Shown in pieces: positions 1-64,000 of a stretch of DNA of 64,000 nucleotides. The translations under genes were made by a program, and so were the position numbers. Below the pieces are notes generated by a model. That model was not told where the DNA came from and did not search any database. It was given only the letters and a program-made list of their open reading frames with translations. Source of the DNA: Candidatus Anstonella stagnisolia. GTDB lineage: Archaea > Micrarchaeota > Micrarchaeia > Anstonellales > Anstonellaceae. How positions within the stretch are numbered: position 1 is the stretch's first letter; each line of letters opens with the position of its first letter. The stretch covers positions 322,086 through 386,085 of the forward strand of contig CABMCJ010000004.1 in assembly GCA_902384585.1 (NCBI GenBank), read 5' to 3'.

Positions 1-356
1 TGGCTGGAATCGCTGAAATCGCAGAGCCTGGAAAATGCGAGCGTGTTGTTCCGTATGAGCGCGCAGCTGAAGAGGCTTTTATTCGAGGAGGGGTGCACTG
101 TGACCTCCTTTATGCCAACCGAGGAGAAAAATGAGAGCTGCTCAAGCGCATTTTGTATGTGGAAGGGGGAAGCCTTGGAAAAATCGCATTTCCAGTGAAG
201 ATGGCCTTTTGAGGGAAAATCAGATAGTGCCGCTTCTAAAGCACGCCGCCCTATGCGCGCAACATCTGCGCCAGGAACATACGTTACTTCTACAAAATCA
301 AAGTTTTCTTTTGCAAATTCTATTTCGCATAGGAGGTTTTCAGACGCGGAAGGCAT
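1..356 (-). CDS. hypothetical protein, C-terminal part runs off the window edge (118 codons visible)
   Basis: Hand translation of the minus strand from ATG 356..354 stays open to position 1 (MPSASENLLCEIEFAKENFDFVEVTYVPGADV...IKEVTVHPSSNK). It is absent from the ORF track because it has no stop in the window. The overlapping + ORF 131..484 looks like a shadow frame. Alternative in-frame ATG at 371..369. Confidence 0.35.
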   Translation of the reverse strand, partial: MPSASENLLCEIEFAKENFDFVEVTYVPGADVARIGRRALEAALSDFPSKGHLHWKCDFSKASPFHIQNALEQLSFFSSVGIKEVTVHPSSNKSLFSCALIRNNTLAFSRLCDFSDSS

Positions 357-489
357 GTACCCGAACCGCATGTACATATTTGGGCATTTTGAGGTATATA
401 AGGGTTGGCGGAAAGGCGTATAAAGGGACTAAAATGGGAAGGATGTGGGGCAAAAATGCCTTAAAAAGGTTGCGAAAGGCATAAAAAGG

Positions 490-972
490 CTAGAATGGCA
501 CGAACTCCCAGCTGTCCTTTATCACGTTCAGTATAACGTGCGTGTTTGTGCGCTCTACAAGGGGCTCGTGAAGGATTTTCTTTATCATGCGCGAAAACTC
601 CGCGCGGCTTTTGCATGCGACTATTGCGACCGCGTCGTATTCGCCCGTAACGTCGTATATCGCAAGTATCTGGGGGAGCGCGCGGATTTTCTGCTCCACC
701 TCAAGTAGGTGCCCTTTTGAGATGCGTATGTCTATGAGGGCCATGAACTCGTAGCCGAGAGCAAGCAAATCCAGGTTCGTGCCGAAATTGAGGATTATTT
801 TCTCCCGCTGCAAATGCTCCACGCGCTTTATCACTGTTGCGGGGTGGAGTTTGAGGCGCTTTGCAATTTCGCGGAAAGACTGGCGGGAGTCCGAGCGCAA
901 TTGCGCGATTATCGCCGTGTCTATTTTGTCCAGCTCCCGTGACATTTGTTCACCTTTTTCAATGTTTTGCAT
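490..972 (-). CDS. Lrp/AsnC family transcriptional regulator
   Basis: 160 aa. N-terminal HTH (SFREIAKRLKLHPATVIKRVEHL) plus a C-terminal ligand-binding AsnC-type domain. Divergent from glnA. Confidence 0.85.
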   Translation of the reverse strand: MQNIEKGEQMSRELDKIDTAIIAQLRSDSRQSFREIAKRLKLHPATVIKRVEHLQREKIILNFGTNLDLLALGYEFMALIDIRISKGHLLEVEQKIRALPQILAIYDVTGEYDAVAIVACKSRAEFSRMIKKILHEPLVERTNTHVILNVIKDSWEFVPF

Positions 973-1088
973 GCTGTGTGTAGAAGTTTGTATAGTTTTT
1001 TGTGTTTTTTATGTATGAATGTATGGTATAACAACTAGTGGATATTTATATGTATCGCTGGCAAGCATGGGAATTGGAGGGGAATTAG

Positions 1089-1523
1089 ATGCTAGACCAA
1101 ATAAGCGAGGGGGAGAAACAAAGGGTGCTTGATGATGTTAAGGAGAAGGGGATACAGTTCATTGACCTGGAATTCGTGGACGTGCTTGGAAATCCCAAGA
1201 TGTGCGAGATAACGTCGAAGATGCTCGAGCACGCGCTTGAGGAGGGGCTGTGGTTTGACGGCTCTTCCATAGAGGGGTTTGCGAGGATATTTGAGAGCGA
1301 CATGTTCTTGGTGCCGGACACGAAGACGTATGCACCCCTGCCCTGGACGGGCGGGAAGGTCGCAAGGATAATATGCGACGTGCACCATGACGAGAAAACG
1401 GTTTTTGAGGGCGACCCGAGATATGTCCTGAAGAAACAATTGGAAAAGGCAAAAGAAATGGGATTTGAGCTCAAGGTCGGGCCTGAGCTTGAGTTTTTCG
1501 TATTCAAGGCGGGAAACGGGTGA
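1089..1523 (+). CDS. glnA: glutamine synthetase, N-terminal (beta-grasp) part, ending at an in-frame TGA
   Basis: MLDQISEGEKQRVLDDVKEKGIQFIDLEFVDVLG...GPELEFFVF is typical of the GS type I N-domain. It is in the same frame as ORF 1548..2444, and only the TGA at 1521..1523 separates them. Confidence 0.85.
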   Translation: MLDQISEGEKQRVLDDVKEKGIQFIDLEFVDVLGNPKMCEITSKMLEHALEEGLWFDGSSIEGFARIFESDMFLVPDTKTYAPLPWTGGKVARIICDVHHDEKTVFEGDPRYVLKKQLEKAKEMGFELKVGPELEFFVFKAGNG

Positions 1524-1547
1524 GGGATAGAGCCCCAGACCGCGGTT

Positions 1548-2444
1548 GTGCATGATGATGCGGGGTATTTTGACTTGGCGACCAAGGACATGGCAGTGGA
1601 CTTGAGAAGGGAAATCGTGCCTGCGCTTGAGGCAATGGGGCTGAAAATCGAGATGGGGCACCACGAGGTTGCGCCAGGGCAGCACGAGATTGATTTTAGG
1701 TACGGGGAGGCGCTCTCAATTGCGGACAGCGTGCTCACGTACAAGACGACTGTGAAAACATTGGCAAGAAAGTACGGGCTGCACGCATCCTTCATGCCAA
1801 AGCCGGTTTTCGGGATAAACGGCTCAGGGATGCACGTGCACCAGTCGCTTTGGAAAAACGGGGAAAATGCGTTCTACGATGCGAATGATGCATATTTGCT
1901 CTCGCAAACTGCGAGGCACTACATTGCGGGCATATTGCACCATGCAAGGGCATTGAGCGCAATTACAAACCCCACTGTGAACTCGTACAAGAGGCTTGTG
2001 CCTGGGTATGAGGCGCCGGTGTACGTGTGCTGGGGCAGGATAAACCGAAGCGCGCTCATAAGGATTCCAAGGGCGCTTGCAGGAAAGCCGGGCGGGACAA
2101 GGGCGGAAGTGCGCTTCCCTGACCCGTCTGCAAACCCGTACCTTGCGTTTGCCGCGATGCTTGCGGCAGGGCTGGACGGGATTGCGAAAAAAATGGAGCC
2201 GCCAAAGCCCATTGAGGAGAACGTGTACCATTTTGATGACAGGAAGCTTTCGGAAATGTACATAAAGACGCTGCCGGGCTCCCTAAAAGAGGCAATGGAC
2301 GAGCTTGCGAAGGATGAGGTCGTGAAGGGGGCGCTTGGGAAGCACGTATATGAGAGCCTTACTACAGTGCAGCAGGCGGACTGGGATGAATATAGGCTTT
2401 CAGTAAGTGACTGGGAGAAAAAGAGATACTTCCCTGTCCTGTAG
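1548..2444 (+). CDS. glnA: glutamine synthetase, catalytic part (reading frame continuous from 1524)
   Basis: GS motifs HHEVAPGQHEIDF, NGSGMHVHQSL, NSYKRLVPGYEAP and SALIRIP. Together with 1089..1523 it gives about 451 codons, the normal GS-I length. Confidence 0.9.
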   Translation: MHDDAGYFDLATKDMAVDLRREIVPALEAMGLKIEMGHHEVAPGQHEIDFRYGEALSIADSVLTYKTTVKTLARKYGLHASFMPKPVFGINGSGMHVHQSLWKNGENAFYDANDAYLLSQTARHYIAGILHHARALSAITNPTVNSYKRLVPGYEAPVYVCWGRINRSALIRIPRALAGKPGGTRAEVRFPDPSANPYLAFAAMLAAGLDGIAKKMEPPKPIEENVYHFDDRKLSEMYIKTLPGSLKEAMDELAKDEVVKGALGKHVYESLTTVQQADWDEYRLSVSDWEKKRYFPVL

Positions 2445-2471
2445 CGATGCAGGGGGGAGGGTCAGGATTAA

Positions 2472-2514
2472 ACCTAAAACTGGGGAGGGGGCTTGCCCCC
2501 TCCGCGGTTTAGGT
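2472..2514 (+). terminator. 19-bp GC-cored hairpin between the two glnA 3' copies (terminator-like)
   Basis: Hand fold: ACCUAAA-a-CUG-g-GGAGGGGGC-UU-GCCCCCUCC-g-CGG-UUUAGGU. It ends directly before ATG 2515. A role in termination is inferred from position only. Confidence 0.45.
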
Positions 2515-2664
2515 ATGGACGAGCTTGCGAAGGATGAGGTCGTGAAGGGGGCGCTTGGAAAGCACGTGTACGAGAGCTTGACTGCTGTACAACAAGCAGA
2601 CTGGGACGAATACCGGCTCTCTGTGAGCGACTGGGAGAAAAAGAGATATTTTCCAGTACTGTAG
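2515..2664 (+). pseudogene. orphan duplicate of the last 49 codons of glnA
   Basis: Collinear with 2295..2444, no indels, 22 nt differences. The encoded peptide is identical except T to A (MDELAKDEVVKGALGKHVYESLTAVQQADWDEYRLSVSDWEKKRYFPVL). Confidence 0.9.
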
Positions 2665-2689
2665 CGAACGAAAAAACAAGTAATTTAAA

Positions 2690-3892
2690 TTGCAAGGGAA
2701 TAAGGAATGCATGAGAAGCATGAATTCCCTTGCAGTTTTGCTTTCTTTTGCTATTTTATTTGCTTTGCTTTTTGGGTGCACAATGCCCTGGGAGCAGCCT
2801 GCGCCAACGCAGCCAACTGAGCAGCCTGCGCAGAACACAACGCAGGTGGAAAACCAAAGCAGCACGCCGGTTGTGAATGAGACGGTTGCGAACGAAACGC
2901 AGGAGCCGGGGATTGACTGGGGCGAAGTTGCGGGAAACGAAACGCAGGGGCAACTCCCTGTTGAAAATGTTACGCAGGAAAACAATGTTACCCTGCCACA
3001 AGAAAACGGAACAAACGCCACAGAGAATGGCACGATTGACCTGAAAACTCCCTTTAGCAGGCCCAAGGACTCGCACGACATCGCAAACGGGACTTTCGGG
3101 CTCGTGCAAACACCGGATGCGGCGCTCAACGTGTATTTCATAGACGTGGGCTTTGGGAACTCGGTGCTTGTGAACAAGGGCACGTTCAACATGCTTATTG
3201 ATGCCGGGCCGGCTTCGCAGGGGGGCAAAGTGGCGTCATTTGTAAGCGCGCACGGGATAAGCGGGCTTGACGTTGTTGTTGCAACGCACGATGATGTGAA
3301 CAGCATTGGCGGGATTCCGACAGTGCTCGCAAGCATCCCGACGCAGGAAGTGTGGACGAACAATGTGAGCTCCAACAGCACGCAGTACAATGCGCTTATG
3401 AATGCGATAAATTCCCAGGAGAGGCCCGTGAAATACCCTGTTGCAAAGCAAACGCTTTTTGTGAACGGGCTTAATATCTCCATAATGAACCCGCAAAAGG
3501 ACAAGTTGAGGGGAAGCTCGGAATCAGACGCGATAATAATGAGGCTTGAATACGGGGACTTCTGCATCGTGCTCCTTGACCCCACAGTGCATGAGATTGA
3601 GCCGGCGCTGCTTTCAAGTGGCGTTCCGGTCGGGAAATGCCAGGTCGTGCAATACTTTAACAGGGGCGAGGGAAGGGGCGGCATGGAAGGCTATTCCACG
3701 CTTGTGGAGGGGAACATGAACTCGCTTAAGGACGTTGTGATAAGCGTGGGCCCAAGCCAGTACGACTTGCCAAGCCCGACAACGCTGGACAGGTTTGAGA
3801 TACACGGATGGAACGTGTACCGCACGGACACGGGCGGGACAATTACGGTAAGTTCTGACGGGAAGAATTATACCATAAGCAAGGAGAAATAA
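2690..3892 (+). CDS. secreted/lipoprotein-like metallo-beta-lactamase-fold protein (ComEC C-terminal-domain-like), metal motif degenerate
   Basis: Signal/lipobox-like N-terminus (LLSFAILFALLFGC). Asn-rich NxT/S tract. MBL-like core VYFIDVGFGNSVLV...MLIDAGP...VVVATHDDVNSIGG. The start may be M8 or M11 of the ORF. Confidence 0.65.
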   Translation: MQGNKECMRSMNSLAVLLSFAILFALLFGCTMPWEQPAPTQPTEQPAQNTTQVENQSSTPVVNETVANETQEPGIDWGEVAGNETQGQLPVENVTQENNVTLPQENGTNATENGTIDLKTPFSRPKDSHDIANGTFGLVQTPDAALNVYFIDVGFGNSVLVNKGTFNMLIDAGPASQGGKVASFVSAHGISGLDVVVATHDDVNSIGGIPTVLASIPTQEVWTNNVSSNSTQYNALMNAINSQERPVKYPVAKQTLFVNGLNISIMNPQKDKLRGSSESDAIIMRLEYGDFCIVLLDPTVHEIEPALLSSGVPVGKCQVVQYFNRGEGRGGMEGYSTLVEGNMNSLKDVVISVGPSQYDLPSPTTLDRFEIHGWNVYRTDTGGTITVSSDGKNYTISKEK

Positions 3893-3907
3893 AAAGAAGA
3901 AGCAAGC

Positions 3908-6900
3908 CTAGTTTTCAGGGACTTTTTTTATTTTTGCGATGTTTGTTGCGGTTGTGAGCTGTATGCCCACTATTTTTGAGCCCTCGTCGGTTTTCATCAC
4001 GCCTAGCGCAATGTCGGAGGAGGAGAGGATTGCATCGTTGTGGCTCACCACTACGAACTGCGTGTTGGAGGAGAGCTGGCGAAGCAGCCCTGCGAGCTTG
4101 CGCGAATTCTCCTTGTCAAGGGCAGCATCCGCCTCGTCAAGTATGTAGAAGGGGGATGCCTTGTGCATCTGTATTGAGAATATGAAGAGGAGCGCAAGGA
4201 GCGACTTTTCCCCTCCGGACATGGAATCTATGTAGCGCTCGTGCAATGCATCGCGCACCTTTATCTGCAAGCCTGAGTTGAACGGGTCTGAGGGCTGCTC
4301 AAGCAGGAGCGAGCCTTCGCCCTTGAACACAAGGTTGAATAGCTTCTTGAAGTTTGCGGCTATGCCGTTGAAAGTGGAAAGGAAAATGTCGCGCTTCTTT
4401 GCATCTATCTCCTCTATCATGTGCAGCACTGCGGTCTTTTCGTCTGCAAGAAGGGCGAGCTTGGACTGCACTTCTGCAATGTCCTTTTTCTTTTCCTCGT
4501 AAAGTTCGGGCGCTTTCAGGTTCACTGCGCCAAGGGAAGTTATTTTCAGGTCGGATTCCTTTATGATGTCCTCAAGCTGCGCCTTGGGCGCATCCATGAG
4601 GGCGGGCGGGCTTGCGCCAAAGCTCTCAAGCTCAACCTTGTAGTCCGCAAGCTTGCTTTCAAGTATGGACTTCTTTGCCTCAAGGTCTGAGAGCTGGCGC
4701 GAAAGGGTATCTGAGGAAAACTGGAGCTTGCCGCGCTCTGCGGAAAAGCCGGAGAGCTCCTCTTCAAGGGACTTTAGCTGCGCAAAGAGCTTTTGCATTG
4801 AGGCGCTCAGGTGCGTGAGCTCTTCCTCCTTTTGGGATAAGAGCTTGGAATTTTTCTCGCTCTGTGCGGTGAGCTCCTCTGCCTGCTTTTTGGAAGAGGC
4901 TTGCTCGGAAAGAAGGCCCTTGCGCTCTGTTTCAAGCTCGCTGTCCTGCTCGCGAAGCAGGGAAAGCTCGCCCTCTTTTGTTTTTATGGAAGAATCAAGC
5001 TCTGAGCGGGTTTCAAGGAAGGAACGCAGCTCCTGTGCGTGCGCATCCTCCTGCTTTTGCTCGGTTTGCTCCTCTGTTGCGATGGAGGCGGAAATGGACT
5101 CGCGCTCCTGCTGCATCTTTTCTATCTGCGAGTTTAAGGAGAGAAGCTCCTTTTCCTTTTGGGAAATCTGCTGCCTTAGGGAATCCGAGCCTGTTTGGAC
5201 TGATGCAATCTTTTCCTTCATGGACTCTATGGACTTGCGCTGGGCTGCCATGCTGTCTATTTCAAGCTCTATGCCTTTTGACTTGAGCTCAAGCTCTGCC
5301 TTTTCCCTGCGCTTCTTTGAAATGCTCTCGCGTATGGAATAGAGTTCGCTGTATGCGCCCTCGCGCTCTTTTTTGAGGTCCTCTATGTCGGACTCAAGCT
5401 TTTGGAGCGCGCTCTTTGAGAGTATGCTGGACTTTGCGCTGCCGCCGGTTATTATGCCGGAGCGCTCAAGCAGCTCGCCATCAAGGGTGGACATGCGCGC
5501 TTTCCCTATGCCGACTTTCTTTGCGGACTCAACGTCCTTTACGAGGAGCGTGTCGCCAAACACGTAGGACATTGCAGAAAAATATTTGCGGTCGCAGGAA
5601 ACGTAGTCAAGAACGAGCCCAAGGGAGCTTGGGGACTTTGAGGCTGCATTGGATTCTGCGGAAATCGCGCTTTGGGGGCGGTCAAGGGGAATGAAAGTGC
5701 ACCTGCCTGCCTTTTGGGACTTGAGCCTCTCTATTGCGGCTGTTGCAACGTCAAGGGACTCCACTATCACGTAGGTGAGGCGGTTTCCCGCGCACGCCTC
5801 TATTGCGCGCGAGTATTCCGGCTCGAATTTTATGAGGTCTGCGACAGTGCCGTAAATGCCCTTTATGGAAGAGCGCATTTCAAGCACGGATGAGATTGCG
5901 GGATTTGTTGCGGATGCCGAGACGCTTGCGCGCAGTATCGCGTGCTTTTCCTTGAGCTCAAGCATGCGCCTGTCAAGGAGAGGGATGCTCTTGTTCAGGT
6001 CCTTTTCCTTTGAGAAGAATTTGTCTATTTCCTTTGCAAGCGAATCTATGTCGGAAGAGATGTTGCCCTTTTCCCCCTCGAGCTTTTCGTTTGAGAGTTT
6101 GGGAAGCGAAGAGGTAAGGGACTGTATTTCGGAAAGGCGCATTGTGAGCATTTCCTTGCTCTTTGAAATGTCCGAAGAAAGGGAGGCGCGGGATTCGCGG
6201 GACTGCTGCAAGGAAGATACAAGGGAATCGAGCTTGGAGCGTATTGTGGAAAGCTTGGAGCTCTCGGACTTTTGCTGCTCGCCTTCCAGGGAAGATATTT
6301 TTGCGTTGAGGTCCTTTAGCTGCGTTTTTAGTTTTGAGATTTCGCCTGAAAGCTGCTGCACCTTCTTTTTTTGCAAGTCTTTTTTTCCTGCAAGCTCCTT
6401 GAGGCGGGCGTCTATGCGCGTGAGGTCCTTTTTCCTCTCCGTAAGGGAGGCTGCTGCTGCGGAAATCTCCACCTTGAGCTGCTCTATTTGCTTAAGCGTG
6501 CCATCGCGGGCGTTTTGCGCGTTTGCCTTTGCGGAAAGCTCTGCGCGCCTTGCCTCAAGTGCAGTTACTTTTGAGTCCAGCGTTGAGAGGCCCTCTGCGA
6601 GCTTTTCGCGCTCTGCCTTTGCTGCAATGTATTTTTGGGAAACTTCTGTGTGCTGCCTGCTCTGGTGCTCATGCTCGCGCTTTACGATTGTGTAGCGCGC
6701 GCCCTTTCTTTTTTCCGTTGCATCGTTGTATGCAAGGGCTGCGTCGCGCTCCTTTTCAAGCTCGCCCAAATATGCAACACGCTCTGAGAGCACGATGTTG
6801 GAATCCGAGATTTTGCGCTCGACTTTCTCAAGCTCGTTCATTGCCTCTTTCTTTTTCTCCTCAAACTCGGAAATGCCTGCGACAGTGTCTATTATTTCGC

Positions 6901-7339
6901 GGCGCTCCTTTGCATTGAGCTCTATTATGTGCTGCACCTGCCCCTGCGCGATTATGTTGTGCGAGCCGACCTCAAGGGCAAGCGGGCGCAGCGCCTCGAG
7001 CACGGAAGTGCGCGTAGCGCGCTTTCCATTTATGCGGTAAATGCACTTGCCGTTTTTCCCATCGTCCTTTATTGCGCGCTTTAGCTCCATTTTCTTGTCG
7101 CCATCTATGTAAAGAGTCACTTCAGCGTGTTTTGAGGACGTGTTAATGAGTTCGGAAACTTTTTTTGCGCGAAGCGAGCGCAAGGCGCTCTCTCCCAGCG
7201 CAAAGCGTATTGCGTCCGTTACGTTGGATTTTCCTGAGCCGTTGGGGCCTGCGAGGCAGATGAAGCCCCTTGAGAGGGCAATATCGGCGTTTTTGAAAGA
7301 CTTGAAACCGCGCAATCGAATCCTTGAGAGAAATATCAT
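3908..7339 (-). CDS. smc: chromosome segregation ATPase SMC
   Basis: 1143 aa. Walker A GPNGSGKSN at the N-terminus, long coiled coils, a central hinge, and C-terminal LSGGEKSLLALLFIFS...YILDEADAALD. Confidence 0.93.
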   Translation of the reverse strand: MIFLSRIRLRGFKSFKNADIALSRGFICLAGPNGSGKSNVTDAIRFALGESALRSLRAKKVSELINTSSKHAEVTLYIDGDKKMELKRAIKDDGKNGKCIYRINGKRATRTSVLEALRPLALEVGSHNIIAQGQVQHIIELNAKERREIIDTVAGISEFEEKKKEAMNELEKVERKISDSNIVLSERVAYLGELEKERDAALAYNDATEKRKGARYTIVKREHEHQSRQHTEVSQKYIAAKAEREKLAEGLSTLDSKVTALEARRAELSAKANAQNARDGTLKQIEQLKVEISAAAASLTERKKDLTRIDARLKELAGKKDLQKKKVQQLSGEISKLKTQLKDLNAKISSLEGEQQKSESSKLSTIRSKLDSLVSSLQQSRESRASLSSDISKSKEMLTMRLSEIQSLTSSLPKLSNEKLEGEKGNISSDIDSLAKEIDKFFSKEKDLNKSIPLLDRRMLELKEKHAILRASVSASATNPAISSVLEMRSSIKGIYGTVADLIKFEPEYSRAIEACAGNRLTYVIVESLDVATAAIERLKSQKAGRCTFIPLDRPQSAISAESNAASKSPSSLGLVLDYVSCDRKYFSAMSYVFGDTLLVKDVESAKKVGIGKARMSTLDGELLERSGIITGGSAKSSILSKSALQKLESDIEDLKKEREGAYSELYSIRESISKKRREKAELELKSKGIELEIDSMAAQRKSIESMKEKIASVQTGSDSLRQQISQKEKELLSLNSQIEKMQQERESISASIATEEQTEQKQEDAHAQELRSFLETRSELDSSIKTKEGELSLLREQDSELETERKGLLSEQASSKKQAEELTAQSEKNSKLLSQKEEELTHLSASMQKLFAQLKSLEEELSGFSAERGKLQFSSDTLSRQLSDLEAKKSILESKLADYKVELESFGASPPALMDAPKAQLEDIIKESDLKITSLGAVNLKAPELYEEKKKDIAEVQSKLALLADEKTAVLHMIEEIDAKKRDIFLSTFNGIAANFKKLFNLVFKGEGSLLLEQPSDPFNSGLQIKVRDALHERYIDSMSGGEKSLLALLFIFSIQMHKASPFYILDEADAALDKENSRKLAGLLRQLSSNTQFVVVSHNDAILSSSDIALGVMKTDEGSKIVGIQLTTATNIAKIKKVPEN

Positions 7340-7497
7340 TGCTCAACCCTGCCGCTGTGTGCTGATCGCCAGACGCATTACGAGTAAAAGCATTAAAAGC
7401 GTTTGGGTGTTTGCAGCGACGATGGGACGGCATCGGGGCGTTTGAGTGCCTGTGGTAAAGTTATAAAGTTTGGCAAGCAAATAATGGCGGTGGTGGG

Positions 7498-8124
7498 ATG
7501 CAGAGAACCGATAATTCTAATCTACGAAAAGCTATTGTAAGGGAAGCCTTTAAGCCGGAGCACAGCGTAGGAAATGCGATTTTTTCATTAAAACAACTGA
7601 GGCATCCGGAGAATGCGATTAGGGCGCTGGGAGTGAGGGGGCGCAGGCTGGAATGGGAAGCCGAGCGGGAGCACAGGGAAACATTGAATCACATTGATGA
7701 GATTGCGGAAAAACACAATGAGATTTTTGATCTTTTGATTCAGAAAATAATTACAGATGGCTCACATGGAGCAAGAATAGACCAGTTGCGCAAAGCTGCG
7801 GATTCCCTAAGCATGGCAGAGAGGATAAGTGGCGCGGCTGGGATTGCTTCTTCTGGGTTGCATTCGAATGCAGAAGTCAGGATTGCGGCCAAAATAACAA
7901 CGGGCAGTTATGATTTGAAGCAAAGAAGCAATGAGTTCAGCAAGTTGGGTGACGAGGTATCCAGCATTATGCACGGCGTAAGGGAACTGGGCCACGGCGG
8001 GTTTTTGATAAACAGGGTAGGAGATTTGATTTCAGGCAGGATGGGCCCGCGCAAATTCCTAAGTGAAGTAAAGGAAGAGCTATTTGACTGGGGGCGCGAC
8101 ATCAGGTTAAGTTTAAGAGACTGA
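7498..8124 (+). CDS. hypothetical protein
   Basis: 208-aa ORF filling an otherwise empty interval. No motif recognised. Confidence 0.45.
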   Translation: MQRTDNSNLRKAIVREAFKPEHSVGNAIFSLKQLRHPENAIRALGVRGRRLEWEAEREHRETLNHIDEIAEKHNEIFDLLIQKIITDGSHGARIDQLRKAADSLSMAERISGAAGIASSGLHSNAEVRIAAKITTGSYDLKQRSNEFSKLGDEVSSIMHGVRELGHGGFLINRVGDLISGRMGPRKFLSEVKEELFDWGRDIRLSLRD

Positions 8125-8127
8125 GAA

Positions 8128-8625
8128 TTAGGAGGCTTGCTGCACGTTTGCAACTACCCTTCCGGAGGTTGTGTATTCTCCACTTGTGCCTGAGCAGTCT
8201 GCAGCGCTTGCGGACATGCAGTTAACGTAGAAAAGCTGCACGTAAAGGGTTTGCTGCGAACCGCGCGGAAGCGGGGAGGCAAAATTTATTTTAACGTCGT
8301 ATTTTTCGCCATCCTGCACTATGCTAGCCGGCGCAGTTACTGCTGCCTGCGGGGTTTGGCCGGAGGCAAAGGAAACGTTCACGTTTGTGAATTTTATCGG
8401 GAAGCCGAGGCCGTTTCGCACCGAGAACTGGAGGGTGGATGCGGTTTCGCTTGAGTACAGTATGTAAGGCGAGCATGCGAGGTTGGGCTGGAAATTGCAC
8501 TCCTCGAAAATGAAGTGGGATGCAGAGAAAATCCCAGAGGAAACAAGCGCTACGAGCACTACGAGAAGGGCAAGAAGTGCCCATCCGTAAGTCACTAAGT
8601 ATTCCATGGCTGCTTGCCCTTTCAT
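8128..8625 (-). CDS. archaeal type IV pilin-like protein (class III signal peptide)
   Basis: N-terminus MKGQAAMEYLVTYGWALLALLVVLVALV: a short charged leader followed by a hydrophobic helix, typical of archaeal prepilins. Confidence 0.7.
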   Translation of the reverse strand: MKGQAAMEYLVTYGWALLALLVVLVALVSSGIFSASHFIFEECNFQPNLACSPYILYSSETASTLQFSVRNGLGFPIKFTNVNVSFASGQTPQAAVTAPASIVQDGEKYDVKINFASPLPRGSQQTLYVQLFYVNCMSASAADCSGTSGEYTTSGRVVANVQQAS

Positions 8626-8669
8626 GCAAGTAAAACAAATGCAAGTAATATAAAAGTGAGTGGGGATGT

Positions 8670-8999
8670 ATGCTTATCAAAGGATTGCGAGATGGTAATA
8701 TGGCAGAAGAAAAATCCCCCATGGGGATTGTGAAGACGAAAATACCGCTTTATAACAGCGGGTTCAACGAATCCGGGCACATACTTTTGTGCGAAAACGG
8801 GATTTGCCTTAGGACTGAAGAGGAAAGCGTGAAAGTCCCGTACAGCTACGTGCAATCCATTGACAGGATAAAGGACTTGCCGCTTGCAAAAGTGCTCGTG
8901 GGAATTTCACTGTACGACCAGATCGGGGCAAAAGTGAACGTCGAGGTCGGGATGGCGGACATGCACTACAACGAGCTCAAGAGGGTGTGCGGGAAGTAA
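8670..8999 (+). CDS. hypothetical protein
   Basis: 109-aa ORF. The start may be M11. No motif recognised. Confidence 0.4.
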   Translation: MLIKGLRDGNMAEEKSPMGIVKTKIPLYNSGFNESGHILLCENGICLRTEEESVKVPYSYVQSIDRIKDLPLAKVLVGISLYDQIGAKVNVEVGMADMHYNELKRVCGK

Positions 9000-9799
9000 G
9001 GGGATGCGTGCCTTTTTTCTATTTCCCTTAGAAGCCGGGGGGAAGCATCCATAAGATTTATGTGATGGACTTCCTCGATAGCGCAGAACGCATCAATGAG
9101 AAAGTTACGGAATGCAAAGGGATGCAGCCCTGTTGTCTGGGACGCCTTTTCCGTTGATGCTGCTGCAATTGCCGCCATTATGGGCAGGTTTGCATTTAAA
9201 GAATAAAACAGGCATCCGTCTTTTTTGGGTTCGGCATTACCGTTGAGCGCGTCCATGCGCTCCAAAAAGTGCTTTACGGACAGCTGTATCAGTTGAACCG
9301 GCACTGAATCCGAATCATCATCAAGGAGGGAACCAAAATCCTCTGCTGAATAGTGCGTGCCCTTGTACAATGTAGCCGCTTCTTCGTACTGGAGCATGAA
9401 GGAATCGAGGGTGCGGCTTAAGGATTCGAGATCGCTGCGCCTTTTGTCCCCGTTCGCTTTTTCAGCTACTGCCCTGAGGGATTGGAAAAAATTTGAAGCG
9501 TGCTCGCGGTTTGGGTCGCACAAAAATCCATCCTGCAATAGCTGCAGGATTTCTTCGCCTATGCGCCCAAGCTCGTCCAGGGATTTCCTATCCTCTGCAA
9601 GGAACTCATGCCATGCGGAATTTATCCCTGATTTTTGCGCTTTAAGCAGATTGGTGCGTTCATGGGAAATTGGTTCGATTAGAGGGAACTCGGGTTCCTT
9701 ATGGCTGTTGCTGCCGTTATTTCCAGGAGATAGTGCTGGAGTTTCCCTGGGATTTAGGGCAAGCTGTTTTTGTGGTGCTGGTGCTTGGGCTCCTGGCAT
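8966..9799 (-). CDS. hypothetical protein
   Basis: 277-aa ORF, convergent with and slightly overlapping 8670..8999. No motif recognised. Confidence 0.45.
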   Translation of the reverse strand: MPGAQAPAPQKQLALNPRETPALSPGNNGSNSHKEPEFPLIEPISHERTNLLKAQKSGINSAWHEFLAEDRKSLDELGRIGEEILQLLQDGFLCDPNREHASNFFQSLRAVAEKANGDKRRSDLESLSRTLDSFMLQYEEAATLYKGTHYSAEDFGSLLDDDSDSVPVQLIQLSVKHFLERMDALNGNAEPKKDGCLFYSLNANLPIMAAIAAASTEKASQTTGLHPFAFRNFLIDAFCAIEEVHHINLMDASPRLLREIEKRHASPYFPHTLLSSL

Positions 9800-9871
9800 G
9801 CTAAGACCATAGGAAAATATGTAAAAAGATGAATTTAATAGTATGTGTTATACTGGAATTTGCAAGGGCAA

Positions 9872-10837
9872 TCAGGCAAGGGTTGCCTGCATTGCAATTT
9901 GCTCACCTATTTGTGAATCTGCGATTGCGTTGTAGCCAAGCTTTTGCAAGTGCGCTGCCATTTCCTCCCCCCTTCCAAGCGCGCACACGATTTTTTTCGG
10001 GTTCGCTGCATCTATGTATTGGAGGATTTCGGAAAAGTCAGCATGGTCGGAGAGGGGGAAGGCGCGGTCAAGGGGAAGCTGCGCATTGAGTGCCCAGCCG
10101 GTTGCGGCTGCAGTGAGCACGTTCATGTTGTAGGCTTCCGAGAGGGAGTGCGCGAGCGAAAAATTCACGGAATTCATGGGCATTATTGCGACAAATGGGT
10201 CGCGCAGCATTTCTGCGCTCTCTGCGCTGCCGCTTCGCACGCGGGAAAGGCGCACCCCTAAGGATTCGTATTTTTTGCACACGTCGTCTATGCGGCTGCT
10301 TACTATAGGGGTTATGCCACAGGAATCGTTTAGGAATTTTGTAATCTCTTGGGCTTTTCCGATTGTGTATGCGCCGAAAATAAGCGAGCTTTGGGAATTG
10401 TTTTTCCTTACCCAGTTTTCCATTTGGGAAAGTATTTCTTCGCGCGCGGGAAAGCGCATTTTCGGGTCGCCGTACGTGCTTTCCATCACAAGAGTGTCGC
10501 ACTCCTTGACTTTTGCGCCTGCGCACGTGAAGCTTTGGGAGAGCTTGAAATCGCCGGTGTATGTGAGGGTGGAGCCGTCAAGCTGCGCGTGGAGCTGGGA
10601 AGCTCCAAGCATGTGTCCTGCAGGGAGAAGGGAAATGCCTTTTGGGATTGGATGCGCGTTCTTTGCGCCCGCAAGATGCAGGGTTTCCCCCGTCGCGAAA
10701 ACGTTTTTCCTTGCGCGCACTGCCGCAGTGTGGTCGGAATGCGCGTGGGACACAAAGCACAGATTGGCCTTTGCGTGGTCGAGCGCGATTTCGTGCTCGA
10801 GGCCGGGAAGCCGAATTTTCATGTTGGGCAGAAGCAT
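9872..10837 (-). CDS. metallo-beta-lactamase / beta-CASP family nuclease (COG1236-like)
   Basis: HxHxDH motif (VSHAHSDHTAA) and a C-terminal beta-CASP-type motif (PLSDHADFSEILQYI). 321 aa. Confidence 0.75.
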   Translation of the reverse strand: MLLPNMKIRLPGLEHEIALDHAKANLCFVSHAHSDHTAAVRARKNVFATGETLHLAGAKNAHPIPKGISLLPAGHMLGASQLHAQLDGSTLTYTGDFKLSQSFTCAGAKVKECDTLVMESTYGDPKMRFPAREEILSQMENWVRKNNSQSSLIFGAYTIGKAQEITKFLNDSCGITPIVSSRIDDVCKKYESLGVRLSRVRSGSAESAEMLRDPFVAIMPMNSVNFSLAHSLSEAYNMNVLTAAATGWALNAQLPLDRAFPLSDHADFSEILQYIDAANPKKIVCALGRGEEMAAHLQKLGYNAIADSQIGEQIAMQATLA

Positions 10838-10894
10838 AGTGGTCGCAGGAAAGAAAGGGAGATAAGGTATAAAAGGGGTTGCTATGCGCGAAAA

Positions 10895-12091
10895 TCATTC
10901 CGTGCGCAGCGCCTCTATCGGGACCATTTCCGCCGCATTTTTCGCAGGGAAATACCCGGCGACTATTCCGATAAGGAAGGAAAAGAGCAGGCAGAAGCCT
11001 GCAAGTTCCGCGCTTGGGGAAACCGGGACCCCGAAGAAGGAGAGGATTTCTATGAGCACCAGGCCCACTACTATGCCTATTGCGCCGCCCACTATGCCTA
11101 TTATGCCGCTTTCAAAAAGGAAAATTTTCAGGATGTCGGGCTTGCGCGCGCCAACTGCCTTTAGGATGCCGATTTCAGAGTAGCGCTCAAGCACTGCCAT
11201 GAACATGGTGTTTGCGATTGTAACGCCGCCTACTACGAGGGAGATTGCGGCAATGCCGCCAAGGAAGGCGGTGAGAAGGCCGGTTATTATGCCCAGTTGC
11301 TCGGAAATGAACGCGGAGGTTATCACTGAGAAATCCTCGTTGCCCTCAAGAAGGCCGCGCCTTGCGCGCAGCGTGGATTTTATTTCCTGCGCGACTTCCT
11401 CCGCATTGTATTCGCTGTTTGCAATTATGTAAATCCCGTGTATCTCGTCCTTTGCAAGCTGGTTTCCAAGAACCTCGCGCACGTCGTCTATGGGCGCATA
11501 AATAGTTGTGTCGGTGTCGTCAAGGGTGCCACCTGTCGCCTTCATTATGCCAATCACGCGGTAGCTTTTTCCCCCGATTGTGACAACGCTGTTCACTGCA
11601 AGGTCCTTCTTGAAATAATTCTTTGCAATCTTGTCGCCAATCACTAGCACCTGCCTGTCTCCCTCTTTGAGGAACCGCCCGTCCGCGATTTCTATTGTGG
11701 AAACTGCCTTTTGGAAATTCTGGGGCTCTATCCCGATTACGGTTGCGGATAGCTGCTCGCCCTTGTAGTCCATTGCGATGCGGCCGTAAAGGTAGGGGGT
11801 GAGTATGTCGATGCCACCCGCGCGCTCAATCCATTTCATGTCCTGTATGAAAAACCTGCCGCTTTGCGGCGCGCCCGTGCCCATTGCGGAGAGCTTTCCC
11901 GGGGTGATTATTATTGTGTGCGAGCCGAAAGCATCAAGCTCCTTGTTCACGCTTGCGGAAATGCCCTGCCCTATTGAAATGAGGATGAACACGGAACAGA
12001 TGCCTATCACTACGCCAAGTATTGTGAGATAGGAACGCAGGGAACGCTGCATAAGCGCGCGCAGCGCGTACAGGAAAAGGTCCTTTTGCAT
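10895..12091 (-). CDS. ABC transporter permease, FtsX/MacB-like
   Basis: 398 aa. N-terminal TM helix, a large extracytoplasmic domain, and a C-terminal FtsX-type 3-TM bundle (SEIGILKAVGARKPDILKIFLFES). No ATPase partner is adjacent. Confidence 0.85.
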   Translation of the reverse strand: MQKDLFLYALRALMQRSLRSYLTILGVVIGICSVFILISIGQGISASVNKELDAFGSHTIIITPGKLSAMGTGAPQSGRFFIQDMKWIERAGGIDILTPYLYGRIAMDYKGEQLSATVIGIEPQNFQKAVSTIEIADGRFLKEGDRQVLVIGDKIAKNYFKKDLAVNSVVTIGGKSYRVIGIMKATGGTLDDTDTTIYAPIDDVREVLGNQLAKDEIHGIYIIANSEYNAEEVAQEIKSTLRARRGLLEGNEDFSVITSAFISEQLGIITGLLTAFLGGIAAISLVVGGVTIANTMFMAVLERYSEIGILKAVGARKPDILKIFLFESGIIGIVGGAIGIVVGLVLIEILSFFGVPVSPSAELAGFCLLFSFLIGIVAGYFPAKNAAEMVPIEALRTE

Positions 12092-12116
12092 CTTAACCCT
12101 TGGTGCGTTGGATTAT

Positions 12117-12644
12117 TTAGTCGTCCGAGCGGTGCGAGGAAAGCTCGTGCTCGAGCTTGTCAAGCTGGCGCGAGATGCGCTCCATTACCTGGCGGATGCC
12201 CGCAACCTCGTGCTTTATGCTCTGCAGGTATACCTTGTCAAATACGATTGTGGGCTTTGGAAGCGGCACCTCCTGCATGTGCGGCTGCGATGAAAGCTTG
12301 AGCTCGTTCACGGAATTCTCAACTGCGTGCGAGATTTCAGGGATTGGGATGGGTGCGGGCCTAAGCTCTGCGTGGAACTCCTCCTTTGCGCGCGAGGGCT
12401 TTGCCTTTGCGGCTTTTGAAGGCTTTGCCTTTTTCCCCTCTGCCTTTTCCGCACGCTTGAGCTCCATGCGCGCCCCCTTTATCCACTTCTTTATGTTGGA
12501 GAAGGGCGCGAACTTGTTGCTCTTTGTCTTCTTGTAAACTTCGTCGCGGATTTCCTTGAGCTTGTCCTCGTTTATAACTTGGCCTTCCCACCTTTTGAGC
12601 TTCGCGCTTACAATCGAGAGTATTTTTTCGTCCATTAATATCAC
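12117..12644 (-). CDS. hypothetical Lys-rich protein
   Basis: 175-aa ORF with a KAxK-rich central tract. No motif recognised. Confidence 0.45.
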   Translation of the reverse strand: MILMDEKILSIVSAKLKRWEGQVINEDKLKEIRDEVYKKTKSNKFAPFSNIKKWIKGARMELKRAEKAEGKKAKPSKAAKAKPSRAKEEFHAELRPAPIPIPEISHAVENSVNELKLSSQPHMQEVPLPKPTIVFDKVYLQSIKHEVAGIRQVMERISRQLDKLEHELSSHRSDD

Positions 12645-12772
12645 CTTGTATTTTTTTGGTCTTTTTTAGAATAAGATTTCCATAAGTGTACTGCATTGGG
12701 GATAGGTTGTTTATATAGATATATCAGGAAAAATAATGAAAAAATACGAAATAACACAGAAACAATGGAATG

Positions 12773-13279
12773 CTACTTTATCGTGATGCTGTCCGCAAAG
12801 GGGAGGGAGCGCAGCTTTCTTATCACAACCGGGCTGAGCTTGCCGTCTATTATTATGGTGAGCACGGGGTCTGGAAAGATGTAGGGGTCGTCTGTTACGA
12901 TTTGGCGGATAAGTATGCCGTTTTCCGATAGGACCTTTGTTGCTGTTGAAACTATGTTCTTGCTCTTTGCGTCCGCGCGTATTTCTACGGAGTCGCAGCC
13001 AAGCGCACGCGCAGCGTCTGCCAAGAAAGCGCGGGGCTGCAGGCGGCAGAATATCTGCAGGAGCCGGGGGTCTTTTGAAATGTCCTTTGCGGTTTCTATC
13101 ACAACGCGGCGGTCTATGTTGAGCGCACGTGCGATTTTTGCAGGCTGCACCTCTATATTGCCAAAGTATATTGTGCCCTCCTTGTCCACGCGCATCCCAA
13201 GCTTGAGCATTTCAGTTGCAACAAGCTTGCGCCCGTATGCGCGCGCAAAAAAGTCCTCCAAAAGCCTAAGCATGCACAC
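12773..13279 (-). CDS. ACT-domain regulator of amino-acid metabolism (COG2150-like)
   Basis: 168 aa. The N-terminal HTH-like part plus C-terminal ACT-like part resembles the conserved archaeal family. Assigned from memory of the family, not from a search. Confidence 0.6.
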   Translation of the reverse strand: MCMLRLLEDFFARAYGRKLVATEMLKLGMRVDKEGTIYFGNIEVQPAKIARALNIDRRVVIETAKDISKDPRLLQIFCRLQPRAFLADAARALGCDSVEIRADAKSKNIVSTATKVLSENGILIRQIVTDDPYIFPDPVLTIIIDGKLSPVVIRKLRSLPFADSITIK

Positions 13280-13316
13280 TTTTGTGCATTTAGGTTAAAA
13301 AGTGTTTTGGTCAGGA

Positions 13317-13346
13317 TTAGTCTTCGCCTTCCTTGTAAAGGGTTGG
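13317..13346 (-). repeat. relic copy of the XPF gene tail, directly after the glyoxalase stop
   Basis: Minus strand CCAACCCTTTACAAGGAAGGCGAAGACTAA versus the XPF end ACAACACTTTACAAAGAAGAGGAGGACGGCTAA. 24 of 30 aligned nt are identical, with one 3-nt gap. Encoded tails are PTLYKEGED* versus TTLYKEEEDG*. Confidence 0.6.
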
Positions 13347-13730
13347 TTATTTTGGTTCGTAAAGCTCAATTGGAATCCCGTCAGGGTCGCGCAGGAAACA
13401 GAACCATGCGCATGTTGTGCCCTTTACGGGTTTGTCTATGTCAATGCCCTTTCTTTTCAATTCCGCGTATTTTTCCTTAACGCTATTGACTTGGATGCTT
13501 ATGTGCCTAAGCCCGATTAGCTTGAGGTTCGAGCAATCGTCTTTGCCTTTTATTGAACTCTTGAATTGGAAAATCTCCAGCTGCATGCCTTCCAGTTGCA
13601 TGATGGTTGCGCTGCCGTCCCAATCGGGTTTTGTGAAAGTGCGGATTTGCGAAAACCCAAAATTTTCCTTATAGAAAGTGGCTGTTGTTTTTGCGTCCTT
13701 TACGGTAATTGCGATGTGGTGCACTCTCAT
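13347..13730 (-). CDS. VOC/glyoxalase-family protein
   Basis: 127 aa. MRVHHIAITVKDAKTTATFYKENFGF is a typical glyoxalase/bleomycin-resistance fold start. The ATG lies 1 nt after the XPF stop. Confidence 0.8.
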   Translation of the reverse strand: MRVHHIAITVKDAKTTATFYKENFGFSQIRTFTKPDWDGSATIMQLEGMQLEIFQFKSSIKGKDDCSNLKLIGLRHISIQVNSVKEKYAELKRKGIDIDKPVKGTTCAWFCFLRDPDGIPIELYEPK

Positions 13731-13731
13731 T

Positions 13732-14397
13732 TTAGCCGTCCTCCTCTTCTTTGTAAAGTGTTGTGAGTATTTTTCTTATTTCTTTCGCTTTCTTTTCTCC
13801 CATCTTTTCCACTTGTGCGAGTTCGCTTTCAGGCGCGGTTACCACGTTCTCTATTGTGTAGAAATACTTGAGTAGGGATTTTGCGAGCGTGGGGCCAACC
13901 CCTGGGAGGGACTCTATTATGCCCCGCTGCGCCTGCGCGGAAGTGAAGGCTTTCTTTTTTGCGAATACGCGCAGGGTGGATTTTCTTGCGAGCTGCTCGT
14001 GCTTTGCGAGCGCGAATACGAGTTCTGCGGTTGCGTCAAGGGAGCGCGTGAAGAAGAGCGAGCAGCCGTAATCCGTCATTATTGCGGAGTATGTGCCTAA
14101 GAGGGCTGCTCTGGAAAGGCGGGTTTCCTTGGGTGCATCGCCCTCTATGATGACAATTGCGCATTCGTAGTTTTGCTTCATTTGGGAGAGCTGGGAGAAT
14201 AGGCGTCCGTCTAGAATAGAGCTCTCGAAATCGCTCCTTGTTTTCCGTTCTATGCATGTGCGTTCCGAGGTAAGGAAATCCCCTATTTCGAGGGTGCGCA
14301 CTTCCACTATTGCATTTAGGGAAGAAAGCTGCTCTTTTACGCCGGAGCGCTCCCTTTCGTCCACTACAATATGTGGGTAATCTTGTTGGGCAGGCAT
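13732..14397 (-). CDS. short archaeal XPF/ERCC4-type structure-specific nuclease with C-terminal HhH2
   Basis: ERCC4 core VVDERERSG...LEIGDF...IERKTRSDF...GRLFSQ and an HhH region LPGVGPTLAKSLLKYF. Confidence 0.85.
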   Translation of the reverse strand: MPAQQDYPHIVVDERERSGVKEQLSSLNAIVEVRTLEIGDFLTSERTCIERKTRSDFESSILDGRLFSQLSQMKQNYECAIVIIEGDAPKETRLSRAALLGTYSAIMTDYGCSLFFTRSLDATAELVFALAKHEQLARKSTLRVFAKKKAFTSAQAQRGIIESLPGVGPTLAKSLLKYFYTIENVVTAPESELAQVEKMGEKKAKEIRKILTTLYKEEEDG

Positions 14398-14467
14398 ATT
14401 ATCACTGTTGCAAAAAATGATTTTAAGAAGGGAAAAGTTGGGTTGGATTTACGTCGGATGAACATAT

Positions 14468-14481
14468 GTATTTATAAATAC
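14468..14481. promoter_or_regulatory. perfectly palindromic TATA-like element in a divergent intergenic region
   Basis: GTATTTATAAATAC is its own reverse complement. It sits between XPF (minus) and the wHTH gene (plus). Confidence 0.4.
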
Positions 14482-14585
14482 TAGCATGACTAAGTCATGA
14501 TAGTACATTGACATCATCGCGAAACAAACGCGCTCGCGATGGAAAACTGCGATACACCCATATCAAGTCACACAAGTGAAAATGC

Positions 14586-15095
14586 TTGGATGAGTTTATG
14601 CAAAACGAAGAGAATGCTTATAAAACAGATGCAAATGAGGCAGCCTACAAGCTCGTTGGGGACACGCGGGAGGAGATAAAGAGGGAAGCCCTCTCAATGG
14701 CGGAAAAGCTCAACGACCCGGTAATACTGGGCGCTCTCATGTACCGCACGGTGCAGGAGAAGGAGAATGCGAACCGGTTGCTCAAGAGCATACTTGAGAA
14801 GATTGATGCAAAGTTTGCACAGATGGATGAGAGGATTGGAAGGCTGGAAGAGAAGCTGAAGACGGAAAATCGGATGGAAACTGAAATGGCAGGGGAAGAG
14901 ATTCTCCTTCCAAAGCAGGATGAGGACATACTCGGGCTGGTAAGAAGGAAAGGGCACGTGTGCGCGGAAGAAGTGAGGAAGGAATTCGGGTATAAGGGGC
15001 CCAACGCCGCAAGCGCAAGGCTCTCAAAACTGTACCAGATGGGCTTGCTGCAAAAGCAGCAGGTCGGAAGGAGAGTGTATTACAAAATGAAATGA
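14586..15095 (+). CDS. coiled-coil plus winged-helix DNA-binding protein
   Basis: The C-terminus (ILGLVRRKGHVCAEEVRKEFGYKGPNAASARLSKLYQMGLLQKQQVGRRVYYK) looks like a MarR/ArsR-type wHTH. The track start is TTG. The first ATG is at 14598. Confidence 0.6.
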   Translation: MDEFMQNEENAYKTDANEAAYKLVGDTREEIKREALSMAEKLNDPVILGALMYRTVQEKENANRLLKSILEKIDAKFAQMDERIGRLEEKLKTENRMETEMAGEEILLPKQDEDILGLVRRKGHVCAEEVRKEFGYKGPNAASARLSKLYQMGLLQKQQVGRRVYYKMK

Positions 15096-15130
15096 ATCAC
15101 GCTTGCAAAGTGTGCAAGGCGACCAAACAC

Positions 15131-15196
15131 TTATTTTGGAGGGGCGGCTGCCATAATTCACCTCCCACCTATTTTTAGCCGCCCCTCCTAAAATAA
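15131..15196 (+). terminator. long inverted repeat (19 bp with one bulge, 27-nt loop) downstream of the wHTH gene
   Basis: TTATTTTGGAGGGGCGGCT ... AGCCGCCCCTCC-T-AAAATAA. The function (terminator or ncRNA) is not established. Confidence 0.35.
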
Positions 15197-15229
15197 TTGT
15201 AAAAGTGTTGGAGCCAAATCGGTGGGAAA

Positions 15230-16240
15230 ATGAAAATCGTATTTTTTGAGGCAGACAAGCTGGAAAGGGATTACATAAGCGCGAATTTTCCCTCTAAAGG
15301 GAACACAGTAATTTTTGAGAAAAAGCAGATTAGCGTCTTTGCTGCAAAAAAATATTCGGATGCGCAGATTATTTCGGTTTTTGCATTTTCAAGGGTGGGG
15401 GCGGACGAGCTGGATGCGCTTCCTAAATTGAAGGCGATATGCACGCGCTCAACAGGGTTTGACCATATTGATGTTGCGGAATGCAAAAGGCGGGGCATTA
15501 GCGTGCACAACGTGCCCACTTACGGGGAGGAAACCGTTGCGGAGTTCACTTTTGCGCTCATACTTTCGCTTTCAAGGAAGATTGTAAAAGCAAATGAACG
15601 GGTGAGGCGCGCGGACTATGAGCTTAAGGGGCTGCGCGGGTTTGACTTGGAAGGGAAGACGCTGGGAGTGATTGGGGCTGGGCATATTGGACAGAATGTG
15701 GTGAGGATTGCGCACGGGTTTGGGATGAAGGTGCTTGTGCACGACCCGTTTGCGGAAAAAACGCTTGCAAAGAAATTGAAATTTGAGATTGTTGGACTGG
15801 ACAAATTGCTCTCAAGCTCCGACATAATCTCCCTGCATGCGCCCTACAACAAGGGAACGCACCATATAATAGGGATGCAAAACATACGCAAGGTGAAGAA
15901 GGGCGCGCTTCTCATAAATACTTCAAGGGGGCCTCTTCTGGAAACTGATGCTGTCCTTTACGGGCTGCAAAATGGGATACTTGGGGGCGCAGGATTGGAC
16001 GTAATTGAAGAGGAGAAATTCATGCGCGAAAGCTGCTCTGTGCTTTCCTCTTCAAGAGCTGCAAACGAATGCAGCCTGAGGAACGCGGTAATAGACCATG
16101 TGCTGCGCGAGCGGGAGGACGTGATAATGACGCCGCACTGCGCGTTTGATACAACGGATGCGATGCTGAGGATTGTGCACACTACGATTGAGAACATAAA
16201 GGCGGTTTCAAAAGGAAAGAAAATTAATGTTGTAAATTAA
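15230..16240 (+). CDS. D-isomer-specific 2-hydroxyacid dehydrogenase (NAD-binding)
   Basis: Rossmann motif GVIGAGHIGQNV. Catalytic-domain pattern SRGPLLETDAV...GAGLDV...TPH. Confidence 0.88.
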   Translation: MKIVFFEADKLERDYISANFPSKGNTVIFEKKQISVFAAKKYSDAQIISVFAFSRVGADELDALPKLKAICTRSTGFDHIDVAECKRRGISVHNVPTYGEETVAEFTFALILSLSRKIVKANERVRRADYELKGLRGFDLEGKTLGVIGAGHIGQNVVRIAHGFGMKVLVHDPFAEKTLAKKLKFEIVGLDKLLSSSDIISLHAPYNKGTHHIIGMQNIRKVKKGALLINTSRGPLLETDAVLYGLQNGILGGAGLDVIEEEKFMRESCSVLSSSRAANECSLRNAVIDHVLREREDVIMTPHCAFDTTDAMLRIVHTTIENIKAVSKGKKINVVN

Positions 16241-16287
16241 AGAAATCCAGAACTAATTTAAAAGTTCTTGGAGAATAGAGGCGTGGG

Positions 16288-17175
16288 TTGGACATGAGCG
16301 AGGAAACTATAATAATTACGAACCGCGAGCTTGTTGATTTTACGGTGCTGAGCAGGAAGAAGACTGAGAATGAATTTAGGCGCGACTTTTTGATGCGAAA
16401 CGGCGCAAAAGAGGATGATTTCCATGTGCGCGCAGTATCAGACCTTGTTGGGGAAATAGAGGCAAAATTGAAACCAATACGCGCAAAGCTGGAAGTTGTT
16501 GACCTTGCGACGGTTGTACCAAGGAGAAAAGAGATTGATGCCATTACTGCGGAAATAAATTCACATTCAAAAGCAGAGCTTGATGATGCGATTACGAAGA
16601 AGGCGGGCCCTGTGTACGAGAAAATGAAGCAGAGGGCAGTGCTTACAAAAGGTAATTTTGACAGGAGGGAGGATATTGCACGCCTCACTGTGCTTGCGAA
16701 TTCGCTTCCACGACAGGACTGCGAAGCGCTTTGCAGGATGGTGGAGAGCAATGAAGGAGAGGCAGTGGACGTTGGGATGCTCTCGGAAGGGAAAAGAAAG
16801 GAGATTACGGTGCTTGCTGCACGGCTTGGATGCCACCTGAATGTGGATGGGACAAGGCTTGTGAGGGAGGAAAGGCCAAAGGAGAGTTCTGAAACCGAGA
16901 GGACGATTATGGGCAAGGGATGCGTGTGGATTGCAAACGAGAAGCTCTCGGAATTTGACGAGAACGAGAAGAAAATCGCACTTTTTGGAAGGCAGATGCA
17001 GGAAAGGACTGCGCAAAGGCAGGTTCGCACGTTTGAAGGGGAAGAGCAGAAAGCGTTTGATGAGCTGCAAAGAGGGTACATTGAGGCGCTAAATGCACGA
17101 AGCGCGTTCCTTGAGAGCGCGGAAGAGAAAGTCGTGATGGCGAAGAGGGGGGACGGGATACAGAAACTGCTTTAG
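16288..17175 (+). CDS. hypothetical protein
   Basis: 295-aa ORF. The track start is TTG and the first ATG is at 16294. The long antisense ORF 16224..17081 is Ser-rich and judged a shadow frame. Confidence 0.5.
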   Translation: MDMSEETIIITNRELVDFTVLSRKKTENEFRRDFLMRNGAKEDDFHVRAVSDLVGEIEAKLKPIRAKLEVVDLATVVPRRKEIDAITAEINSHSKAELDDAITKKAGPVYEKMKQRAVLTKGNFDRREDIARLTVLANSLPRQDCEALCRMVESNEGEAVDVGMLSEGKRKEITVLAARLGCHLNVDGTRLVREERPKESSETERTIMGKGCVWIANEKLSEFDENEKKIALFGRQMQERTAQRQVRTFEGEEQKAFDELQRGYIEALNARSAFLESAEEKVVMAKRGDGIQKLL

Positions 17176-17196
17176 GGATGCGCATTTTTGCAAGAC

Positions 17197-18054
17197 TCAA
17201 CGCATTAATGGAGTATTTATACAAATAAGGGCAGGATTTGTTGCTTTTCTCATTACCTGTTTTCTTTGTGCCCTGAATACTTTTTCCCTGTGCAATGAAC
17301 GGAGGATTGCTGCCTTGCTGCTGCGGTCTTCAATGAGAGCCCTAGCATTTTTAGCCTCGGAAAGTTGGGCGCTTTCCCTTCCTGTCCTGTATGCTCGTTC
17401 AAATTCAAGCCAAAGCCCCCTGTCCAAAGAAAGCAGTTTCCAACCTTGTATTTGATAATTCAAGGCGCGCTCGAGGCCATATCCGCGAACCATCTCAAAA
17501 AATCTTTGTGCAGGGCCTGAGCATGAAAACTCAGTTTCTTCGCCCGCTTTGGAAAACATGAAATTTAGGGCACGCATTTTTATCGCCCTTTGCCCGGAGA
17601 CTAATCCTGAATCGCTTATGTGGCCTTTTTCGATGCATGGATAAATTGACATTTTTACATCGTTGCCATTTATTTTTTCTGAAAGCCCGCGAATCATCTC
17701 ATCGATGTGTTTTTTTCCAAGTTCTCCGCTTAAATCCGCATCTATAGTGATGAGTATGTCTGCTTTGTTCCTTGCGCAATAGAGCGCGCCCTGCAAAAAG
17801 GCATTGCCCTTGCCCTGCTTTTGCGCAATTTCAAGCACATTTGCCCCGCATTCTTTTGCGACTGCCGCGGTGTCGTCAGTAGAGCCATCGTTTATTACCA
17901 GAAAGCCTGAAATTGCGCCTTCTTTCAGGAGCCTTAGCCCACTTTGGGCTATCCGCGCGATTGTTTTTTCTTCATTGTAAGCAGGGACTATGAGCATTAT
18001 TTTTGGGTTTGGAGTTGCGGGCGTGATGAATTCTTCTGCGGAGGGAGTCGACAT
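17197..18054 (-). CDS. family 2 glycosyltransferase
   Basis: MLIVPAYNEEKTI...VINDGSTDDT...IDADL is the classic GT2 DxD-type core. GC is visibly lower than in neighbouring genes. Confidence 0.85.
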   Translation of the reverse strand: MSTPSAEEFITPATPNPKIMLIVPAYNEEKTIARIAQSGLRLLKEGAISGFLVINDGSTDDTAAVAKECGANVLEIAQKQGKGNAFLQGALYCARNKADILITIDADLSGELGKKHIDEMIRGLSEKINGNDVKMSIYPCIEKGHISDSGLVSGQRAIKMRALNFMFSKAGEETEFSCSGPAQRFFEMVRGYGLERALNYQIQGWKLLSLDRGLWLEFERAYRTGRESAQLSEAKNARALIEDRSSKAAILRSLHREKVFRAQRKQVMRKATNPALICINTPLMR

Positions 18055-18151
18055 GTTATATAGTATGAAGAAACGTATATTTAAAATATACGGATGCAGA
18101 GAACAAACACTTTTAAGCTCTTTTTCCGTATATTAATGACCAGCCGCTTAG

Positions 18152-18258
18152 GGGCCGATAGCTTAGCCTGGTTGGAGCGTTCGACTGATAAATTTTTGCC
18201 CTCAGGGGCGAAAACTTTTGAAATCGAAAGGTCGGGAGTTCAAATCTCCTTCGGCCCA
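18152..18258 (+). tRNA. tRNA-Ile (anticodon GAU) with a 32-nt intron at 37/38
   Basis: Hand fold: acceptor GGGCCGA/TCGGCCC, D stem GCTT/GAGC, anticodon stem TTCGA/TCGAA with loop CTGATAA, T arm GGGAG-TTCAAAT-CTCCT, discriminator A. Intron about 18191..18222. No encoded CCA. Confidence 0.9.
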
Positions 18259-18263
18259 TAGAC

Positions 18264-18300
18264 AAACCTCATAGGGGGGCTAGCGCCCCCCTTGCGGTTT
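18264..18300 (+). terminator. AAACC...GGGGGGC/GCCCCCC...GGTTT hairpin followed by a T-run, 6 nt after tRNA-Ile
   Basis: 7-bp G/C core (18274..18280 with 18285..18291), a 4-nt loop, an AAACC/GGTTT base, then TTTTT. Confidence 0.45.
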
Positions 18301-18341
18301 TTCCTTGATTTCCCCTTCACCCCCCTCAAAGAAGGTTAGCC

Positions 18342-18461
18342 ATGGACAACGACGATGTTTACAAGCCGTGCCCGCAGTGCGATACCATGATGAATGCAAT
18401 TAGGGGCAGCAAGAATGCGAAGTGCCCAAACTGCGGATTCAAGGACTCGTGCTGTTTCTAG
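18342..18461 (+). CDS. small Zn-ribbon protein (39 aa), below the ORF-track cutoff
   Basis: MDNDDVYKPCPQCDTMMNAIRGSKNAKCPNCGFKDSCCF has two CxxC pairs. AAGGT lies 5 nt upstream of the ATG. Confidence 0.5.
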   Translation: MDNDDVYKPCPQCDTMMNAIRGSKNAKCPNCGFKDSCCF

Positions 18462-18489
18462 ATGGAAAAGCGCGCCCGGATTGCTGTTT

Positions 18490-19062
18490 CTAGATGAAGT
18501 ATCCGCCCAAGTAGAAGCCAGTATAGGCGATAAAGAGGTACTTTACTATTTTTCCCGCGATTGTTGCAAGCAGGAATTTCCAGAGCGGCATTTTTATTGC
18601 GCCTGCCGCAATCCCTGCAATATCCAGCACGGGATTTGGAAGCGCAGAGAGGACGAAAATTGCGGGCATTCCGTATTTTTGCAATCCTTTCTTGTGCTGC
18701 AGATAGATTTTTGTGTGCGAAACCTTGCTGCTGCCGGAATATCCTACGAGGTAGCTTGTGAGTTCGCCTATTCCTGAGCCAACACCTGCAACAAAGCCCA
18801 CAAGCAGCGGGTTGAGGAATGCGCTCATTGCAAAAATTATTGCAAACCCTGGGGCTGGGAGGAACATTGTTGCACTGGAAACGAGTGCGATTATGAAAAC
18901 TCCAGGATATCCGAGCTGTATGAATAGTTCTGAATTCTTGGAAAATTCCGAGGAAAGCACGAATGCGCCAATTGAGATGCCGATTGCAAAAAGTAGCGTG
19001 AAAAGGCTTTTTGCATTTTCAAGCGTGAGGAGGCTTTTCTTTTTCATGCTGTTCTTTTTCAT
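18490..19062 (-). CDS. DedA/VTT-domain (SNARE-associated) membrane protein
   Basis: Start moved to MKKNSMKKKS (19062), because the upstream 99 codons of the track ORF overlap proS on the other strand. Multi-TM protein with motif GIGELTSYLVGYSG...LSALPNPVLDIAGIAAG. Confidence 0.78.
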   Translation of the reverse strand: MKKNSMKKKSLLTLENAKSLFTLLFAIGISIGAFVLSSEFSKNSELFIQLGYPGVFIIALVSSATMFLPAPGFAIIFAMSAFLNPLLVGFVAGVGSGIGELTSYLVGYSGSSKVSHTKIYLQHKKGLQKYGMPAIFVLSALPNPVLDIAGIAAGAIKMPLWKFLLATIAGKIVKYLFIAYTGFYLGGYFI

Positions 19063-19113
19063 ATGAGGGGAGTTTGCACGGCAAGGTTTTAAAGAATTGC
19101 AAGCAAATCGAGT

Positions 19114-20568
19114 GTGATAGATATGAGAGTCAAAAAAGATGCGAATTTCTCTGAATGGTATACTGAGCTCATAAAGGAGGCAGAGCTTGCGGACATACGC
19201 TACAATGTGAAGGGGTTTGTTGTTTTCCAGCCGTGGTCTGTAATGAGCATGATGAAGATGTACCGCATGTATGAGGCTGAGCTTGAGGGCACGGGGCACT
19301 TGCCTGCGTGGTTTCCTGCACTCATTCCTGAAGGGAATTTTCTTAAGGAAGGCGAGCACGTGAAGGGGTTTGCGCCTGATGTTTTCTGGGTTACGGAGGC
19401 TGGAGGAAATCCCCTTGAGGAGAAACTTGCAATGCGCCCGACTTCGGAAACCTCAATGTACCAGATGTATTCGCTCTGGATACAGGGGAAAAAGGACTTG
19501 CCGCTTAAAATTTACCATTCCTCGCAGGTGTGGAGGCATGAAACAAAAGCAACGCGGCCGTTCATAAGAAGCCGTGAGTTTTACTGGATAGAGGCGCACG
19601 ATGCATTTGCTACTTATGAGGAAAGCGTTGCGCAAGTGAAAGAGGACATGGAAATGGCGCAGAACGTCATACACGGGAAATTCGGGGTGCCTTTTGTATT
19701 TTTCTGCCGCCCTCAGTGGGACAAGTTCCCTGGGGCGCTGAACACTTATGCTGCTGACTGCATGATGCCGGATGGGAAAGTGCTGCAGTTGCCCTCTACG
19801 CATTTGCTTGGGCAGAACTTTGCGAAAGCGTTTGATGTGAAATATCAGGATGAGAGCGGAACTTATGTACATTGCTGGCAGACGTGCTACGGGCCCGCGA
19901 TTTCGAGAATATATGCTGCGATAATATCCACGCACGGAGACGACAAGGGGCTTGTGCTTCCATTTGAGCTTGCACCTGTGCAGGTTGTTGTTGTGCCCAT
20001 TCCTAAGAAAGGAGAGAAGAATGAGAACCTTGACAAGAAGGCGGATGAGATTGGGAAGAAACTCAAAGAGCACGGGCTGCGCGTTGCAGTGGACAAGAGC
20101 GACAACACTCCGGGATTCAAGTACAACCACTGGGAGCTCAAAGGCGCGTGCGTGCGCGTTGAGGTTGGAATGCGCGAGCTTGAGAGCAATGAGTTTGTAG
20201 TTGCAAATAGAGTTACAGGAGAAAAATTGACCGTGAAAGCGGACAAGCTGGCTGGTGAAATAGAAAAGATGGGAACTCATATGATTTCTCTTCTTAAGAA
20301 GAAAGCTGATGAGAAATTTGCAGCAACGCTTGCAAGCGCAGAGAGGATGAGCGAGCTTGAGAAGGCGCTTAAGGCTGGAAAGCTTGTGAAAGTCGCATTC
20401 TGCACAATGGAAATGCAAGGGAAAGCATGCGCGGATGAGGTAAAGAGCAAGACTGCAGGAGATGTGCGGGGAACCCGGTATGATGCGCACGAGAAGCCGA
20501 AAGAGAAGCGGTGCATTGTGTGCGGCAAGCCTGCGGCTGAGTACGTGTATGTTGCAAGACAGTACTAA
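19114..20568 (+). CDS. proS: prolyl-tRNA synthetase, archaeal/eukaryotic type
   Basis: 484 aa. FSEWYTELIKEAELADIRYNVKGFVVFQPW at the N-terminus, class II motifs, and the C-terminal Zn-binding domain ending ...YVYVARQY. The first ATG is at 19123. Confidence 0.93.
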   Translation: MIDMRVKKDANFSEWYTELIKEAELADIRYNVKGFVVFQPWSVMSMMKMYRMYEAELEGTGHLPAWFPALIPEGNFLKEGEHVKGFAPDVFWVTEAGGNPLEEKLAMRPTSETSMYQMYSLWIQGKKDLPLKIYHSSQVWRHETKATRPFIRSREFYWIEAHDAFATYEESVAQVKEDMEMAQNVIHGKFGVPFVFFCRPQWDKFPGALNTYAADCMMPDGKVLQLPSTHLLGQNFAKAFDVKYQDESGTYVHCWQTCYGPAISRIYAAIISTHGDDKGLVLPFELAPVQVVVVPIPKKGEKNENLDKKADEIGKKLKEHGLRVAVDKSDNTPGFKYNHWELKGACVRVEVGMRELESNEFVVANRVTGEKLTVKADKLAGEIEKMGTHMISLLKKKADEKFAATLASAERMSELEKALKAGKLVKVAFCTMEMQGKACADEVKSKTAGDVRGTRYDAHEKPKEKRCIVCGKPAAEYVYVARQY

Positions 20569-20618
20569 AAGTAGGGTTTGATTTTTAAGGTCTTTATTTC
20601 ATATCTTTAGTGTACGCT

Positions 20619-20776
20619 AGCCCCGTCGTCTAGCGGCCAAGGACACTGGGCTTTGAACAACCCTTTTTGCGCCTCCAGATGGGCACGGCGCAAAAAGCGT
20701 TGACGGAAACGTCAACAGAAGATGAAAAGGGTTGCGAAGAAACCCAGTTACAGCAGTTCGAATCTGCTCGGGGCTA
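20619..20776 (+). tRNA. tRNA-Gln (anticodon UUG) with an 85-nt intron at 37/38
   Basis: Hand fold: acceptor AGCCCCG/CGGGGCT, D stem GTCT/GGAC, anticodon stem CTGGG/CCCAG with loop CTTTGA-[intron 20657..20741]-A, T arm AGCAG-TTCGAAT-CTGCT, discriminator A. A relaxed bulge-helix-bulge can be drawn (CUUU/GAAG central helix with GAA and AAA bulges). Confidence 0.88.
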
Positions 20777-20786
20777 TTCTTTTTCT

Positions 20787-21353
20787 TTAGTTAGGAGGAT
20801 TTGGCGGAAGGTCTGCTTGCACGCATTTTGGAGGCATCTGGCAGCCGTGCGAATCAACGCCGCCGGAAACTATTTTCCCGTTTGTGCAGAAGTCTGGTGA
20901 GGGTGGCATTAGTTGCGGGCAGTTGTATGCTGGCTCCTGCGCTTCCTTCCAGCCAAGGGAAAGCATTTTTTGAGAGTCTTTTGCATAAATCTTCGCACTT
21001 ATCGTGTCTCCGCGCGGACAGTTGCATGCTGCGCACACCATTTCATTGTTTTCCTTTGATGAGTAGTTGAGTATTTGCACGTCATAAATTTGTGAGTAGT
21101 AAGCAGTGAGAATTTCTTTTTCAGTTGGAGCGCGTATGTATACTCTGCCGCTGTTTGCTTCCCATATTTCCCACGTGTTTTGCTTGCATTGGATTGGGGA
21201 GTAGGAAAGCCAGACTGTCTTGTTTATTGTTTGGTTAATTGTATCGTTGGCGCCGATTGGAGGGTTTGGGGGCGAGGGCGTTGAAACGCAGCCTGCGAAG
21301 AGTAATAGTAATGCGAATGCGCCGAGTAATAAGTAATTTTTCATTGGAACCAC
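20787..21353 (-). CDS. secreted/lipoprotein-like Cys-containing hypothetical protein
   Basis: Signal plus lipobox-like LLLFAGC. NxT sequons. Pro-rich ends (PPNPP at both termini). Confidence 0.6.
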   Translation of the reverse strand: MVPMKNYLLLGAFALLLLFAGCVSTPSPPNPPIGANDTINQTINKTVWLSYSPIQCKQNTWEIWEANSGRVYIRAPTEKEILTAYYSQIYDVQILNYSSKENNEMVCAACNCPRGDTISAKIYAKDSQKMLSLGWKEAQEPAYNCPQLMPPSPDFCTNGKIVSGGVDSHGCQMPPKCVQADLPPNPPN

Positions 21354-21422
21354 TAAGGAGATATGGAAATTTGTCCTTTTTAAAGGGAAGGTTTTTGTTT
21401 GGGAGGAACCTGCCGAACAAAG

Positions 21423-21554
21423 CTAATCCAGTTCTTTTCCATCCGAGCATTCGGAGCACGTGCACATGCAGCTTAAGTCCTTCTCGTTTTTTATTGTGGG
21501 CTTTATGCCGCCGCAGAATGGGCAGATAACTGGCTTTTCAAAGTCCAAGTCCAT
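21423..21554 (-). CDS. small Cys-rich protein (43 aa), below the ORF-track cutoff
   Basis: MDLDFEKPVICPFCGGIKPTIKNEKDLSCMCTCSECSDGKELD. AAGGT lies 6 nt upstream of the ATG. Confidence 0.4.
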   Translation of the reverse strand: MDLDFEKPVICPFCGGIKPTIKNEKDLSCMCTCSECSDGKELD

Positions 21555-21565
21555 AGGAAAACCTT

Positions 21566-21592
21566 AAAAGAAGAAATTAAAAAAGAAAAAAA
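21566..21592 (-). terminator. oligo-T tract (22 T in 27 nt on the minus strand) after the atp operon
   Basis: The minus strand reads TTTTTTTCTTTTTTAATTTCTTCTTTT immediately after the stop of the 40-aa ORF. Oligo-T is the usual archaeal termination signal. Confidence 0.5.
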
Positions 21593-21715
21593 TCAATCCT
21601 TGCAGTCGCAGTCGCATTTGCACATGTTCTCTTGTATGCGCTTCTTTGCTTTTTTCTTGCCTGCTGCAACGCGCTTGCGCGACTGATGCCTGAGTGCACT
21701 TTTTCCTTTTCTCAT
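21593..21715 (-). CDS. small basic protein with a C-terminal CxCxCxC motif (40 aa), appended to the atp operon
   Basis: MRKGKSALRHQSRKRVAAGKKKAKKRIQENMCKCDCDCKD. The minus strand reads atpD-TAA-AAGGTGA-TATTA-ATG, so a strong SD lies 5 nt upstream and the gap to atpD is 12 nt. Confidence 0.5.
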   Translation of the reverse strand: MRKGKSALRHQSRKRVAAGKKKAKKRIQENMCKCDCDCKD

Positions 21716-21727
21716 TAATATCACCTT

Positions 21728-22378
21728 TTAGTTCGTTTCTTTGGCATTCTGGTTGTTATTAAGCTTTCGTTTTATCATCTTGAGCATCACGAAGGAGTCC
21801 CTTTCCATCTCCTGCAAGCGGAAGGAAATGAGCGTTGCCTGCGATTCAAGGCGGGGCAATACTACGAATTCGAGTGCGTTCACACGCCTTTTTGTCTTTT
21901 CTATTTCGCGTATTAGCTTGCGGATTGCGTTTTCGGTTTCTGCCAACTGCACTACAAGCGCGAAAGCTGCCTCAAAGTTCTCCGCAACGTCGTCTATTTT
22001 TGCGCTTGTGCCTATTATGGAGTAGCCGCGCGTAAGGAGCGTCTTTGCCTGCACAGAGGACTGGATTTGCGGGATTTTCACGCCCATGATGTTGCGAACC
22101 TGTATGTTTACCCCGGATGCCTTGTGCACGGAAAGCGCGGCATTTTCTACCTCGTAAATCCCGTGGTACGCCTGCGCAACTGCGAGCGAGGAGTAACACT
22201 TTTGCATTTGCGTGTTAAGCTCCGCGCGCAAATCCTTTGCCTTTGAGAGTATCTTGAAGAACTCAAGGATGAGCGCGTCGCGCTTTTGCTTGAGGAGCTT
22301 GTGCCCTTTGCGCGCAAGCTTTATGCGGCTGCGCGCATTGAGCAGCTCCATTCGTGTCGGATTCGGGGTTTCTGCCAT
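21728..22378 (-). CDS. atpD: A-type ATP synthase subunit D
   Basis: 216 aa. PTRMELLNARSRIKLARKGHKLLKQKRDALI is typical of V/A-ATPase subunit D. It is the last gene of the operon. Confidence 0.93.
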   Translation of the reverse strand: MAETPNPTRMELLNARSRIKLARKGHKLLKQKRDALILEFFKILSKAKDLRAELNTQMQKCYSSLAVAQAYHGIYEVENAALSVHKASGVNIQVRNIMGVKIPQIQSSVQAKTLLTRGYSIIGTSAKIDDVAENFEAAFALVVQLAETENAIRKLIREIEKTKRRVNALEFVVLPRLESQATLISFRLQEMERDSFVMLKMIKRKLNNNQNAKETN

Positions 22379-22393
22379 TTTCTCACTGTTTTA

Positions 22394-23785
22394 TCACTGT
22401 TTGCGGTATTTCTTCCCGTATTTCTCTATGAACTCTTTCTTGAGCCTCTTAAGTTCGGTCTCAGGAAGCATTGAGAGAAGTTCCCAGCCAAGCTCAAGCG
22501 TCTGCTCGATTGTGCGGTCCTCGTGCGAGTCCTGCTTTATGAAGCGCTGCTCAAACACGTCTGCGAATTTGAGGTAGAGCTTGTCTGTGTCGGAAAGGGC
22601 TTCCTCTCCTACCACTGCGGAAAGCGAGCGGAGGTCGCGCCCTGTTGCATAGCCCGCGTAGAGCTGGTCTGCAATTCCTCTGTGGTCTTCACGAGTGCGC
22701 TCTTTCCCTATGCCGAGGTTCATAAGCCTTGACAAGCACGGAAGAACGTCTACTGGAGGGTAAATGTTTTTGCGGTGCAAGTCCCTTCCCAATACGATTT
22801 GTCCCTCTGTAATGTAGCCTGTAAGGTCTGCAATCGGGTGCGTGATATCGTCCCCGGGCATTGTGAGGATGGAGAGCTGCGTTACTGTGCCTTTCTTTCC
22901 TTTTATGCAGCCCGCGCGCTCGTATATTGTGGACAGGTCTGTGTACATGTATCCTGGGTAACCACGGCGTCCGGGAACCTCTTCGCGGGCAGATGCGATT
23001 TCACGAAGTGCCTCGCAATAGTTTGTCATGTCCGTGATGATGACGAGCACATGCATGTCCTTCTCATACGCAAGGTATTCTGCGGTTGTGAGCGCGAGAC
23101 GAGGGGTGATAATGCGCTCCACTGAGGGGTCGTCTGCAAGATTCAGGAAGAGAACTGCCCTCTCAAGTGCGCCTGTTTTTTCAAAGTCGCGCATAAAGAA
23201 GGAGCTTTCTTCGTGCGTAATGCCCACTGCTGCGAATACTACTGCGAACTTTTCGTTCTTTGAGGAGGCGACTTTTGCCTGCCTTGCAATTTGCACTGCG
23301 AGCGCGTTGTGCGGCAAGCCGCTTCCGGAAAAGATGGGCAGCTTTTGGCCGCGCACGAGCGTGTTCATGCCGTCTATTGTGGACACGCCGGTCTGAATAA
23401 AGTCGCGGGGCTCTGCGCGGGAGTATGGGTTAATTGCAGAACCGTTGATGTCGATGCGGGACTCTGGAATTATCTTGGGGCCCTTGTCGCGGGGCTCTCC
23501 GAGTCCGTTGAACACGCGACCAAGCATTTCTGTGGAAACGCCGAGCTTCATTGTCTCCCCAAGGAACTTTACGCGCGTCTCAGAAATGTTAAGACCTGCC
23601 GTGGAGCCGAAAATCTGCACCACTGCAATTCCCTTTGAGGTTTCGAGAACCTGCCCTTTCCTCTTTTCGCCTGAGGGCAGCGTTATTTCTACGATTTCGT
23701 TGTAGCCGATATCGTTCACGCCCTCAACGAACACGAGGGGCCCTGCGATTTTTGTAACTGTTTTGTATTCTTTCATCTTTATCAC
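22394..23785 (-). CDS. atpB: A-type ATP synthase subunit B
   Basis: 463 aa, [16 protein letters not shown]..., with the non-catalytic nucleotide-binding subunit pattern. Ends in TGA. Confidence 0.96.
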
Positions 23786-23806
23786 CTATTTGAACGCATT
23801 TTTTCC

Positions 23807-25549
23807 TTACTGCTTTCGTACGAGTGAGTCGAACTCGCCCTCTATTTCACCTGCAAGGTCTTCGAGGTGCTTGAGGTCTTTCTCCGGAACTTCCTTCATC
23901 CTGCCGATTTTTTCCTTTACCTTCATGTTGGACATGTGCTTAAGCTGCACGCCAAGGTCCACGGACGCGATTGCGCGCTCGTAGTACTTGAGGATGTTGC
24001 GAAGCATAAGGTACTGCTTCTTCATGCTGGAGTACGTGTCTATGTCGTGGAACGCGGACTGCTGTAGGAAGTCCTCGCGAATCATTTTTGTAACTGCGAG
24101 AATTGCCTGCTCTTTCTCCGGGAGAGCGTCCGGTCCTACGAGCTGCACGATTTCCTGCAACTCTGCCTCTTTTTGCAAGAGTGTCATTGCCTGCACGCGA
24201 AGCGTTGTCCAGTCTGAGGAAATGTTCGCATACCAGGAGTCAAGTGTGTCTGTGTAGAGCGAATAAGAGCGCAGCCAGTGGAATGCTGGGAAATGCCTGC
24301 GTTGTGCGAGAGATGCGTCAAGCGCAAGGAACACCTTTGTAACGCGAAGCGTGTTTTGGGAAACCGGCTCGTTGATGTCGCCTCCGGGAGGCGAGACTGC
24401 GCCAATTATTGTTACTGAACCTTTGCGGTCACCGCTGCCTAGGCATTGAATGCGACCTGCGCGCTCATAGAACTCTGCAAGGCGGCGCGCGAGATATGCG
24501 GGATAGCCTTCCTCTCCGGGCATTTCCTCAAGGCGGCCTCCTATTTCGCGCATTGCTTCTGCCCAGCGGGAGGTGGAGTCTGCCATAAGTGAAACATCGT
24601 AGCCCATGTCGCGGTAGTATTCTGCGATTGTAATGCCTGTGTATACGGATGCCTCACGGGCTGCCACAGGCATGTTGGACGTGTTTGCAATGAGCACTGT
24701 GCGCATCATAAGGGGTTTTTTTGTCTTGGGGTCCTCAAGGTGCGGGAATTCGGTAAGCACTTCTGCCATTTCGTTCCCGCGTTCTCCGCATCCTATGTAC
24801 ACCACGATTTGGGTGTCTGACCATTTTGCGAACTGGTGCTGCGTAACTGTTTTTCCTGAGCCGAAAGGCCCGGGAATGCACGCGGTGCCTCCCTTTGCGA
24901 TTGGGAAGAACATATCAACTATGCGCTGCCCGGTTACGAGGGGAATGTTGGGGTCGAACTTCTGGGCATAGGGGCGGGGTGAGCGCACGAAATGCCTGTG
25001 CATAAGGCAGAAGTCGTGCTTCTTTTTCCCGTCATCAATGCTGCCGACGTTTTCTGTTACAGTGTATTTGCCGGAAGAGATGGAGGAGATTGTGCCTGAA
25101 TGCTGCGCAAGGATGCGGTGCTCTACGACGTCTGTTTCCTGCACTGTGCCGAGGATGTCGCCTGCGTGTACCTTGTCTCCCTTTTTCATTTTTGCCTTGA
25201 ACTCCCATTTCTTTTTCCTGTCAAGGGGAGGAAGAGCAACTCCGCGGGGGATGAAGGCGCCATGCTTGTTTGCAATCCCATCAAGGGGGCGCTGGATGCC
25301 GTCGTAAATGGACTGGAGCAAGCCGGGACCGAGCTCCACTGAGAGGGGTTCGCCTGTGCTTTCTACTGGCTCGCCGGGCTTTAAGCCTGCGGTGTCTTCG
25401 TACACTTGTATTGTTGCCTGCTCGCCTACAAGGCGGATAATTTCGCCTACAAGGCGCTCGGTGCCTACTTTCACGACATCGTACATTTTTGCGCCTTTCA
25501 TGCCGCTTGCAACTACGACTGGACCAGAGATTTTGCTTAATGCTCCCAT
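23807..25549 (-). CDS. atpA: A-type ATP synthase catalytic subunit A
   Basis: Walker A GPFGSGKT. Start set at [17 protein letters not shown], with GAGGTG upstream. The 36 extra codons of the track ORF lie in the repeat spacer. Confidence 0.95.
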
Positions 25550-25672
25550 TTTAACACCTCTATGAATATTCTTTTTCATTTTCTTTCCGTTCATTTTTCT
25601 TGCGCATTTTCTTGCCAAATTTTCATAATCATTTTCTTGCTCATTTTTTCCGCTCATTTTTCATTTTCATGA
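25550..25672 (-). repeat. atpF-atpA intergenic spacer made of degenerate AAAAUGA repeats
   Basis: The minus strand has nine ATGs in about 100 nt, eight of them in the context AAAATGA (the + strand shows TCATTTT repeatedly). Confidence 0.8.
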
Positions 25673-26005
25673 TTACTTCTTCTTGTTCATCAGGTCAAAG
25701 CCCAGTGCGCGCTTTATGAGCACGCCGAGGGACTCGGACTGTTCAAGCGGTCCGCTTGGGGAAGGCACTGTAACTACGACGGGCTTTGCGATTGCCTCTA
25801 TGCGCCTCTTCAGGCGCCAGTCCGCGTTTTCAAGGATGCTTTCCTCAAGTATTATGATGCCGTATTGGGTGTCTCCCAAAAGCTGCACGAGCTTTTCCTC
25901 TGCGTCTTTTCCCTCAAGGGTGAAGAAATCCTGCAAGCCAGCGAGCTTAAAGCCGCTCACCATTGCGGAGTTTCCGATTACGGCGATTTTTTCGTTTAAT
26001 TCCAT
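25673..26005 (-). CDS. atpF: A-type ATP synthase subunit F
   Basis: 110 aa. IAVIGNSAMVSGFKLAGL... is typical of subunit F. The position in the operon agrees. Confidence 0.9.
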   Translation of the reverse strand: MELNEKIAVIGNSAMVSGFKLAGLQDFFTLEGKDAEEKLVQLLGDTQYGIIILEESILENADWRLKRRIEAIAKPVVVTVPSPSGPLEQSESLGVLIKRALGFDLMNKKK

Positions 26006-26094
26006 TTCATCACGTTCAACTGCGATTTATGCACTACAAACGCCGATTACTGCACCGGTTTTTGCGTTTGTTGTTTTCGTTTTCATAATTTTTC

Positions 26095-27201
26095 TTATGC
26101 GAATACTAGCATTTGTGTAATCTGCTCATTGGAAAGCCCGAGGGCTTTTCCCCTTGAAATTTTGCGGATGTTGTTCATCTCTTCTTCCTTGAGGAAGAGG
26201 TATCCTGCGATTGCGCCTACGGACATCATGGAAAAGGAAAGCGCGTGAAGGCTTGTGGATGCGAGCTTGGACTCAAGCTCGGTTTCAAGCGAGGAAAGAG
26301 AGGCGTTCTTTTGGGAAAGCCCGAACTTTGTGCGCGCAGTTGAGATTGCGCTTGGAAGGTCTTTTTCGTTTGCAAGGGACTCAAAGAAACCCTTTTGCAA
26401 ATTGCCAAACGTTACGAGGTGGGAAAGGATTTGAGCGGTTGTCATGCCTGCGCCCTTGCAGCGCAAGGTCGTGAGCGTGTTCTTTGCATCAGCTTCTGAA
26501 AGTATTATGGAGCGCAGAAGCGCGCTGTCGCGGTCTGAGCCGGTTATTGCGGCCGTTGCAGCCGAGTAGTAATAGGAGTCAAGCATGTGGAAGAGAATTT
26601 CATAGGAATCGCTTGAGGTTGAGGATACGGAGGCTTTTGCCTTTGCAAAGGACTGCGTTGCAAAAAGTTTCTGCCCGATTTCGCAGAAGCGCAGGTAGTT
26701 GAGCACGCTGAGCGCGTCGGGAAGTTCCCACATTGTCTTGAGGTCTGTAAAGGACAGCGAGCCTGCGCCTATTGTGAAGTGCGCCATTTCCTCGCCTTTC
26801 TTTCCGATGCGCTTTGAGAGAAGGATTGTCTTTATGTTCAGGATGTCGTAGCGCTCCATGAACGCAAGAAGCGCAGGGCGGCTCTGAAGAGGCGCGATGC
26901 GAAGGAGCTTTTGCGCGTTTGAGGCGAAATTCTGCCCGAGTGAAAGCTCAATGAGTTCCTCGTTTTTGAAACGGAGCGAAAGCGCGAGTATGCTATCCTT
27001 GTATGGGGAGTGCGAAAGCATCTCTATTATGCCGCTTTGGGTTTTTGCGCCAAGCAAATCAAGCACCTGGGATTTCTTGAGGAGTTCGCCCTTCATTGCG
27101 CGCGTGCGCGCATTCGCATAGCCGTACACGAGAGGCTTGAAAGTGAGCACGCTGGCAAAGAGCGAAAGAGGGTTGTATGCTTTCTTGTTCTGTTTTGCCA
27201 T
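26095..27201 (-). CDS. atpC: A-type ATP synthase subunit C
   Basis: 368 aa helical protein between atpE and atpF. YGYANARTRAMKGELL is typical of subunit C (d). Confidence 0.88.
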   Translation of the reverse strand: MAKQNKKAYNPLSLFASVLTFKPLVYGYANARTRAMKGELLKKSQVLDLLGAKTQSGIIEMLSHSPYKDSILALSLRFKNEELIELSLGQNFASNAQKLLRIAPLQSRPALLAFMERYDILNIKTILLSKRIGKKGEEMAHFTIGAGSLSFTDLKTMWELPDALSVLNYLRFCEIGQKLFATQSFAKAKASVSSTSSDSYEILFHMLDSYYYSAATAAITGSDRDSALLRSIILSEADAKNTLTTLRCKGAGMTTAQILSHLVTFGNLQKGFFESLANEKDLPSAISTARTKFGLSQKNASLSSLETELESKLASTSLHALSFSMMSVGAIAGYLFLKEEEMNNIRKISRGKALGLSNEQITQMLVFA

Positions 27202-27257
27202 TTCTTCACCTTACATAATTTACTGGTGCGCAAATTTGCGATGGAGCTTAGTTTCCA

Positions 27258-27824
27258 CTAAAACAACATTGCAAAGATGCGCTTGCGCAAGTCATCCTTT
27301 TTCTCCTCGAAGATTGATTCAAAGGTCTTGTCCACGCGCACGCTGCCGTCTTTCTTTTCTGCGACAACGCCGCCTGCGCATGTGATGGGCTCGCCAAGCT
27401 TGTACTTGCTTCCCGCGAAATGCTTGCGGTCCGCGGAATTTGTGAAGAGGAGCACGTTTGTTGTGCCCAGCTCTTCAACTGCGGATTGCGCGAGCGTGTG
27501 CAGGAGTTTCTTGTACGAGGGGGAGTTGCGCTCTTTTAGCATCTCTTCCCATACGAGCTCAAGCGAGTTCAGCATTGCCTGCTCCTTTGAATCTGCGATT
27601 ATCTTTGAGCAGGCAAGCTTTGCCGAGGTGAGCCTCTCTGCCTTCTCTGTTTCAAGGTAGGAGGACACTTCGCCTTTTGCCTGCGAGACCTTCTGCTTTG
27701 AGGCGGCCTGCGCGTCGGAAATTATTTTCTCCGCTGCGTTGTCCGCTTCGTGCAAAACCCTTTTTGCCTCGTCGGATGCCTTTTTTTCTATTTCGTGCGA
27801 GAGTGCGTCAAATCCCATTTTCAC
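27258..27824 (-). CDS. atpE: A-type ATP synthase subunit E
   Basis: 188 aa with an N-terminal long charged helix and a C-terminal globular part. The position in the operon agrees. Confidence 0.85.
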   Translation of the reverse strand: MKMGFDALSHEIEKKASDEAKRVLHEADNAAEKIISDAQAASKQKVSQAKGEVSSYLETEKAERLTSAKLACSKIIADSKEQAMLNSLELVWEEMLKERNSPSYKKLLHTLAQSAVEELGTTNVLLFTNSADRKHFAGSKYKLGEPITCAGGVVAEKKDGSVRVDKTFESIFEEKKDDLRKRIFAMLF

Positions 27825-28060
27825 ACCTTTGCTTCCATTTTGCCAATCAGCAGGAAGCTTACCACGAAACCAAGCAGCAATATCAGCTCTGGCAACGCCA
27901 TGTACACGATGAGCTTGAATGCCTGCTCCGGCTTCTCTGCGAGCACACCCATAATGGACGAGCCGATTGATGCCTGTGCCCAGCCTGTGCCTATTGCGCC
28001 GCCTACGAGCGCTATTCCTGCTGCGAGCGCGTACGCGCCGTTTCCTTCAAACAACACCAT
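27821..28060 (-). CDS. atpK: A-type ATP synthase proteolipid subunit K (c)
   Basis: 79 aa two-helix hairpin, GGAIGTGWAQ...ALPELILLLGF, with the conserved acidic residue in helix 2. Confidence 0.88.
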   Translation of the reverse strand: MVLFEGNGAYALAAGIALVGGAIGTGWAQASIGSSIMGVLAEKPEQAFKLIVYMALPELILLLGFVVSFLLIGKMEAKV

Positions 28061-28069
28061 TTTCTCACC

Positions 28070-30007
28070 TCAAATTTCTTTCTCTTTCTCTTTGGGGTTT
28101 TCCCCTTGAGTGGGATATGTGAAAGTCCGCTTTACGGAAAACGGGGCGAAGCGGAAGCCGTCGCCCTTGTAGAATTTCCCGAAAAACTCGACCACGTTAA
28201 GCCTTGCGCCATGTATGAGCGCCTCGAACATTGAGAGCGCGCACATTGCAAAATGCAAAAGCATGAAGAAACCGAGCGAAAATGCAAATATGAGTATTCC
28301 TCCAACGTTTGAGAAATCCGCATGCGGCAATGCAAGCTCGTTTATCACTTCCGCAAGTATGAGGCCCCCTACGCCAACTGCGGCAATTCGAAGGTAGGAC
28401 ATTATGTTGGATGCAATGCTTGGGACTTCGAACAGGAGGATGGGGCCCTCGAAAACCGCGATGCCGAGCATGCAAAGGAGCAGCAGTGCCGCGCCTGCAG
28501 GGCCTGCAAGGGCGCCAAATGCGCCGAACATGAAGCCTGCGACAGCGAAAATCCCGCCTATTTCCGCGCCAAGCCAGCAGAGCTTTGCATATGCGTGCTT
28601 TTTGTTGTGCCCAAGCTCCGTGAGGAAGCCGAGGAAAAAGCCAAGCCCGATGTGGATTGCGCCTATTATGATGGTTATCAGCAGGAGCAGCTGGATGTCG
28701 TGTATGCGGCTAAGAATGGGTGTGTAGAGCGGCCCCTGCGCAGTCCCGGTGAGCAACTCAAGGAGATGCTTGTGCGTGAAGCCCATGTACTCGTCAAATG
28801 CAATGCCGAATATGAGCGCGAAAAATGAGGAGAAAAGCCATATGCGCGAAACCTCGTAAAGGAGGTTGCCCTTTGAGGACATGCGCATCAGGAGAAGCGA
28901 GAAGATAATGGAGATTAGCGCATAGCCTGCATCCGCGACAATAAGGCCGTAGAGGATAGGGATTGTGAAGAACGTGATGAGCGTGGGGTCAAACTCGTGC
29001 GCGTTGGGCGTGGAAAGGAACTCGGTTAGGAACTGGAAGGGCGCTGCGATTTTCGGGTTGGAAAGGAGCGTCGGGGGCATCTCGTGGTCGTGCAGGGGCT
29101 GCACGAAAACTTTCTTTGAGAACTTATGCGAAATTTCCTCTTTGAGCGCGATGAATTTTTGTGCAGGGCACCAGCCCTCAAGGAAAAAGAGCTCGTTTGT
29201 GTTTGCGAAATCCATTGCCACCTTGCAGCGCTCTGCCTCTATTGAGAGCGCCTCTTCGAGGATTGTGCAAATTGGGTAGTATTTTGAGGAGAGCTCAAAG
29301 AGCCTGCCGTCCAGCGACGCAAGCTCGCCCTTAAGGGTGGAGAGCTCGAAAGAAAGGCGGTGATAAGCCTGCAGCGGCGTGCCCTCGAACTTGGGGATGT
29401 TGAGGATGCGCGCAAATGAAACATGCGATGGGAGGGACTCGTTTGTTGTTGCGACAAGCACAAGGGAGGGGGCTTGCTTTTTGCCCTCTTTTTGCTGCGC
29501 GATTGTGTAGGAATATTTTTGCGCGTGCGAGTGCAGCGAGCGGTAGAAGTGCGCTGACTCCTTTTCCTCCACCTCGAAGAAAAAGAAATGCAGGTTTGGG
29601 TCTGAGAGCCTTGAAACGTCTATTGGGACGGAAGTTATTTTGGAAAGCGAAAGGAGGTCGGACTCAAGGGAGGATATTTTTTTGCGAAGCTGCTCTTTTT
29701 TTGAGGAGATTTCAAGAAGCTCCGCGTCTATTGAGATTTCGGATGCGAGCTTGAGAGGGTTGTTTATTTCATAGGGGGGAATCTGGGAATCGTCCTGCGC
29801 CGGAAGGGAATTCTTTATGCTGCGCATGCGCACAAGCTGGGTGGAAACTTCATCGTAATTCGGAAGGGGGGAACCTTTTTGCAATTCTTCGGAAGACACG
29901 TGCTTTATGTGCAGCACGCCAGCTTCGTGCAGCAAGGAAATTAGAGAGGGGCATTCGTCCTTGAGCCCCATTATGCGCAGTTTCTGCATTTTCACTGGCT
30001 TGAACAT
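28070..30007 (-). CDS. atpI: A-type ATP synthase subunit I (a)
   Basis: Start set at MFKPVKMQKLRIMG (track ORF 28070..30052). Soluble N-terminal half plus a multi-TM C-terminal half with LRIAAVGVGG. Confidence 0.9.
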   Translation of the reverse strand: MFKPVKMQKLRIMGLKDECPSLISLLHEAGVLHIKHVSSEELQKGSPLPNYDEVSTQLVRMRSIKNSLPAQDDSQIPPYEINNPLKLASEISIDAELLEISSKKEQLRKKISSLESDLLSLSKITSVPIDVSRLSDPNLHFFFFEVEEKESAHFYRSLHSHAQKYSYTIAQQKEGKKQAPSLVLVATTNESLPSHVSFARILNIPKFEGTPLQAYHRLSFELSTLKGELASLDGRLFELSSKYYPICTILEEALSIEAERCKVAMDFANTNELFFLEGWCPAQKFIALKEEISHKFSKKVFVQPLHDHEMPPTLLSNPKIAAPFQFLTEFLSTPNAHEFDPTLITFFTIPILYGLIVADAGYALISIIFSLLLMRMSSKGNLLYEVSRIWLFSSFFALIFGIAFDEYMGFTHKHLLELLTGTAQGPLYTPILSRIHDIQLLLLITIIIGAIHIGLGFFLGFLTELGHNKKHAYAKLCWLGAEIGGIFAVAGFMFGAFGALAGPAGAALLLLCMLGIAVFEGPILLFEVPSIASNIMSYLRIAAVGVGGLILAEVINELALPHADFSNVGGILIFAFSLGFFMLLHFAMCALSMFEALIHGARLNVVEFFGKFYKGDGFRFAPFSVKRTFTYPTQGENPKEKEKEI

Positions 30008-30032
30008 TTGGAACCTCGTAAGTATAAGGTAA

Positions 30033-30374
30033 TTAGAACACGCCCTCTGCAAGCGTTTGCGCAGAGTGCTTGTCTATTGAGCGCGAGCTTATTTTCTTGC
30101 CTTCAGCTTCTGCCTTTGCAAGCATTGAGGAAATCTGCTTGTCAACGTCCTTCCTGCCTTTTGAGATTGCGGCGTTCTTTGCATCAACTGCGGAGTCGGA
30201 CGCCTTGCTTTGGATATTCACTGCTTTTTCCTTTGCATCCTTGAGGATTTTTTCCGCGCCTGCTTTTGCGTCCTCTATTGCCTTCGCTGCCCTGCCTTCC
30301 GCTGCCTTGAGCGCAGTAATTTGTGAGATGAATTCGTGCGAGCTTTTTGCATCTTCATGCGTGTTTTCTTCCAT
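30033..30374 (-). CDS. atpH: A-type ATP synthase subunit H
   Basis: 113 aa Ala/Lys/Glu-rich helical protein, the first gene of the operon. Assigned mainly by position. Confidence 0.7.
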   Translation of the reverse strand: MEENTHEDAKSSHEFISQITALKAAEGRAAKAIEDAKAGAEKILKDAKEKAVNIQSKASDSAVDAKNAAISKGRKDVDKQISSMLAKAEAEGKKISSRSIDKHSAQTLAEGVF

Positions 30375-30391
30375 CGGATAACCTCGCTTTT

Positions 30392-30429
30392 GCCAGTCTG
30401 CACTGGTTTTTTTACGCCAGTCTGCACTG
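30392..30429 (-). promoter_or_regulatory. two exact copies of a 14-nt motif in the atp operon leader
   Basis: GCCAGTCTGCACTG at 30392..30405 and 30416..30429 (CAGTGCAGACTGGC on the coding strand), 18 and 42 nt upstream of the atpH ATG. Each copy contains a small palindrome CAGT-N4-ACTG. Confidence 0.4.
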
Positions 30430-30500
30430 AGCCCTTAACCTCAAAAAGTAGTTGTAATTGGGCGAAAAAGAATTTAAATGTATGCGAATCTTCGGGAAGA

Positions 30501-31289
30501 TTAGCGCATGCGCCCCTCGTGCAAAACTTCGGAGGGAGTGTGCTTGGGCTTTTCGTGCGTGCGCGGAACGTGGAAGCCAATAAGGCTTGCGCCCTTCCTG
30601 AAGTCGGCGGGAATTTTTGATGATGGCGAGAATTCGTAAAGGATCTGGATTAATCGGTTGCACACCATGCCTATTGAACCAAGGGCGTAGAGAAGAATGT
30701 GCGTGTGGTGCTCTGTTTCAGGGGAATGCAAGGCGCTGGAAAAACTTTTGCTAAACTCGGCTTGCAAAAGGCCGATATTCCTGCGCATTGCATGAAGGAA
30801 ACCCAGGGAAGCGCGGATGTTTGTTGTGCGCAAGAGGGATTTCAATTCTTCATCTATATCGGGGCGCCCCAGATTTTTCTGGATAGCGAGCGTATCTGAT
30901 GGTGGCGCGCTGCCGTTTTTTATCGGGATTGAGAATGCTGCTTTTATTTTTTCTAAGTCGTGGAGATTGCGCATTCGCCTGCTTGCTGGCAGGCGGCGGT
31001 TTGTCTTGTTTATTATGTGCCTCGACATGTGGATGCACAGTATTGAATGCTGTTTGCGGGTGTTTGCCAGATGAGTGGCGCTATCCTGGCCGAAGAGCGC
31101 GCGCAAATTTGGATCCGGGCTTGTTTTGGTGGATGTGGGGATGGTTGTTATGCTGCAATCATATAGGTCTTCGAGCCTTTCCGGCCTGGCGGGAAATAGA
31201 TATTGGAGCCTTTGGGCAAAAGACATGCCTTTTGTGAGAACTGAGTGGGTAACTTCCGGGCAGGTTAATGTTTTGCGTCGCTGATGCAT
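30501..31289 (-). CDS. hypothetical protein
   Basis: The only long ORF (262 aa) in this interval. No motif recognised. Divergent from the HerA-like gene. Confidence 0.4.
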   Translation of the reverse strand: MHQRRKTLTCPEVTHSVLTKGMSFAQRLQYLFPARPERLEDLYDCSITTIPTSTKTSPDPNLRALFGQDSATHLANTRKQHSILCIHMSRHIINKTNRRLPASRRMRNLHDLEKIKAAFSIPIKNGSAPPSDTLAIQKNLGRPDIDEELKSLLRTTNIRASLGFLHAMRRNIGLLQAEFSKSFSSALHSPETEHHTHILLYALGSIGMVCNRLIQILYEFSPSSKIPADFRKGASLIGFHVPRTHEKPKHTPSEVLHEGRMR

Positions 31290-31385
31290 TCTGAGATTGT
31301 GGTATTAGGGATATTTATAGTTTTGCATGTTTGAGTGCGATGCAGCAGGGGGAACATTTAATAGATTTGCAAACGAAGTGGGCGC

Positions 31386-32903
31386 ATGGGAAGCGCGCTT
31401 GAGGAAATGGGCACGGTCATTTCGACTTTTGAGGGGCCAACTACGGTAGTTTTCTCTTTTGTAGTCGGAAGCAAGAACGTGCGCAAGGGGCAGTTCGTGC
31501 AGGTGGAAGCCGAAGACGGGCTTGTGCTGGGTTCCGTGAGCGAAATCACTAGGGCGAACCGGTATTTTGAGAGCGCGGAGAGCGTTGCGGAATACGAGAG
31601 GAGTTCCCCAATGAGCACGAACTTTCCTACAACTGACTGGGAATACATTATTGCGAACGTGCGCGTGCACGGGATGTTCAAGGGGGGCTTAATGATAAGG
31701 AGCACTTTCCCTGTTGCGCCTGGGATAAAGGTGCACTCTGCGGACGAGGAGCTTTTGAAGAAATTCCTGCATTTTGAGGAGAATGGATTGTTCCTTGGAA
31801 CGCTTGCGAACCACAAGCTTGAGGCAAAGGTGAATTTGAACAAATTGCTGCAAAAGCACCTGGCAATACTTGCGATGTCGGGAAGCGGAAAGTCCTACCT
31901 TGCGAGCGTGCTTATTGAGGAGCTCATGGAACGAAAAGCTGAGAAGGGAAGGATGGGCATTGTGATAATTGACTCGCACGGGGAGTACGCGGGATTCCGC
32001 AGTTCGCAGTACGGGAAAAGCGTGAGCATAGTTGATGGGAAGAAAATACGCATACCGCTTAGGAAAATTGCGCCTGCGCTCCTTTTCACATGGATGCCGG
32101 ATGCGAGCAGCCAGCAAAAAAGGGAGCTTGAGAAAATAATGCTGGAGCTGAAAAAAGACGGGGAGCAGACGCACAATTCTTATGGGCTATCAGAACTTGT
32201 GGAAAAAATAAATGCAAGCGAGAACCTTGACAAGAAGAGCAAGCCCGCACTTCTTGGGTGGGTTGGGGAAATACGCTCACTTAAGCTCGTTGGGAAAGAG
32301 GAGTACCCGAAAATAGGGGAGCTTGTGAAGCCGGGGTGCGCGTCCGTTGTGGACCTGAGCGGGATTGACGGGGAGAAAAAGAAGCAGGTAATTGTTTCGT
32401 ACGTTGCAAAGAAGCTCTTTTCCATGCGCAAGAAAGAGAAAATTGCGCCCTTTGTGCTCATGCTGGAAGAGGCGCACAACTATGCGCCTGAGAAAATGAC
32501 AAGGAAGGTTGCGCTTGCAAAGGGAGCGATTGAGACGATTGCAAGGGAAGGGAGGAAATTCGGGGCGTCGCTTTGCCTTATATCGCAGCGCCCCGTGCAT
32601 CTTTCTGTGACTGCGCTTTCGCAGTGCAACACGAACATCATATTGAGGGTAACAAACCCCAACGACATAAAGAGGATTGGGGAGAGCTGCGAGGGAATTG
32701 ATGATGCAATGCTTTCCTCCATCACTACATTGAGGGTTGGGGAGGCGCTCCTTGTGGGGGAAGCGACGGGCTCGCCTGTATTTATAAAAGTAAGGCAGAA
32801 AAAATCTTCATGGATTCCAAAGGGGCAGGACTTGGAAGAGATTGCACGGAAATTTGAAGAAGCAATCGTGAAGAAAAAAACGGAAGTGGAAGCGTTCCTG
32901 TAA
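31386..32903 (+). CDS. HerA-like (DUF87/FtsK-HerA superfamily) ATPase
   Basis: N-terminal barrel-like region, Walker A AMSGSGKSY and Walker B VLMLEEAH. 505 aa, typical of archaeal HerA. Confidence 0.82.
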   Translation: MGSALEEMGTVISTFEGPTTVVFSFVVGSKNVRKGQFVQVEAEDGLVLGSVSEITRANRYFESAESVAEYERSSPMSTNFPTTDWEYIIANVRVHGMFKGGLMIRSTFPVAPGIKVHSADEELLKKFLHFEENGLFLGTLANHKLEAKVNLNKLLQKHLAILAMSGSGKSYLASVLIEELMERKAEKGRMGIVIIDSHGEYAGFRSSQYGKSVSIVDGKKIRIPLRKIAPALLFTWMPDASSQQKRELEKIMLELKKDGEQTHNSYGLSELVEKINASENLDKKSKPALLGWVGEIRSLKLVGKEEYPKIGELVKPGCASVVDLSGIDGEKKKQVIVSYVAKKLFSMRKKEKIAPFVLMLEEAHNYAPEKMTRKVALAKGAIETIAREGRKFGASLCLISQRPVHLSVTALSQCNTNIILRVTNPNDIKRIGESCEGIDDAMLSSITTLRVGEALLVGEATGSPVFIKVRQKKSSWIPKGQDLEEIARKFEEAIVKKKTEVEAFL

Positions 32904-33033
32904 GAAAAAATTGCGTGGGAAGCAGGGAAACGAGACGGGAAGCGTTCCTGAAGAAAGTGCGGAAAGTTGAGGCGTTCCTGTGAAAAGCGCGGGAGCGGGA
33001 AGCAAGAAAACAAGTTTGGAGGCGTTCCTGTGA
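32888..33033 (+). repeat. four copies of the herA-tail / downstream-gene start junction motif (G[GA][AG]GCGTTCCTG + TAA/AAG/TGA/TGA)
   Basis: GCGTTCCTG at 32892, 32942, 32972 and 33022 (spacing 50, 30, 50). The two 50-nt units also align over their 3' 35 nt (27/35 by hand). Confidence 0.85.
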
Positions 33034-33938
33034 GTGATGATAAAAGCGAAGCGCGCACGGACGAGTTCGGGAATTGCGCAGTTATCACGCCGCACCGCGG
33101 GAAACGCCCTGAGGACTTTGCAACTGAGAGGCGCATGAAAACAACGCTTCCTTCAAAATGCTATTTTTGCCCGGGAAACGAGAAACTTACGCCACCTGAG
33201 ATAGACAGGACAGAGAAGAATGGGAAATGGGAAGTGCGCTGCTTTCCAAACAAGTTTGCGGCATTTAGGAAGGATTGCCCGAAAGCGTACGGAAGGCACG
33301 AGATAATTGTGGAAACGCCCAACCATTACAAGACGATTTCGGAGCTTGATGGGGAAAATATTTTGCACTACTTGCAGATGGTTGGAAAAAGGGTGAAGAG
33401 CGCATATTCGGACAAGAGGATAAAATACGTGCAGGTGTTCAAGAACGAGGGGCACGAGGGCGGGGCGTCCTTGGAGCACACGCACACGCAGCTTGTGGGG
33501 ATGCCTTTTGTGCCTGAGGATTTTGAGGCAAAAAGGAAATACGCGAGCGGGGAAAAATGCGCGCTTTGCAAGGTGAAGAGGAATGTGTTTGCGCAGAATT
33601 CGGAATTTATTGCATTTGTGCCGCATGCTGCACGGTTCCACTTTGAATTCTGGATTGCGCCTAAGAAGCACTCCATGAAAAGGCTTGGGGAAGGGCAGAT
33701 GAAGGAGCTTGCGGACATATTGAAAGTTTCCCTTTCAAAGCTTGACAAGCTCGTGAATTATCCGCCGTACAACATACTTTTCTTTGCGGCCCCTCCAAAT
33801 GAAAAGGACTTCCACTTCCATTTGTGCATTACGCCGCGGCTTGCAAAATGGGCGGGATTTGAGCATGCAACAGGTTGGGTAATGAACTCCGTTGTGCCGG
33901 AAGAGGCTGCAAAAGCGCTTAAGAATACGAAAATTTAG
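33030..33938 (+). CDS. galactose-1-phosphate uridylyltransferase-like (GalT branch of the HIT superfamily) nucleotidyltransferase
   Basis: CYFCPGNE Zn site and the HxHxQ active site (LEHTHTQL). Start proposed at GTG 33030, with GGAGG 7 nt upstream. The track ORF begins at TTG 32967. Confidence 0.78.
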   Translation: MSDDKSEARTDEFGNCAVITPHRGKRPEDFATERRMKTTLPSKCYFCPGNEKLTPPEIDRTEKNGKWEVRCFPNKFAAFRKDCPKAYGRHEIIVETPNHYKTISELDGENILHYLQMVGKRVKSAYSDKRIKYVQVFKNEGHEGGASLEHTHTQLVGMPFVPEDFEAKRKYASGEKCALCKVKRNVFAQNSEFIAFVPHAARFHFEFWIAPKKHSMKRLGEGQMKELADILKVSLSKLDKLVNYPPYNILFFAAPPNEKDFHFHLCITPRLAKWAGFEHATGWVMNSVVPEEAAKALKNTKI

Positions 33939-33975
33939 CATACTGGTTTTTTAAGGTGTAATGAGATAGTATATT

Positions 33976-34803
33976 ATGGGAACATTAGCAGCGCAACCAT
34001 GCGCGCCAAATTTTGCGGTTTTCAATGATGCCGCTTACCGCAAAATAATAGGCAGCCCTTCGGCAAGCAGGGAATATTTTGAAAGGTTCCACAAGCCGCT
34101 CCTTGAGGAGTTGCAGGGAGGGTGCTGCAAAAACGGCATGTGCACTGGAACTACGGGGAAAAAGGTTCTGCTTGATATCGCGTGCGGGCACGGGCATGAG
34201 CTGGAGTTTCTCAAAGATGGAAACAGGATAAAAATAATCGGGCTTGAACTGTCAAGGGATGTCCTGCTGGAATACACTAGAAAAAGTTTTCCTGATGCTT
34301 TTTTTGTTGCGGCGGACGTGCGGGCAAGCCCGCTTAAGCACGAATTTGCGGATGCTGCGATTGCGGCCAATGCGGTAATTTATGAGCAGTGGGAAATGTT
34401 GCAGGTGATTTTCAATTCGCTAAAAGAGGGAGCAAAGGCAGTTGTGAATTTTACGCTGCTGCGCGCAGAAGAGGAGCTTGGGAAAGGGTTGCTTGATACC
34501 GGCGCGGTAAGCACAGTTAAAGTGAATGCAAATGGCAGGGAATTTCGGCTTAGGGCGCTTGATTTTTCCCACGGGCATGCGGATGAGGGCAGGCTTGAGG
34601 GTTTTGTAAGGGCAAAAATTTTGGGGCCGAGCCTGAAAAGCGTGGGGACGCAGGTGCACTTTAGGAGCATAGAAGACGTGGAAGGGTTTGTGCAGCATGC
34701 AGGGTTTTTGATAGTGGGGCATGAAACTTTCCAGTATGCTAATGAGAGCGGAGTTAAGGAAACGGAAGTCTATACGCTGCAAAAGCCGCGCGCGCCGAGA
34801 TAG
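33976..34803 (+). CDS. class I SAM-dependent methyltransferase
   Basis: Motif I VLLDIACGHGHE followed by an acidic loop (GLELS) and motif ADVRASPL. 275 aa. Confidence 0.8.
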   Translation: MGTLAAQPCAPNFAVFNDAAYRKIIGSPSASREYFERFHKPLLEELQGGCCKNGMCTGTTGKKVLLDIACGHGHELEFLKDGNRIKIIGLELSRDVLLEYTRKSFPDAFFVAADVRASPLKHEFADAAIAANAVIYEQWEMLQVIFNSLKEGAKAVVNFTLLRAEEELGKGLLDTGAVSTVKVNANGREFRLRALDFSHGHADEGRLEGFVRAKILGPSLKSVGTQVHFRSIEDVEGFVQHAGFLIVGHETFQYANESGVKETEVYTLQKPRAPR

Positions 34804-34881
34804 CCTTGATTTTATCCGAAAGGGCAATAATTTTGTGACAAACCATTAAAAGAGCAAATCCCATATATAGGCGGGAGGCAT

Positions 34882-35850
34882 ATGAACATGAACCGAGCCT
34901 TAGTGCCAACTGCAAGAAATGCGAGAGCGCTAGAGCCAGCCCTGCTTTTTTTTAATGCGAGAAAGCCCCTTGCACTGAGGACGGATGTTGGGGCGCTTGC
35001 TTTCATGCAGCACAACAACCGCCTGCCTGATTCTTCAAAAAGGGTCCCGAGATTGGAGGCATGTGGCAGAGTGGAAAACGTTGTGTGGGAAAGGTATTCG
35101 CACGCGCTTTGCGAGAATGGAAAATGCGTTGTGCAGGCTGCTTATGATGAGAGGCACGTGAATGTCGGTACAGGCTTGCACAAAATGGAATTCGCGCACG
35201 GAAAAGTCGTGAGGACGCGCGCTGGAAATTATGCAGTGCGAAAGGTGCGCGATGTCGCTAGTGCAGTTGAGCTTCTTGGGATGCAAACTCCTATTGGGAT
35301 TGCAAAGGTTGCGGCAGTTGTGAAAACGCAAAAAGGGGAGGTTTATGCACTGTCGCACGTTGGAAAGCGAGGGCAGCTGGGGCAGGCCGAAATGTCTGAT
35401 GAAGCAGCGCGCTCGCTTGGGAAGACGTTTGCAAACGCGCACACAATGAAAATGCTTACTGGAGGGGCTACAGGCGAGAACGAGGTTTTCATAAATGAGG
35501 GAAGCGCTGTTGTAGCATCTGCATATGGAAAGGCTGAAAACTGGGAGGAATTGCCCAATGAGTTTTTCATAAGCGTTGCGTCGTTACTGAAGAAAGGGCT
35601 GATAAGCTGGGGGCAGGCACAAATCATTGTTGCCGAATATTTTGATGCGCATCCGACTCTGAGGCACCTTATTAATGAGGACAGGAGAGGCAGCAAGGAA
35701 GAGGTTTTTGCAATTCCGGTCAGCTGGGCGGACGGAAAGAGCGCAGGGCACATAATAAAGCCAAAAGACAGGAAAGTGAAAGTGCACACGCGCAAAGGAT
35801 ATCGGCAGCGCGCAATGGGAAGGGTGTGCGCGTATTTTAGGCTTCTCTAA
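34882..35850 (+). CDS. hypothetical protein
   Basis: 322-aa ORF. No confident motif. Its end overlaps the rad50 end by 4 nt (convergent). Confidence 0.5.
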   Translation: MNMNRALVPTARNARALEPALLFFNARKPLALRTDVGALAFMQHNNRLPDSSKRVPRLEACGRVENVVWERYSHALCENGKCVVQAAYDERHVNVGTGLHKMEFAHGKVVRTRAGNYAVRKVRDVASAVELLGMQTPIGIAKVAAVVKTQKGEVYALSHVGKRGQLGQAEMSDEAARSLGKTFANAHTMKMLTGGATGENEVFINEGSAVVASAYGKAENWEELPNEFFISVASLLKKGLISWGQAQIIVAEYFDAHPTLRHLINEDRRGSKEEVFAIPVSWADGKSAGHIIKPKDRKVKVHTRKGYRQRAMGRVCAYFRLL

Positions 35851-38141
35851 ATTTTCTCTACTAATGTGTCTTCTTGTTTTGCATTGTCGCGAATCAGGCG
35901 GTAGAAGGTTCCCTGCTGCGAGTCTACTAAAGCCTGCTCGTGCGTAATCACGAAGATTTGCTCTACGATGGAGGGAAGCTTTTCAGAGAGGGCGGATGCG
36001 AGCATGGAAACTGCCTGCGCATCAAGGTTGTGCGTGGGCTCGTCCAGGATGAGCCAGCTTATGTGGGGCGTAAGCACTGTTGCAAAAGAGACGCGAAGCG
36101 AAAGGGAAAGGCATGCGCGCTCTCCGCCGGATGCAAGTGAATACACGCTCTTCCAGCCGTTGTTTTCCATTTCTATTGAGTAGTCCTTTGCGTCCGCGAC
36201 CAGGCGGACACAGGTGCAATCGGAATATGGGTAGAGGATGGGCCAGATGTGCGAGAGTGCAGCGTTTATCTCCTCTATGAGGAGCGTGCGCACCTGGGAT
36301 TGCACTTGCAGCATGCAATTCTTGTATGCGAGCATTTCCTGCTCGCATTTGCGGTAGTAAGTTGCATCCTGCTGCAATTGGAGCAGGAGGGCAAGCTCCT
36401 TTTTGCAGGAAGAGTGCATTTGGGAAAGTGAAAGGATTTGCTGCTGCAATGAGGAGAGCTTTGCCTTTGAAACCTCTATTTTGGACTTGTTGCTTTCAAC
36501 AAGCGTGCGCAGGAAATCAAATTCCTCCTCCTTGAAATTGAGCGAGGAGAGTTCGGCTTGCGCGGATTGGAGAAGCGCACGCGTCTTTTCAAGCTCGTCT
36601 TTTTTTGAGGCAAGCTCCCTGCATTGCTTTAGGAGCTGCACAAGCTGCTCGTGTTCCTTTTGGGAAAGGGAAATTGAGGCGCTTGTTGCATTGCGCTCGC
36701 GAATCTGGGAGCCAAGTTCCTTGTTTGCAGATTCAAGCTCTGCTGAGATAACTGATGCGTCGGGGAGGTTTTCCGAGAGCGCGCTTATGGACTGGGAGAG
36801 CGTTTGCGCCTCTTTTAGCTTTGCCTCAAGCTCGCGCATCTGGGCATCAAGGGATGAAATGTTTGCGGATGCGTCCTTGAGCTTTTGGGTGCCCTCCTGC
36901 AACTGCGCATTCTTTTCCTCGTGCAAATGCTTGGATTTTTCCTCCCCCAAGGGTGAGCCGCACACAGGGCAGTCTGCGCCTGCGATTTGCAAGGCGGAAA
37001 CCGCCTTTTCAACCTCCGCGATTGTTGCCATGAGGGCTGCGCGCTGCGCTTGCAGGCTGCGCTGGGATTCCTGCATGGAGGAGAGCTGCTGCTGCAGGGA
37101 TGCGAGGGGCGTGTCGCCAATGCATTGAAAGAGGCGCGCCTGCTGTGAGGTTATTTTTTGCGAGCGCACCTGCGCGTCCTTTAATTGCGAGGAGAGCGTG
37201 CCAACCTTTTGGGAAATGGAATCGCAGAGCTTTTGCAATCCCGCAAAGGAAAGCAACAGGGAATCTATGCTCTGTTTTGAGGAAGATATTTTTTCCTGAA
37301 CCTGCTGCTCTGTCGGGTATTTTTCTGCAGAGGAAATTTCCTGTTCAAGGTGTTCGCATATTATGCCAAGGCGGGTTTTTTGCAATGTGAGGGAGGCGTA
37401 TTTTTCCTTTAGGGGGGAAAGCCCTGCGAGTTTTTTTGTGTTGTCTTCGAGTATGGAATTTGCAGTGGAAAGGAAAGAGTTTTCCCCCTCAAGCTGCGCT
37501 TGAATGAGCCCGCTTTCCTTTTCAAGGCTTTCGCACTTTTTTTCAAGAGCCTGCAGGTCTGCGGTCTTGAGTGTTTCCTCTGCCTGCGAATATAAGTCAA
37601 GAAACCTGTTTGCTGCGAAAACCGCGCCAGAGCGGGCTGCCTCAAAATGGTCGAGCCCGAGCAGCTCGTCTATTTGGGCCTTTCTTTCCTTTGGGGAGAG
37701 CCACAAGAGGGAATCAATTTTATTTTGCTCGGAATACACTGCGCGCACAAAGCTGTCGAAATCTATTGAGAGGAGCTTGCAGGCAGCATCCGTTACTGCC
37801 TTGGGGCCTTTTTCAAAGAGTTTTTCGTTTTTTGAAATTGAAGCAGACGGGGAGGAGAGATGCGAAAATGAGCGGGAGATTTTGTAAGTGTCTGAATTCT
37901 TTTTGAAAGTTATTTCTACGGAGCAGGTTGCGCTCTTGTTGCGGAAGTTTATTGTGTCTGCGAGCGTTGTCTCTTTTCTTGCGAGCTTTGGGAAAGTCCC
38001 AAAGAGCGCAAAGCAGAGTGCATCCATAACGGAAGACTTGCCTGCGCCCATTTTCCCCACGAGGATGTTTGTGCCTTTTGAGAAGGTGAAACTGGAGCTT
38101 GAGTGCGAGCGCCAGTTGGTGAGAGTGAGAGAAAGAAGCAT
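35847..38141 (-). CDS. rad50: Rad50 DNA double-strand-break repair ATPase
   Basis: Walker A GKMGAGKSS, coiled coils, zinc hook CPVCGSPL in the middle, and C-terminal signature SGGERACLSLSLRV with Walker B WLILDEPTHNLD. Confidence 0.9.
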   Translation of the reverse strand: MLLSLTLTNWRSHSSSSFTFSKGTNILVGKMGAGKSSVMDALCFALFGTFPKLARKETTLADTINFRNKSATCSVEITFKKNSDTYKISRSFSHLSSPSASISKNEKLFEKGPKAVTDAACKLLSIDFDSFVRAVYSEQNKIDSLLWLSPKERKAQIDELLGLDHFEAARSGAVFAANRFLDLYSQAEETLKTADLQALEKKCESLEKESGLIQAQLEGENSFLSTANSILEDNTKKLAGLSPLKEKYASLTLQKTRLGIICEHLEQEISSAEKYPTEQQVQEKISSSKQSIDSLLLSFAGLQKLCDSISQKVGTLSSQLKDAQVRSQKITSQQARLFQCIGDTPLASLQQQLSSMQESQRSLQAQRAALMATIAEVEKAVSALQIAGADCPVCGSPLGEEKSKHLHEEKNAQLQEGTQKLKDASANISSLDAQMRELEAKLKEAQTLSQSISALSENLPDASVISAELESANKELGSQIRERNATSASISLSQKEHEQLVQLLKQCRELASKKDELEKTRALLQSAQAELSSLNFKEEEFDFLRTLVESNKSKIEVSKAKLSSLQQQILSLSQMHSSCKKELALLLQLQQDATYYRKCEQEMLAYKNCMLQVQSQVRTLLIEEINAALSHIWPILYPYSDCTCVRLVADAKDYSIEMENNGWKSVYSLASGGERACLSLSLRVSFATVLTPHISWLILDEPTHNLDAQAVSMLASALSEKLPSIVEQIFVITHEQALVDSQQGTFYRLIRDNAKQEDTLVEKI

Positions 38142-38175
38142 GAGTCGCTATCTGCGGCAAATAATAAAAGGCGAA

Positions 38176-38454
38176 CTACTCGCTTTCTTTCTCTGCTTCT
38201 TTTTTTGCTTCGGGGAGGGTGAGCACTTCCTGTATCGCGTCTGTGCGCGCCTTGTACACTTCTATGTATCCTTCAAATTCCTTGAAAAATTCATCTGCTG
38301 CTGCTTCGGAGGAATCCTCCACTATGATGACGGATTTTGTGCGCCAGGGGTAGGTGGAAATCTTTGAGCGCTTTAGGCGGTAGTAGAATCTTCGCTTGAG
38401 CGTGTTGTAGGGGTTCAGGCCCTTTATCTTTATGTCGTAGAAGTAAATGAGCAT
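38176..38454 (-). CDS. small alpha/beta hypothetical protein
   Basis: 92 aa. The beta-alpha-beta pattern (MLIYFYDI...KRRFYYRLKR...KSVIIVED...) recalls a Cas2/VapD-type ferredoxin fold. No family assignment is claimed. Confidence 0.45.
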   Translation of the reverse strand: MLIYFYDIKIKGLNPYNTLKRRFYYRLKRSKISTYPWRTKSVIIVEDSSEAAADEFFKEFEGYIEVYKARTDAIQEVLTLPEAKKEAEKESE

Positions 38455-38483
38455 GAAGGGAGTATTGCAGCAAGCAATAAAAG

Positions 38484-39359
38484 TTAGCCTGCCACTATCG
38501 TAGTTTTAACCCAGTTGTGGAATGTTCCTTTCTGCAATTGCCAGAGTCGTGTTGTTGTTTCGTCCAAGCCCACCCGTTCGCTCGTGAAATTGAAGAAAAG
38601 CTCGTTGCCTGAGTAGCGGTGCGGCTTGCCGTCTTCCTTTACAAGTTTTAGGAGAAGGATGCGCGGGGCAGTGTAGAGCATTGCCTTGCCATTTTCAAGC
38701 GTTATGCACAAATTGAAGCCGAGCTCATCGCCAAAGGGCTTGCTGCGGGCGTCTATGTGCTGGCTTGCAATAGCTTCTGAAAATCTGGAGGCAAATGATT
38801 CAACATTCGCGCGCAATGCTGCATGCAATTCTGTGAAGGAGGTTTTTATCGCATCAAGGACTGCAGGGGGATTGCTTAAATCTATCTCGGTTTCGGCTGC
38901 GAAGGGGTATTTGCCTGAAGGGCTCAATTTTGCGGCGATTATAAGTTCCCGTGCTATTGGGTCCTCAAGGGATTGCCGCAATTGCACTTGATGGGCTGTT
39001 GGAAAATCAGGAGTAGGCGGCTCAAGCACGTGCAGATGGGAATGATGCTCTTGCGTGCTGCCTGCCAGCCTGCGCTCGTTTGCAAGCACAGCTAGTTTAT
39101 TGTCAGTGCTAAGCAACGCATCAATGAAAAAGCACGTTTGCGCCATTGCGCCTTTGTCAAGGGCGCCCAGGGAAGTTGCATGCTCTTTTGGCACTATGAG
39201 CACATGCTTGTGGACGTATGGGAAAGCTGCCGCAAGCACGTTTGCGTTCCTGCCTGCGAATATGGGCTGCTCGTCCAATGGGCAAAAGGCGCATGCTTTT
39301 TTCTGCCTGCCAGCTGGAGTTGGGATAGCGGGTGAGCTAATGAATAGATGGGTGGGCAT
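38484..39359 (-). CDS. HIT-family (histidine triad) protein with a C-terminal extension
   Basis: CAFCP... then the triad HHSHLHVL. About 150 aa of unassigned C-terminal sequence. Confidence 0.68.
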   Translation of the reverse strand: MPTHLFISSPAIPTPAGRQKKACAFCPLDEQPIFAGRNANVLAAAFPYVHKHVLIVPKEHATSLGALDKGAMAQTCFFIDALLSTDNKLAVLANERRLAGSTQEHHSHLHVLEPPTPDFPTAHQVQLRQSLEDPIARELIIAAKLSPSGKYPFAAETEIDLSNPPAVLDAIKTSFTELHAALRANVESFASRFSEAIASQHIDARSKPFGDELGFNLCITLENGKAMLYTAPRILLLKLVKEDGKPHRYSGNELFFNFTSERVGLDETTTRLWQLQKGTFHNWVKTTIVAG

Positions 39360-39390
39360 GGATATGCTGTGGTAAAAAGAGCTTAAAAAG

Positions 39391-39660
39391 TTATAGCCTG
39401 TCCACGCTAGTTATCTCGACTTGGGAAACTCCCTGTATTTTGGATGCCTTTTCCTCAAGCGAATCTGAGCCGCCTGGGGCGTCGTCTATTATGATGAGAA
39501 GGGTGATTGCCTTCAAACCGAATGCGATGGGCTCTTCCGAGATTTTTGAGGGCGCGAGGGTGTCAAAGATTTTTTTCTTGAGCGCCTCGAAGTTGTCCAT
39601 GTTCTCTGGAAGGATTTTCATTTCTACTGCTACTTTGCCCATAAGTTTCACCTTTTGCAA
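39391..39660 (-). CDS. translation elongation factor aEF-1 beta
   Basis: 89 aa. GKVAVEMKILPE...AFGLKAITLLIIIDDAPGGSD...VSQVEITSVDRL is the typical aEF-1beta pattern. Confidence 0.85.
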   Translation of the reverse strand: MQKVKLMGKVAVEMKILPENMDNFEALKKKIFDTLAPSKISEEPIAFGLKAITLLIIIDDAPGGSDSLEEKASKIQGVSQVEITSVDRL

Positions 39661-39813
39661 TTAAGGCCCTTCGACGCCGCACTTGTGGCATTTGTAAGGG
39701 TTTGAGATAAGCCTGCAGTGCTGGCATCGGGCGAGTTTTGTCCCGCAGCCTGGGCAGGCGAACTCTGAGAATGTTTTTGTCTGCTTGCCGCATGTAACGC
39801 AATTTTTCAGCAT
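39661..39813 (-). CDS. Zn-ribbon RNA-binding protein (COG2888-like, 50 aa), below the ORF-track cutoff
   Basis: MLKNCVTCGKQTKTFSEFACPGCGTKLARCQHCRLISNPYKCHKCGVEGP has four CxxC pairs and occupies the conserved archaeal position immediately upstream of aEF-1beta. Confidence 0.7.
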   Translation of the reverse strand: MLKNCVTCGKQTKTFSEFACPGCGTKLARCQHCRLISNPYKCHKCGVEGP

Positions 39814-39919
39814 GTAAAATCACCTGTAATGGGATAATATTGGAGGAGGGGTATTTTAACCATTTCTATCTGCTTGCCTGCGGCAGGAATAAATACCTTA
39901 ATGGGCAGAATACTCTTGC

Positions 39920-39993
39920 GCCCTCGTAGTCTAACCTGGATAGGACACAAGCTTGCGGAGCTTGGGATCCGAGTTCAAATCTTGGCGAGGGCG
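39920..39993 (+). tRNA. tRNA-Arg (anticodon GCG), no intron
   Basis: Hand fold: acceptor GCCCTCG/CGAGGGC, D stem GTCT/GGAC, anticodon stem CAAGC/GCTTG with loop TTGCGGA, T arm CCGAG-TTCAAAT-CTTGG, discriminator G. 74 nt. Confidence 0.92.
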
Positions 39994-40004
39994 TTTTGCT
40001 TCTT

Positions 40005-40940
40005 TTAAATTCTTCCAACTGCCGCAAGCTTAAGGAGAAGGACCTGCTTTTCAAGCTCGCCAAGGCGCACTTTTTCCTGATAAACGTTGAAATTCTTGCG
40101 CTCTATTTTTTGGAGGACCTCGTGGTATACGCCGCCCATCACTACGGTTGCAAAGCGGGAATCGTCAGTGAAGTTCTTCATCCCGCAGAAAGCCTTTTGG
40201 TAGTAGGAATGTGCGCGCCTTGCCTGGAATTTCATCAGTGAATAGTATGAGGAGTTCATAACGCCGCGAAGAAGCTCGCTTTCGGAATAGCCGAAGCGCT
40301 CAAGCTCTTCAAGCGGGATGTATATGCGCCCTTTTTTCGCATCCTCCCCGACGTCGCGCAGGATGTTTGTAAGCTGCAATGCGATTGAGAGGTAACGCCC
40401 GTATTTCTTTGCATTCGGGCTGTTGCAGCCAAAAATGTGAAGGGAGATGCTGCTTATCGTGGTTGCAACAAGCTCGCAGTATGTGAGCAGCTCCTGGAAA
40501 TTCTTGTAGCGGGAAATCGTGAGGTCCATCTTGCAGCCGCGTATCAGGCCCAGGTAGGGCGCTTTTGGGATGTTGTAGCGGTGCACTGCGTCCGAAAGCG
40601 CAATCATTATGGGGTGCGTCGCCTTGTTTTTGTATGCGGAATGCAAATCCGCTTCCCAGCGCGAGAGAAGCCAGTGCACGCCTTTCCCTTTTTGCTCGTC
40701 CACTATGTCGTCTGCATAGCGGCAGAATGCGTAGGAAGCGTACACTGCGTTGCGCTTTTCCTCTGGGAGGAACTGGAAGCCGAGGTAAAAGTTCGTGTCG
40801 CACTTCTTTGTAACTTCGTGGCAGTAGGAATAGGCTTTCTTGAGAACCTCGGATGGAAAGTGCTGCGCATAGGCGCGCTCTTTTGCTTTTGTAGTGATTA
40901 TCTTTGAAGACACCATTCGCACCTTGCTCCGTGTTTGCAC
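40005..40940 (-). CDS. squalene/phytoene synthase family prenyltransferase
   Basis: First Asp-rich motif YAFCRYADDIVDE and second motif NILRDVGEDAKKGRIYIP. Confidence 0.88.
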   Translation of the reverse strand: MQTRSKVRMVSSKIITTKAKERAYAQHFPSEVLKKAYSYCHEVTKKCDTNFYLGFQFLPEEKRNAVYASYAFCRYADDIVDEQKGKGVHWLLSRWEADLHSAYKNKATHPIMIALSDAVHRYNIPKAPYLGLIRGCKMDLTISRYKNFQELLTYCELVATTISSISLHIFGCNSPNAKKYGRYLSIALQLTNILRDVGEDAKKGRIYIPLEELERFGYSESELLRGVMNSSYYSLMKFQARRAHSYYQKAFCGMKNFTDDSRFATVVMGGVYHEVLQKIERKNFNVYQEKVRLGELEKQVLLLKLAAVGRI

Positions 40941-41998
40941 TTTTTGTTCCGCTTTGCTCCCATTGCAATTGAGGCGAGAGAATTTTTAAGCATTGAGGGG
41001 GCGTAAAGGGAAGAAAGGTATTGCTGGAAATCCTTTTTTGGGGGGGAGGAAAGGAAATGCGAAATTCCCCGCTCGCCTGCAGCTTCAAGCGCTATTCGCA
41101 GCAGGGCCGCGGTTTTGAATTTTTCAAGGAACTCGTTTTTCCAGAGCGGGTCAAACTCCACGTTGTGCAGTATGCTCTGTGCCGCGAGCATTCCGCTTCT
41201 TATGCAATAGCGCAAGCCTATCCCAAGGGAAAGGTCCTGGAAGCCCGCAGCCTCCCCTATGTAGAGCTTTTCGTTTTCCTGCGCGGTTTTGGGAAGGAAA
41301 AAATTCACGTAGCTTGCCTTTGTTTCGCCTTTTTCAAGCGCGCTTTCCTTAAGGAAGAATTCGCGTGCGAAAAGCGAGGTTGCTTTTCTGTGGTAGGATG
41401 CAAGGTTGGGCAAATCGGCGGTTATTGCGGTGCCAAGGGTAACGCGGCCGCCGTCGGAAAGGATGTATGCATAACCTCCGCTTGGCGCGATTTTATTGCC
41501 AAGAATTACGGCGCAAATATCTTTTCCCAAATCCGCATCAAAAGAGGTCTCCATTGCAGAACCATCTATGCTGGATGGGCCGGTTGCGAATATGTCTGTT
41601 TGCTCGTAGGGAAGCGTGCTTGAGAAATGCACCTGCGCGCCAAAGTGCTGCGCGCTTTTGAGAAGGGCGGAATCAAGCGAATCTGGTTCCCTTCCCCTGC
41701 GGATAAGGTGCCAGTAGGGCTTTTTGCTTTTGAACTCCGCGCATCGCATTTTCTCGTCGTACGCGAGGAAAGAATGCTGCGGCTTGCAAAAGAAATCCGA
41801 GGATATGCCTGCTGCTTTCAGTTGCTCTGGGAAAGGGGTTTGCCCTGTCCAGTTCTCAAGCACCTGGAAGGAATTTGTGAAACGCGGCGAAAGTACGGGT
41901 GCGCGCTCGTGCACGTGGGATTCTATGCCGTCTTTTGCAAGCATTGCCGCGCATGCAAGCGCGGATGGGCCTCCGCCTGCGATTTGTATTTGCGTCAC
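40898..41998 (-). CDS. FAD-dependent oxidoreductase (geranylgeranyl-reductase / desaturase-like)
   Basis: N-terminal dinucleotide-binding motif IQIAGGGPSALACAAMLAKDG. 366 aa. Overlaps the start of the synthase gene, so they are probably co-transcribed. Confidence 0.78.
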   Translation of the reverse strand: MTQIQIAGGGPSALACAAMLAKDGIESHVHERAPVLSPRFTNSFQVLENWTGQTPFPEQLKAAGISSDFFCKPQHSFLAYDEKMRCAEFKSKKPYWHLIRRGREPDSLDSALLKSAQHFGAQVHFSSTLPYEQTDIFATGPSSIDGSAMETSFDADLGKDICAVILGNKIAPSGGYAYILSDGGRVTLGTAITADLPNLASYHRKATSLFAREFFLKESALEKGETKASYVNFFLPKTAQENEKLYIGEAAGFQDLSLGIGLRYCIRSGMLAAQSILHNVEFDPLWKNEFLEKFKTAALLRIALEAAGERGISHFLSSPPKKDFQQYLSSLYAPSMLKNSLASIAMGAKRNKKCKHGARCEWCLQR

Positions 41999-42106
41999 AG
42001 GGGAGAATTGCAGAGCAGGTTATTATTTTGTTGCCCTCTGGTAGATATTTATATATTTTCGTGGTCATATAACGCGTTATATAATTGGCGGTTAGGGGAT
42101 GTAATA

Positions 42107-42844
42107 ATGGATTATAAGCCTGATTCTTTAGCATTTGGAAGCATTGCTGCGCCTTTAACACGAAACACCTGCCCGGGGGCAGGCATGCTGGCTTTGTCTG
42201 CTGTGGCAGAGAGGAAATTGACCCGGTTCAGGAATGCGCTTTTGGAGATGGAAGAAGGCGGGAGGGGTTTGAAAAACCAGAGTGAAATGCTTAAGCGCAT
42301 AGGGGAAGCAATGGATAATGCGATTGCGGAACATGGAAAACGTGCCGGTTCGCTCGCTTTTTATACCGCGCTGAAGATGGGGGCAGGCACTGATGACGCT
42401 TATAAGCTGTTCTGGTGCGGACTCCTGCATGATGCATGCAAAATGTTTGTGAACGGGAATTTTATTGAAAAGCCCCACAAGCTTGAACAGGAGGAAATGG
42501 AAGAAGTGAGAATGCACGTAAGGATAGTGCATCTTGTTGCAGACAGGGTTAAGTGGCTTGCAGGGGTTGAGGACGCAATGAGGTACCACCATGAGAATTG
42601 GGACGGAAGCGGATATCCAAATGGCTTGAAAGGGGAGGAAATACCGCTTGCGGCAAGGATAGTGGGAGTGGTGGATGCGTTTGATGCGATGGTGGATGGG
42701 AAAAGGGAATACAAAAAACCCCTAGATTATGATGAGGCTATTGCGGAACTGGAAAGAGCTTCTGGGACGCAGTTTGACCCGAATGTTGTCCGGGCGTTTG
42801 TAGAAATGTTCGGGGAACGCAATGAAGCGCAAAAGGCGGAATAG
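42107..42844 (+). CDS. HD-GYP-type HD-domain phosphohydrolase
   Basis: GLLHDACK...HHENWDGSGYPNGLKGEEIPLAARIVGVVDAFDAM. Start moved to ATG 42107, because the upstream part of track ORF 41627..42844 overlaps the oxidoreductase on the other strand. Confidence 0.83.
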   Translation: MDYKPDSLAFGSIAAPLTRNTCPGAGMLALSAVAERKLTRFRNALLEMEEGGRGLKNQSEMLKRIGEAMDNAIAEHGKRAGSLAFYTALKMGAGTDDAYKLFWCGLLHDACKMFVNGNFIEKPHKLEQEEMEEVRMHVRIVHLVADRVKWLAGVEDAMRYHHENWDGSGYPNGLKGEEIPLAARIVGVVDAFDAMVDGKREYKKPLDYDEAIAELERASGTQFDPNVVRAFVEMFGERNEAQKAE

Positions 42845-42847
42845 GGA

Positions 42848-43705
42848 TTATTGCAGCTCGTCAAGTATTTTGCTTATGTCCACGTTTTCTATTGGGCGCT
42901 TGCACGTTGGCATCTCGGAAAGGTGCGGGATGCCGTCCTCGTAAGTGGGCTTATCCTCCTTGTAGAAAACCCCGATTGGGATTTTGTCGCCCCACTCAAA
43001 AGTTTTTGCAAATGCAGCCTGCTTGTCCTCCGCATTGTGGTTCTTTTCATCAAGCTTGTACACGCGCTGCATGAAGTATTGGTAGGTATTTAACTTGTTG
43101 AAAGTGACGCAGGGCTGCAGCACGTCTATGAGGGAAAAGCCCTTGTGATTTATGCCGCCGAGTATTGTATTTACCATGTGGGGCAAATCCCCTGAGAAGG
43201 TGCGCGCAACGTAAGTAGCGCCCGAGGAAATCGCAAGCGCCAGCGGGTTCACAGGGTCTTCAAGCACCCCGTGCGGCGTGCTCTTGGATTTGTAGCCTTT
43301 TTCGCTTGTGGGCGAAGTCTGCCCTGTTGTAAGCCCGTACACCTGGTTGTCGTGCACTATGTAAGTGATGTCCAGGTTGCGGCGCATTGAATGTATGAAA
43401 TGCCCCATCCCGATTCCGTATCCGTCGCCGTCGCCTCCGACTGCGATTACTGTGAGGAGATGGTTGCCCAGCTTAACGCCGGTTGCGACTGGAAGCGAGC
43501 GGCCGTGCAGGGACTCGTATGCATACGTTTTCATGAAATGCGGGAGCTTTCCGGAACAGCCTACTCCGGAAACAACTACTGTGTCCTTTGGGTCTATCTC
43601 GCTTTTTGCAAGCGCGTTCTTTAGGGATATCAGGATTGGGAAATTCCCGCAGCCTGGGCACCATTCGGGCGCGTGGCCGCTTTCGTATTGTTGGACTGTT
43701 GCCAT
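42848..43705 (-). CDS. korB: 2-oxoacid:ferredoxin oxidoreductase beta subunit (TPP-binding)
   Basis: MATVQQYESGHAPEWCPGCGNFPIL...GVGCSG...GGDGDGYGIG. Start at ATG 43705. The 21 extra codons of the track ORF lie in the insert. Confidence 0.92.
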   Translation of the reverse strand: MATVQQYESGHAPEWCPGCGNFPILISLKNALAKSEIDPKDTVVVSGVGCSGKLPHFMKTYAYESLHGRSLPVATGVKLGNHLLTVIAVGGDGDGYGIGMGHFIHSMRRNLDITYIVHDNQVYGLTTGQTSPTSEKGYKSKSTPHGVLEDPVNPLALAISSGATYVARTFSGDLPHMVNTILGGINHKGFSLIDVLQPCVTFNKLNTYQYFMQRVYKLDEKNHNAEDKQAAFAKTFEWGDKIPIGVFYKEDKPTYEDGIPHLSEMPTCKRPIENVDISKILDELQ

Positions 43706-43778
43706 AAGATTACCTACTGATATAATTTCCGTCAACGCTTTTTGCGCCGTACCCGCCTGGAGGCGCAAAAAGGGTTGT
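43706..43778 (-). other. 73-nt insert in the korB start region; its first 53 nt (43778..43726) are homologous to the tRNA-Gln intron
   Basis: Minus strand ACAACCCTTTTTGCGCCTCCAGGCGGGTACGGCGCAAAAAGCGTTGACGGAAA versus intron 20657..20709, which differs at 3 positions, all in the loop between CTTTTTGCGCC and GGCGCAAAAAG. Confidence 0.85.
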
Positions 43779-43826
43779 GCACCATTCTGGCGCGTGGCCG
43801 CTTTCGTATTGTTGGACTGTTGCCAT
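43779..43826 (-). repeat. upstream duplicate of the first 48 nt of korB (opens a 38-codon uORF)
   Basis: Identical to 43658..43705 except for one synonymous position (CCA versus CCC). It starts 8 nt after the korA stop, which is the expected natural korB start position. Confidence 0.9.
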
Positions 43827-43834
43827 ATTATCGC

Positions 43835-45574
43835 CTATTGCCATCCTGCCATTTTCTTTATCCTGCCCACCACATCTGAAACTATGAAGGGCCTGCCGTC
43901 GTATTTGAGGTAGGTGTGCTCTATTAGGATGCCGGTTTTCTCACGGATGAGGTTGTGCATCTGCCCGGTGCTGTTGAGCTCAATCACCATGCATTTTTCA
44001 ATCCCGTTCAATGCTGCCTTCACTTCCTTGTCCGGGAAGGGGGATGCCCAGAGTATTTGTATTGCCTTGAGCTTTTTCCCTTCTTTGCGAAGCACCTTGA
44101 GCGCCTCAAGCGCGGCGCCTTTTGTTGAGCCCCAGAAAACAATTGCGGCCTTTGCATCCGCATCCCCGTATATTTTGGGCGCGATTAGGGAGCGGGGGAT
44201 GTTTGCGAGCTTTCGAGCCCGCTTGTCAACCTGGTTTGTGCGGTCCTGGGCACGCTCGCTTGTAAAGCCTGTTTCGTCGTGCTCGTAAGAGGAGGCAACG
44301 TGCAGCCCGTTTGGCTGCCCGGGGAAGCAGCGCGGCGAGATGCCATCGGACGCCAATTCGTGCCTCTTGAAATTTTCAGCATTTTGCATTTGGGAATCCT
44401 GCATTATTTTTCCGCGCAGTATTTTCACTTTTGAATCGTCAAACCTGCCCGTTGTCACGATTTGCTCTGCCAAGTGCTTGTCTGAGAGCATTATTGCGGG
44501 GGTTTGGGCTATTTCAGCCCAGTTGAGCATGTCTATTGCGCCAAAGAAGCACTCGTCAATATCGCCTGGGCAGAATACGAGCCTTGGGAATTCCCCCTGG
44601 GATGCGTGCAGCGCGAACTGGAGGTCTGCCTGCTCAGTGTAAGTGGGCATGCAAGTTGAAGGGCCGGGGCGCATTACGTCCACTATCAGGACCGGCTGCT
44701 CGCTTAGGCCCGCAAGCCCGAGCGCCTCTGTCATGAGGCTGAAGCCGCCGCCGGAGGTTGCAGTCATTGCGCGGCAGCCCGTGAACGCTGCGCCGCACAG
44801 CATGTTTGCGGCTGCGATTTCGTCCTCCGCGTGCTTTACAACCATTTTGTATTCGCGCTCGTGCGCTGCCATGTAGTGCAGCACCGATGAGGAGGGGCTC
44901 ATGGGGTACTCTGCAACGAACTTGCAGCCGCCCTTTAATGCGCCGATGCAGATTGCCTCGTTGCCGTTAAGGAGTATTTGGTTTTTTGAAGGCAAGCGCT
45001 TTGCGAGGAAAGGGATTTGGGCTTTTGAATCCCTTGCATTGTCAAAGCCGCACCTGCCTGCTGAAATGTTCTTCTTTATGATGTCGTCGCCCTTCTTTGA
45101 GAAGAGTTTCTTTAGTACGTCCTCAAGCACCACGAAATCAACGCCAAGCAGGGAAAGGGCTGCGCCAACCGCGACTGTGTTGAGGAAAACTTCGCCCCCG
45201 GTTTTCTGCGCGCAGGAGTACATCGGGATGGGGACGTATTTCACATCCTTGCGGAGCTTGGACACGTCCACTTTTGTTTTTTCAGAATCGTATATTATTG
45301 CGCCATCCTGCGCAACCTCGCCTGCGTGCAGCGTTATTGTCTCGTCGTTGAGAGCGATTAGAACGCTAATCCCGCCATCAAGCGCATAAATTTTTTGTGC
45401 GCTTGCGCGCACTGCAAAAGTATTGTGCCCGCCGCGTATGAGGGATGGGTAGTCGTTCTCGCCAAAAACGTTCAGGCCCAGGTGCTGGAGGCATTTTCCG
45501 AGCATTAAGCCTATTGTCATAACGCCGGAGCCTGCCTCGCCGCCCACTTTCAACGTGAATTCGTTTTCCTGCAT
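43835..45574 (-). CDS. korA: 2-oxoacid:ferredoxin oxidoreductase alpha subunit (fused gamma-alpha type)
   Basis: 579 aa with an N-terminal gamma-like domain (KVGGEAGSGVMT) followed by alpha domains. Adjacent to korB. Confidence 0.92.
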   Translation of the reverse strand: MQENEFTLKVGGEAGSGVMTIGLMLGKCLQHLGLNVFGENDYPSLIRGGHNTFAVRASAQKIYALDGGISVLIALNDETITLHAGEVAQDGAIIYDSEKTKVDVSKLRKDVKYVPIPMYSCAQKTGGEVFLNTVAVGAALSLLGVDFVVLEDVLKKLFSKKGDDIIKKNISAGRCGFDNARDSKAQIPFLAKRLPSKNQILLNGNEAICIGALKGGCKFVAEYPMSPSSSVLHYMAAHEREYKMVVKHAEDEIAAANMLCGAAFTGCRAMTATSGGGFSLMTEALGLAGLSEQPVLIVDVMRPGPSTCMPTYTEQADLQFALHASQGEFPRLVFCPGDIDECFFGAIDMLNWAEIAQTPAIMLSDKHLAEQIVTTGRFDDSKVKILRGKIMQDSQMQNAENFKRHELASDGISPRCFPGQPNGLHVASSYEHDETGFTSERAQDRTNQVDKRARKLANIPRSLIAPKIYGDADAKAAIVFWGSTKGAALEALKVLRKEGKKLKAIQILWASPFPDKEVKAALNGIEKCMVIELNSTGQMHNLIREKTGILIEHTYLKYDGRPFIVSDVVGRIKKMAGWQ

Positions 45575-45709
45575 GGGATATGCACCGCTTGGATTTTTTC
45601 GATTTTCAGTTCCTTCTTGGTCGCCTGCTTGTTTTGCTATGCAAAAAGAAGATATTTAAATTAAACGGAGTGCGCTTCGGAAATTGACGAAGTGGAATTT
45701 CCGTTATCA

Positions 45710-46666
45710 TCAGAAAGGCCCCCATACTACGACGTATTCCTTTGTGATTGTGGAAATGTCGCATCCGCTGCATTTTGAAGAGAATTTTTCCTTGAAAGAG
45801 TCCAGCATTTGCTGGAGCTGCGCATTGCTTTGCACGTGCAATTCTATTGTGAGGTCGTATTTGCCCATGCTCTCTATTGCAAACAGGCAGCGGTTTGTGG
45901 AGTTGAAATGGGAAATTATCTGGCGGCTTGCTGTGGGGTCGCTTAGGGAAATGTTCAGCTGCACGAACTGCAAGCCCAGCTTCTCAAAATTCGGCGCGGT
46001 CACGTATGTGAGCATTATGTTGTCTTTCTCCAGTCTTTTCAGGCGGTATTGGGCGGTTTTTGCGTCTATGCCTGCTTGCTTTGCGATTTCAACTATGGGA
46101 AGGCGGGCGCTTGAGGAAATGGATTTGAGGATTTTTGAGTCTATTGCATCCAGTTTGTAATTTCCTATTTCATAAGCATAGTGCCAGTCTTTTTGCGCCC
46201 CTCCATCGTAAAGGAACTTCTGGTTCAGGCGGTGCGTGGAGAGGAAAGTGGAAATTTCGCGCTCTTTTATGTGCATGCCGTAGAGATTCATGAAGGGGCG
46301 CAGGAATTCCATGAGGTCAAGGGGGCTTCTTGCCATTATGAGGAAAACAGCGTCGTAGTAACCCTCCATGCTCGCAAGGTATGCAATGCGCGGCTGCCGC
46401 GCTATGTATTCGAGAATTTCTTTTTCTTTTGCAGGAGGCATGCTGTTGAGCTTGAGGTAAATCTTGTAGTAGAAAAAGCCGAGCTTTGAGGTGTTGAACA
46501 CCGCGTAAAAGCCCTTGAGGAATTTGTTTTCAAGCAGGCGGTTTATGCGGAAATTCACCGTCTCCTTGCTTTTCCTTAGTTTCTTTGCAAGCATGGAGGC
46601 TGGGATGCGCGCATTGAGGTCTAGCTCGTACAGGATGCGCCGATCCAGTAGGTCTAAATCTTGCAT
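45710..46666 (-). CDS. tandem (double) Lrp/AsnC-type regulator
   Basis: Two HTH modules (LDRRILYELDLNARIPASMLAKKL... and IDSKILKSISSSARLPIVEIAKQAG...), each followed by an AsnC-type effector domain. 318 aa. Confidence 0.8.
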   Translation of the reverse strand: MQDLDLLDRRILYELDLNARIPASMLAKKLRKSKETVNFRINRLLENKFLKGFYAVFNTSKLGFFYYKIYLKLNSMPPAKEKEILEYIARQPRIAYLASMEGYYDAVFLIMARSPLDLMEFLRPFMNLYGMHIKEREISTFLSTHRLNQKFLYDGGAQKDWHYAYEIGNYKLDAIDSKILKSISSSARLPIVEIAKQAGIDAKTAQYRLKRLEKDNIMLTYVTAPNFEKLGLQFVQLNISLSDPTASRQIISHFNSTNRCLFAIESMGKYDLTIELHVQSNAQLQQMLDSFKEKFSSKCSGCDISTITKEYVVVWGPF

Positions 46667-46764
46667 ATTATTAATTTAAATGATAATATTTATATCTATT
46701 TTCTCTTTTTGTGCAATTTTTTGTGCTGCTTATTTAATATGCATTTGATGTTATATGAATTGGC

Positions 46765-48375
46765 ATGGCAGGCAATTCACCAGTGTACGAGGAGCTCAAC
46801 CGGAAGTGGAAATCCACGTGCAGGGTTCTTCTTGGGGAGGAAATAGGGGAGCTTTCGGAATACAGGGAATATTTGTGCGAGCTTGGGTATTCCGAGCCGC
46901 TTATACACCGCAAATCCTCTGTTTCTGGAAAGGAGATTACATATGCAACGCCGCATTATTGCAAGGGCGCAAAATGGGTGGGGCTTTCCGAAGTGGATTT
47001 CCAGAAGAAATTCGAGGCGCTTTCAATAAACGAGGTAAAGGACATTGATTCCATAGTCTCGGCTGTGCAGGAAAGGGCGTATTATTGCGGGGACGTAATA
47101 CTTGGGAACTCGAAATTCATAGAAAAAAGCTCGAACGTGTCTGACAGCTTTTATGTATATGAGTGCGGGAAAGTGTCGGACACAAAATATGCGGCATATT
47201 CGGACTGGCCCAAGATGTGCGAGTGCGTTTTTGGCTCAAGCGCGCCTGGTGAATCCTCATTTTTGATACGATGCAATGATACATTCCGTGACAAGCGGTG
47301 CTTTGAGCTTTGGGGCAGCCTGAATTCCTCGGACTGCTATTATGTCATGGGGCTGAACAGCTGCTCAAACTGCTTTTTCTGCTTCAATGCGAGGGGGATA
47401 AAGAATGCTGTCGGGAACCTTGAGCTGCCTGCGGACAAATTTTCCATCCTTAAGGAAAAGCTGCTTGGGGAAATACGCGAAAAATTGAAAAAAGACAAGA
47501 AGCTTCCCTCCGTTGCGCAGATAATGGGGCGGTGCAAGGACTATTCCGGGGAAGTGAAAGAGCTTCTAAAGGGAAGGGTGGAATACGAGGAGAAAAGCAC
47601 GGACATGAAACCCATAGAAAATGCATTTTCAAAAACGTGCGAGGTTGTGCTGGGTAAAAAGCTCGGCGGGCTTGCAAACTATTCAGGGTGGCTTGAGGGG
47701 CATTCAAAAGGGCTTAGGACATGCAGGTCTGTTGCAAGCGGGAAGCCCGTGTATCAGGGGTGCTATGCGCACTATTCGGACATACCGCAAGATAGGCTGC
47801 TTGTGGAAAAGGAGGCCCTTGAGCTTTTGAAAGTTTCAAAGCTTGAGGAAAAGGATGTCCTTGGGATAAATTTGGAAAATGCGCACGAGATAATAGGGAA
47901 AATCGCATACGTATCAATAGATTATCATGACGGGACAAACGTGAACATAATTGAATGCCCGACATACGGGTATTCCTCGCACGTGCTGCGCACATTCCCT
48001 GTCGTGTATACTAAATATACTGCATACACGTTCTGGGCAAGGAGTTCGGAATACGTATTTGGGGGCGGGCAGCTCTTTGATTCCAATTTCTGCATGAATT
48101 GTTACAACTCAAACCGCTTGCAAAGGTGCCTTGAGGTGGATTCTTCGCGCGACTGCTCGGACTTGTATTTTTCACACAACTGCGAGAATGTCAGGGACTC
48201 CATGTTCTGCTTCAATGCGAAGAATTTGCAGAATGCGGTTGGGAATGCGCAGCTTGGGAAGGAGAAATATGCGCCGCTCAAGGAGAAGATTGTTGGGGAG
48301 ATGCGCGCTGAGCTTGAGAAAGGGAAGAAGCTGCAGTGGGACATTTTCAATATCGGGTGCGCGGGAAAACAATAA
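46765..48375 (+). CDS. Cys-rich protein of unknown function with an internal duplication
   Basis: Both halves end with ...S(S/R)DC...NC...FCFNA(R/K)...KNAVGN..L....(F/Y)..LKEK..GE.R.L.K.KKL. Confidence 0.6.
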   Translation: MAGNSPVYEELNRKWKSTCRVLLGEEIGELSEYREYLCELGYSEPLIHRKSSVSGKEITYATPHYCKGAKWVGLSEVDFQKKFEALSINEVKDIDSIVSAVQERAYYCGDVILGNSKFIEKSSNVSDSFYVYECGKVSDTKYAAYSDWPKMCECVFGSSAPGESSFLIRCNDTFRDKRCFELWGSLNSSDCYYVMGLNSCSNCFFCFNARGIKNAVGNLELPADKFSILKEKLLGEIREKLKKDKKLPSVAQIMGRCKDYSGEVKELLKGRVEYEEKSTDMKPIENAFSKTCEVVLGKKLGGLANYSGWLEGHSKGLRTCRSVASGKPVYQGCYAHYSDIPQDRLLVEKEALELLKVSKLEEKDVLGINLENAHEIIGKIAYVSIDYHDGTNVNIIECPTYGYSSHVLRTFPVVYTKYTAYTFWARSSEYVFGGGQLFDSNFCMNCYNSNRLQRCLEVDSSRDCSDLYFSHNCENVRDSMFCFNAKNLQNAVGNAQLGKEKYAPLKEKIVGEMRAELEKGKKLQWDIFNIGCAGKQ

Positions 48376-48377
48376 TC

Positions 48378-48641
48378 CTATTTTAAAAATTCGTAAACTT
48401 CGTCCCTGCCTTTGTAAAGCAATAAGCCTATTTTGTTTTCCTTTTCAAGTATTTGGTAGACCAGGCGTTTGTTTCCGATGCGCTCTGAAAAGATGTTGCC
48501 CAGATGCCTTAGCGGCTTGCCCTTGTCCGGGGCGAATTGTATTTTTTCAAGCATTTTCCTCAGGAGAGTTTTCTCATTGGCATCAAGTTTCTTTATGTCC
48601 TTTTCAAACTCCTTTGACCTGAGGAAGTCCATGCTAACCAA
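48378..48641 (-). CDS. RelE/ParE-superfamily toxin
   Basis: 87 aa. The pattern FEKDIKKL...GKPLRHLGNIFSERIGNKRLVYQI...IGLLLYKGRDEVY is typical of RelE/YoeB-like toxins. It overlaps the upstream antitoxin gene by 8 nt. Confidence 0.72.
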   Translation of the reverse strand: MVSMDFLRSKEFEKDIKKLDANEKTLLRKMLEKIQFAPDKGKPLRHLGNIFSERIGNKRLVYQILEKENKIGLLLYKGRDEVYEFLK

Positions 48642-48879
48642 GCTCGCTTAGGGAGAATTTGCGCATTTTTGTTTTTCCTGAGGAAATGGAAGATAGGACT
48701 TTTTCTGCTGCCTTTTCGTAAAGCTGGTCGTCTGTGAGGCTGTGCAGCTGGTCAAACTGGAAAAGCGCAAGGCGCACTGCCTCTGTTTTTGTCTTTGCGT
48801 ATCCGCGCGCTATCATGCTGCGCATCACGTCATCTATGTAACCTGTGAGTTCTATGTTTATGTTTGCCATACGAGACAC
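48634..48879 (-). CDS. ribbon-helix-helix antitoxin
   Basis: 81 aa. NINIEL (beta strand) followed by two helices (IDDVMRSMIARGY, TKTEAVRLALFQF). Operon partner of the toxin. AAGGTG lies upstream of the ATG. Confidence 0.62.
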   Translation of the reverse strand: MSRMANINIELTGYIDDVMRSMIARGYAKTKTEAVRLALFQFDQLHSLTDDQLYEKAAEKVLSSISSGKTKMRKFSLSELG

Positions 48880-49031
48880 CTTATACTATTTTAATAAGAA
48901 AAGCTTATAAATATATTATGAAAAATATATGCGATGGCAACCAAGGCAAACGCAGGATATTTGAAAAAACTGGGAAAAATGCGCAAAGGAAAATTCGTAA
49001 AAGTTACCGATTTTTCTAAAAGATATGGGAT

Positions 49032-50231
49032 TTAGGCAAGCTTTGCAATCTTTTGCAAGGTGTCCTTGAAAATTTGCACTTCTTCTTTTGTGTTGTATAT
49101 GTAAAGCGATGCGCGTACTGCGCCCTTGGGTGCGCCCATGTGCTCCATTGCGGGCTGTGCGCAGAATAAGCCTGAGCGCAATGCGATTTGGGAAAGTGAG
49201 TCGGACATGAGCGCTACCTGGTGCGCGGAAATATTTTTGAGGTTGAAGGAGAGGAGCGCGCTTCTTGCTTTTGAAGAGGTATTTCCGTATATTGTGGAGT
49301 CAGGTACGGATTGGACTGCTGCAAGAAGTTCTGCAAAAAGCTCGTGCTCGTATTTTTCAATGTTTTCCATTCCTATTTTCATGAGGTAGTTTGCGACTGC
49401 TGCCATTCCGAGCATGCCTGAGTAGTTTTGTATGCCTGCCTCAAAGCGGTCTGGAAGAGAGTGCAATTTCATTTCGGAAAGGGAGACTGTTTCTATTGTG
49501 CCCCCGCCGAGCATAAAGGGGTTGAGCTTTTCCAGGAGATGCTCTTTTCCAACCAAGCAGCCTATTCCGGTTGGTCCGAGCATCTTGTGCCCAGAGAATG
49601 CGAGGAAATCAAAGTCTTCCTTTTTGAAATCTATTTTGTGGTGCGGAGCGCCCTGCGCTGCGTCTATGAGGATGAGTGCGCCATTTTCGTGCGCGATTTT
49701 TGTAATTTCTTTTAGGGGAGCAGTGCAGCCGGTTGAGTTTGTTGTGTGGTGCACTACTACGAGTGCGGTTTCCTTGTCTACTGCGTTTGTGAAAGCGTCG
49801 GAAGAAAATGAGCCGTCCTTTCCTGCAAGTGCAAACTCCGTTTTTATCTTTCCGCTTTTTGCGAGGTGCATAAATGGTAGTAATGCGGAGTGGTGCTCCA
49901 TATTCGTGAGAACGACTTTTTTCTTTTGGGAAAAATCAAAGGAGTGTGCAACGAGGTTTATTGCCTCGCTTGTATTTTTTGTCCAAATTAATTCGTTTGC
50001 CTTTGCGCCAACGAACTTTGCAACCGTTTCGCGGGATTTTGCGGTTTCCTCGTCTACTTTTTTGCTTAGGTGGTGTGCTGAGCGACCTGCGCATGCGCTA
50101 TATGTTGAATAGTATTCGGTCTGCGCATCTATTACCTGCCTTGGCTTGAGCGTGGTGCAGGCATTGTCAAAGTAAATGAGCTTTCCGCCCTGCAATAGGG
50201 GGAAGTCTGAGCGTACCTTTTGGATGTCCAT
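49032..50231 (-). CDS. sufS: cysteine desulfurase, SufS/CsdA-like class V aminotransferase
   Basis: IYFDNACTTLKP, PLP-Lys motif SGHKMLGPTGIG, catalytic-Cys region RSGLFCAQP, and C-terminal RASLYIYNTKEEV. Confidence 0.88.
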   Translation of the reverse strand: MDIQKVRSDFPLLQGGKLIYFDNACTTLKPRQVIDAQTEYYSTYSACAGRSAHHLSKKVDEETAKSRETVAKFVGAKANELIWTKNTSEAINLVAHSFDFSQKKKVVLTNMEHHSALLPFMHLAKSGKIKTEFALAGKDGSFSSDAFTNAVDKETALVVVHHTTNSTGCTAPLKEITKIAHENGALILIDAAQGAPHHKIDFKKEDFDFLAFSGHKMLGPTGIGCLVGKEHLLEKLNPFMLGGGTIETVSLSEMKLHSLPDRFEAGIQNYSGMLGMAAVANYLMKIGMENIEKYEHELFAELLAAVQSVPDSTIYGNTSSKARSALLSFNLKNISAHQVALMSDSLSQIALRSGLFCAQPAMEHMGAPKGAVRASLYIYNTKEEVQIFKDTLQKIAKLA

Positions 50232-50277
50232 GAAGTAGTTTTGGGCAAGGATATTTTAATGGATTTGGTTGCGGCAG

Positions 50278-51579
50278 CTAAAGAATGGGCGAAGTTGAGC
50301 AGCGGTGTGCGCCCTCTGCCTTTGTAACTTCGGACAGGTTTACAGGGTACACGGTTGCGTCAAGGGTATGGAAAAGCGGGACTGGCGAGCGGGTTGCGTT
50401 TGGGTCGCTTTTGGGCGCGATGTTGGGCGTGCTGTTTGTGGGCAGGACGTATGCCGCAGGGTCCTCAAGGTTAAGCATTGAAGCTGAGACAAAAAGATTG
50501 AGGTCGGAGGACGAATCTTTTCGATGCACAGATATGAGGTTTGCAAGCAGGAATTTTGCCTGGTGCTCATTAAGAAGAGTGAGGCGATTGTAGAGCTTGA
50601 GGAGCAATTCTGCGTCCTTGGGATTCTCAAGCGCGCCAGGATAGAGCATTTGGCCCACACGGCTGAATGCACAGTCAAGGTGGAGCACGCCTTCTTTTGT
50701 GTGGATGGGAAGCACTTCGTAGCTGCTGCCCGCTACGTGCTGCACCCATTTTGCGCCTTCCATGTTTGTGCGGTCGCCCACGCCAAGGAGTATTGCTCCT
50801 TTTGGCTTGTCCAAAAACAGGTTGCCCCACTCCACTTTTGCTTCGGGGGGCGGGACAAGCGCATTTTTTACATACTCCTGCTCGTTCTGGCGGATTGGCG
50901 CGACCATGCCTGCGCGCAGGATTTTTCCATCAACTGCGATAAGGATGTCCCTTGTGAAAACGCCTTCCGGGCAATTTTCGCTTGGCCTTAGGAGGATTAT
51001 TTTTGCCCCGTATCCTACAAGCGCGTGGATAAAGAAAATGTGCTGCATTACTGCAAGGAAGCGGTCGGGCTTGTTGCCCATGTTTGCCTTTTCTTCCTTG
51101 TTTATGGGCTCGCCCCAGTCAAGGTAGGTGGGAAGGGACATTACTATTGTTTTGTAGCCCCACTCGTCCTGCCTCCATGCCCGATAGTTTGCCGCATCTA
51201 TGTAGTCAACAACCTGCAGGTTTGGGTGTGAGTAAAGGGTTGCGAGAAGGCACCCGAGGCTAAGTTTTGTATCGAGTTCAAACTCACTATCAATGATGTT
51301 GAATGGAAAAAGCTTGAGGGAGTGCAGGTATTTTTCGCCGTCGCCTGAGAAAAGATATTTAAGCAGGGAGTCCAGCCCGTCGGGATTTTTGTGCGCCATG
51401 CCGAATTTTTCGCCCACTTCGCGAAGCTGCTTGTATTTTGTGTTTTGCACTGAGTCAAGGAAAAAATCCGTGAGCGCGATTGCGCGCTCGTCAAGTGGGC
51501 GAAAGCCCGATGGGCGGATAATTGTTGGGGCGCGCGCTGGGGATGAGGGAGAAGTCCTTTGAAAAGCGGTAGCGTGCAT
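50278..51579 (-). CDS. guanidino-group-modifying enzyme (arginine deiminase / amidinotransferase fold), paralog 2
   Basis: VFTRD, VGDRTN, LHLDC and C-terminal GAHRCSTSPIL (catalytic Cys). Start set at MHATAF (the track ORF extends to 51654 and would overlap the upstream paralog). Confidence 0.7.
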   Translation of the reverse strand: MHATAFQRTSPSSPARAPTIIRPSGFRPLDERAIALTDFFLDSVQNTKYKQLREVGEKFGMAHKNPDGLDSLLKYLFSGDGEKYLHSLKLFPFNIIDSEFELDTKLSLGCLLATLYSHPNLQVVDYIDAANYRAWRQDEWGYKTIVMSLPTYLDWGEPINKEEKANMGNKPDRFLAVMQHIFFIHALVGYGAKIILLRPSENCPEGVFTRDILIAVDGKILRAGMVAPIRQNEQEYVKNALVPPPEAKVEWGNLFLDKPKGAILLGVGDRTNMEGAKWVQHVAGSSYEVLPIHTKEGVLHLDCAFSRVGQMLYPGALENPKDAELLLKLYNRLTLLNEHQAKFLLANLISVHRKDSSSDLNLFVSASMLNLEDPAAYVLPTNSTPNIAPKSDPNATRSPVPLFHTLDATVYPVNLSEVTKAEGAHRCSTSPIL

Positions 51580-51595
51580 CCAAATTTCACCTATT

Positions 51596-52774
51596 TTACA
51601 GGAGCGGGGCGGTTGAGCAGCGGTGTGCGCCGTCTGCCTTTGTGATTTCGCCAAGGTCTATTGTCCGAAGCGCCATTTCTGCGACTGGATAGAAATTGCC
51701 AAGCCTGTCTATTAGCCATTCGTTTGGCGAAACGTAGAGCGCCTTGTGTATTGAGATTAGGTTTCCAAGAAGCATTTTTGCATTGGCTGCATCAAGTATG
51801 GAAAGCGGGCCGTAGAGCTTTTGAAGAAGTGCAACATCTTCCTGGCGCACAAATGCATCAGGGTATATGAGCCTGCCTATTTGGCTGAAAACGCAGTCAA
51901 GGTGCAGGATGTCTTTCTTTAGATGTATTGGGATTACGTTCAAATCGCTGCCAACTATGGATTGGAGCCACTCGACTGCAGCCATGTTTGTCCGGTCGCC
52001 CACGCCTACAATGATGAAATTGCCTGCTTTGTCCTCAAGGAAAACGTTCCCGAATTCAAGCTGCACTTCGGGTGGCGGCTCTATTGCATTTTTTATCAGT
52101 GCCTGCTCGTTTTTGCGCACGTCTGCAACCATGTTGCCCCGTATTGCCTTGTTATGCAGCGCAAGCAGGACGTCCCTTGTGAACACCATTTCAGGGCAGT
52201 CTTCCCTTGGGCGGAGCAGGAAAACGTGCATGCCGGATTTCACGAGGGAATGTATGAACAGTATGTGCTGCATTACTGCGAGGAAGCGGTCGGGCTTGTT
52301 GCCCATGTTTGCCTGCTCTTTTGCGTTTATGGCAGTTGCCCAGTCCAAATCAGTTGGAAGGGAAACTACTGCGGATTTGTATTGCCATTCGTTTGTGCGC
52401 CATATGTGGAGCTTTGAAACGTCTATTTCGTCTACGACGGTTATGTTTGGGCAAATGGAAATTTTCTCAAGCGCATCTGCAAGGAATCGGGCTGCGTGCG
52501 TTGAAAGGTATCTTTCCCCTTCGCCTGAAAAAATGCTTTCCAGCATGGGCTGGAGGTTCGGGTTTCTTTTTTCCGGGTTCAGCATGCCAAGGAACTTGCG
52601 GTTGTAGCCGTCTTTGTAGGCATCTTTTTGGGTAGTTTCTATGGAATCAAGAAAATATTTTGTAAGTTCCCTTGCGCGTGCATCGGGTGCGCGCCAGCCA
52701 TTGCCTGGGAGAATTATGCCGGGAGCCTGGACTAGCTTTGTTGAAGAAGGTTTTTGCAAAGCGGTAGTACCCAT
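51596..52774 (-). CDS. guanidino-group-modifying enzyme (arginine deiminase / amidinotransferase fold), paralog 1
   Basis: Same motif set: VFTRD, VGDRTN, LHLDC, GAHRCSTAPLL. Collinear with the downstream paralog. Confidence 0.72.
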   Translation of the reverse strand: MGTTALQKPSSTKLVQAPGIILPGNGWRAPDARARELTKYFLDSIETTQKDAYKDGYNRKFLGMLNPEKRNPNLQPMLESIFSGEGERYLSTHAARFLADALEKISICPNITVVDEIDVSKLHIWRTNEWQYKSAVVSLPTDLDWATAINAKEQANMGNKPDRFLAVMQHILFIHSLVKSGMHVFLLRPREDCPEMVFTRDVLLALHNKAIRGNMVADVRKNEQALIKNAIEPPPEVQLEFGNVFLEDKAGNFIIVGVGDRTNMAAVEWLQSIVGSDLNVIPIHLKKDILHLDCVFSQIGRLIYPDAFVRQEDVALLQKLYGPLSILDAANAKMLLGNLISIHKALYVSPNEWLIDRLGNFYPVAEMALRTIDLGEITKADGAHRCSTAPLL

Positions 52775-52880
52775 TCTATATCTCCTCTATACTGTGTGGT
52801 ATATTATAGGTCTTAGTGTTTAAAAGGCTTTGCTATAGGGCTGTTGGAAAAAAGAAAAGAATTGGATGGAAAAATTGGGC

Positions 52881-53384
52881 TCAAAGCGGTTTTTGAGCCA
52901 TAATGAAACTGTCAGGTTTTGCTGTCTCGCCCAGCACAGTTGCCATTTGTTCCAGCCCAGATGCCAGTTCCTTTCTTGCTTTTTTGAAGGCATCCGGAGC
53001 TGTCGTCCGGGTTATTTTTGCACTTGCAAGCACCAGGTAAGCGCCTTTAGTTGCAATGTGCATATTTCTTAGCGCTGCTTCCCATGGCGTGTTGAGGCTG
53101 TCTGGGGACTGGGCAAGTATTGACAAACGGGTCGAATTGATGTTCTCACACAGTTCGTTAAGTGCTGATACAAACGATGCTGCATCTGCGCGTGCGAGCT
53201 TTTTTCCGCCTACCAATGGGTATTTATTTGTGGAGGCAGAGGCAAGCTGACTAAGGAGGGAGGTAAATACGTGATTATGGTCCATGAATTTATCCATGCC
53301 CCTAGTTTGAGAAGATGAAAGTACATTAGACTTAACCTGCCTGTCTCCCTGAACAAGTAAAGTATTCGATGACATTGAAAGCAC
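52881..53384 (-). CDS. hypothetical protein
   Basis: 167-aa ORF. No motif recognised. Confidence 0.42.
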   Translation of the reverse strand: MLSMSSNTLLVQGDRQVKSNVLSSSQTRGMDKFMDHNHVFTSLLSQLASASTNKYPLVGGKKLARADAASFVSALNELCENINSTRLSILAQSPDSLNTPWEAALRNMHIATKGAYLVLASAKITRTTAPDAFKKARKELASGLEQMATVLGETAKPDSFIMAQKPL

Positions 53385-53449
53385 CTCTAGTTATAGTTAG
53401 TGTACAAACGTTTTATAAAGCCTTATGCTCGAGGATGGGAAGATATGTC

Positions 53450-54352
53450 TTATTTTGCATTTGCAAGCGCATCCCGCACGGGGTTTGCAAGCTCGTCGTA
53501 GGTTGCAGGCGCAACAAGGGGCTTGCCGTTCACAAAGAAAGTGGGCGTGCCGTATATGTTGGAGGAGTGCCCCTCTGCAGCCTGGGCATCAAGCTCTGCC
53601 TTGTGGGTCGCGTTTATGAAGCAGGAGGAGAAGTGCTGCAAATTAAGCGAGGATGCTATTGAGTAGAACGTAACGTTGCCGTTTGCGCGGAATTCGTCCT
53701 GCCTTTCAAAGAGAGCCGCACGGTATTCCCAGTATTTGCCCTCGTCATTCGCGCACATTGCAGCGAGTGCGGCATTGTAGGAATTGTTGTGCGTTGGAAG
53801 CGGGAAGTGCTTGTATACGTACAGGATGCTGCTGTTGAAATCGGAAAGGAGCTTTTGAACGTTTGGCTCTGCCTCTTTTGTATAGGGGCAGGAATAGCAG
53901 CCGAATTCAACTACTGTTACTTTTGCGCCGCTGCTGCCTTTTTGTATGCCTGCAAGCGTGGTGGGTGAGATGAGCTGGGAGGGGTTGCTTGCGCCTGAGC
54001 CGAATATGTCCTTGTATATGCAGAAGCCCGTGGAATTCGGGCCGTTGCAGTCACCGTAGTAAAGGTAATTCACAATTCCAAGGAGGGTGAATGCAATGCT
54101 TGCGAACATGAGAAGCGTGAATGCCCAGGAGATTGCCTCCCAGTGGGTGTTGAGGATTTTCGCTGCGCCTGCGTGCTTGGAAAGCACTGCCGCAACTGTT
54201 TTGCTTTTCACTTCCTCCTCAAGAGTTGTATTGCAGGGGCGGAGAGTGAGGCGGCGGAACGTGCAGTCAAAAGCCTGCTTTGCGAACGGGCGGTATTTCG
54301 CGCTGAAAATAGAGAGCACGCCGAATACGAAAAGTGCAATGAAACAAATCAT
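53450..54352 (-). CDS. membrane-anchored DsbA/thioredoxin-fold thiol-disulfide oxidoreductase
   Basis: N-terminal TM segments, then a thioredoxin-like domain with the CxxC motif VVEFGCYSCPYTKE and the DsbA-like tail GTPTFFVNG. Confidence 0.75.
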   Translation of the reverse strand: MICFIALFVFGVLSIFSAKYRPFAKQAFDCTFRRLTLRPCNTTLEEEVKSKTVAAVLSKHAGAAKILNTHWEAISWAFTLLMFASIAFTLLGIVNYLYYGDCNGPNSTGFCIYKDIFGSGASNPSQLISPTTLAGIQKGSSGAKVTVVEFGCYSCPYTKEAEPNVQKLLSDFNSSILYVYKHFPLPTHNNSYNAALAAMCANDEGKYWEYRAALFERQDEFRANGNVTFYSIASSLNLQHFSSCFINATHKAELDAQAAEGHSSNIYGTPTFFVNGKPLVAPATYDELANPVRDALANAK

Positions 54353-54377
54353 ATTAGACGCCTCTTAAGCTGGAAAA

Positions 54378-55481
54378 TTACCAACCTCGAACATCCATTG
54401 CCTCGCGCACGCGCTCCTTTGCGATTTTGAGAGCCGCATCCCGTGTGTTAAGGTCTTTTGTGTGCGAGAGCACAAGCGATGTGTTCGCGGTTACCTTGTC
54501 TTTCACGATTGTGAACATTTGCGAAGGCGTTGCGCCTATGTGCTCGCAGTAGGAGGAAATCACGCCGCCTGCGTTTGCAACAAAGTCGGGAATTACGAGA
54601 ACGCCCCTCTTTGCAAGCTGCCTTTCCATGTCATGCGTCATGGGGATGTTTGCAGCCTCTATTACGACCTTTGCCTTTATGGAAGAGACGTTTTGCGCCG
54701 TAATAACGTTGGGGCGCGCGCCTGGGATAAGGATGTCTGCCTGCGTTGTGAAAAGGTCTGCTGCAGGGAGCACTTTTGCGCCAGGGTATGCGGTTATTGT
54801 TCCCTTGGAGGATTTTGTTTCCATTGCTTTGTTGTAGTCCATTCCGCCTGCAACGTATGCGGTTCCCTTGGAGTCTGAAATCGCAACAACTTTTGCGCCC
54901 ATCTCTTCAAGGTGCTTCATTGCGAACGTGCCCACGTTCCCAAATCCCTCAAGCGCTACTGTTGCGCCGGAAATGGAAATCTTTGCGTGCTCAAGCGCGA
55001 CCTTTGTGCTCAGTGCAACTCCAAAGCCGGTTGAGCCAAGCTCGTGCGGCAAGCCCCCTATTACAGAGGGTTTTCCTGTGGAAGCCTTGAGGTCGCCTAT
55101 TTCGTCCGCAAACGCTGCCATCTCTTTCTCTGTTGTGTTCATGTCGGGCCCTGCGATATATACGGAAGGCACAAGCTGTGAAACTTTGCTTGCGAATGCG
55201 CGCATAACCGCGATTTTATTGCAGGTTTTCGGGTCTGCCTTTATGCCCGCCTTTGCGCCGCCAAAGGGGATGTCTGCGAGGGCGTTCTTCCAGGTCATTG
55301 CCTGCGCAAGACCCATCACTTCCTCTGTTGTGATGTCTGGGACGAGGCGGATTCCGCCCTTTCCGGGGCCGCGGGCGGTGTTGTGCACCACGAGCACGCC
55401 GTGCATTTTTGTTTTTGGGTCGTAAACCTCAAGTATGCGCTCTGGCCCGTATTCGTCATGGTTAGTTTGCATTTTATCCAC
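54378..55481 (-). CDS. Glu/Leu/Phe/Val dehydrogenase family amino-acid dehydrogenase
   Basis: GGIRLVPD...MTWKNALADIPFGGAKAGI (catalytic Lys region) and the Rossmann motif LEGFGNVG. 367 aa. Confidence 0.88.
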   Translation of the reverse strand: MDKMQTNHDEYGPERILEVYDPKTKMHGVLVVHNTARGPGKGGIRLVPDITTEEVMGLAQAMTWKNALADIPFGGAKAGIKADPKTCNKIAVMRAFASKVSQLVPSVYIAGPDMNTTEKEMAAFADEIGDLKASTGKPSVIGGLPHELGSTGFGVALSTKVALEHAKISISGATVALEGFGNVGTFAMKHLEEMGAKVVAISDSKGTAYVAGGMDYNKAMETKSSKGTITAYPGAKVLPAADLFTTQADILIPGARPNVITAQNVSSIKAKVVIEAANIPMTHDMERQLAKRGVLVIPDFVANAGGVISSYCEHIGATPSQMFTIVKDKVTANTSLVLSHTKDLNTRDAALKIAKERVREAMDVRGW

Positions 55482-55594
55482 CTTTGTTATTCGTATTCTT
55501 GCTGTCCCTAGAATAAGGAGTAGCGCAAGCTATACTGCAAAAAAGTATTTATATCTTGGCTAAAACGAAACCAAAAAAGATAAAAGAAAAATAT

Positions 55595-56614
55595 CTAGCT
55601 GCCCCTGCAGCGGTTTGTCTCTATGTCGCACGTTGAGCCAGGGCAGTCGGAATTGCCTGTGCACGCAAGCGTGATGCAGCGGTAGAGGGTTGGCGAATTC
55701 TGCCTCAGGTCGCAGCGCTCGTTGTACTTGCAGTTCTGGTTGCTTGTGCAGAAGCCTACGCGGGTCTCGCATGCGTGGTTCTTGCTGCACGTCTGCCACT
55801 GCCCGCACTCCGTGTCGTCCGAGCATGAGCCCGGGCGGGAGATGCACCTTTGCTTGGATGGGTCGCATATCTGCCATGGTTGGCAGTCGCCAAGGGAATT
55901 GCACAGGTCGCGCTTTGCCTGGCATTTGTGCGCAGTGTAATTGCAAAGCTGCCAGCTTGAGCAGTCCTCTTCCTTTGCGCAAAAGCCCGAGCCGGTTATG
56001 CAGCGGTGGAGCTCTGAAGAGCACACCTGCCAGCGCGAGCAGTCAAGGTCGTTGTTGCAGAAATCAGGGCGAAGCGCGCAAACGTGCGAAGATGTGTTGC
56101 ACGTCTGCCAGCCCCGGCAGTCAATGTCAAGTGCGCACTTGCCATCCAGCGGGTAGCACGTGCGGCTTGTCACGTTGCACTGCTGCCAGCTGTCGCAGTC
56201 AAATTGCGTGTAGCAGCTTCCGGGCTTTGGCACGCACGTGTGCTTTGACTGGCTGCACACCTCAAATGAGGAGGGGCACATTGAATCGGAATCGCAGAAG
56301 CCCGCCTTCGGGCGGCACGTGTTTGCTGAAACCTGGCAGGACTGCCAGCTTTCGCAGTCTGGGTTTGCGCGGCACTTGTTGAACTGGAACGTGCACATGC
56401 TTGTTTTTGAGTCGCAGAACTTGAGGGTGTCGTTGCATGCGGCGTCGTTGGTGCAGTAGCCCTCGCGTGGCACGCACTGCTTTTTCGCAACGTCGCAGAA
56501 TTGGTAGGACTTGCAGTTCTTGTCAGATGTGCAGCTTGTGGTTGAAGTGCATCCGAAGAGCACCATAAAGCCTGCGATAAAAAGCATCCCGAGCGCGAAA
56601 AGTTTCCAATTCAT
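55595..56614 (-). CDS. lipoprotein-like Cys-rich tandem-repeat protein
   Basis: Start set at MNWKLFALGMLFIAGFMVLFGC. About 12 repeats of roughly 25 aa of the form C-x(3-5)-DC-xx-WQ-x-C-x(6-7)-C. Confidence 0.7.
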   Translation of the reverse strand: MNWKLFALGMLFIAGFMVLFGCTSTTSCTSDKNCKSYQFCDVAKKQCVPREGYCTNDAACNDTLKFCDSKTSMCTFQFNKCRANPDCESWQSCQVSANTCRPKAGFCDSDSMCPSSFEVCSQSKHTCVPKPGSCYTQFDCDSWQQCNVTSRTCYPLDGKCALDIDCRGWQTCNTSSHVCALRPDFCNNDLDCSRWQVCSSELHRCITGSGFCAKEEDCSSWQLCNYTAHKCQAKRDLCNSLGDCQPWQICDPSKQRCISRPGSCSDDTECGQWQTCSKNHACETRVGFCTSNQNCKYNERCDLRQNSPTLYRCITLACTGNSDCPGSTCDIETNRCRGS

Positions 56615-56672
56615 AGTACCACGTTGTTTTCCAATTTGCCTATATATATTAATATTGATTTCGCTGCTGCGG

Positions 56673-57452
56673 CTAGAGCAGGGTTGAAAGGGAAGAGGAT
56701 GCGACAGCGCAAAAGAGCGCAAGCATCACGAGCGTGAAGAGCAGGAGCGCAACCTGCAAAAGCGAGATTGCCTGCGAGATTTTCCCCTTTGAGTCCGACA
56801 GGTTTTCCTTTATTGTGCCGATGTCGGCTGAGAGGGCGCGTGCGCTTGCACTAACGCCTGCGAGCGAGGCGCCTGAGGAGCCTATGCCAGATGCCGCCGT
56901 GGAGAAAGAGGCGGATGCGTCGCGAAGCTTCTTTGCGGAATCCGTGAAGGAGGCGGACGAGCCGCTTATTGCGGAGAGCGCGCCAAGGGAGGAAGAAAGG
57001 GACTGCAGGGAATCCGCTGTTTGCGAGGAAAAAGAAGCGTAGCTGGAAAGCGCAAAGGAAACGTTGGAGGCTGCGGGCGCAGCCGTGTCAAGCGCGTCCG
57101 CCGCGTACGAGGTGCCGCTTTGCAGGTCCCCCACCGCGACTATTATGCCGTCAATCTGCGCAGAGCTTGTCTGCTGCGCAATCGAGAGCACGGAATTCAT
57201 TGTCAAAAATGCCGCGAGCGTTATCAGCATGCCCGCAACGCTTAGGAGTATTGCTATTACTGAGAGGGCAAGCCTGCCTGCTTTGCGCAAGTTCTGCGGA
57301 ATCTGGGGAAGCTGCAAATCAGGGCCGGATGCACCCCTTGTGCCTGAATCCGCGGATTGGGCGCCTGCCTTTTGGGCAGGGGTTGCAAATTGCTGCCCGC
57401 TTGCCTGCTTTTTTGCATTTGAGTTTTCCGAATCCTTGTCCATCCGAATCAC
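56673..57452 (-). CDS. Ser/Ala-rich membrane protein
   Basis: 259 aa with TM helices near both ends and a low-complexity S/A-rich middle. Confidence 0.5.
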   Translation of the reverse strand: MIRMDKDSENSNAKKQASGQQFATPAQKAGAQSADSGTRGASGPDLQLPQIPQNLRKAGRLALSVIAILLSVAGMLITLAAFLTMNSVLSIAQQTSSAQIDGIIVAVGDLQSGTSYAADALDTAAPAASNVSFALSSYASFSSQTADSLQSLSSSLGALSAISGSSASFTDSAKKLRDASASFSTAASGIGSSGASLAGVSASARALSADIGTIKENLSDSKGKISQAISLLQVALLLFTLVMLALFCAVASSSLSTLL

Positions 57453-57488
57453 ACTATGAGTTCATGCTGGCTGAAAGCCCAAAACTCC

Positions 57489-59423
57489 CTAAAGCCCCTT
57501 GTGCCTTCTCTTGTGAAGGTACCAGACAACTATGCCTGCAACAAGAAGCACAATTATGGCGAGCCCGCCCACTGCGATTGCGATGTAGCTCAGGGTGCGG
57601 GCATTGCTTGCCTCGCGCGTTGCGGAATCAACAGCCTCTATTGCAAGCGAGCTTGCCTTGTCTGGGTCAGTGGGTGCAGCGTCAGATGCCTGCGAAAGCA
57701 GGGTGCGCGCCGGCTGCGTGTTGGGGTAGAAGATGAGCTTCTCGCCCTCAATCTTCTGCACCTGCGCCTGCGAGCGGTTTATTGCGTCAAATGCGACGGA
57801 TGCCGCGGATATTTTCTGCTCAAGGCCGGCTGAAAGGCTTGCAAGCTGCGTTGACACCTGCTCAAGTGCCGCATCCGCATCCGCAAAGCTTGAGCTTTGG
57901 GCCTGCGACCTTGCAAGGTCAAGGAGCGAGGATATTTGGGAGGAGTCAAGGGGCTGCCTGTTCGCAGCAGCCTTTGCAGAAAGCTCGGTGAGGGAAGCGC
58001 GCTTTGCGGCTATGCGGGAATAGTATTCCTGCTGCTGCGCGCTGGCTGCGTTGTTTTGCTCCGCAGCCACTGCCCCGCCTGCTGCTGAAACGAACGAGCT
58101 TGAGAGCGAAGGGAGCTGGAGCGCAACGTCCGCGGCATTTTGGAAATCCCCTATTGAGATTGAGGTCTCGACCTGCGAAACCTTTGAAGCAAGCGCCGTG
58201 CGGTTTGGCGCAAGGGATTCCGGAGTGGAGCTTTCGGTGTATTGCGCGAGCGCACCGGTTGCGTTTGCCTCAAGCTTGCGCAGGCTTATTGTGACCTGCT
58301 GCGAAAGCGTTGGGTACTGGGTGTCGGCTGCCTGCTTTGCCGAGCGCGCCTGGTCTGATGCGTCCGAATACTGGAAATTCGAATATGATGCTGATGCGCT
58401 TTCAAGCAGCGGGGCTGCGGTATTTTGCACCCCGATGCCAAGCGTTGCTGCAACGGAAATCAGGGACTGCAGTTTTGCAACTGACGCGTTTGCGTCGCTT
58501 ATCTGCGCAAGCACGGTCTGGTTGCCTTCGGGCCGGGTTATGCCGTAAACTTTCACGACTGAATTGCCAGTGTCCGCAACGTAGAGCATCCCGTTTGCGA
58601 TGGCAAGGTCGGTCGGATTATTCAATGCGCCGCCATCTGATGCAGAGAACGTTTCAAGGGGGTAGCCGTCAAGTGAGAACACCGCTATGCGGTTGTTTGA
58701 GCTGTCGGAAACGTAAAGCAGGCTGTTGTCAACGTACAAGCCCTTGGGGTGCCAAAGCTGCACGCCTCCCTTGCCAATGCCTATGCTTTGCAGGAACGTG
58801 AAGTTGGAATCGAACACCGCGACTCTGTTGTTGTCCGTGTCCGCCACATAGAACCTCCCGTTGTAAAGCGCAAGGTCGCTGGGGTTCGAAAGCGCGTCGT
58901 TGCCGCCTCCTGCGAAAGTCCAGTAATTCAGGGTGACGCCGCGCGACTTTGACAATTCGGATATTTTCGAGGAATGCATGTCAAGCACGAAAATCGAGTC
59001 GCCTGAAAACACAAGCGAGGTTGGGCTTGGGAATTCGTTCAGCTTGCCCAGGTTCTCAAACTGCGAGGATGAGAGGGCGATGCGCACGTTTGAGCCGCGG
59101 AAATCAGCCACGTATGTTTTTCCTGATGCCTCGTCATAGCGTATGCCCCTTGGGCCGTCAAGCAGGCCGCTTCCGCCCGAGCGCGTCACCACGGTGTTGT
59201 TTGAGAGCACGTAAATGAACTTGTTGGATTCGTCGGCAACGTAGAGGTAGCCGTTGTAATAGTCAAGCCCCGTGGGCTCCGTGAAATTGTTTGAATACGC
59301 CGTGCCTGTCGGCCCCATGCCGTCCAGGGTCTGCACGTACGTGAAAGTTGCAAACGTGCATGCGAAAAGGGACAACAATGCGAATAATGCAAATAACTGC
59401 CTTGCCATAAATACACCCCGCAA
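57489..59423 (-). CDS. NHL-repeat beta-propeller surface protein with a C-terminal membrane anchor
   Basis: Signal peptide. Repeated LYVAD..NN(R/F)I.V(F/L) units (YVADESNKFIYV, FYVADTDNNRVAVF, LYVSDSSNNRIAVF, LYVADTGNSVVKVY). An Ala/Ser/Gln-rich stalk, then a TM helix plus a KRRHKG tail. Confidence 0.8.
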   Translation of the reverse strand: MRGVFMARQLFALFALLSLFACTFATFTYVQTLDGMGPTGTAYSNNFTEPTGLDYYNGYLYVADESNKFIYVLSNNTVVTRSGGSGLLDGPRGIRYDEASGKTYVADFRGSNVRIALSSSQFENLGKLNEFPSPTSLVFSGDSIFVLDMHSSKISELSKSRGVTLNYWTFAGGGNDALSNPSDLALYNGRFYVADTDNNRVAVFDSNFTFLQSIGIGKGGVQLWHPKGLYVDNSLLYVSDSSNNRIAVFSLDGYPLETFSASDGGALNNPTDLAIANGMLYVADTGNSVVKVYGITRPEGNQTVLAQISDANASVAKLQSLISVAATLGIGVQNTAAPLLESASASYSNFQYSDASDQARSAKQAADTQYPTLSQQVTISLRKLEANATGALAQYTESSTPESLAPNRTALASKVSQVETSISIGDFQNAADVALQLPSLSSSFVSAAGGAVAAEQNNAASAQQQEYYSRIAAKRASLTELSAKAAANRQPLDSSQISSLLDLARSQAQSSSFADADAALEQVSTQLASLSAGLEQKISAASVAFDAINRSQAQVQKIEGEKLIFYPNTQPARTLLSQASDAAPTDPDKASSLAIEAVDSATREASNARTLSYIAIAVGGLAIIVLLVAGIVVWYLHKRRHKGL

Positions 59424-59470
59424 TAGAAGGAAATCAGGATAATATAAACGTTAGCTTTTCTTTTTTCCCT

Positions 59471-60319
59471 ATGGGCGTTAGGTTTTTAGATGCAGCCATT
59501 GGAAATGTGCCTATGGGGAAAAAAGCAGTGCTTTTTGACATGGACGGGGTCGTGTTCATAGGGAACACGCCGGTTTTGGGAGTGAGGAAGGCTGTTGAAG
59601 AATTGCGCTCAAAAGGCGTGTGCGTGCTCTTTGTCACGAACAATGCGACAAAGACAAGGGAAATGTTCGTTGAGAAACTGGGGAAGATGGGAATTGGGGC
59701 TGCACGGGACGAGATAATGTGCGCGGCGTTTGGGGTTACTCAATATTTGCGCGGGAAGTATGGGAGGAGGAAGGCAAGGGCGTTTGTGGTCGGGGAGAAG
59801 GGGCTCTTTGAGGAGATAAGGAAAGCCGGCTTTGAAATCGTGAATGGGAAAAATATGGCTTCAGATTTTGTTGTGTGCGGGCTGGACAGGGAATTCACTT
59901 ATTTGAAGGCTGCTGCCGCGCTGTCGCATTTGAAAAACGGGGCTGAACTTTTTGGGGCAAACGCGGATGCGACTTACCCTACTGAGAAAGGGATTATGCC
60001 GGGAAGCGGCTCCATACTTGCGATGCTGGAAAAGGCATCCGGAAAAAAAGCGTTTGTGCTGGGCAAGCCCAATTCTTATTTGCTTGAGGAGCATTTGAAA
60101 CTGCACAATGTGGAAAAAAAGGACGCGGTTTTTGTGGGGGACAGGCTGGACATTGACATTGCGGTTGCGAACAAGTGCGGCATATATTCCGTGCTTGTGC
60201 TGAGCGGGATTGCGAGCGCGCAAGACGCCAAGCGCGCGCCTTTTGAATGGAAGCCAAAAGAAACCATACGCAGCGCTGCGCAAATCGGGAAAGTGCTGGA
60301 AAAATTAGGCTGGATTTAA
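59471..60319 (+). CDS. HAD-superfamily subfamily IIA phosphatase (NagD-like)
   Basis: LFDMDGVVF (motif I), VTNN (motif II region), GKP and VGDRLDIDI (motifs III/IV). Confidence 0.85.
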   Translation: MGVRFLDAAIGNVPMGKKAVLFDMDGVVFIGNTPVLGVRKAVEELRSKGVCVLFVTNNATKTREMFVEKLGKMGIGAARDEIMCAAFGVTQYLRGKYGRRKARAFVVGEKGLFEEIRKAGFEIVNGKNMASDFVVCGLDREFTYLKAAAALSHLKNGAELFGANADATYPTEKGIMPGSGSILAMLEKASGKKAFVLGKPNSYLLEEHLKLHNVEKKDAVFVGDRLDIDIAVANKCGIYSVLVLSGIASAQDAKRAPFEWKPKETIRSAAQIGKVLEKLGWI

Positions 60320-60331
60320 ATTAGGGGGTGA

Positions 60332-60374
60332 AACCTCAGGGGGCGCTTGGGAAATGCTTCGTGCCCCCTAGGTT
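60332..60374. terminator. AACCU-c-A-GGGGGC ... GCCCCC-U-AGGUU hairpin between convergent genes
   Basis: Hand fold with a 5-bp base and a 7-bp G/C core. It shares the AAACCTCA-GGGGGC 5' arm with the hairpin after tRNA-Ile. Confidence 0.4.
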
Positions 60375-60705
60375 AGAACGGGCTCTTGAATATTTCCCGT
60401 ATCGCGGTGTCCACGTTCTCCTCCACCTGCGCGTCGTGTATCGCGTCCTGCGCATTTGCGGAGGATGAGGATGAAGAGGAGGAATTCTCTGAGAGCACCT
60501 GCTGCACATCCTGCGAAGTTTGCGAAGGCTGCGGCAACTGCTGCTGCCCTCCGGAAAGAAGCGAGCTTATTGTGATTTGTATCCCTGCGGAACACGAGGG
60601 GCACTTTGCACAAATCGTGAGGTCTTCCACGGACATGTCCGAAGAGAAATCAAAGGAATTGTTTGCGCCGCATTTGCACGGGACGTATTTTTTTAATGAG
60701 ACCAT
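60373..60705 (-). CDS. hypothetical protein with an N-terminal Cys cluster and a Ser/Gln-rich tail
   Basis: CKCG...CAKCPSC could be a Zn ribbon, followed by low complexity (SSSSSSSS). 110 aa. Confidence 0.45.
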   Translation of the reverse strand: MVSLKKYVPCKCGANNSFDFSSDMSVEDLTICAKCPSCSAGIQITISSLLSGGQQQLPQPSQTSQDVQQVLSENSSSSSSSSANAQDAIHDAQVEENVDTAIREIFKSPF

Positions 60706-60722
60706 TTTTCCACCTCTTAGTT

Positions 60723-62504
60723 TTACTCAACTGTCACGGACTTCGCAAGGTTGCGCGGCTTGTCTGGGTCCTTGTCTAGTTTAATTGCCATATGATATGC
60801 TAGAAGTTGCAGAGGAATTGTGTATGCGATTGCTTCGAATAAAGTAGGGCAATCTGGCATCTTGAATTTTAGATTACATTCTTCGAGAACTGCATCAGAG
60901 TCAGAAATACCTACAATAAACGCTCCTCTCGCATTGCATTCTTTTATGCTTGAGATTATCTTGAAAACGTTGCCTGCATTTTGAGGCGCTATTACAATTA
61001 CGGGAATTCCTTCTTCAAGAAGAGATAATGGACCATGTTTGAGCTCGCCTGCTGCGTATGCTTCTGCATGTAAATAGGTAATTTCCTTGAGTTTGAGGGC
61101 ACCTTCCATTGCTACAGGGTGTGCTGCGCCCCTGCCTATGAAAAAGAAATCTTCGTGCTTCGAAAGTTCTGCTGAAATGTCATTTATTTCCTTGTCTTTT
61201 GATATAACTGCTTCGATAACTGCCGACAAATCCCTGATTTTTTCCTTTATTTCATTTATATTTTCACCTGCGCAGACTGCTGCCAGCATATACAAAATTG
61301 CGACTTGAGAGGTAAAACTCTTTGTAGCTACCACTGAGATTTCTGGACCCGCCCCGGTGTAGATGCACGAATCCGCTTCTCTTGAAAGAGAACTGCCAAT
61401 TACATTGGTTATTCCTATTATGCGAGCTCCTTTTGTTTTTGCAAACCTTACGGCAGAAAGAGTATCTGCTGTTTCTCCAGATTGGCTTATTGCTACAACT
61501 ACAGTGTTCTTATCGACAACTTGCGCCTGCAATGAACCGGGTGGCGTTGAATACTCGGAGCCTATTACTACGTCTGACCTAAATCCATAATTTGCAAGGC
61601 GTAATTTGAAAAGCAATGCCGCATGGTAAGATGTACCACATGCGATTATTGATATGTATTTTGACTTTTTCAACAGTTTTGCTGCAGAAGTAACGTCTGT
61701 TGCGAGCACGTTGCGTATGGAATTCTGCTGCTCTGAAATTTCCTTTATCATGAAGTGCGCGTACCCTTCCTTCTGCGCCATTTGGGGGGTCCAGTCAACG
61801 TGCGTCGGGGCGCGGGAGATTTTTGCGCCGGAGAGGGAATAGATTTCGTACCCTTCTTTTGTAATTTCTGCCGCCTCGTTCTCTTGGAGGAAAACAAAAT
61901 CGCGCGTGTGCGAAAGCACTGCGGGCATGTCGGATGCGAAAAACATTTCATTCTTTCCAACGCCGATTATGAGGGGGGAGCTTTTGCGTGCGCCGTAAAG
62001 CTTTTGCTCGCCCTTGTGCATCACTACAAAGGAGAAGGAGCCCTCTATTTTTTGCAGTGCCGAGAGGAATGCGCCCTTGAAATCTTTTGCTTTTTTTAGT
62101 TCAAGGGAAATGAGGTGCGCCATGAGCTCCGTGTCGGTTTCAGAACGGAACTTGCAGCCTGCTTTTTGGAGCTTTTCGCGAAGCGTTTGGAAATTCTCTA
62201 TTATGCCGTTGTGCACTAGGCAGATTTCGCCGGACTCGTCAGTGTGCGGGTGCGCGTTCATGGAATTCACGCCACCATGCGTTGCCCAGCGCGTGTGACC
62301 CATCCCGATAGTGCCCTCCAGGGAAGAGAAATTGTGCTTTTTTTCTATTTCTGCGAGCTTTCCTACGTCTTTTATTATCTGTATGGAAGAATTCAGCACT
62401 GCTATGCCTGCAGAGTCGTAGCCTCTGTACTCGACGTTTTTGAGCGCCTCAAGAACAACGAGGGAGGCTTTTTTGTTTCCTATGTAACCTACTATGCCGC
62501 ACAT
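60723..62504 (-). CDS. glmS: glutamine--fructose-6-phosphate aminotransferase
   Basis: MCGIVGYIG (N-terminal nucleophile Cys), two SIS domains, and C-terminal ...LAKSVTVE. 593 aa. Confidence 0.95.
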   Translation of the reverse strand: MCGIVGYIGNKKASLVVLEALKNVEYRGYDSAGIAVLNSSIQIIKDVGKLAEIEKKHNFSSLEGTIGMGHTRWATHGGVNSMNAHPHTDESGEICLVHNGIIENFQTLREKLQKAGCKFRSETDTELMAHLISLELKKAKDFKGAFLSALQKIEGSFSFVVMHKGEQKLYGARKSSPLIIGVGKNEMFFASDMPAVLSHTRDFVFLQENEAAEITKEGYEIYSLSGAKISRAPTHVDWTPQMAQKEGYAHFMIKEISEQQNSIRNVLATDVTSAAKLLKKSKYISIIACGTSYHAALLFKLRLANYGFRSDVVIGSEYSTPPGSLQAQVVDKNTVVVAISQSGETADTLSAVRFAKTKGARIIGITNVIGSSLSREADSCIYTGAGPEISVVATKSFTSQVAILYMLAAVCAGENINEIKEKIRDLSAVIEAVISKDKEINDISAELSKHEDFFFIGRGAAHPVAMEGALKLKEITYLHAEAYAAGELKHGPLSLLEEGIPVIVIAPQNAGNVFKIISSIKECNARGAFIVGISDSDAVLEECNLKFKMPDCPTLFEAIAYTIPLQLLAYHMAIKLDKDPDKPRNLAKSVTVE

Positions 62505-62524
62505 AAAAATGCCTTTTTGGAAAA

Positions 62525-62746
62525 TTATACTTTTTCGCCGATTGCAAAGGTGCGTTTTAGGGCAGTTATTTTCACCTTTATTTTTTCGCCCACCCGCGCG
62601 CCCGCAATGAAAATCACGAAGCCCTCGACATGCGCAATGCCGTCCCCTTTTGCGCCCTGCGCGTCTATCGTAACCTCGTACTCCTTGCCTTCCTCAACGG
62701 GCCGATTTATGCCGTCCATGCTCCCACCCCTTATGGGAAAATACAA
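62525..62746 (-). CDS. TRAM-domain protein
   Basis: 73 aa. GKEYEVTIDAQGAKGDGIAHVEGFVIFIAGARVGEKIKVKI is the standard TRAM pattern. Confidence 0.8.
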   Translation of the reverse strand: MYFPIRGGSMDGINRPVEEGKEYEVTIDAQGAKGDGIAHVEGFVIFIAGARVGEKIKVKITALKRTFAIGEKV

Positions 62747-62855
62747 AGGGGAAATTAATAAAATGCACTATTTCGGGACGGGATGGGAGGGATGAAAACA
62801 CACGTGAGAGGACTTGAAATAACTTTAAATATTCTTTGTGAGATAGCATAACAAA

Positions 62856-63350
62856 ATGGAGAGGTGGATTCATATGAACAAGGTAGTAGCGTTAAAGGAG
62901 TTAAGTGTAGATGCCGTTAGGAAAGCAGAAAAGAAAGGGACTGGGCAGAAACTGTGCACATTTGGGACGGCACGCCGTGGAATGAGCGCTGCAAATAAAT
63001 TGCTTGAAAGCGGGAAATCTGTACCTGCACAGGCAAGCGAACCGGGGCAGCGGGCTGCAGAAACTGAAGGGAAGTTTGGCTTGGAAGAGAAGAGGACGAT
63101 TGCAGAAGCGTATGTTACTCTGTACGATGCAGGGCGCATACCAAAGAACAGGAAAAACGACCAGATGCGCGCTGAACTTGATGGGGCGCTTGCAGGGATT
63201 GCACACGAAGGCGACTACTCGCCAATAGTAGAAATGCAAAAAGATGATGGCTGGTGGGCAAGCGCAAAAAACAAAGTGAGCGAAGCCACGCCGATTGTGC
63301 TCAAGGCAGGCTTGCCAAAAGAAGTTGCAGCCGAAGCAGGAAAAATCTGA
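62856..63350 (+). CDS. hypothetical protein
   Basis: 164-aa ORF. No motif recognised. Confidence 0.42.
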   Translation: MERWIHMNKVVALKELSVDAVRKAEKKGTGQKLCTFGTARRGMSAANKLLESGKSVPAQASEPGQRAAETEGKFGLEEKRTIAEAYVTLYDAGRIPKNRKNDQMRAELDGALAGIAHEGDYSPIVEMQKDDGWWASAKNKVSEATPIVLKAGLPKEVAAEAGKI

Positions 63351-63368
63351 ACGGACTGCTCTGCTTTT

Positions 63369-64000
63369 TTATTTCCCCTTTATTTTTTTCAGTATCCTTC
63401 CCATTCCCTCAAACATGTCTATTGGAATGGGTATTATCACCGTATTTGAGGGAGTCGGGCCAAGTCCGTCTAAGGTTTGCAATACACGAAGCTGCAAGGC
63501 TCCGGGGCTTGCTGCCATTGTTTTTGCGGCTGATGCGAGGTTTATTGCAGCCTCCTTGTCGCCTTCTGCCTTTATTATGGTGGCGCGCTTTTCGCGCTCT
63601 GCTGCTGCCTGGCGGGACATGAGGCGCTTTAGGTCGTCGGGCACTTCGACGTCCTGCAATTTTATTGCGGTTACGTCCAAGCCCCAGTTCTCGGTTTCCT
63701 TGTCAACAAGCTTGCGTATCTCGTCCCCTGCCTGCTGCCTTTCTGCGAGCACGCCGTCAAGGGACATTCCGCCTATTACATCGCGAAGCGCTGTCTGGGA
63801 ATATTGGGAAATTGCATAGTAGTAGTCTTCGACCTTTATCACTGCGATTTCGGGCTTCTCCACCTTGAAGAAGACAACGCCGTTCACGGATACGGGCACG
63901 TTGTCCTTTGTCATCACCTGCTGGCGGGGAATGTCAATTGTGCGTATGCGCATGTCTATTTTGCGCATTTCCTGTATTATTGGGACTATGAAGGTGATGC
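63369..64000 (-). CDS. SPFH/band-7 (stomatin/prohibitin-like) protein, N-terminus beyond the window edge
   Basis: IDIPRQQVMTKDNVPVSVNGVVFFKV...ALRDVIG...RQAAAEREKRA. The frame stays open upstream of the track start to the window end (...ITFIVPIIQEMRKID...). Confidence 0.88.
   Translation of the reverse strand, partial: ITFIVPIIQEMRKIDMRIRTIDIPRQQVMTKDNVPVSVNGVVFFKVEKPEIAVIKVEDYYYAISQYSQTALRDVIGGMSLDGVLAERQQAGDEIRKLVDKETENWGLDVTAIKLQDVEVPDDLKRLMSRQAAAEREKRATIIKAEGDKEAAINLASAAKTMAASPGALQLRVLQTLDGLGPTPSNTVIIPIPIDMFEGMGRILKKIKGK

Follow-up and report, generated by a model that had tools for sequence, protein, structure and literature searches.

The window analyzed here is a stretch of 64,000 nucleotides from 'Candidatus Anstonella stagnisolia' (Micrarchaeota), a short-read MAG obtained by MEGAHIT co-assembly of four samples (PMC8561730). 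It contains glnA, the gene for a type I glutamine synthetase, in a neighborhood of conserved gene order whose members, as identified with Pfam, include genes for AsnC, an MBL-fold protein and SMC. The GlnA translation is 97% identical to P0001 and matches hundreds of Micrarchaeota GlnA sequences. Codon 145 (1521-1523) is an in-frame TGA where relatives have Ser or Gly, and the deposited annotation divides the gene into VVB58466.1 and VVB58467.1; recoding of TGA is ruled out, given that 7 of the 42 long ORFs in the window end with this codon. The last 150 nt of glnA are present twice, and we denote the end of the gene itself copy 1 and the downstream repeat copy 2. The features of the locus are listed below, with differences from the related loci L001 and L003 where relevant.

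490..972, minus strand: Lrp/AsnC-family regulator (Pfam AsnC_trans_reg and HTH_AsnC-type), the upstream neighbor of glnA, in a position kept in all relatives
1089..2444, plus strand: glnA, type I glutamine synthetase, 451 codons by translation, ending in copy 1
2295..2338, plus strand: identical 44-nt block, first copy, with 0 differences between the copies, 8 from L001 and 15 from L003
2339..2444, plus strand: distal part of copy 1 (103 coding nt and TAG), now the functional glnA end, probably imported
2425..2463, plus strand: hairpin 1, formed between the last copy 1 codons and spacer nt 2448-2463, with TAG inside (dG -20.3, z -2.8)
2445..2514, plus strand: spacer, or filler, of 70 nt, in two structural parts
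2472..2514, plus strand: hairpin 2, with a GC core (dG -31.8 kcal/mol, z -5.24), its last paired base adjoining the ATG of copy 2
2515..2558, plus strand: identical 44-nt block, second copy, beginning at an in-frame ATG
2559..2664, plus strand: distal part of copy 2 and TAG, probably the displaced resident end, unannotated, in the +1 frame relative to glnA
2665..2710, plus strand: the 46 nt between glnA and gene2, an ancestral intergenic region whose TATA-like TTTAAAT (2684-2690) is ~24 nt 5' of the gene2 ATG
2711..3892, plus strand: gene2, a metallo-beta-lactamase-fold protein of 393 aa (Pfam Lactamase_B; VVB58468.1), by synteny the conserved downstream neighbor

The gene2 product has a hydrophobic, signal-like N-terminal stretch (by eye), and a conserved hairpin, found in L003 too, surrounds the gene2 start codon (2678-2743; dG -25.2, z -3.4).

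Two diverged copies of the glnA end

The segments 2295-2444 and 2515-2664 align collinearly, with 0 indels and an offset of 220 nt, and differ at 22 of the 150 nt. These differences fall in 20 codons, 19 of which change synonymously and one of which (codon 24, ACA/GCT) changes Thr to Ala; no difference separates the copies in their first 44 nt, in the TAG stop or in the 3 nt (CGA) that follow it. The preliminary description had arrived at this alignment by hand, with the same offset, the same codon counts and the same identical 44 nt and TAGCGA, and re-alignment reproduces it exactly. A repeat search recovers the same pair (153 nt, 86%), and the 64 kb contain just one other local diverged direct repeat. 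Copy 2 corresponds to positions 301-344 of the Pfam domain Gln-synt_C.

The divergence of the two copies is overwhelmingly silent. The formal dN/dS calculation that the preliminary description had left to be done, performed by the Nei-Gojobori method for copy 1 versus copy 2, yields Sd=20, Nd=2, pS=0.67 and pN=0.017, for a dN/dS of ~0.01. When 22 random substitutions were simulated 100,000 times, holding the observed 16 transitions and 6 transversions, amino acid changes affected on average 14.5 codons and at minimum 6, compared to the 1 observed. The distribution of the differences along the repeat is also uneven: given 22 differences in 150 nt, the probability that the first 44 nt contain none is 2.3e-4.

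Single-copy alleles, for which the preliminary description had proposed a search, are present in three related lineages (L003-L008, L154-L163 and L001/L150). The first two have a 46-47-nt intergenic region between the glnA end and gene2, and in L001 and L150 the single glnA end is followed by an IS element in the intergenic region. Given the single ends and short intergenic regions of the relatives, the window holds a 220-nt insertion. Copy 2 is continuous with the ancestral intergenic region, as seen in the 94% match of 2675-2779 to L001 and in an alignment by eye to the intergenic region of L003. Apart from these lineages, no second glnA end was found in ten other Micrarchaeota lineages, among which only the distant Micrarchaeon L018 has short, degenerate, tandem-like relics of the glnA terminus downstream of the gene.

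Site patterns among four sequences divide the repeat in two. Within the first 44 nt, the two copies group together at 6 sites and either alternative grouping is found at 0 sites; within the distal 106 nt, which carry all 22 differences and are as far apart as those of different species, the copies group together at 0 sites. Because the 44-nt block unites the copies and the distal part is diverged to the species level, these patterns point to a recombination breakpoint at nt 44/45.

Compared with L001, the distal 106 nt of copy 1 show 21 differences and those of copy 2 show 15. Across the glnA body, 106-nt stretches differ from L001 at a mean of 10.7 and a maximum of 19 positions, such that the distal part of copy 1 exceeds all of them and that of copy 2 lies inside the range. 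Copy 2, like its flank, is similar to the closest relative, which makes it the probable resident end that was displaced; the evidence on this point is modest (15 versus 21 differences and 6 versus 4 informative sites), and codon usage does not discriminate between the copies in this respect. The glnA body itself is mosaic, with 1899-1988 nearer to L003 than to L001 and 1479-1568 equally far from both, which indicates that exchange between lineages at glnA is ongoing; seven Anstonellales genomes are present together at the sampling site (PMC8561730). Neither the copy 1 allele nor the spacer is present in the two relatives close enough for DNA comparison, and the donor was not found among them.

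The spacer and its hairpins

The spacer had been described as essentially one long GC-cored hairpin that ends at the ATG of copy 2 and buries an AGGU in its stem. The terminus and the pairing of AGGU stand, but the hairpin covers 43 of the 70 nt (2472-2514), and the first ~19 nt belong to a separate structure, hairpin 1, which spans the glnA stop codon. The glnA end of L003 folds into the same architecture (dG -18.9, z -3.3), and reading the two structures by hand reveals two compensatory pairs, whereas the ends of copy 2 and L001 do not fold (dG -0.8 and -2.7, respectively). Moreover, spacer nt 2-11 (GATGCAGGGG) match the 3' flank of L003 glnA in the same register, with a score that 18 of 2000 shuffles reached in unanchored comparison. 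Taken together, the L003-type flank and the shared stop-codon hairpin make copy 1 and its flank look like a coherent chromosomal module of another lineage, not like DNA of an element. The spacer also contains a TATA-like GGATTAAAC (2465-2473); the intergenic region of L154 contains GGATTAAAA.

Hairpin 2 is very stable. None of 200 shuffles equals its fold, and the 64 kb hold just one other perfect GC hairpin of 8 bp or longer. The 22-nt core of this hairpin is found in more than 120 metagenome contigs, and most of those listed share an AT-rich flanking consensus and look like one repeat family, with the remainder of those listed being scattered GC hairpins; none has the flanks seen in the window. 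There is no match to the core in viral contigs. No source was matched for 59 of the 70 spacer nt, and the spacer has no second copy in the window and no significant similarity in the fetched Micrarchaeota loci. Its likeness to the hairpin that follows tRNA-Ile is within background. An Rfam search gave no match at gathering score, and all matches over 2250-2800 had E-values of 0.21 or above and scores far below their gathering thresholds, which rules out known structured RNA families such as glutamine riboswitches.

Origin of the duplicated end

Our preferred explanation, which we consider moderately likely, is that DNA from a related lineage was spliced into the locus, with a homologous, in-register join on the left and an illegitimate join on the right, at the base of hairpin 2. 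One junction is indeed homologous and in register, with copy 1 continuing glnA in frame, and the other lacks homology, with no similarity upstream of the repeat starts. We read the duplicated end as a trace left by imprecise DNA exchange and not as a novel type of genetic element; it is probably a recombination scar with no function of its own. The ancestral locus would have consisted of AsnC, glnA, the 46-nt intergenic region and gene2, with a single glnA end, the present copy 2. The putative donor, a related Anstonellaceae lineage or a co-existing diverged allele, would have contributed a 3' module made up of 106 terminal nt that include the stop codon, the stop-spanning hairpin's downstream arm and further 3' flank. 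On the left, this module would have joined by homology, in register with the resident glnA, through a crossover within or at the end of the 44-nt block; on the right, the join would have been illegitimate, meeting the resident gene 150 nt ahead of its stop codon, where a very stable hairpin has its base and copy 2 its ATG. Such an event would produce a net gain of 220 nt and a glnA that terminates in the imported copy 1, leaving copy 2 70 nt downstream as an untranslated relic. The differences would be nearly all synonymous because, prior to the event, each end had evolved as part of a functional gene in the lineage to which it belonged, and copy 2 need not be under present selection.

The illegitimate junction itself we infer to lie between the base of hairpin 2 and the ATG of copy 2. 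The sequence there, ATGGAC, can be set against the starts of gene2 in the relatives (ATGGA, ATGGC or ATGGG), a comparison that, as a sign of short microhomology at the junction, is suggestive only.

Three sub-mechanisms could account for such an event, and the present data do not separate them: homology-facilitated illegitimate recombination of a linear fragment; self-joining of the donor fragment followed by a single crossover; or a template switch during replication into the donor and back, which would re-copy the 44 nt. A simple linear-fragment event leaves unexplained the identical 44-nt blocks next to 106 nt that are 21% divergent. The blocks require a donor identical in this part, a circular or template-switch intermediate, or later gene conversion.

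The preliminary description held that both copies had evolved as functional glnA ends in different lineages and were then brought together, and this view draws support from the dN/dS, the neutral simulation, the breakpoint at nt 44/45 and the single-copy relatives. It offered two routes. Recombination with foreign glnA DNA through one homologous and one illegitimate junction is favored by the L003-type flank and hairpin, the conserved gene order and a second scar in the window (see below), whereas an element that carries a replacement gene end is weakened, with no integrase or element nearby.

The latter possibility, namely, the relic of an integrative element that used the glnA 3' end as its attachment site and carried a replacement gene end, as e14 does at icd/icdC, is nevertheless the most probable of the alternatives, although we regard it as unlikely. 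Copies 1 and 2 would be attL and attR, respectively, with the identical 44 nt as the core, and either nearly all of the element would have been deleted later or the 220 nt would themselves be a miniature non-autonomous element. The layout is that expected from integration, with an identical block (for which this account is a natural one), a diverged but synonymous end up to the stop and a displaced native end, and the figures for a replacement end agree (44 identical nt, then 22 differences in 106 nt, 19 of 20 codons synonymous, in frame to TAG). The e14 locus presents a similar icd/icdC picture with mostly synonymous changes (PMC13626634). The glnA-terminus relics 3' of the gene in L018 and the IS element in L001 and L150, which marks the intergenic region as insertion-prone, point in the same direction. 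Against this stand the 70 nt between the copies, which hold no element gene, so that the copies do not flank a mobile element; the neighbors, which are conserved chromosomal genes; and the DNA after the copy 1 stop, which is matched on the L003 chromosome by the flank of glnA, stop-codon hairpin included. The second scar has an unrelated target and would call for a second, different integrase, and the ten other Micrarchaeota lineages have no second glnA end. Pfam detected no integrase in the eight flanking genes between 490 and 12091, and no GlnA C-terminal fragment of this type was found in IMG/VR viral contigs or in plasmids, collections that sample Micrarchaeota elements poorly. Matches from phage collections (34-40% identity, unannotated records labeled as phages of Firmicutes) are probably host-type glnA of an unrelated lineage.

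The second scar, at 43655-43840, likewise consists of a repeat, a structured filler and a repeat with differences that respect coding, at an unrelated gene junction, that between the alpha and beta subunits of an oxidoreductase. The same architecture at an unrelated junction points to a general process that is not specific to a site or a sequence. The duplicated stretch of each scar includes a near-identical or identical block of 44-48 nt, and the filler of the second scar begins at the first nucleotide of a tRNA-Gln intron sequence. The two scars in 64 kb, the 44-48-nt blocks and the intron start of the second filler raise a further idea, in our view quite unlikely: a recurrent and mechanistically specific process may insert short, strongly structured DNA at gene ends, copying ~44-48 nt of the target without error and exchanging the neighboring stretch for its allelic counterpart. 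If so, intron-derived or hairpin-bearing mobile DNA could be spreading with the help of flanking copies of gene ends, and at glnA the displaced end could be expressed as a 49-residue mimic of the glutamine synthetase C terminus.

That two strain variants of the glnA end were joined by the assembler or by chimeric reads we regard as very unlikely. Such an assembly or library artefact is brought to mind by the source of the genome, a community that includes several related Anstonellales and of which four samples were co-assembled with MEGAHIT (PMC8561730), by the in-frame TGA in the same gene, and by the presence of two such structures in this 64 kb compared to none in 137 kb of relatives assembled by other groups. 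The junction between the spacer and copy 2, however, has no sequence in common with what lies upstream of copy 1; given the way de Bruijn assemblers operate, real reads must therefore underlie all k-mers that cross it. The last base specific to copy 1 (2438) and the first specific to copy 2 (2559) are 122 nt apart and fit within one 127-mer or one 150-nt read. Furthermore, the spacer is unique, with flank homology and structure of its own, and is not another locus joined on by mistake. A separate assembly from a single run agrees at 100% identity over 218-1035, which is the extent of the region it confirms.

It is highly improbable that copy 2 is a functional small gene, producing a 49-residue glutamine synthetase C-terminal peptide from the TATA-like box of the spacer and modulating assembly or activity of the enzyme, or a regulatory 3' UTR repeat. 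Copy 2 does start exactly at an in-frame ATG, as an estimated ~1% of gene positions would, with GGATTAAAC ~45 nt upstream; its frame and stop are intact, and the near-absence of amino acid change is compatible with selection. The synonymous pattern, however, is fully accounted for by history before the event, copy 2 versus L001 is also mostly synonymous, and the identity of the two 44-nt blocks indicates that the event happened too recently to reveal any selection on copy 2. The ATG directly abuts the -31.8 kcal/mol hairpin, which pairs the only Shine-Dalgarno-like bases and leaves no spacing, and there is no TATA-like sequence at the usual distance of ~25 nt. No such ORF is on record or present in other lineages, the product is absent from recorded proteins both as 49 aa and as 85 aa, and there is no Rfam family match. 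Entry into copy 2 by read-through or frameshift was considered and rejected: the glnA frame meets TAA 7 codons after TAG, and although the +1 frame is open from 2407 onward, a run of 36 codons free of stops is nothing unusual.

Finally, the idea that the gene end was duplicated in place, in tandem, and that the copies then diverged, with gene conversion perhaps acting on the first 44 nt, is effectively refuted: slippage or unequal crossing-over does give direct repeats like those found here 220 nt apart, and L018 has tandem-like degenerate copies of the glnA terminus, but a non-coding copy would decay randomly (on average 14.5 altered codons in simulation and never fewer than 6, compared to 1 observed), the spacer does not recur after copy 2, which is followed by the ancestral intergenic region instead, and the copy 1 flank matches that of another lineage.

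Under the preferred explanation, splicing of DNA from a related lineage, the locus preserves a clean, datable footprint of inter-lineage DNA exchange, imprecise at one end, in an uncultivated archaeon of the DPANN group, in which recombination mechanisms are not yet open to experiment. It would demonstrate that the end of an essential-type gene can be replaced in frame with the protein sequence kept, and that displaced gene ends can pass for small genes, regulatory repeats or assembly errors. Counting such scars across the genome would allow a first estimate of the frequency with which illegitimate recombination goes along with homologous exchange, and the second scar suggests that this count would be worthwhile.

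Comparison with known systems

Diversity-generating retroelements, which are known in DPANN archaea, have a TR/VR pair that resembles the glnA arrangement, with a repeat of ~100-150 nt at the 3' end of a gene and a second copy shortly downstream. The resemblance does not extend to the mismatches, which at glnA are not confined to adenine (they involve all four bases, in both directions) and are synonymous, not diversifying; nor did Pfam detect a reverse transcriptase in the neighborhood examined, and this reading of the glnA repeat is rejected.

A closer counterpart is icd/icdC, at the site of e14 (and phage 21) in E. coli K-12. There, as at glnA, a housekeeping gene is kept working by an incoming alternative 3' end, and the original end persists downstream as a C-terminal fragment pseudogene. 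The icd/icdC ends show mainly synonymous differences and very few amino acid changes (PMC13626634), and so do the glnA ends. The icd/icdC ends, however, flank a prophage of ~15 kb with an integrase and recombine site-specifically, whereas the glnA ends are 70 nt apart, with no element or integrase, and the DNA past the new stop resembles the chromosomal flank of a relative.

Homology-facilitated illegitimate recombination, described in Acinetobacter, Streptococcus pneumoniae, Pseudomonas stutzeri and E. coli, shares with glnA the anchoring of one end by homology and the joining of the other without it. The products in E. coli assays are mostly duplications of the homologous segment, 109-950 bp in length, which arise via a circularized donor and a single crossover (PMC3240628). 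That process has been established experimentally and in bacteria, not archaea, whereas the glnA event is deduced from one genome.

The 'orphan' modules of Rhs, CDI and T6SS effectors are similar in that a new 3' end is placed on a conserved 5' part and the old end is retained downstream; for C-terminal displacement in T6SS and Rhs loci, homology-facilitated illegitimate recombination was put forward as the route (PMC5361080). The displaced ends of these effectors encode different proteins and diversify toxin and immunity functions, whereas the two glnA ends belong to a housekeeping gene and encode the same peptide but for one residue, with no diversification.

Divergence of the two glnA ends

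The window belongs to 'Candidatus Anstonella stagnisolia' (Micrarchaeota, DPANN). Its glnA gene (1089-2444), whose protein is 97% identical to its nearest database relative, is followed by a second copy of its last 150 nt. Gap-free alignment of copy 1 (2295-2444, the current gene end) with copy 2 (2515-2664) reproduced the differences counted by hand in the preliminary description, namely 22 nt in 20 codons, 19 of these synonymous and one a Thr/Ala change, with the first 44 nt and TAGCGA identical. The formal calculation gave Sd=20, Nd=2, pS=0.67 and pN=0.017 (dN/dS ~0.01), and in a neutral simulation (n=100,000; 22 substitutions) the mean number of altered residues was 14.5 and no run fell below 6; the probability of zero differences in the first 44 nt is 2.3e-4. 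The repeat, with this synonymous bias, is far from chance.

The distal 106 nt of the copies differ at 22 sites. Per 106-nt stretch, the gene body shows at most 19 and on average 10.7 differences from L001, one of the two closest relatives, and on average 17.9 from L003, a more distant lineage. The stretch is the most conserved part of the GlnA C-terminus, and the single Thr/Ala change is not anomalous, because in the two relatives 15 and 26 nt differences there come with 2 and 4 residue changes (hand count). Duplication of the gene end in place was rejected on the simulated minimum of residue changes and on the ancestral flank that follows copy 2; a diversity-generating retroelement was rejected because nearly all codon differences (19/20) are synonymous.

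When copy 1, copy 2, L001 and L003 were compared site by site, the two copies paired at 6/6 informative sites of the first 44 nt and at none of the distal 106 nt, where the alternative groupings received 6 and 4 sites. Judged from these patterns, the breakpoint is at nt 44/45 of the repeat; the 44-nt block would thus be a recent duplicate of one sequence, and the distal parts would derive from different lineages. The dN/dS, the simulation and the site patterns all support the earlier proposal that the copies evolved in different lineages and were then joined. The glnA body is itself a mosaic relative to L001 and L003, being nearer to L003 at 1899-1988 and equally distant from both at 1479-1568, so that inter-lineage exchange at glnA can be seen independently.

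An in-frame TGA at 1521-1523 (codon 145) sits within 1479-1568, a patch with raised divergence from L001, and in the deposited annotation glnA is divided into two parts (N-terminal fragment VVB58466.1, C-terminal VVB58467.1; next gene VVB58468.1). Relatives have Ser (AGC) or Gly at this codon, TGA being one step from GGA and two from AGC. Elsewhere in the genome TGA serves as a normal stop, and the in-frame codon could reflect pseudogenisation, variation within the population or an error.

Ancestral arrangement and the probable resident end

Single-copy alleles do occur: three related lineages have one glnA end. The order in L003-L008 (~83% DNA identity) is AsnC - glnA - 47 nt - gene2 - SMC, gene2 encoding an MBL-fold protein, and L154-L163 share it with 46 nt between glnA and gene2. 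In the closest relatives, L001 and L150 (90% DNA identity in the gene body), a single glnA end is followed by an IS element, beyond which the sequence is 94% identical to window 2675-2779. The window therefore has an insertion of 220 nt, and it is copy 2 that runs on into the ancestral flank. Terminal inverted repeats GCTCTGTAGAAAT and a ~9-nt target duplication (ACAAATGAA) were recognised by eye for the IS element, which occupies the same place as this insertion.

Features between glnA and gene2
Window 2425-2463 (L003, 5919-5956): stop-codon hairpin of glnA, absent from copy 2, L001 and L154
Window 2678-2743 (L003, 5962-6013; L154, ~4379-4439): gene2 start hairpin
L001 ~6373-7341 (also L150): IS element with DDE_Tnp_1 transposase, in the glnA-gene2 intergenic region

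The gene2 start codon is in the loop of a hairpin that starts directly after a TATA-like box; its arms are kept between the window and L003 (AAAyTGCAAGGG / CCCTTGCAGTTT), and in L154 a different hairpin fills the same role.

Compared with L001, the distal part of copy 2 has 15 differences, within the gene-body range, and that of copy 1 has 21, beyond it. By eye, the copy 2 flank (CGAACGAAAAAAC...) is similar to that of L001 (CCAAACAAATGAAAAAG...). After the copy 1 stop, GATGCAGGGG equals the L003 flank in the same register. Codon usage did not discriminate the resident copy. Copy 2 is probably the displaced resident glnA end.

The copy 1 flank pairs with the last codons of copy 1 in a hairpin around the stop (dG -20.3, z -2.8). 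The same fold recurs at the glnA end of L003 (dG -18.9, z -3.3); by a hand reading, the two structures are related by two compensatory pairs plus three compatible changes that are one-sided. Neither the copy 2 end nor that of L001 folds. With its flank and hairpin, the copy 1 module therefore looks coherent and chromosomal, from a lineage that keeps the hairpin. In part of the family, this hairpin may act as a 3'-end or termination signal for glnA.

The 70-nt spacer had been described as one long GC-cored hairpin. This holds for 2472-2514 (dG -31.8, z -5.2), but the first ~19 nt are the 3' arm of the stop-codon hairpin. The last paired base of the spacer hairpin abuts the copy 2 ATG, and the illegitimate junction would thus coincide with the base of this very stable hairpin and with an ATG. 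A TATA-like GGATTAAAC occurs at 2465-2473, and the corresponding place of the L154 intergenic region reads GGATTAAAA. On one unproven reading, the entire glnA-gene2 intergenic region of the donor makes up the spacer, with ATG(GA) as the donor's gene2 start; gene2 starts in relatives are ATGGA, ATGGC or ATGGG, and microhomology would then explain the ~1% coincidence of a repeat beginning at an in-frame ATG. Searches of metagenome contigs, viral contigs and fetched Micrarchaeota loci found no source for the remaining 59 spacer nt. In a set of AT-rich JGI metagenome contigs (L030-L149), unrelated to the window except for the hairpin core, the palindrome CTGGGGAGGGGGCTTGCCCCCTCCCCAG forms a highly repeated intergenic element.

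A second scar and other junction duplications

Besides the glnA ends, the 64-kb window contains only one other local diverged direct repeat, which likewise has a repeat-filler-repeat structure.

Features of the second scar and other loci
43655-43840, minus strand: second scar, alpha/beta junction of a 2-oxoacid:ferredoxin oxidoreductase (Pfam)
43835-45574, minus strand: oxidoreductase alpha gene
42848-43705, minus strand: oxidoreductase beta gene
20618-20777: tRNA-Gln(UUG) with an intron of ~85-88 nt after position 37
18152-18258: tRNA-Ile(GAU), intron-containing, found by Rfam only
18273-18292: GC-core hairpin AGGGGGGC-TAGC-GCCCCCCT, ~15 nt after tRNA-Ile
L018 (a distant Micrarchaeon) 11315-11565, e.g. 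11363-11398 and 11452-11487: degenerate glnA-end copies, containing CGCTTCGGCG hairpins

The repeated unit runs from the last alpha codon and stop through the 8-nt intergenic region to beta codon 16. Its copies (43776-43840 and 43655-43719) are identical at 58/65 nt (89%), and the differences respect coding: two synonymous codons, 4-5 of the 8 intergenic bases and one filler-boundary base. The 56-nt filler is 94% identical, inverted, to the 5' part of the tRNA-Gln intron (20654-20709), starting at intron nt 1 and ending in the loop of an intron hairpin. This intron is strongly structured (dG -37.4, z -4.2), and the tRNA gene, missed by the first ARAGORN run and by Rfam, was recognised after intron removal by hand. 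Both oxidoreductase genes are intact, like glnA. Two scars at unrelated targets argue for a general recombination process and against a site-specific integrase; 137 kb of DNA from relatives yielded no scar of this type.

An exact 15-nt repeat, TGCTGTTTCTAGATG, at 18450-18464 and 18482-18496 (32 nt apart), spans the stop of a 39-codon zinc-ribbon-like ORF and an ATG, a third, smaller gene-junction duplication. Only the spacer hairpin and the hairpin beside tRNA-Ile have a perfect GC core in this window, and the likeness between them is not above background. In L018 (~70% GlnA identity), the last ~25-36 glnA nt recur several times just past the stop, in copies that, unlike copy 2, are decayed. 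In two Thermoplasmata (L014, L015), the best GlnA C-terminus match lies ~1.4 kb past the end of the main glnA match, which suggests a second glutamine synthetase gene in tandem.

Probable imprecise recombination and its alternatives

The arrangement requires two unlike junctions, one homologous and in register and the other non-homologous, a combination characteristic of homology-facilitated illegitimate recombination. The incoming glnA end would have been joined in register to the resident gene, and the second, non-homologous junction would have formed at the base of the spacer hairpin and the copy 2 ATG. A plain linear-fragment event leaves the 44-nt identical block unexplained; a circular intermediate, a template switch that copied the block again, a donor with the same sequence at this place or subsequent conversion could account for it.

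A relic of an integrative element would explain the identical 44-nt core well, on the pattern of e14 icd/icdC, a known case of such an element at a gene end (PMC13626634). We nevertheless consider it unlikely, as the locus holds no element or integrase, the flank after copy 1 is chromosomal in type, and no free element with a glnA end was found among IMG/VR viral contigs and plasmids. As a MAG, the genome was recovered from 2x150 Illumina reads co-assembled with MEGAHIT (k 27-127), and the source groundwater contains several related Anstonellales together (PMC8561730). An assembly artefact is nonetheless very improbable: the junction shares nothing with the sequence upstream of copy 1, and 122 nt separate the copy-specific variants on its two sides, a distance inside one k-mer or read, so that a de Bruijn assembler should be unable to create it without real molecules. 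Hardly credible is a functional 49-residue peptide encoded by copy 2, which has the ATG and nothing further in its favour, against a start region buried by the hairpin, no such ORF on record and a synonymous pattern older than the event.

A limited literature search found no prior description for DPANN archaea or for glnA. Assays for such recombination in E. coli yielded mostly 109-950 bp duplications of the homologous segment, with a circularised donor and a single crossover (PMC3240628), and homology-facilitated illegitimate recombination was proposed for C-terminal displacement at Rhs and T6SS loci (PMC5361080). The glnA case is probably an event of this known kind, in which a gene end is replaced and displaced by imprecise recombination.

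Follow-up and report, generated by a model that had tools for sequence, protein, structure and literature searches.

Why should the ends and starts of genes be present twice, around short pieces of extra DNA, at several places in one archaeal genome? This question is raised by a 64,000-nt stretch of DNA from Candidatus Anstonella stagnisolia (hereafter the window), in which the original prediction had pointed to five such loci (glnA, XPF, Zn-ribbon/DedA, herA and korB) and treated them as one theme. All five duplicated gene ends are present in the sequence, and a boundary repeated in direct orientation, with intervening DNA and a preserved gene, is a real and recurrent architecture (Table 1). 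The repeats (15-153 nt) are longer than classical target-site duplications, and a Pfam scan of about 50 of the window's ORFs agreed that no integrase or transposase is seen in the window. The theme is real but composite and its loci are heterogeneous: a single mechanism for all five does not hold, herA and Zn-ribbon/DedA being short gene-end duplications with no identifiable foreign insert. The first reading also overlooked the nature of the glnA and korB inserts, each of which belongs to one of two dispersed, tRNA-associated hairpin families, here called element G and module I.

Table 1. Features at the duplicated gene boundaries and related tRNA genes (window coordinates; G001 is a genome of the same genus)
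Feature	Position	Strand	Basis
glnA, glutamine synthetase	1089..2444	+	Pfam Gln-synt_C, E = 2e-125; translation aligns with G001 glnA
glnA 3' end copy 1, functional tail, TAG at 2442-2444	2295..2447	+	Sequence, self-BLAST
Element G, ~60 nt, G-rich head and GC hairpin GGGGGAGGGTCAGGA..AAACTGGGGAGGGGG-loop-CCCCCTCCGCGGTTTAGGTAT	2452..2516	+	
glnA 3' end copy 2, ghost tail	2515..2667	+	Open glnA-like frame, TAG at 2662-2664
Ghost XPF tail (PTLYKEGED*), directly past glyoxalase stop	13317..13346	-	Repeat and G001 match
Glyoxalase/VOC gene between both XPF tails	13347..13730	-	Pfam Glyoxalase
XPF/ERCC4 nuclease gene, current tail 13732-13763	13732..14397	-	Pfam ERCC4 and HhH; sequence
tRNA-Ile (18152-18258) and family-C hairpin directly after	18152..18325	+	Rfam tRNA, ARAGORN, repeat family C
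Small Zn-ribbon ORF, end = TGCTGTTTCTAG	18342..18461	+	Read from sequence; conserved in G001
Two exact TGCTGTTTCTAGATG copies around 17-nt filler	18450-18464, 18482-18496	.	Sequence
DedA-family membrane protein gene	18490..19359	-	Pfam VTT domain
tRNA-Gln(UUG) with ~85-nt intron at canonical position	20618..20777	+	Intron begins with module I, 20657-20709
herA	31386..32903	+	Pfam DUF87 (HerA central domain)
herA tail core GARGCGTTCCTG(T)RA, four copies: 32889, 32939, 32969, 33019	32889..33033	+	
korB, regenerated start ATG 43705-43703	42848..43719	-	Pfam TPP_enzyme_C, PFO_beta_C; sequence
korB repeat copy 2	43655-43719	-	
Module I, 53-nt hairpin core of tRNA introns	43726..43778	-	Sense orientation relative to korB
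korB start region copy 1, truncated pseudo-start, ATG + 45 nt	43779..43840	-	Immediately past korA stop
korA, 2-oxoacid:ferredoxin oxidoreductase alpha subunit	43835..45574	-	Pfam POR_N, POR, PFOR_II

At glnA, the two copies of the 3' end align over 153 nt with 85.6% identity (self-BLAST, E = 1e-41). They differ at 22 nucleotides in 20 codons, of which 19 are synonymous and one exchanges Thr and Ala, and the differences affect all four bases; the claim that diverged copies differ by synonymous changes thus stood, almost in full, for the glnA pair. Because 22 nucleotides but only one residue differ, both copies appear to have been shaped as coding sequence, which in turn implies recombination with a diverged lineage. 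Recombination with DNA of a related lineage, one of the explanations first offered, is therefore retained as at least part of the story. Identity is unevenly distributed, with the initial 44 nt identical and the remainder 80% identical, and the outgroup G001 agrees equally often with copy 1 and copy 2 (9:9). The glnA site of G001 is empty, without element G. Directly after element G, GGACGAG is found both at glnA and at a tRNA-Ala gene (right-junction microhomology of 7-9 nt), and a common G-run marks the left junction at glnA. The statement that every affected gene keeps an intact frame fails at glnA, whose frame is interrupted by a TGA (1521-1523; a Ser codon in G001) that has no relation to the duplication.

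At korB, 49 nt (43658-43706 vs 43779-43827) are 98% identical, and the match extends to 65 nt at 89%. The coding part is 98% identical and the part just upstream merely 9/14, a drop that is odd for one recent duplication event. The insert is 94% identical to the module I stretch of the tRNA-Gln intron and lacks the intron 3' half that pairs with module I in tRNAs. In G001, korB carries a separate module I insertion of a different subfamily, with two identical 18-nt repeat copies, and the korA-korB junction is empty in three other genera. A third case was found outside the window (C4:532240-532376), where the tail of a Tyr/Trp-tRNA synthetase gene is duplicated around a related 62-nt hairpin; the copies differ by three synonymous codons vs one replacement, and the G001 site is empty.

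Element G is widespread: 106 stretches occur in public assemblies of Micrarchaeota, Altiarchaeota and other DPANN, and many relatives carry copies with 80-95% identity, dozens in all. The glnA copy is 83-85% identical to DNA abutting a tRNA-Ala(CGC) gene (C1:100639-100709). Many copies adjoin tRNA genes, and several flank repeats correspond to the terminal 18-27 nt at a tRNA 3' end. The layout of the family-C hairpin is related to that of element G. Module I is the 5' part of canonical tRNA introns and was found in the introns of tRNA-Gln, Glu(UUC), Glu(CUC), Ala(UGC) and further tRNAs (G000, G001 and G006), so that one intron sequence is present in several different tRNA genes of a single genome, as in a mobile tRNA-intron family; for tRNA-Gln(UUG), the assignment and intron position were read from the sequence, and ARAGORN gives another anticodon. 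Module I also occurs at free-standing sites, including a copy at C1:19548 flanked by a 10-nt repeat. Predicted folds were stable for both element G (-31.8 kcal/mol, z = -2.6) and module I at korB (-23.1 kcal/mol, z = -2.7). Neither insert matched Rfam 15 above the gathering threshold (chance-level matches only), and neither was found among 2.9 million viral contigs.

The flank repeats far exceed chance. Exact repeats of 13 to >60 nt flank 17 of the 94 element G copies from unrelated assemblies, against an expectation from shuffled flank pairing of 0.15 at ≥12 nt and 0 at ≥14 nt; because the other 77 show none, duplication may not be obligatory. Across sites, the repeats span 10 to >100 nt, some including unique host flank, and in relatives (L083) perfectly identical repeats of at least 100 nt take in non-coding flank. 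Against the flank, element G has a conserved end only on its 3' side, the left side being variable. In several relatives, 17-85 nt of unique DNA separate the left repeat from the element, which a clean target duplication leaves unexplained. What is seen directly is that the inserts belong to repeat families, that empty sites exist in sister genomes, and that start or stop codons mark the repeat edges.

The layout of glnA and korB recurs at XPF, where the cargo is a whole horizontally shared gene. The repeat itself (13738-13763 vs 13320-13345; 26 nt, 81% identical) is a weak match alone; the ghost tail agrees with the real XPF tail of G001 at 26/30 positions, including the stop codon. No glyoxalase gene is found at XPF in G001 or G006, the latter having another gene after XPF, and no DNA match to it adjoins XPF in 24 relatives. 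Its nearest proteins (65-74% identity) are in Woesearchaeota, Micrarchaeia and Patescibacteria. At Zn-ribbon/DedA, copy 1 of the exact 15-mer TGCTGTTTCTAGATG holds the Zn-ribbon stop codon and copy 2 the DedA stop codon. At herA, the homology of tail units 2 and 4 continues about 35 nt upstream, and G001 has a single tail with the start of the next gene 10 nt later. TRF detected no tandem array at either locus, and simple tandem duplication of alike full-length units was rejected, as alignment is confined to cores of 15-37 nt and the similarity between spacers is 48%; the glnA and korB copies are separated by a foreign repeat element. The herA and Zn-ribbon/DedA repeats are probably ordinary slippage-type duplications filtered by the same selection.

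An unusual richness of the genome in boundary duplications is not supported: boundary-associated short-range repeats numbered 8 and 1 per 400 kb here vs 3 and 4 in two related genomes of similar density, although these also carry the element families. As a separate observation, GC was 0.45 at 61-62 kb of the window, relating to an earlier remark on a GC drop inside glmS.

Several known classes of mobile DNA were considered. Searches of the genome with PF01609 (DDE_Tnp_1), PF07282 and PF00078 found, respectively, no DDE transposase, no TnpB above the cut-off and no reverse transcriptase; as the genome is 89% complete, an enzyme may be missing from the assembly. A classical IS or MITE identity was rejected on this basis (no cognate transposase among PF01609 and PF07282) and on the flank repeats, which run from 10 to >100 nt instead of a fixed short length and adjoin a variable left end. 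A retroelement or diversity-generating retroelement was likewise rejected, PF00078 being absent and the glnA differences not being confined to adenines. Remnants of integrative elements, also put forward at first, fared poorly: the inserts measure 17-390 nt, the repeats are unrelated in sequence from locus to locus, which does not fit an integrase-type element with a common att core, and the 2.9 million viral contigs hold no copy. The suggested search for recombinases in the rest of the genome did yield one, the sole tyrosine recombinase (C4:529892-531043); it is accompanied by a Zn ribbon and adjoins the synthetase gene of the third case, outside the repeats.

On balance, we give about even weight to the reading in which tRNA-associated hairpin elements enter protein-gene boundaries with target duplication. 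The usual home of these small non-coding hairpin elements of Micrarchaeota would be tRNA introns in the case of module I, and the ends of tRNA genes in the case of element G and family C. Now and then, such an element would insert at a protein-gene boundary, as a DNA-level event, and 10 to about 160 nt of target would be directly duplicated each time. The visible events would be those with a start or stop codon inside the duplicated stretch; one copy then keeps the end of the upstream gene or the start of the downstream gene intact. The entry step might be microhomology-guided and recombination- or replication-based (template switching or one-sided illegitimate joining) rather than a transposase reaction. 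The tyrosine recombinase right next to the third case, and a frequency of boundary duplications no higher than in two relatives, count against the reading. In-place duplication alone is insufficient for the synonymous-only divergence, and a second event is needed: because the copies keep the protein yet differ at about 14% of nucleotides, one copy, at least at glnA and the synthetase, may derive from, or have been later overwritten by, a related diverged lineage.

It is possible, though doubtful, that both steps were one, by homology-facilitated illegitimate recombination with a fragment from a related lineage that already had the hairpin after its stop codon. A homologous crossover inside the gene, with the 3' end of the element joined upstream in the resident gene by microhomology, would leave the resident tail as a ghost and the element as a passenger or preferred donor break point. 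The roughly 14% synonymous-only divergence at glnA and the synthetase tail would then follow directly, the identical 44 nt followed by 80% identity would fit a crossover inside the glnA repeat, and the microhomology at the element/copy-2 junction would mark the joint. Similarity ending at the coding boundary is expected if non-coding flanks were too diverged, and the ghost copies at herA and the synthetase tail are closer to G001. However, the illegitimate end must have landed upstream, never downstream, every time; no donor lineage was identified; and the perfect L083 repeats reaching into non-coding flank, the 10-nt repeat that flanks module I at its free-standing site and the fact that sister species carry different insertions at korB are left unexplained. 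The tRNA 3' ends among the repeats are a classical integrase target, and many G copies lie at tRNA genes, so that site-specific integration of miniature elements by a tyrosine recombinase might be considered, with the hairpin as att-site arm, the repeat as att core and the inserts as non-autonomous or decayed elements supplying a replacement gene end. The recombinase with a Zn ribbon beside the synthetase gene is in keeping with this, and Sugahara et al. 2012 (PMC3293823) proposed that integration of recombinase-bearing elements led to tRNA gene disruption. We consider this improbable: the repeats comprise tRNA ends, protein tails and protein starts without a fixed att core, their length varies from 10 to >100 nt and can take in unique host flank, the inserts (60-190 nt) are gene-free and absent from the viral contigs, and the synthetase-tail site is empty in G001.

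A function at the RNA level is quite improbable. The element and one repeat copy would form an endonuclease-spliced mRNA intron or processing site of the bulge-helix-bulge type, with both copies coding in different transcript forms and kept under selection. Module I genuinely belongs to spliced tRNA introns and is sense-oriented in korB, the splicing endonuclease of Micrarchaeota has broad substrate specificity (PMC3239211), and both glnA copies look to be under protein-level selection. However, the korB copy is without the pairing 3' half of the intron, no complementarity was seen between the exon ends at glnA, and each locus encodes a complete gene without splicing; a bulge-helix-bulge motif scan at korB gave nothing convincing, the scanner also missing the true site in the tRNA-Gln control. 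Strain alleles would also differ only synonymously, and the genome belongs to a set of metagenome-type assemblies, so two co-assembled strains concatenated at a repeat could give false tandem copies. Such an artefact is very improbable indeed: a linearised bubble would need shared downstream sequence after the end of the element, which is absent, the locus is internal to a 920-kb contig, the G001 korB insertion is independent with its two identical copies, and many independent assemblies made with different assemblers have the same architecture.

Returning to the entry of hairpin elements with target duplication, a stronger version would be an undescribed, enzyme-poor route by which, in Micrarchaeota and neighbouring archaea, short structured modules associated with tRNAs are copied to other places in the DNA and take part of the adjacent gene along. 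We think this version unlikely. If it were true, every insertion would supply its own replacement gene end, and the target would decide the outcome, a tRNA gaining an intron and a protein gene a harmless boundary duplication; the vehicle may be RNA that is excised and circularised, or else small circular DNA, recombining through homology.

The gain of archaeal tRNA introns is a long-standing open question, and, to our knowledge, little direct DNA-level evidence bears on it, most of it from a single crenarchaeal order. The loci described here are dated, polarised insertions of intron-type modules outside tRNAs, with empty sites in sister genomes, and their footprint, target repeats of long and variable length whose ends fall at start or stop codons, narrows the possible mechanism. 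They suggest that even in tiny DPANN genomes in which no transposase is recognisable, elements still remodel gene boundaries and mosaic recombination with relatives takes place, and the duplication around hairpins hints at a route by which short mobile sequences enter boundaries with genes unbroken. Ghost ends and pseudo-starts also mislead gene callers, as with the 85-aa ORF at 2407-2664, the TTG-extended korB and the uORF before korB.

Among known systems, homology-facilitated illegitimate recombination, reportedly described by de Vries and Wackernagel in 2002 in naturally transformable bacteria, is said usually to replace or delete resident DNA. It shares a homologous anchor in the gene, a microhomology joint and the addition of a relative's foreign DNA, whereas here duplication is systematic and a specific repeat element sits at the joint. 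Gene-end-replacing integrative elements (PMC3293823) also leave a direct double gene end, with the functional copy facing the insert and the ghost beyond, and frequently target tRNA ends; here, the inserts are tens to hundreds of nt long without an integrase, and the repeat differs per site. According to PMC2266710, which cites Plikaytis 1998 and Vilei 1999, IS1549 and IS1634 generate long, variable direct repeats of 8-514 bp, and, as in our case, target duplications differ in length from copy to copy and have no accepted mechanistic model there. Those elements are 1.5-2 kb long with a DDE transposase and terminal inverted repeats, whereas ours are 53-65-nt hairpins with one conserved end in a genome in which no DDE_Tnp_1 gene was found. 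The transposing tRNA introns of Thermoproteales (Fujishima et al. 2010, Mol Biol Evol 27:2233), as represented in PMC3239211 and PMC4090602, are similar in that near-identical intron sequences occupy different tRNA genes of one genome, which implies that introns were gained when a short non-coding sequence moved without encoding an enzyme of its own. Here, the host phylum is instead Micrarchaeota, and the module is at the canonical 37/38 position. We know of no such flanking target repeats reported by Fujishima et al. in 2010. Unlike those introns, the module described here also occupies protein-gene boundaries, where 10-62-nt repeats flank it and relatives retain the empty sites.

A gene boundary duplicated in direct orientation around an insert had been predicted at five loci (glnA, korB, XPF, Zn-ribbon/DedA and herA) in the window, positions 322086-386085 of contig C4 in a 1.33-Mb genome (six contigs, GC ~50%), and the duplication was present at each of them. 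In our reading, the theme is genuine but composite, and the idea of one mechanism shared by all five loci was not retained. The glnA and korB loci, together with a synthetase gene tail outside the window and many loci in relatives, are DNA-level insertions of tRNA-associated hairpin modules. The XPF locus shares this layout and carries a gene as its cargo; herA and Zn-ribbon/DedA are short gene-end duplications without foreign DNA. The hairpin-module insertions come with a long, variable target duplication, and they survive because this duplication spans a gene boundary.

Genes and hairpin elements concerned (bare coordinates, window positions; C1 and C4, contigs of the same genome)
Feature	Position	Strand	Basis or remark
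glnA	1089-2444		Pfam scan
Glyoxalase/VOC gene	13347-13730	minus	Pfam scan
XPF/ERCC4 nuclease	13732-14397	minus	Pfam scan
Family C hairpin	18259-18325		conserved, ~65 nt; after tRNA-Ile
DedA-type gene	18490-19359	minus	Pfam scan
herA	31386-32903		Pfam scan
GalT-like gene	from ~33031		Pfam scan
korB	42848-43705	minus	Pfam scan
korA	43835-45574	minus	Pfam scan
Family C hairpin	C1:98358-98447		conserved, ~65 nt
Family C hairpin	C4:410284-410344		conserved, ~65 nt
Family C hairpin	C4:671515-671661		conserved, ~65 nt
Sole tyrosine recombinase	C4:529892-531043		383 aa, Zn ribbon; divergent neighbour of the synthetase gene

The 3' end of glnA was found twice (2295-2447 and 2515-2667; 153 nt, 85.6% identity, self-BLAST E = 1e-41). 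The expectation of an intact glnA frame failed: an in-frame TGA (1521-1523), where the same-genus genome G001 encodes Ser, divides the gene into frames of 144 aa and 298 aa, and could be due to recent pseudogenization, sequencing error or read-through. Between the copies (~2452-2516) lies element G, 60-odd nt consisting of a G-rich head and, after it, a GC hairpin with the terminal sequence GCGGTT(T/C)(A/G)G. The site is empty in G001, where ggatgcagggg comes after the stop codon and leads into the A-rich spacer found after copy 2 in the window. On contig C1, DNA that abuts tRNA-Ala(CGC) at its 3' end was 83-85% identical to the glnA element. Across most relatives, element G showed 80-95% identity, versus only 65-82% for glnA itself. 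The duplication also created an 85-aa ORF (2407-2664), which runs through element G into the left-over second glnA tail.

Eight residues are common to both glnA copies and differ from G001, indicating that the copies are each other's closest relatives. They differ at 22 nt, with 19 codons changed synonymously and one changed between Thr and Ala, in agreement with the synonymous divergence that had been claimed; at the variable sites, G001 sides equally with each copy (9:9). In a freely decaying left-over copy, mostly replacement changes are expected. By a hand estimate, which supposes that an unconstrained copy received 11 substitutions at random and that 25-35% of random changes are synonymous, one altered codon or fewer would occur by chance with a probability of ~1e-4 to 2e-3. 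The repeat includes a block of 44 identical nt, after which identity is 80%; in the alignment, this looks like a crossover point.

A 23-base search pattern that fixed one arm of the element G hairpin matched 106 stretches of public genomes, labelled mostly as Micrarchaeota, some as Altiarchaeota or Iainarchaeum, and including one Woesearchaeota and one Thermoplasmatota assembly. A MAG085-labelled Micrarchaeota assembly (L020-L024 and L060-L067) contained more than 20 copies. Many of these sit within a longer unit that is shared and are arrayed with other small hairpins, often where contigs end. When the DNA just after the element was matched to the DNA up to 200 nt before it, exact flank repeats of 13 to >60 nt were detected at 17 of the 94 copies from other assemblies; pairing the flanks of different loci gave an expectation of 0.15 cases at ≥12 nt and none at ≥14 nt. 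This statistic is an exact-match test; repeats common within one assembly spoiled the mismatch-tolerant null. The repeats consisted of 3' or 5' ends of tRNAs, of gene starts and of other sequence, and in one case extended over more than 100 identical nt, non-coding flank included.

At korB, the 5' end is duplicated over 49 nt at 98% identity; taken over 65 nt, identity is 89%. Between the copies lies a 53-nt tRNA-intron hairpin (43726-43778), referred to as module I, which is 94% identical to the start of the tRNA-Gln intron (20657-20709). In this genome, canonical-position introns of tRNA-Glu(UUC), tRNA-Glu(CUC), tRNA-Ala(UGC) and further tRNAs also open with module I, and in G001 and the relative G006 it begins the introns of tRNA-Trp, Glu, Asp and other tRNAs. 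A BHB intron scan missed the true site in its own tRNA control. A few copies are free-standing, among them one at C1:19548-19600 between 10-nt repeats (GCTCTCTCAA). Three other genera have an empty korA-korB junction. G001 carries a module I insertion of its own there (L144, G001:C40), of another subfamily, after codon 6 and with an 18-nt repeat (ATGGCAACTGTTCAACAA), so either this junction was struck on two occasions or an older insertion underwent remodelling. A 38-codon uORF (43706-43825) begins at the korB pseudo-start and ends 4 nt before the real korB ATG. Element G and module I both fold into stable hairpins, and neither matched an Rfam family.

A third case involves family C, a relative of element G that is laid out in the same way and occurs after tRNA-Ile in the window and after several other tRNAs. 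Where it directly follows a tRNA gene, its 3' end faces the tRNA 3' end. Around a 62-nt family C hairpin, a Tyr/Trp-tRNA synthetase gene (C4:531076-532275) has its final 37 nt repeated (32/37 identity; flank alignment z = 13.7), and this site is empty in G001. The copies show the same synonymous-type pattern as those of glnA, with a divergence of likewise ~14%. At least six further small cases, with repeats of 14-21 nt and spacers of 21-34 nt, were found in the genome, for example, at C4:201432/201487, where the repeat includes a stop codon. The genome also contains an intergenic repeat family of eight copies of up to 169 nt (C1:59639-59807, C1:68989-69157, C2:79082-79185, C4:797361-797419 and four more). 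At C4:499577-505121, a 75-nt intergenic sequence occurs three to four times over 5.5 kb (95-97% identity, spacings of 3.7 and 1.7 kb); these repeats could be the boundaries of inserted segments.

The XPF tail duplication is a 26-nt pair at 81% identity, and a chance match as good as this pair is present in the same 1.6 kb. The downstream copy reads PTLYKEGED followed by a stop and matches the genuine XPF tail of G001 at 26/30 positions, which we regard as decisive for a displaced XPF end. Other DNA follows XPF in G001 and G006, and no relative carries the glyoxalase gene at this position. The closest proteins to the glyoxalase, from Woesearchaeota, Micrarchaeia and Patescibacteria, are only 65-74% identical, which fits a small, widely exchanged gene. 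In G001 (contig C34), ~18 kb separate XPF from a gene that is only 450 nt away in the window (13300/13738), which amounts to a large-scale insertion or rearrangement at the very junction that holds the glyoxalase gene in the window. Abutting the stop codon of the displaced tail on the opposite strand is GGTCAGGATTA (13309-13319), an 11-nt match to the element G head, which may be what is left of an element copy or may be due to chance.

At Zn-ribbon/DedA, an exact 15-mer recurs 32 nt apart, each copy containing the stop codon of one of the converging genes. The end of herA, from its final codons to the stop (GARGCGTTCCTG(T)RA), occurs in four copies inside 145 nt. G001 herA has a single tail with the next gene 10 nt on, and among the window copies the last one resembles it most. 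Tandem repeats were rejected for both loci (TRF was negative, and only 15-37-nt cores align), and the herA spacers were not borne out as copies of the start of the next gene (48% identity).

Genome-wide, direct repeats of ≥15 nt were enriched at short range (99 versus 5-18 at long range). Counting boundary duplications across the genome had been set as a check on the original prediction, and they proved no more frequent than in two relatives (8 and 1 here versus 3 and 4; 400-kb samples); the window thus represents a local cluster within a genome that is not an outlier overall.

An assembly artefact behind the duplications is unlikely, since shared downstream sequence does not follow the end of the element, the architecture recurs across independent assemblies, and G001 has its own version at korB. 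The synonymous-type divergence at glnA and the synthetase tail indicates that both copies were shaped as functional gene ends. From this sequence pattern, we infer that such copies would require DNA from a diverged lineage, which could arrive as the insertion vehicle or later, by allelic recombination overwriting one copy. The order of events would be either duplication first with a later allelic overwrite, or a one-step import with one illegitimate joint. Most simply, the entry step would be a microhomology-guided recombination or replication event, with exchange between lineages. GGACGAG lies after element G at glnA as well as at tRNA-Ala, the G-run of the element overlaps gcagggg of the empty glnA site, and the korB repeat of G001 ends in ACAA, with which module I also begins. 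The repeats end 0-3 nt past the stop codon in the 3' cases and begin at the start codon or a few nt before it in the 5' cases.

The proposed search for recombinases in the rest of the genome yielded one tyrosine recombinase, and no DDE_Tnp_1 transposase, reverse transcriptase or TnpB above the cut-off. Element G and module I were both absent from the 2.9 million viral contigs of IMG/VR. A transposase with fixed staggered cuts is disfavoured because repeat length varies widely within one element family, and a fixed attachment core is disfavoured because the repeat sequence differs at every site. The tyrosine recombinase beside the third case nevertheless keeps the involvement of a recombinase in play.

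Among known systems, a diversity-generating retroelement, in which the 3' end and its nearby copy would correspond to variable and template repeats, was rejected: there is no reverse transcriptase in the genome, and bases other than adenine also differ. An integron-cassette reading, with element G as attC-like and the glyoxalase gene as the cassette, was set aside, as the ends, judged by eye, resemble core sites only loosely. The sole precedent found for long repeats of variable length is IS1549/IS1634, for which PMC2266710 gives direct repeats 8-514 bp long and no model that has gained acceptance.

Follow-up and report, generated by a model that had tools for sequence, protein, structure and literature searches.

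The 64-kb window (the whole stretch of DNA analysed here) carries on its forward strand an interrupted gene for tRNA-Gln(UUG) and on its reverse strand the genes korA and korB, which encode the alpha and beta subunits of a 2-oxoacid:ferredoxin oxidoreductase. The intron of the tRNA-Gln gene and a short insert at the korA–korB junction are two copies of one apparently undescribed hairpin element of 50–70 nt. The tRNA gene comprises a 5′ exon covering tRNA positions 1–37 (20619–20656), an 85-nt intron (20657–20741) and a 3′ exon (20742–20776) that runs from position 38 to the discriminator base A73, the CCA not being encoded. Removal of 20657–20741 in silico restores a clean 75-nt tRNA-Gln(ttg) cloverleaf in ARAGORN, which places the intron at the canonical 37/38 position; the intact gene was missed by both ARAGORN (default settings) and Rfam (gathering threshold).

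The intron is of the BHB type, as judged from its fold and from ARAGORN. In the canonical form of this motif, hBHBh′, two 3-nt bulges are found at the splice sites with a 4-bp helix between them. The modelled fold of tRNA-Gln corresponds to a relaxed hBHBh′, in which a 3-nt bulge on the 3′ side (AAA) adjoins the anticodon stem, and then come a CUUUG/CGAAG helix, a bulge of 2–3 nt on the 5′ side and a 10-bp outer helix; the helix at the splice sites can be drawn with 5 bp or, alternatively, with 4 bp and a 3×1 internal loop, and a strict-geometry scan recovers neither. The 3′ part of the intron (20710–20741) is specific to this locus, and has no counterpart in the korB copy or in most other family members. 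Three of its segments are paired: CGTCAAC with GTTGACG, AAAAGGGTTG with the 5′ end of the element and CGAAG with CUUUG of the anticodon loop; AA precedes the 3′ splice site. Broad-specificity endonucleases of Micrarchaeota accept relaxed BHB forms like that of tRNA-Gln (PMC3239211), and the structure is predicted to be cut by the splicing endonuclease. In a relative that is ~90% identical (locus L059), the orthologous intron differs at 5 of 85 positions, all of them unpaired, so that the variation is structure-preserving; the exons are identical, and the 3′ part of the intron is kept except for C20735T.

On the reverse strand, korA (43835–45574; 579 aa), whose orthologue at locus L001 carries POR and POR_N domains, is followed by korB (42848–43705; 285 aa), and full-length 285-aa homologues all begin at this ATG. 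The insert was initially placed in korB; its actual site is between the korA stop (43835) and the korB ATG (43705). Read along the mRNA, to which the element is sense, the junction consists of an upstream direct repeat (43779–43827; a T, the ATG and 15 codons of the korB start), the complete element (43726–43778), a linker TTATATCAGTAGGTAATCT (43707–43725) and a downstream direct repeat (43658–43706), which is the real korB start. The longest exact stretch common to the repeats is 39 nt, extending to 48 nt with 1 mismatch (43826–43779), and the flanking duplication of the korB start, not remarked on in the initial annotation, is 48–49 bp. The last ~14 nt of the linker resemble a diverged version of the original spacer between the korA stop and the korB start (13 of the 22 columns before ATGG match in an alignment of the two copies); the linker also includes GUAGGUAAUC, which is probably Shine-Dalgarno-like, judging from the archaeal 16S 3′ end. 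An upstream ORF of 38 codons (43710–43826; MATVQQYESGHAPEWCTTLFAPPGGYGAKSVDGNYISR) takes its stop codon TAA (43712–43710) from the linker, and ends 4 nt before the korB ATG. A 306-aa ORF that starts from a TTG at 43768 crosses the element, and gene callers can mis-start korB as a result.

An insert is found at the same junction in a relative from another genus (77% nucleotide identity), in the independent assemblies L001 (ENA) and L031 (GenBank), so the window insert is not an assembly chimera, a possibility that the initial annotation had raised. In more distant relatives korA and korB overlap by one base (−1), or are separated by a gap of 6 or 17 nt. The equivalent upstream ORF in L001 has 24 codons and also stops 4 nt before the ATG, with the element in another frame; since the two ORFs read the element in different frames, no peptide is conserved. 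The korB copy in L001/L031 has the stem seen in that genome's own tRNA-Glu and tRNA-Tyr introns. Such stem variants, along with species-specific substitutions in both repeat copies, would favour independent or renewed copying into the junction, whereas the use of one site and the equal 4-nt stop-to-start spacing would favour common ancestry of the two insertions; alignments of the junction between genera are ambiguous.

BHB-dependent splicing of the operon transcript, also suggested initially, is unsupported, as the korB copy lacks the stretch of intron that base-pairs with the 5′ junction. No sensible excision at this copy emerged from the minimum-energy fold (hairpin only) or from a strict BHB scan; the scan returned one spurious match, which would remove the korA stop codon. 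Because the strict scan missed the relaxed BHB of tRNA-Gln, its result at korB excludes the strict motif only, and a relaxed BHB is excluded there mainly because the 3′ tail is missing.

The 53-nt match between the two copies, on which attention had first been focused, is real: 50 of 53 bases are equal between 20657–20709 (+) and 43778–43726 (−), and 0/100 shuffles gave two matches. It begins, as had been claimed, at intron nucleotide 1 (the boundary being set by the 75-nt cloverleaf), and the three mismatches do all fall within the 13-nt hairpin loop (TCCAGATGGGCAC vs TCCAGGCGGGTAC), for which the probability with three random differences is C(13,3)/C(53,3) = 0.012. The tRNA-Gln copy (20658–20709) is made up of a hairpin (20658–20702) and a single-stranded tail, ACGGAAA (20703–20709). 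The hairpin has a CAAC/GUUG foot, a C.C mismatch (20662/20698), arms CTTTTTGCGCC (20663–20673) and GGCGCAAAAAG (20687–20697), and a loop at 20674–20686. This copy scores 81.1 bits with the covariance model R1 and folds in isolation at −24.5 kcal/mol (z = −4.3), and the korA–korB copy scores 78.1 bits and folds at −23.1 kcal/mol (z = −3.6). Their common stem variant, TGCGCC/GGCGCA, is found among 48-nt copies otherwise only in L059. A search of the 64-kb window returned no additional or diverged copies, leaving a total of two. Other features described initially are present too, namely the hairpin GTTGACG-GAAA-CGTCAAC (20699–20716) and the 10-bp repeats CAACCCTTTT (20658–20667) and AAAAGGGTTG (20725–20734), but the repeats do not bound the unit, because their pairing is the tRNA-specific outer helix of the BHB and is absent from most other copies. 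The korB copy had been thought to break off inside the hairpin; it is complete, because the homology halts exactly at the family's conserved 3′ boundary and the sequence from CGTCAAC onward is an addition of the tRNA-Gln locus.

Further copies, for which the initial annotation had proposed a search, were found: there are ~100 in archaeal genomes and metagenomes. The unit has the form N-AACCCTTTT, a variable stem-loop and AAAAGCGTT-N′-ACGGAAA(A), with 42–67 nt between the fixed ends. In the family's inverted ends, CAACCCTTTT and AAAAGCGTTG, 9/10 positions pair, with one C.C mismatch, and the tail ACGGAAA(A) follows. A loose search pattern made from the two ends, fixing only 22 bases, matched 44 loci in archaeal genomes, of which 42 are genuine (L007 and L030, which lack the hairpin and were not recovered by the covariance model, were left out), and 53 loci in metagenomes. 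Twelve further diverged copies lie within the same loci, against 1 match in shuffled sequence. Most copies come from DPANN lineages, often with several per genome; at least 5 were found in ~21 kb of loci from one MAG (L022, L031, L037 and two in L045). Several archaeal phyla share the conserved ends, whose exact conservation is in part built into the search pattern.

The hairpin has been maintained while its sequence changed. In a 48-nt subfamily, 93.7% of cells pair and 6/6 variable pairs change on both sides, a covariation score that was reached by 0/500 shuffles; over 98 distinct sequences, 95.5% of cells are paired and double-sided change is seen in 10 pairs, the terminal pair N/N′ being seen as C-G, U-A, G-C and A-U. 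These comparative data indicate that the structure of the element is under selection, with paired positions constrained and the loop free. Copies are also alike within genomes: identity in the variable region is 0.82 within genomes and 0.58 between genomes, and 0/2000 label permutations reach the within-genome mean. Gene conversion among fixed copies, as opposed to fresh insertion, could also produce this likeness.

Most copies lie inside a tRNA gene or abut one, and sense orientation prevails among the tRNA calls; the classing of hosts, made by brute-force ARAGORN, is noisy and was used only for presence, orientation and approximate junction. In calls at the canonical position, the element begins 1–5 nt after the 5′ splice site. 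The host tRNAs with an insertion at position 37/38 include those for Gln, Glu, Gly, Asp, Tyr, Ala, Pro, Ser, Arg and Lys, and other placements are in the D-loop of tRNA-Val and, once, in a T-loop. Outside tRNA genes, copies occur in tRNA leaders and trailers, 23S rRNA (L035, which is interrupted), intergenic gaps and the operon junction. One copy, in L044, is some 800 nt away from a group II intron. Target duplications flank some of them, with lengths of 48–49 nt in the window, 19–21 nt in L001/L031, 18 nt in L016, 22 nt in L017, 25 nt in L062 (read by eye) and about 66 nt in L011; they are absent from most extragenic copies examined. The duplicated targets are arbitrary (the korB start, the 3′ end of a 332-aa gene, tRNA 3′ ends), and the span between the repeats is only about 55–120 nt, with the same unit every time. 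Microhomology is seen at some junctions, and the korB insert contains filler sequence.

Taken together, we consider it likely that both window sequences are copies of a small, non-coding, self-folding element of DPANN archaea that has been copied within genomes, and that the korB copy was inserted with duplication of its target; the distribution of the family points to mobility. Under this reading the element, N-AACCCUUUU with a variable stem-loop and AAAAGCGUU-N′-ACGGAAA(A), would spread from place to place within genomes, and its copies would last where the host tolerates them, as in tRNA and rRNA genes, tRNA leaders and trailers and short intergenic gaps. For copies in tRNA and rRNA genes, removal by splicing as BHB-type introns is predicted. 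In tRNA-Gln the element forms the 5′ two-thirds of the intron, and the tRNA-specific 3′ tail folds onto the 5′ junction and the anticodon loop to make the BHB. At korA–korB the whole unit has entered at the DNA level with a target duplication of about 50–60 bp, which kept an intact korB start downstream of the element. The upstream duplicate gave a short ORF that runs from the old korA-coupled start through the hairpin and stops 4 nt before the ATG, so that korB may still be translated by termination–reinitiation, a role suggested by the geometry.

As to how the element might be copied, the clues are defined ends on both sides, long target duplications of variable length and no associated protein gene found. 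The variable-length duplications match no known prokaryotic transposition chemistry. Our best guess would be copy-and-paste at a staggered break or stalled fork, with a folded single strand (DNA or excised intron RNA) as donor. Since most extragenic copies lack a duplication, the duplications may mark rare events that survive only at constrained sites. A bolder version, which we advance tentatively as a possibility, is that the hairpin is a self-contained intron seed, mobilised by machinery that DPANN archaea have in common and whose substrate is the folded single strand, of DNA or of excised intron RNA.

A function for the host at the RNA level would also fit the way in which the ends are kept across phyla and introns favour the sense orientation. 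The hairpin with its ACGGAAAA tail would then be a candidate target for some conserved protein or RNA of DPANN archaea to bind, perhaps one that acts in processing, modification or stability, and would have been recruited into many pre-tRNAs and the korAB mRNA; the likeness of copies would reflect common constraint and gene conversion, not mobility. Purifying selection on paired positions with a free loop agrees with this, as do the sense orientation of most tRNA-associated copies and of the korB copy, the occupation of the korA–korB junction in two genera and the repetition of the 3′ motif two to three times in L072, L082 and L069. We nevertheless regard a host module as unlikely, since the hosts are heterogeneous (more than 10 tRNA isoacceptors; anticodon-, D- and T-loops, 23S rRNA, trailers and intergenic DNA) and orthologous tRNAs occur with and without the element, tRNA-Val being empty in L045 and filled in L014 and L076. 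Moreover, in L029 and its relatives the element is apparently antisense inside a tRNA intron (the flanks having been read by eye), the upstream ORFs at korB read it in different frames with no conserved peptide, and tandem arrays and flanking target duplications are signatures of copying at the DNA level.

Alternatively, a plasmid or virus might have integrated site-specifically, leaving attL/attR repeats on the pattern proposed for Caldiarchaeum, and then been almost wholly deleted, with the hairpin as a remnant beside att. Direct repeats of the target around some copies and the strong association with tRNA genes would be expected of such a scar, and tRNA introns have been proposed to arise through the integration of mobile elements (PMC3293823). 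This origin is improbable, given that the repeats copy arbitrary targets and that deletion to near-equal end points, leaving the same unit and about 55–120 nt between the repeats on each occasion, is implausible. A scan of 690 kb of flanking DNA yielded neither a recombinase gene nor any larger element with such ends; the unpaired ends there were only the intron's AAAAGGGTTG, a few diverged copies (the other end being off-motif) and partial tandem units. Clustering of 935 neighbouring ORFs grouped only orthologous loci, with no recurring transposase, integrase or reverse transcriptase, and the annotated Pfam matches of the 20 genes between the window copies are all housekeeping (ProRS, the A-type ATPase operon, HerA, Rad50 and squalene/phytoene synthase). 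The end pattern gave 0 matches in 2.9 million viral contigs. Finally, a one-off repair scar or assembly chimera, by which part of the tRNA-Gln intron was copied into the operon with no wider significance, would account for the flanking duplication and the filler, as in templated insertions, but it is highly improbable and already refuted as a complete explanation by ~100 family members elsewhere, by a korB copy that is a complete unit with the family's own boundaries, by the same junction being occupied in L001 and L031, and by the 3 differences between the window copies and the single difference between the direct repeats, which show that neither pair arose by duplication of reads. The family could nonetheless spread by templated copying.

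Searches for a known identity of the element returned no Rfam 15 family at the gathering threshold. A match to Ocean-V (16.8 bits vs a threshold of 75, E = 0.91) was treated as chance because it is weak and was not reproduced in other copies (it was not seen in nine other loci). A C/D-box or K-turn RNA was rejected as the boxes are lacking, a small self-cleaving ribozyme as there is no Rfam match, a CRISPR-like array as the ‘spacers’ of the tandem arrays are mutually identical, and a promoter or terminator cassette as no TATA box lies at a usable distance from korB. Full-text literature searches, with the motif in both orientations and with DPANN tRNA introns combined with MITE and mobile-element terms, found no paper that describes the element.

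In form the element resembles MITEs, REP/REPIN sequences (which are linked to RAYT transposases) and Correia elements, which are likewise short, non-coding and multi-copy, have inverted termini that fold into a hairpin, are homogeneous within a genome and alter transcripts when inserted beside genes; with REP it also has in common a palindrome with a short conserved single-stranded flank. The suggestion of a mobile intron-like or MITE-like element made in the initial annotation is upheld by the multi-copy family, with many similar copies per genome, by the inverted repeats of a short non-coding form, by stem covariation and by within-genome likeness. It does not extend to the fixed short target duplication of MITEs (duplications here range from 18 to about 66 bp, and most extragenic copies have none) or to a transposase-encoding autonomous relative with the same ends, which was not found in the fetched flanks (690 kb). 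In REP/RAYT systems the pattern is the opposite of that seen here, where the ends are conserved between phyla and the middle is genome-specific. Integron attC sites act as folded single strands. Like the element, they are imperfect palindromes of variable length and sequence in which only the inverted ends are conserved and fixed stem bases are unpaired. They offer an analogy only; the element has GTTGACG where attC requires GTTRRRY, and no cassette arrays or integrase genes were seen near element copies. The cbf5 pre-mRNA of Crenarchaeota has a BHB intron, and it resembles the korB copy as an archaeal intron-type sequence inside a protein-coding transcript. The korB copy differs in that it precedes the coding sequence and has no BHB, and translation of korB does not depend on its excision.

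The closest parallels are with intron gain in other archaea. In the Caldiarchaeum model of tRNA-gene disruption, a 1.8-kb recombinase-encoding element is involved (Sugahara et al. 2012, PMC3293823); there too intron gain and duplicated tRNA fragments are tied to DNA insertion, whereas the unit inserted here is about 50–70 nt and carries no gene. For the tRNA introns of Thermoproteales, transposition has been inferred; its mechanism is described as unknown but presumed to operate on DNA (Fujishima et al. 2010, as summarised in PMC4090602). On that summary, closely similar introns in non-orthologous tRNA genes and at different positions are common to both cases. The present family differs from that account in that the common part is a discrete 42–67-nt hairpin with conserved inverted ends found in several phyla, that it lies at the 5′ end of the intron in canonical-position calls, and that it is also present outside tRNA genes (23S rRNA, trailers, intergenic DNA and an operon junction), with target duplications around some copies.

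The mechanism of archaeal intron transposition was still unknown at the time of a 2014 review (PMC4090602). To this question the family brings a discrete, searchable unit, insertions that have arisen independently many times in different phyla, and extragenic copies with footprints at their junctions; these footprints (target duplications, microhomology and filler) constrain the mechanism of intron gain and can be checked in population metagenomes. For annotation, it means that tRNA finders overlook genes that bear the element and that the korB start can be miscalled. The korA–korB junction provides a worked example of a compact genome tolerating an insertion in an essential operon, probably because the gene start was duplicated and translational coupling was kept through a short upstream ORF. 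If the intron-seed reading is true, insertion into tRNA and rRNA genes would itself generate new BHB introns that carry the element at their 5′ splice site; in the extragenic copies flanked by long, variable duplications, archaeal intron transposition would have its first footprints at the level of DNA, and the copy-and-paste chemistry would be unlike that of any known prokaryotic transposase.

At default thresholds, neither ARAGORN nor Rfam reports a tRNA at the tRNA-Gln locus of the window. Removal of nucleotides 20657-20741 yields a clean, 75-nt tRNA-Gln(UUG), which identifies the 85 removed nucleotides as an intron at the canonical 37/38 position. As the initial annotation had proposed, the first 53 nt of this intron (20657-20709, plus strand) are found again on the minus strand (43778-43726) with three mismatches, and no shuffle of the window reached the two matches to this string. 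The details of that proposal also hold: the sequence common to both copies begins at intron nucleotide 1, and all three mismatches fall within the 13-nt loop separating the arms CTTTTTGCGCC and GGCGCAAAAAG (P = 0.012 by chance, our own arithmetic). The pre-tRNA-Gln has a predicted fold of -66.9 kcal/mol (z = -5.4), in which the anticodon stem is followed by a 3-nt bulge (3' side), the CUUUG/CGAAG helix, a bulge of 2-3 nt (5' side) and a 10-bp outer helix, CAACCCUUUU/AAAAGGGUUG. In this fold the junction is a relaxed bulge-helix-bulge (BHB) splice structure, and the supposed terminal inverted repeats of the intron are the outer helix of this fold. The intron is made up of one copy of the element and, behind it, a tail particular to this tRNA, which builds the BHB. 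In L059, a relative with ~90% DNA identity, the exons of the orthologous tRNA-Gln are identical to those of the window, whilst the introns differ at 5 of 85 positions, namely intron nucleotide 1 (5' bulge), three loop positions and an extra C facing the bulge; all five are unpaired, so that the orthologous introns do vary in a structure-preserving way. A second intron-bearing tRNA in the window, tRNA-Ile(GAU) (18152-18258, plus strand), is detected by Rfam and missed by default ARAGORN; its ~33-nt intron forms a T-run/GC-stem/A-run hairpin (TTTTTGCCCCTCAGGGGCGAAAA) similar to the central hairpin of the element, without the AACCC and GCGTTGACGG ends, and could be a decayed relative or unrelated.

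The second copy had been placed inside korB; it lies instead between korA and the real korB start. On the minus strand, korA (45574-43835) is followed by an 8-nt spacer, a repeat of korB nucleotides 1-48 (43826-43779, one mismatch), the 53-nt unit (43778-43726), a 19-nt linker and the real korB start (43705). Nor does this copy break off inside a second hairpin, as had been thought: unit boundaries are sharp across the family, the homology between the window copies ends exactly at the conserved tail, and at korB the whole unit has been inserted, accompanied by a target duplication. Full-length KorB homologues have 285 aa and start at the second ATG of the junction (43705), whilst the first ATG opens a 38-codon upstream ORF that runs through the hairpin to a TAA (43712-43710) 4 nt ahead of the korB ATG; korB expression would be preserved by termination-reinitiation past this ORF, and the linker sequence GUAGGUAAUC is a candidate Shine-Dalgarno-like motif. 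A 306-aa ORF (43768-42848, minus strand) has a TTG start within the element and continues into korB, and automatic gene callers could mis-start korB at this TTG; close homologues all have 285 aa, counted from 43705. The final ~14 nt of the linker are similar to the spacer that originally divided the korA stop from the korB start (13 of 22 columns before ATGG match, by our own count in the alignment), which suggests that the duplication was probably about 60 bp long originally. The window korA ends in ...TGG CAA TAG (43835-43845, minus strand), and that of L001, an ENA assembly of a relative in another genus, in ...TGG TAA (9908-9919); the window gene has apparently lost its ancestral stop and runs one codon further, with a spacer 9 nt longer than that of L001. 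Of 20 genes between the two window copies, those with a Pfam annotation are all housekeeping, and none is a candidate partner of the element.

The element has relatives well beyond the window, both in archaeal genomes (42 loci) and in JGI metagenomes (53). A pattern of 22 fixed bases, drawn from features common to three copies (AACCCTTTT, 20-45 unspecified bases, AAAGCGTTGACGG), matched 44 loci in one-genome-per-species archaeal and bacterial genomes; two of these, L007 and L030, lack the hairpin and were not recovered by the covariance model, roughly 2 chance matches being expected. Apart from L016 and L017, the remaining 42 are in archaeal MAGs of Micrarchaeota, Iainarchaeum, Aenigmatarchaeota, Altiarchaeia and Nanoarchaeota, with a few labelled Bathyarchaeota, Thermoplasmatales or Methanobacteriota, and several genomes hold more than one copy. 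The L016 and L017 contigs, binned in a Sulfurovum-labelled MAG, carry the element adjoining tRNA genes with 18-22-nt target duplications and are probably mis-binned archaeal DNA. The same pattern found the 53 further loci in the JGI collection and had no match in viral contigs; a looser search of the fetched loci added 12 more diverged copies (1 in shuffled sequence).

The unit reads N-AACCCTTTT, a stem-loop variable in sequence and length, then AAAAGCGTT-N'-ACGGAAA(A), with 42-67 nt separating the fixed ends. Its ends CAACCCTTTT and AAAAGCGTTG are mutual inverted repeats with one fixed C.C mismatch, so that the entire unit makes a single long hairpin followed by an unpaired tail, a fold predicted for the isolated element as RNA or DNA and for either strand. 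In the 48-nt subfamily, which contains both window copies, 93.7% of cells pair, change is two-sided at all variable stem positions with no one-sided changes, and the covariation score was reached by 0/500 shuffles. Among 98 distinct sequences aligned with the model, 95.5% of cells pair, double changes occur at 10 pairs, and the terminal pair N/N' is found as C-G, U-A, G-C and A-U; the wobble pairs, few in number, are without exception U(5')-G(3'), an indication that the folding strand is the one written here. Judged from these alignments, the hairpin is under selection. Mean identity in the variable region is 0.82 within genomes versus 0.58 between them, a within-genome value reached by 0/2000 label permutations; the family is structured, multi-copy and, within genomes, homogeneous. 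Variants were also seen. In five JGI metagenome contigs of one lineage (L049, L050, L051, L052, L083) a hairpin repeat unrelated to the element (GGGGGACACCACGCAATGCGATGTCCCCC) regularly comes after it, and in L083 the two make up tandem units. Eight loci (L005, L008, L011, L015, L041, L046, L047, L098) form a subfamily with homopyrimidine/homopurine stems, in which the purine arm is mirrored just past GACGG (e.g. GAGAAAGAAAA-GCGTTGACGG-AAAAGAAAGAG) and could allow alternative pairing or a triplex. At L072, L082, L069, L040 and L092 the 3' motif AAGCGTT(G/C)ACGGAAA stands in 2-3 consecutive copies after a single hairpin, and looks like a reiterated binding or cleavage site.

KorB matches assign the window to Micrarchaeota-like DPANN archaea. 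L001, the closest relative on record (KorB 87% identical, DNA ~77%), is syntenic with the window and also has a korA-korB insert, comprising an 18-21-nt duplicate of the korB start and the same kind of unit; its 24-codon upstream ORF stops 4 nt ahead of the ATG and reads the unit in a different frame. The arrangement is the same in L031, an independent GenBank assembly, whilst in more distant relatives korA and korB overlap by one base (-1) or lie 6 or 17 nt apart. This marks the insert as real and derived, and the assembly chimera considered initially can be set aside. The L001/L031 copy has the stem GCTCGC/GCTCGC, like the tRNA-Glu and tRNA-Tyr introns of its own MAG, and the window variant TGCGCC/GGCGCA occurs elsewhere among 48-nt copies only in L059, so each genus has its own genome's version at this junction. 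Species-specific synonymous differences are present in both copies of the duplicated korB start. Either the junction was occupied by independent insertions in two lineages, or an ancestral insert was overwritten and homogenised in each through within-genome copying; the latter fits the shared site, the shared 4-nt stop-to-start spacing and the fact that deleting 34 nt between a pair of ACAA motifs would turn the window junction into that of L001. Loop sequences of three copies (window intron, window korB and L059 intron) lie at about equal distance from one another, with 2-3 differences each, which dates the window korB copy to about the separation of the window and L059 species. In another DPANN lineage (L071, 348-405; L087, 8459-8516), a tRNA that reads as tRNA-Ala UGC from its anticodon loop, CUUGCAA, has the element as an intron and lies 161 nt upstream of korA; the korA-korB gap is 13 nt without an insert, and this proximity may be coincidental.

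The majority of copies lie in or against tRNA genes, and the tRNA calls are mostly in sense orientation. Hosts at 37/38 include tRNAs for Gln, Glu, Gly, Asp, Tyr, Ala, Pro, Ser, Arg and Lys, and other sites are the Val D-loop and one T-loop. In copies called at the canonical position the element starts 1-5 nt past the 5' splice site, and the remainder of each intron is tRNA-specific and pairs back onto the 5' junction. The tRNA-Val site is empty in L045 and filled in L014 and L076. Further copies stand directly before or after a tRNA gene (L004, L016, L017, L019, L046, L047), in tandem arrays (L013, L025, L083, L089, L099) or in short intergenic gaps, and none lies convincingly inside a long ORF among the loci examined. 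Such a distribution is expected for an element surviving only where its RNA is removed or no harm is done. One copy (L035, 1345-1387) interrupts a 23S rRNA gene, in a stretch recognisable as ...GCUUAGAGGUAGCCAUCCUUU | AAAGGAAGG...GUAACAGCUCACC, and appears to be a mini-intron of ~57 nt. Six loci (L029, L032, L054, L061, L075, L085) sample one orthologous locus, which, with flanks parsed by eye, looks like a tRNA-Glu(CUC) gene interrupted by several introns; on this parse the element would be antisense within a ~150-nt intron in the D-arm region, and no other antisense copy was seen within introns.

Long direct target duplications flank several copies at constrained sites: 48-49 bp (window) and 19-21 bp (L001/L031) at the korB start, 18 bp (L016) and 22 bp (L017) at a tRNA 3' end, 25 bp at L062 (read by eye) and ~66 bp at L011, over the last codons of a 332-aa gene. 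With each of these duplications, an intact version of the interrupted feature is retained. Lengths vary, and some junctions show microhomology or a small number of filler nucleotides (CAACAA fused to CCC in L001). We know of no prokaryotic transposition chemistry that fits defined ends together with variable, long target duplications. No larger element with the same ends was found in the flanking DNA of the loci, and no protein recurred among neighbouring ORFs. The Micrarchaeota MAG locus L044 holds a group II intron (4509-6368; Rfam D1-D4 and D5-D6 matches) and, ~800 nt downstream, an element copy (7157-7205) in a duplicated tRNA 5'-end fragment; a reverse transcriptase is therefore available in at least one host genome.

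Our inference is a selfish element that spreads by DNA-level copying. Mobilisation would proceed via a staggered break or template switch in which a folded strand, either DNA or excised intron RNA, serves as the donor. On the chief rival reading, hairpin and tail carry a host RNA function; this fits the conservation of the element and its sense bias, but is hard to square with the variety of hosts, the orthologues without the element, the L029-group antisense copy, the arrays of tandem units and the duplicated targets. Structurally the element is like MITEs, REP-like palindromes and integron attC sites; it differs from them in that it has no fixed-length target-site duplication, no cognate transposase in the loci examined, and ends that depart from the attC consensus. 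It matched no family in Rfam 15, and no description of it turned up in the literature library searched, by literal motif or by topic. Among described phenomena the nearest is that of Thermoproteales, where BHB introns have transposed among tRNA genes on a large scale by an unknown mechanism (PMC4090602); disruption of tRNA genes through mobile-element integration has also been modelled (PMC3293823). We rate the element as akin to transposing archaeal introns or to palindromic repeat elements. Its real interest is that copies outside tRNA genes retain their insertion footprints, so that the mechanism of archaeal intron gain becomes testable.
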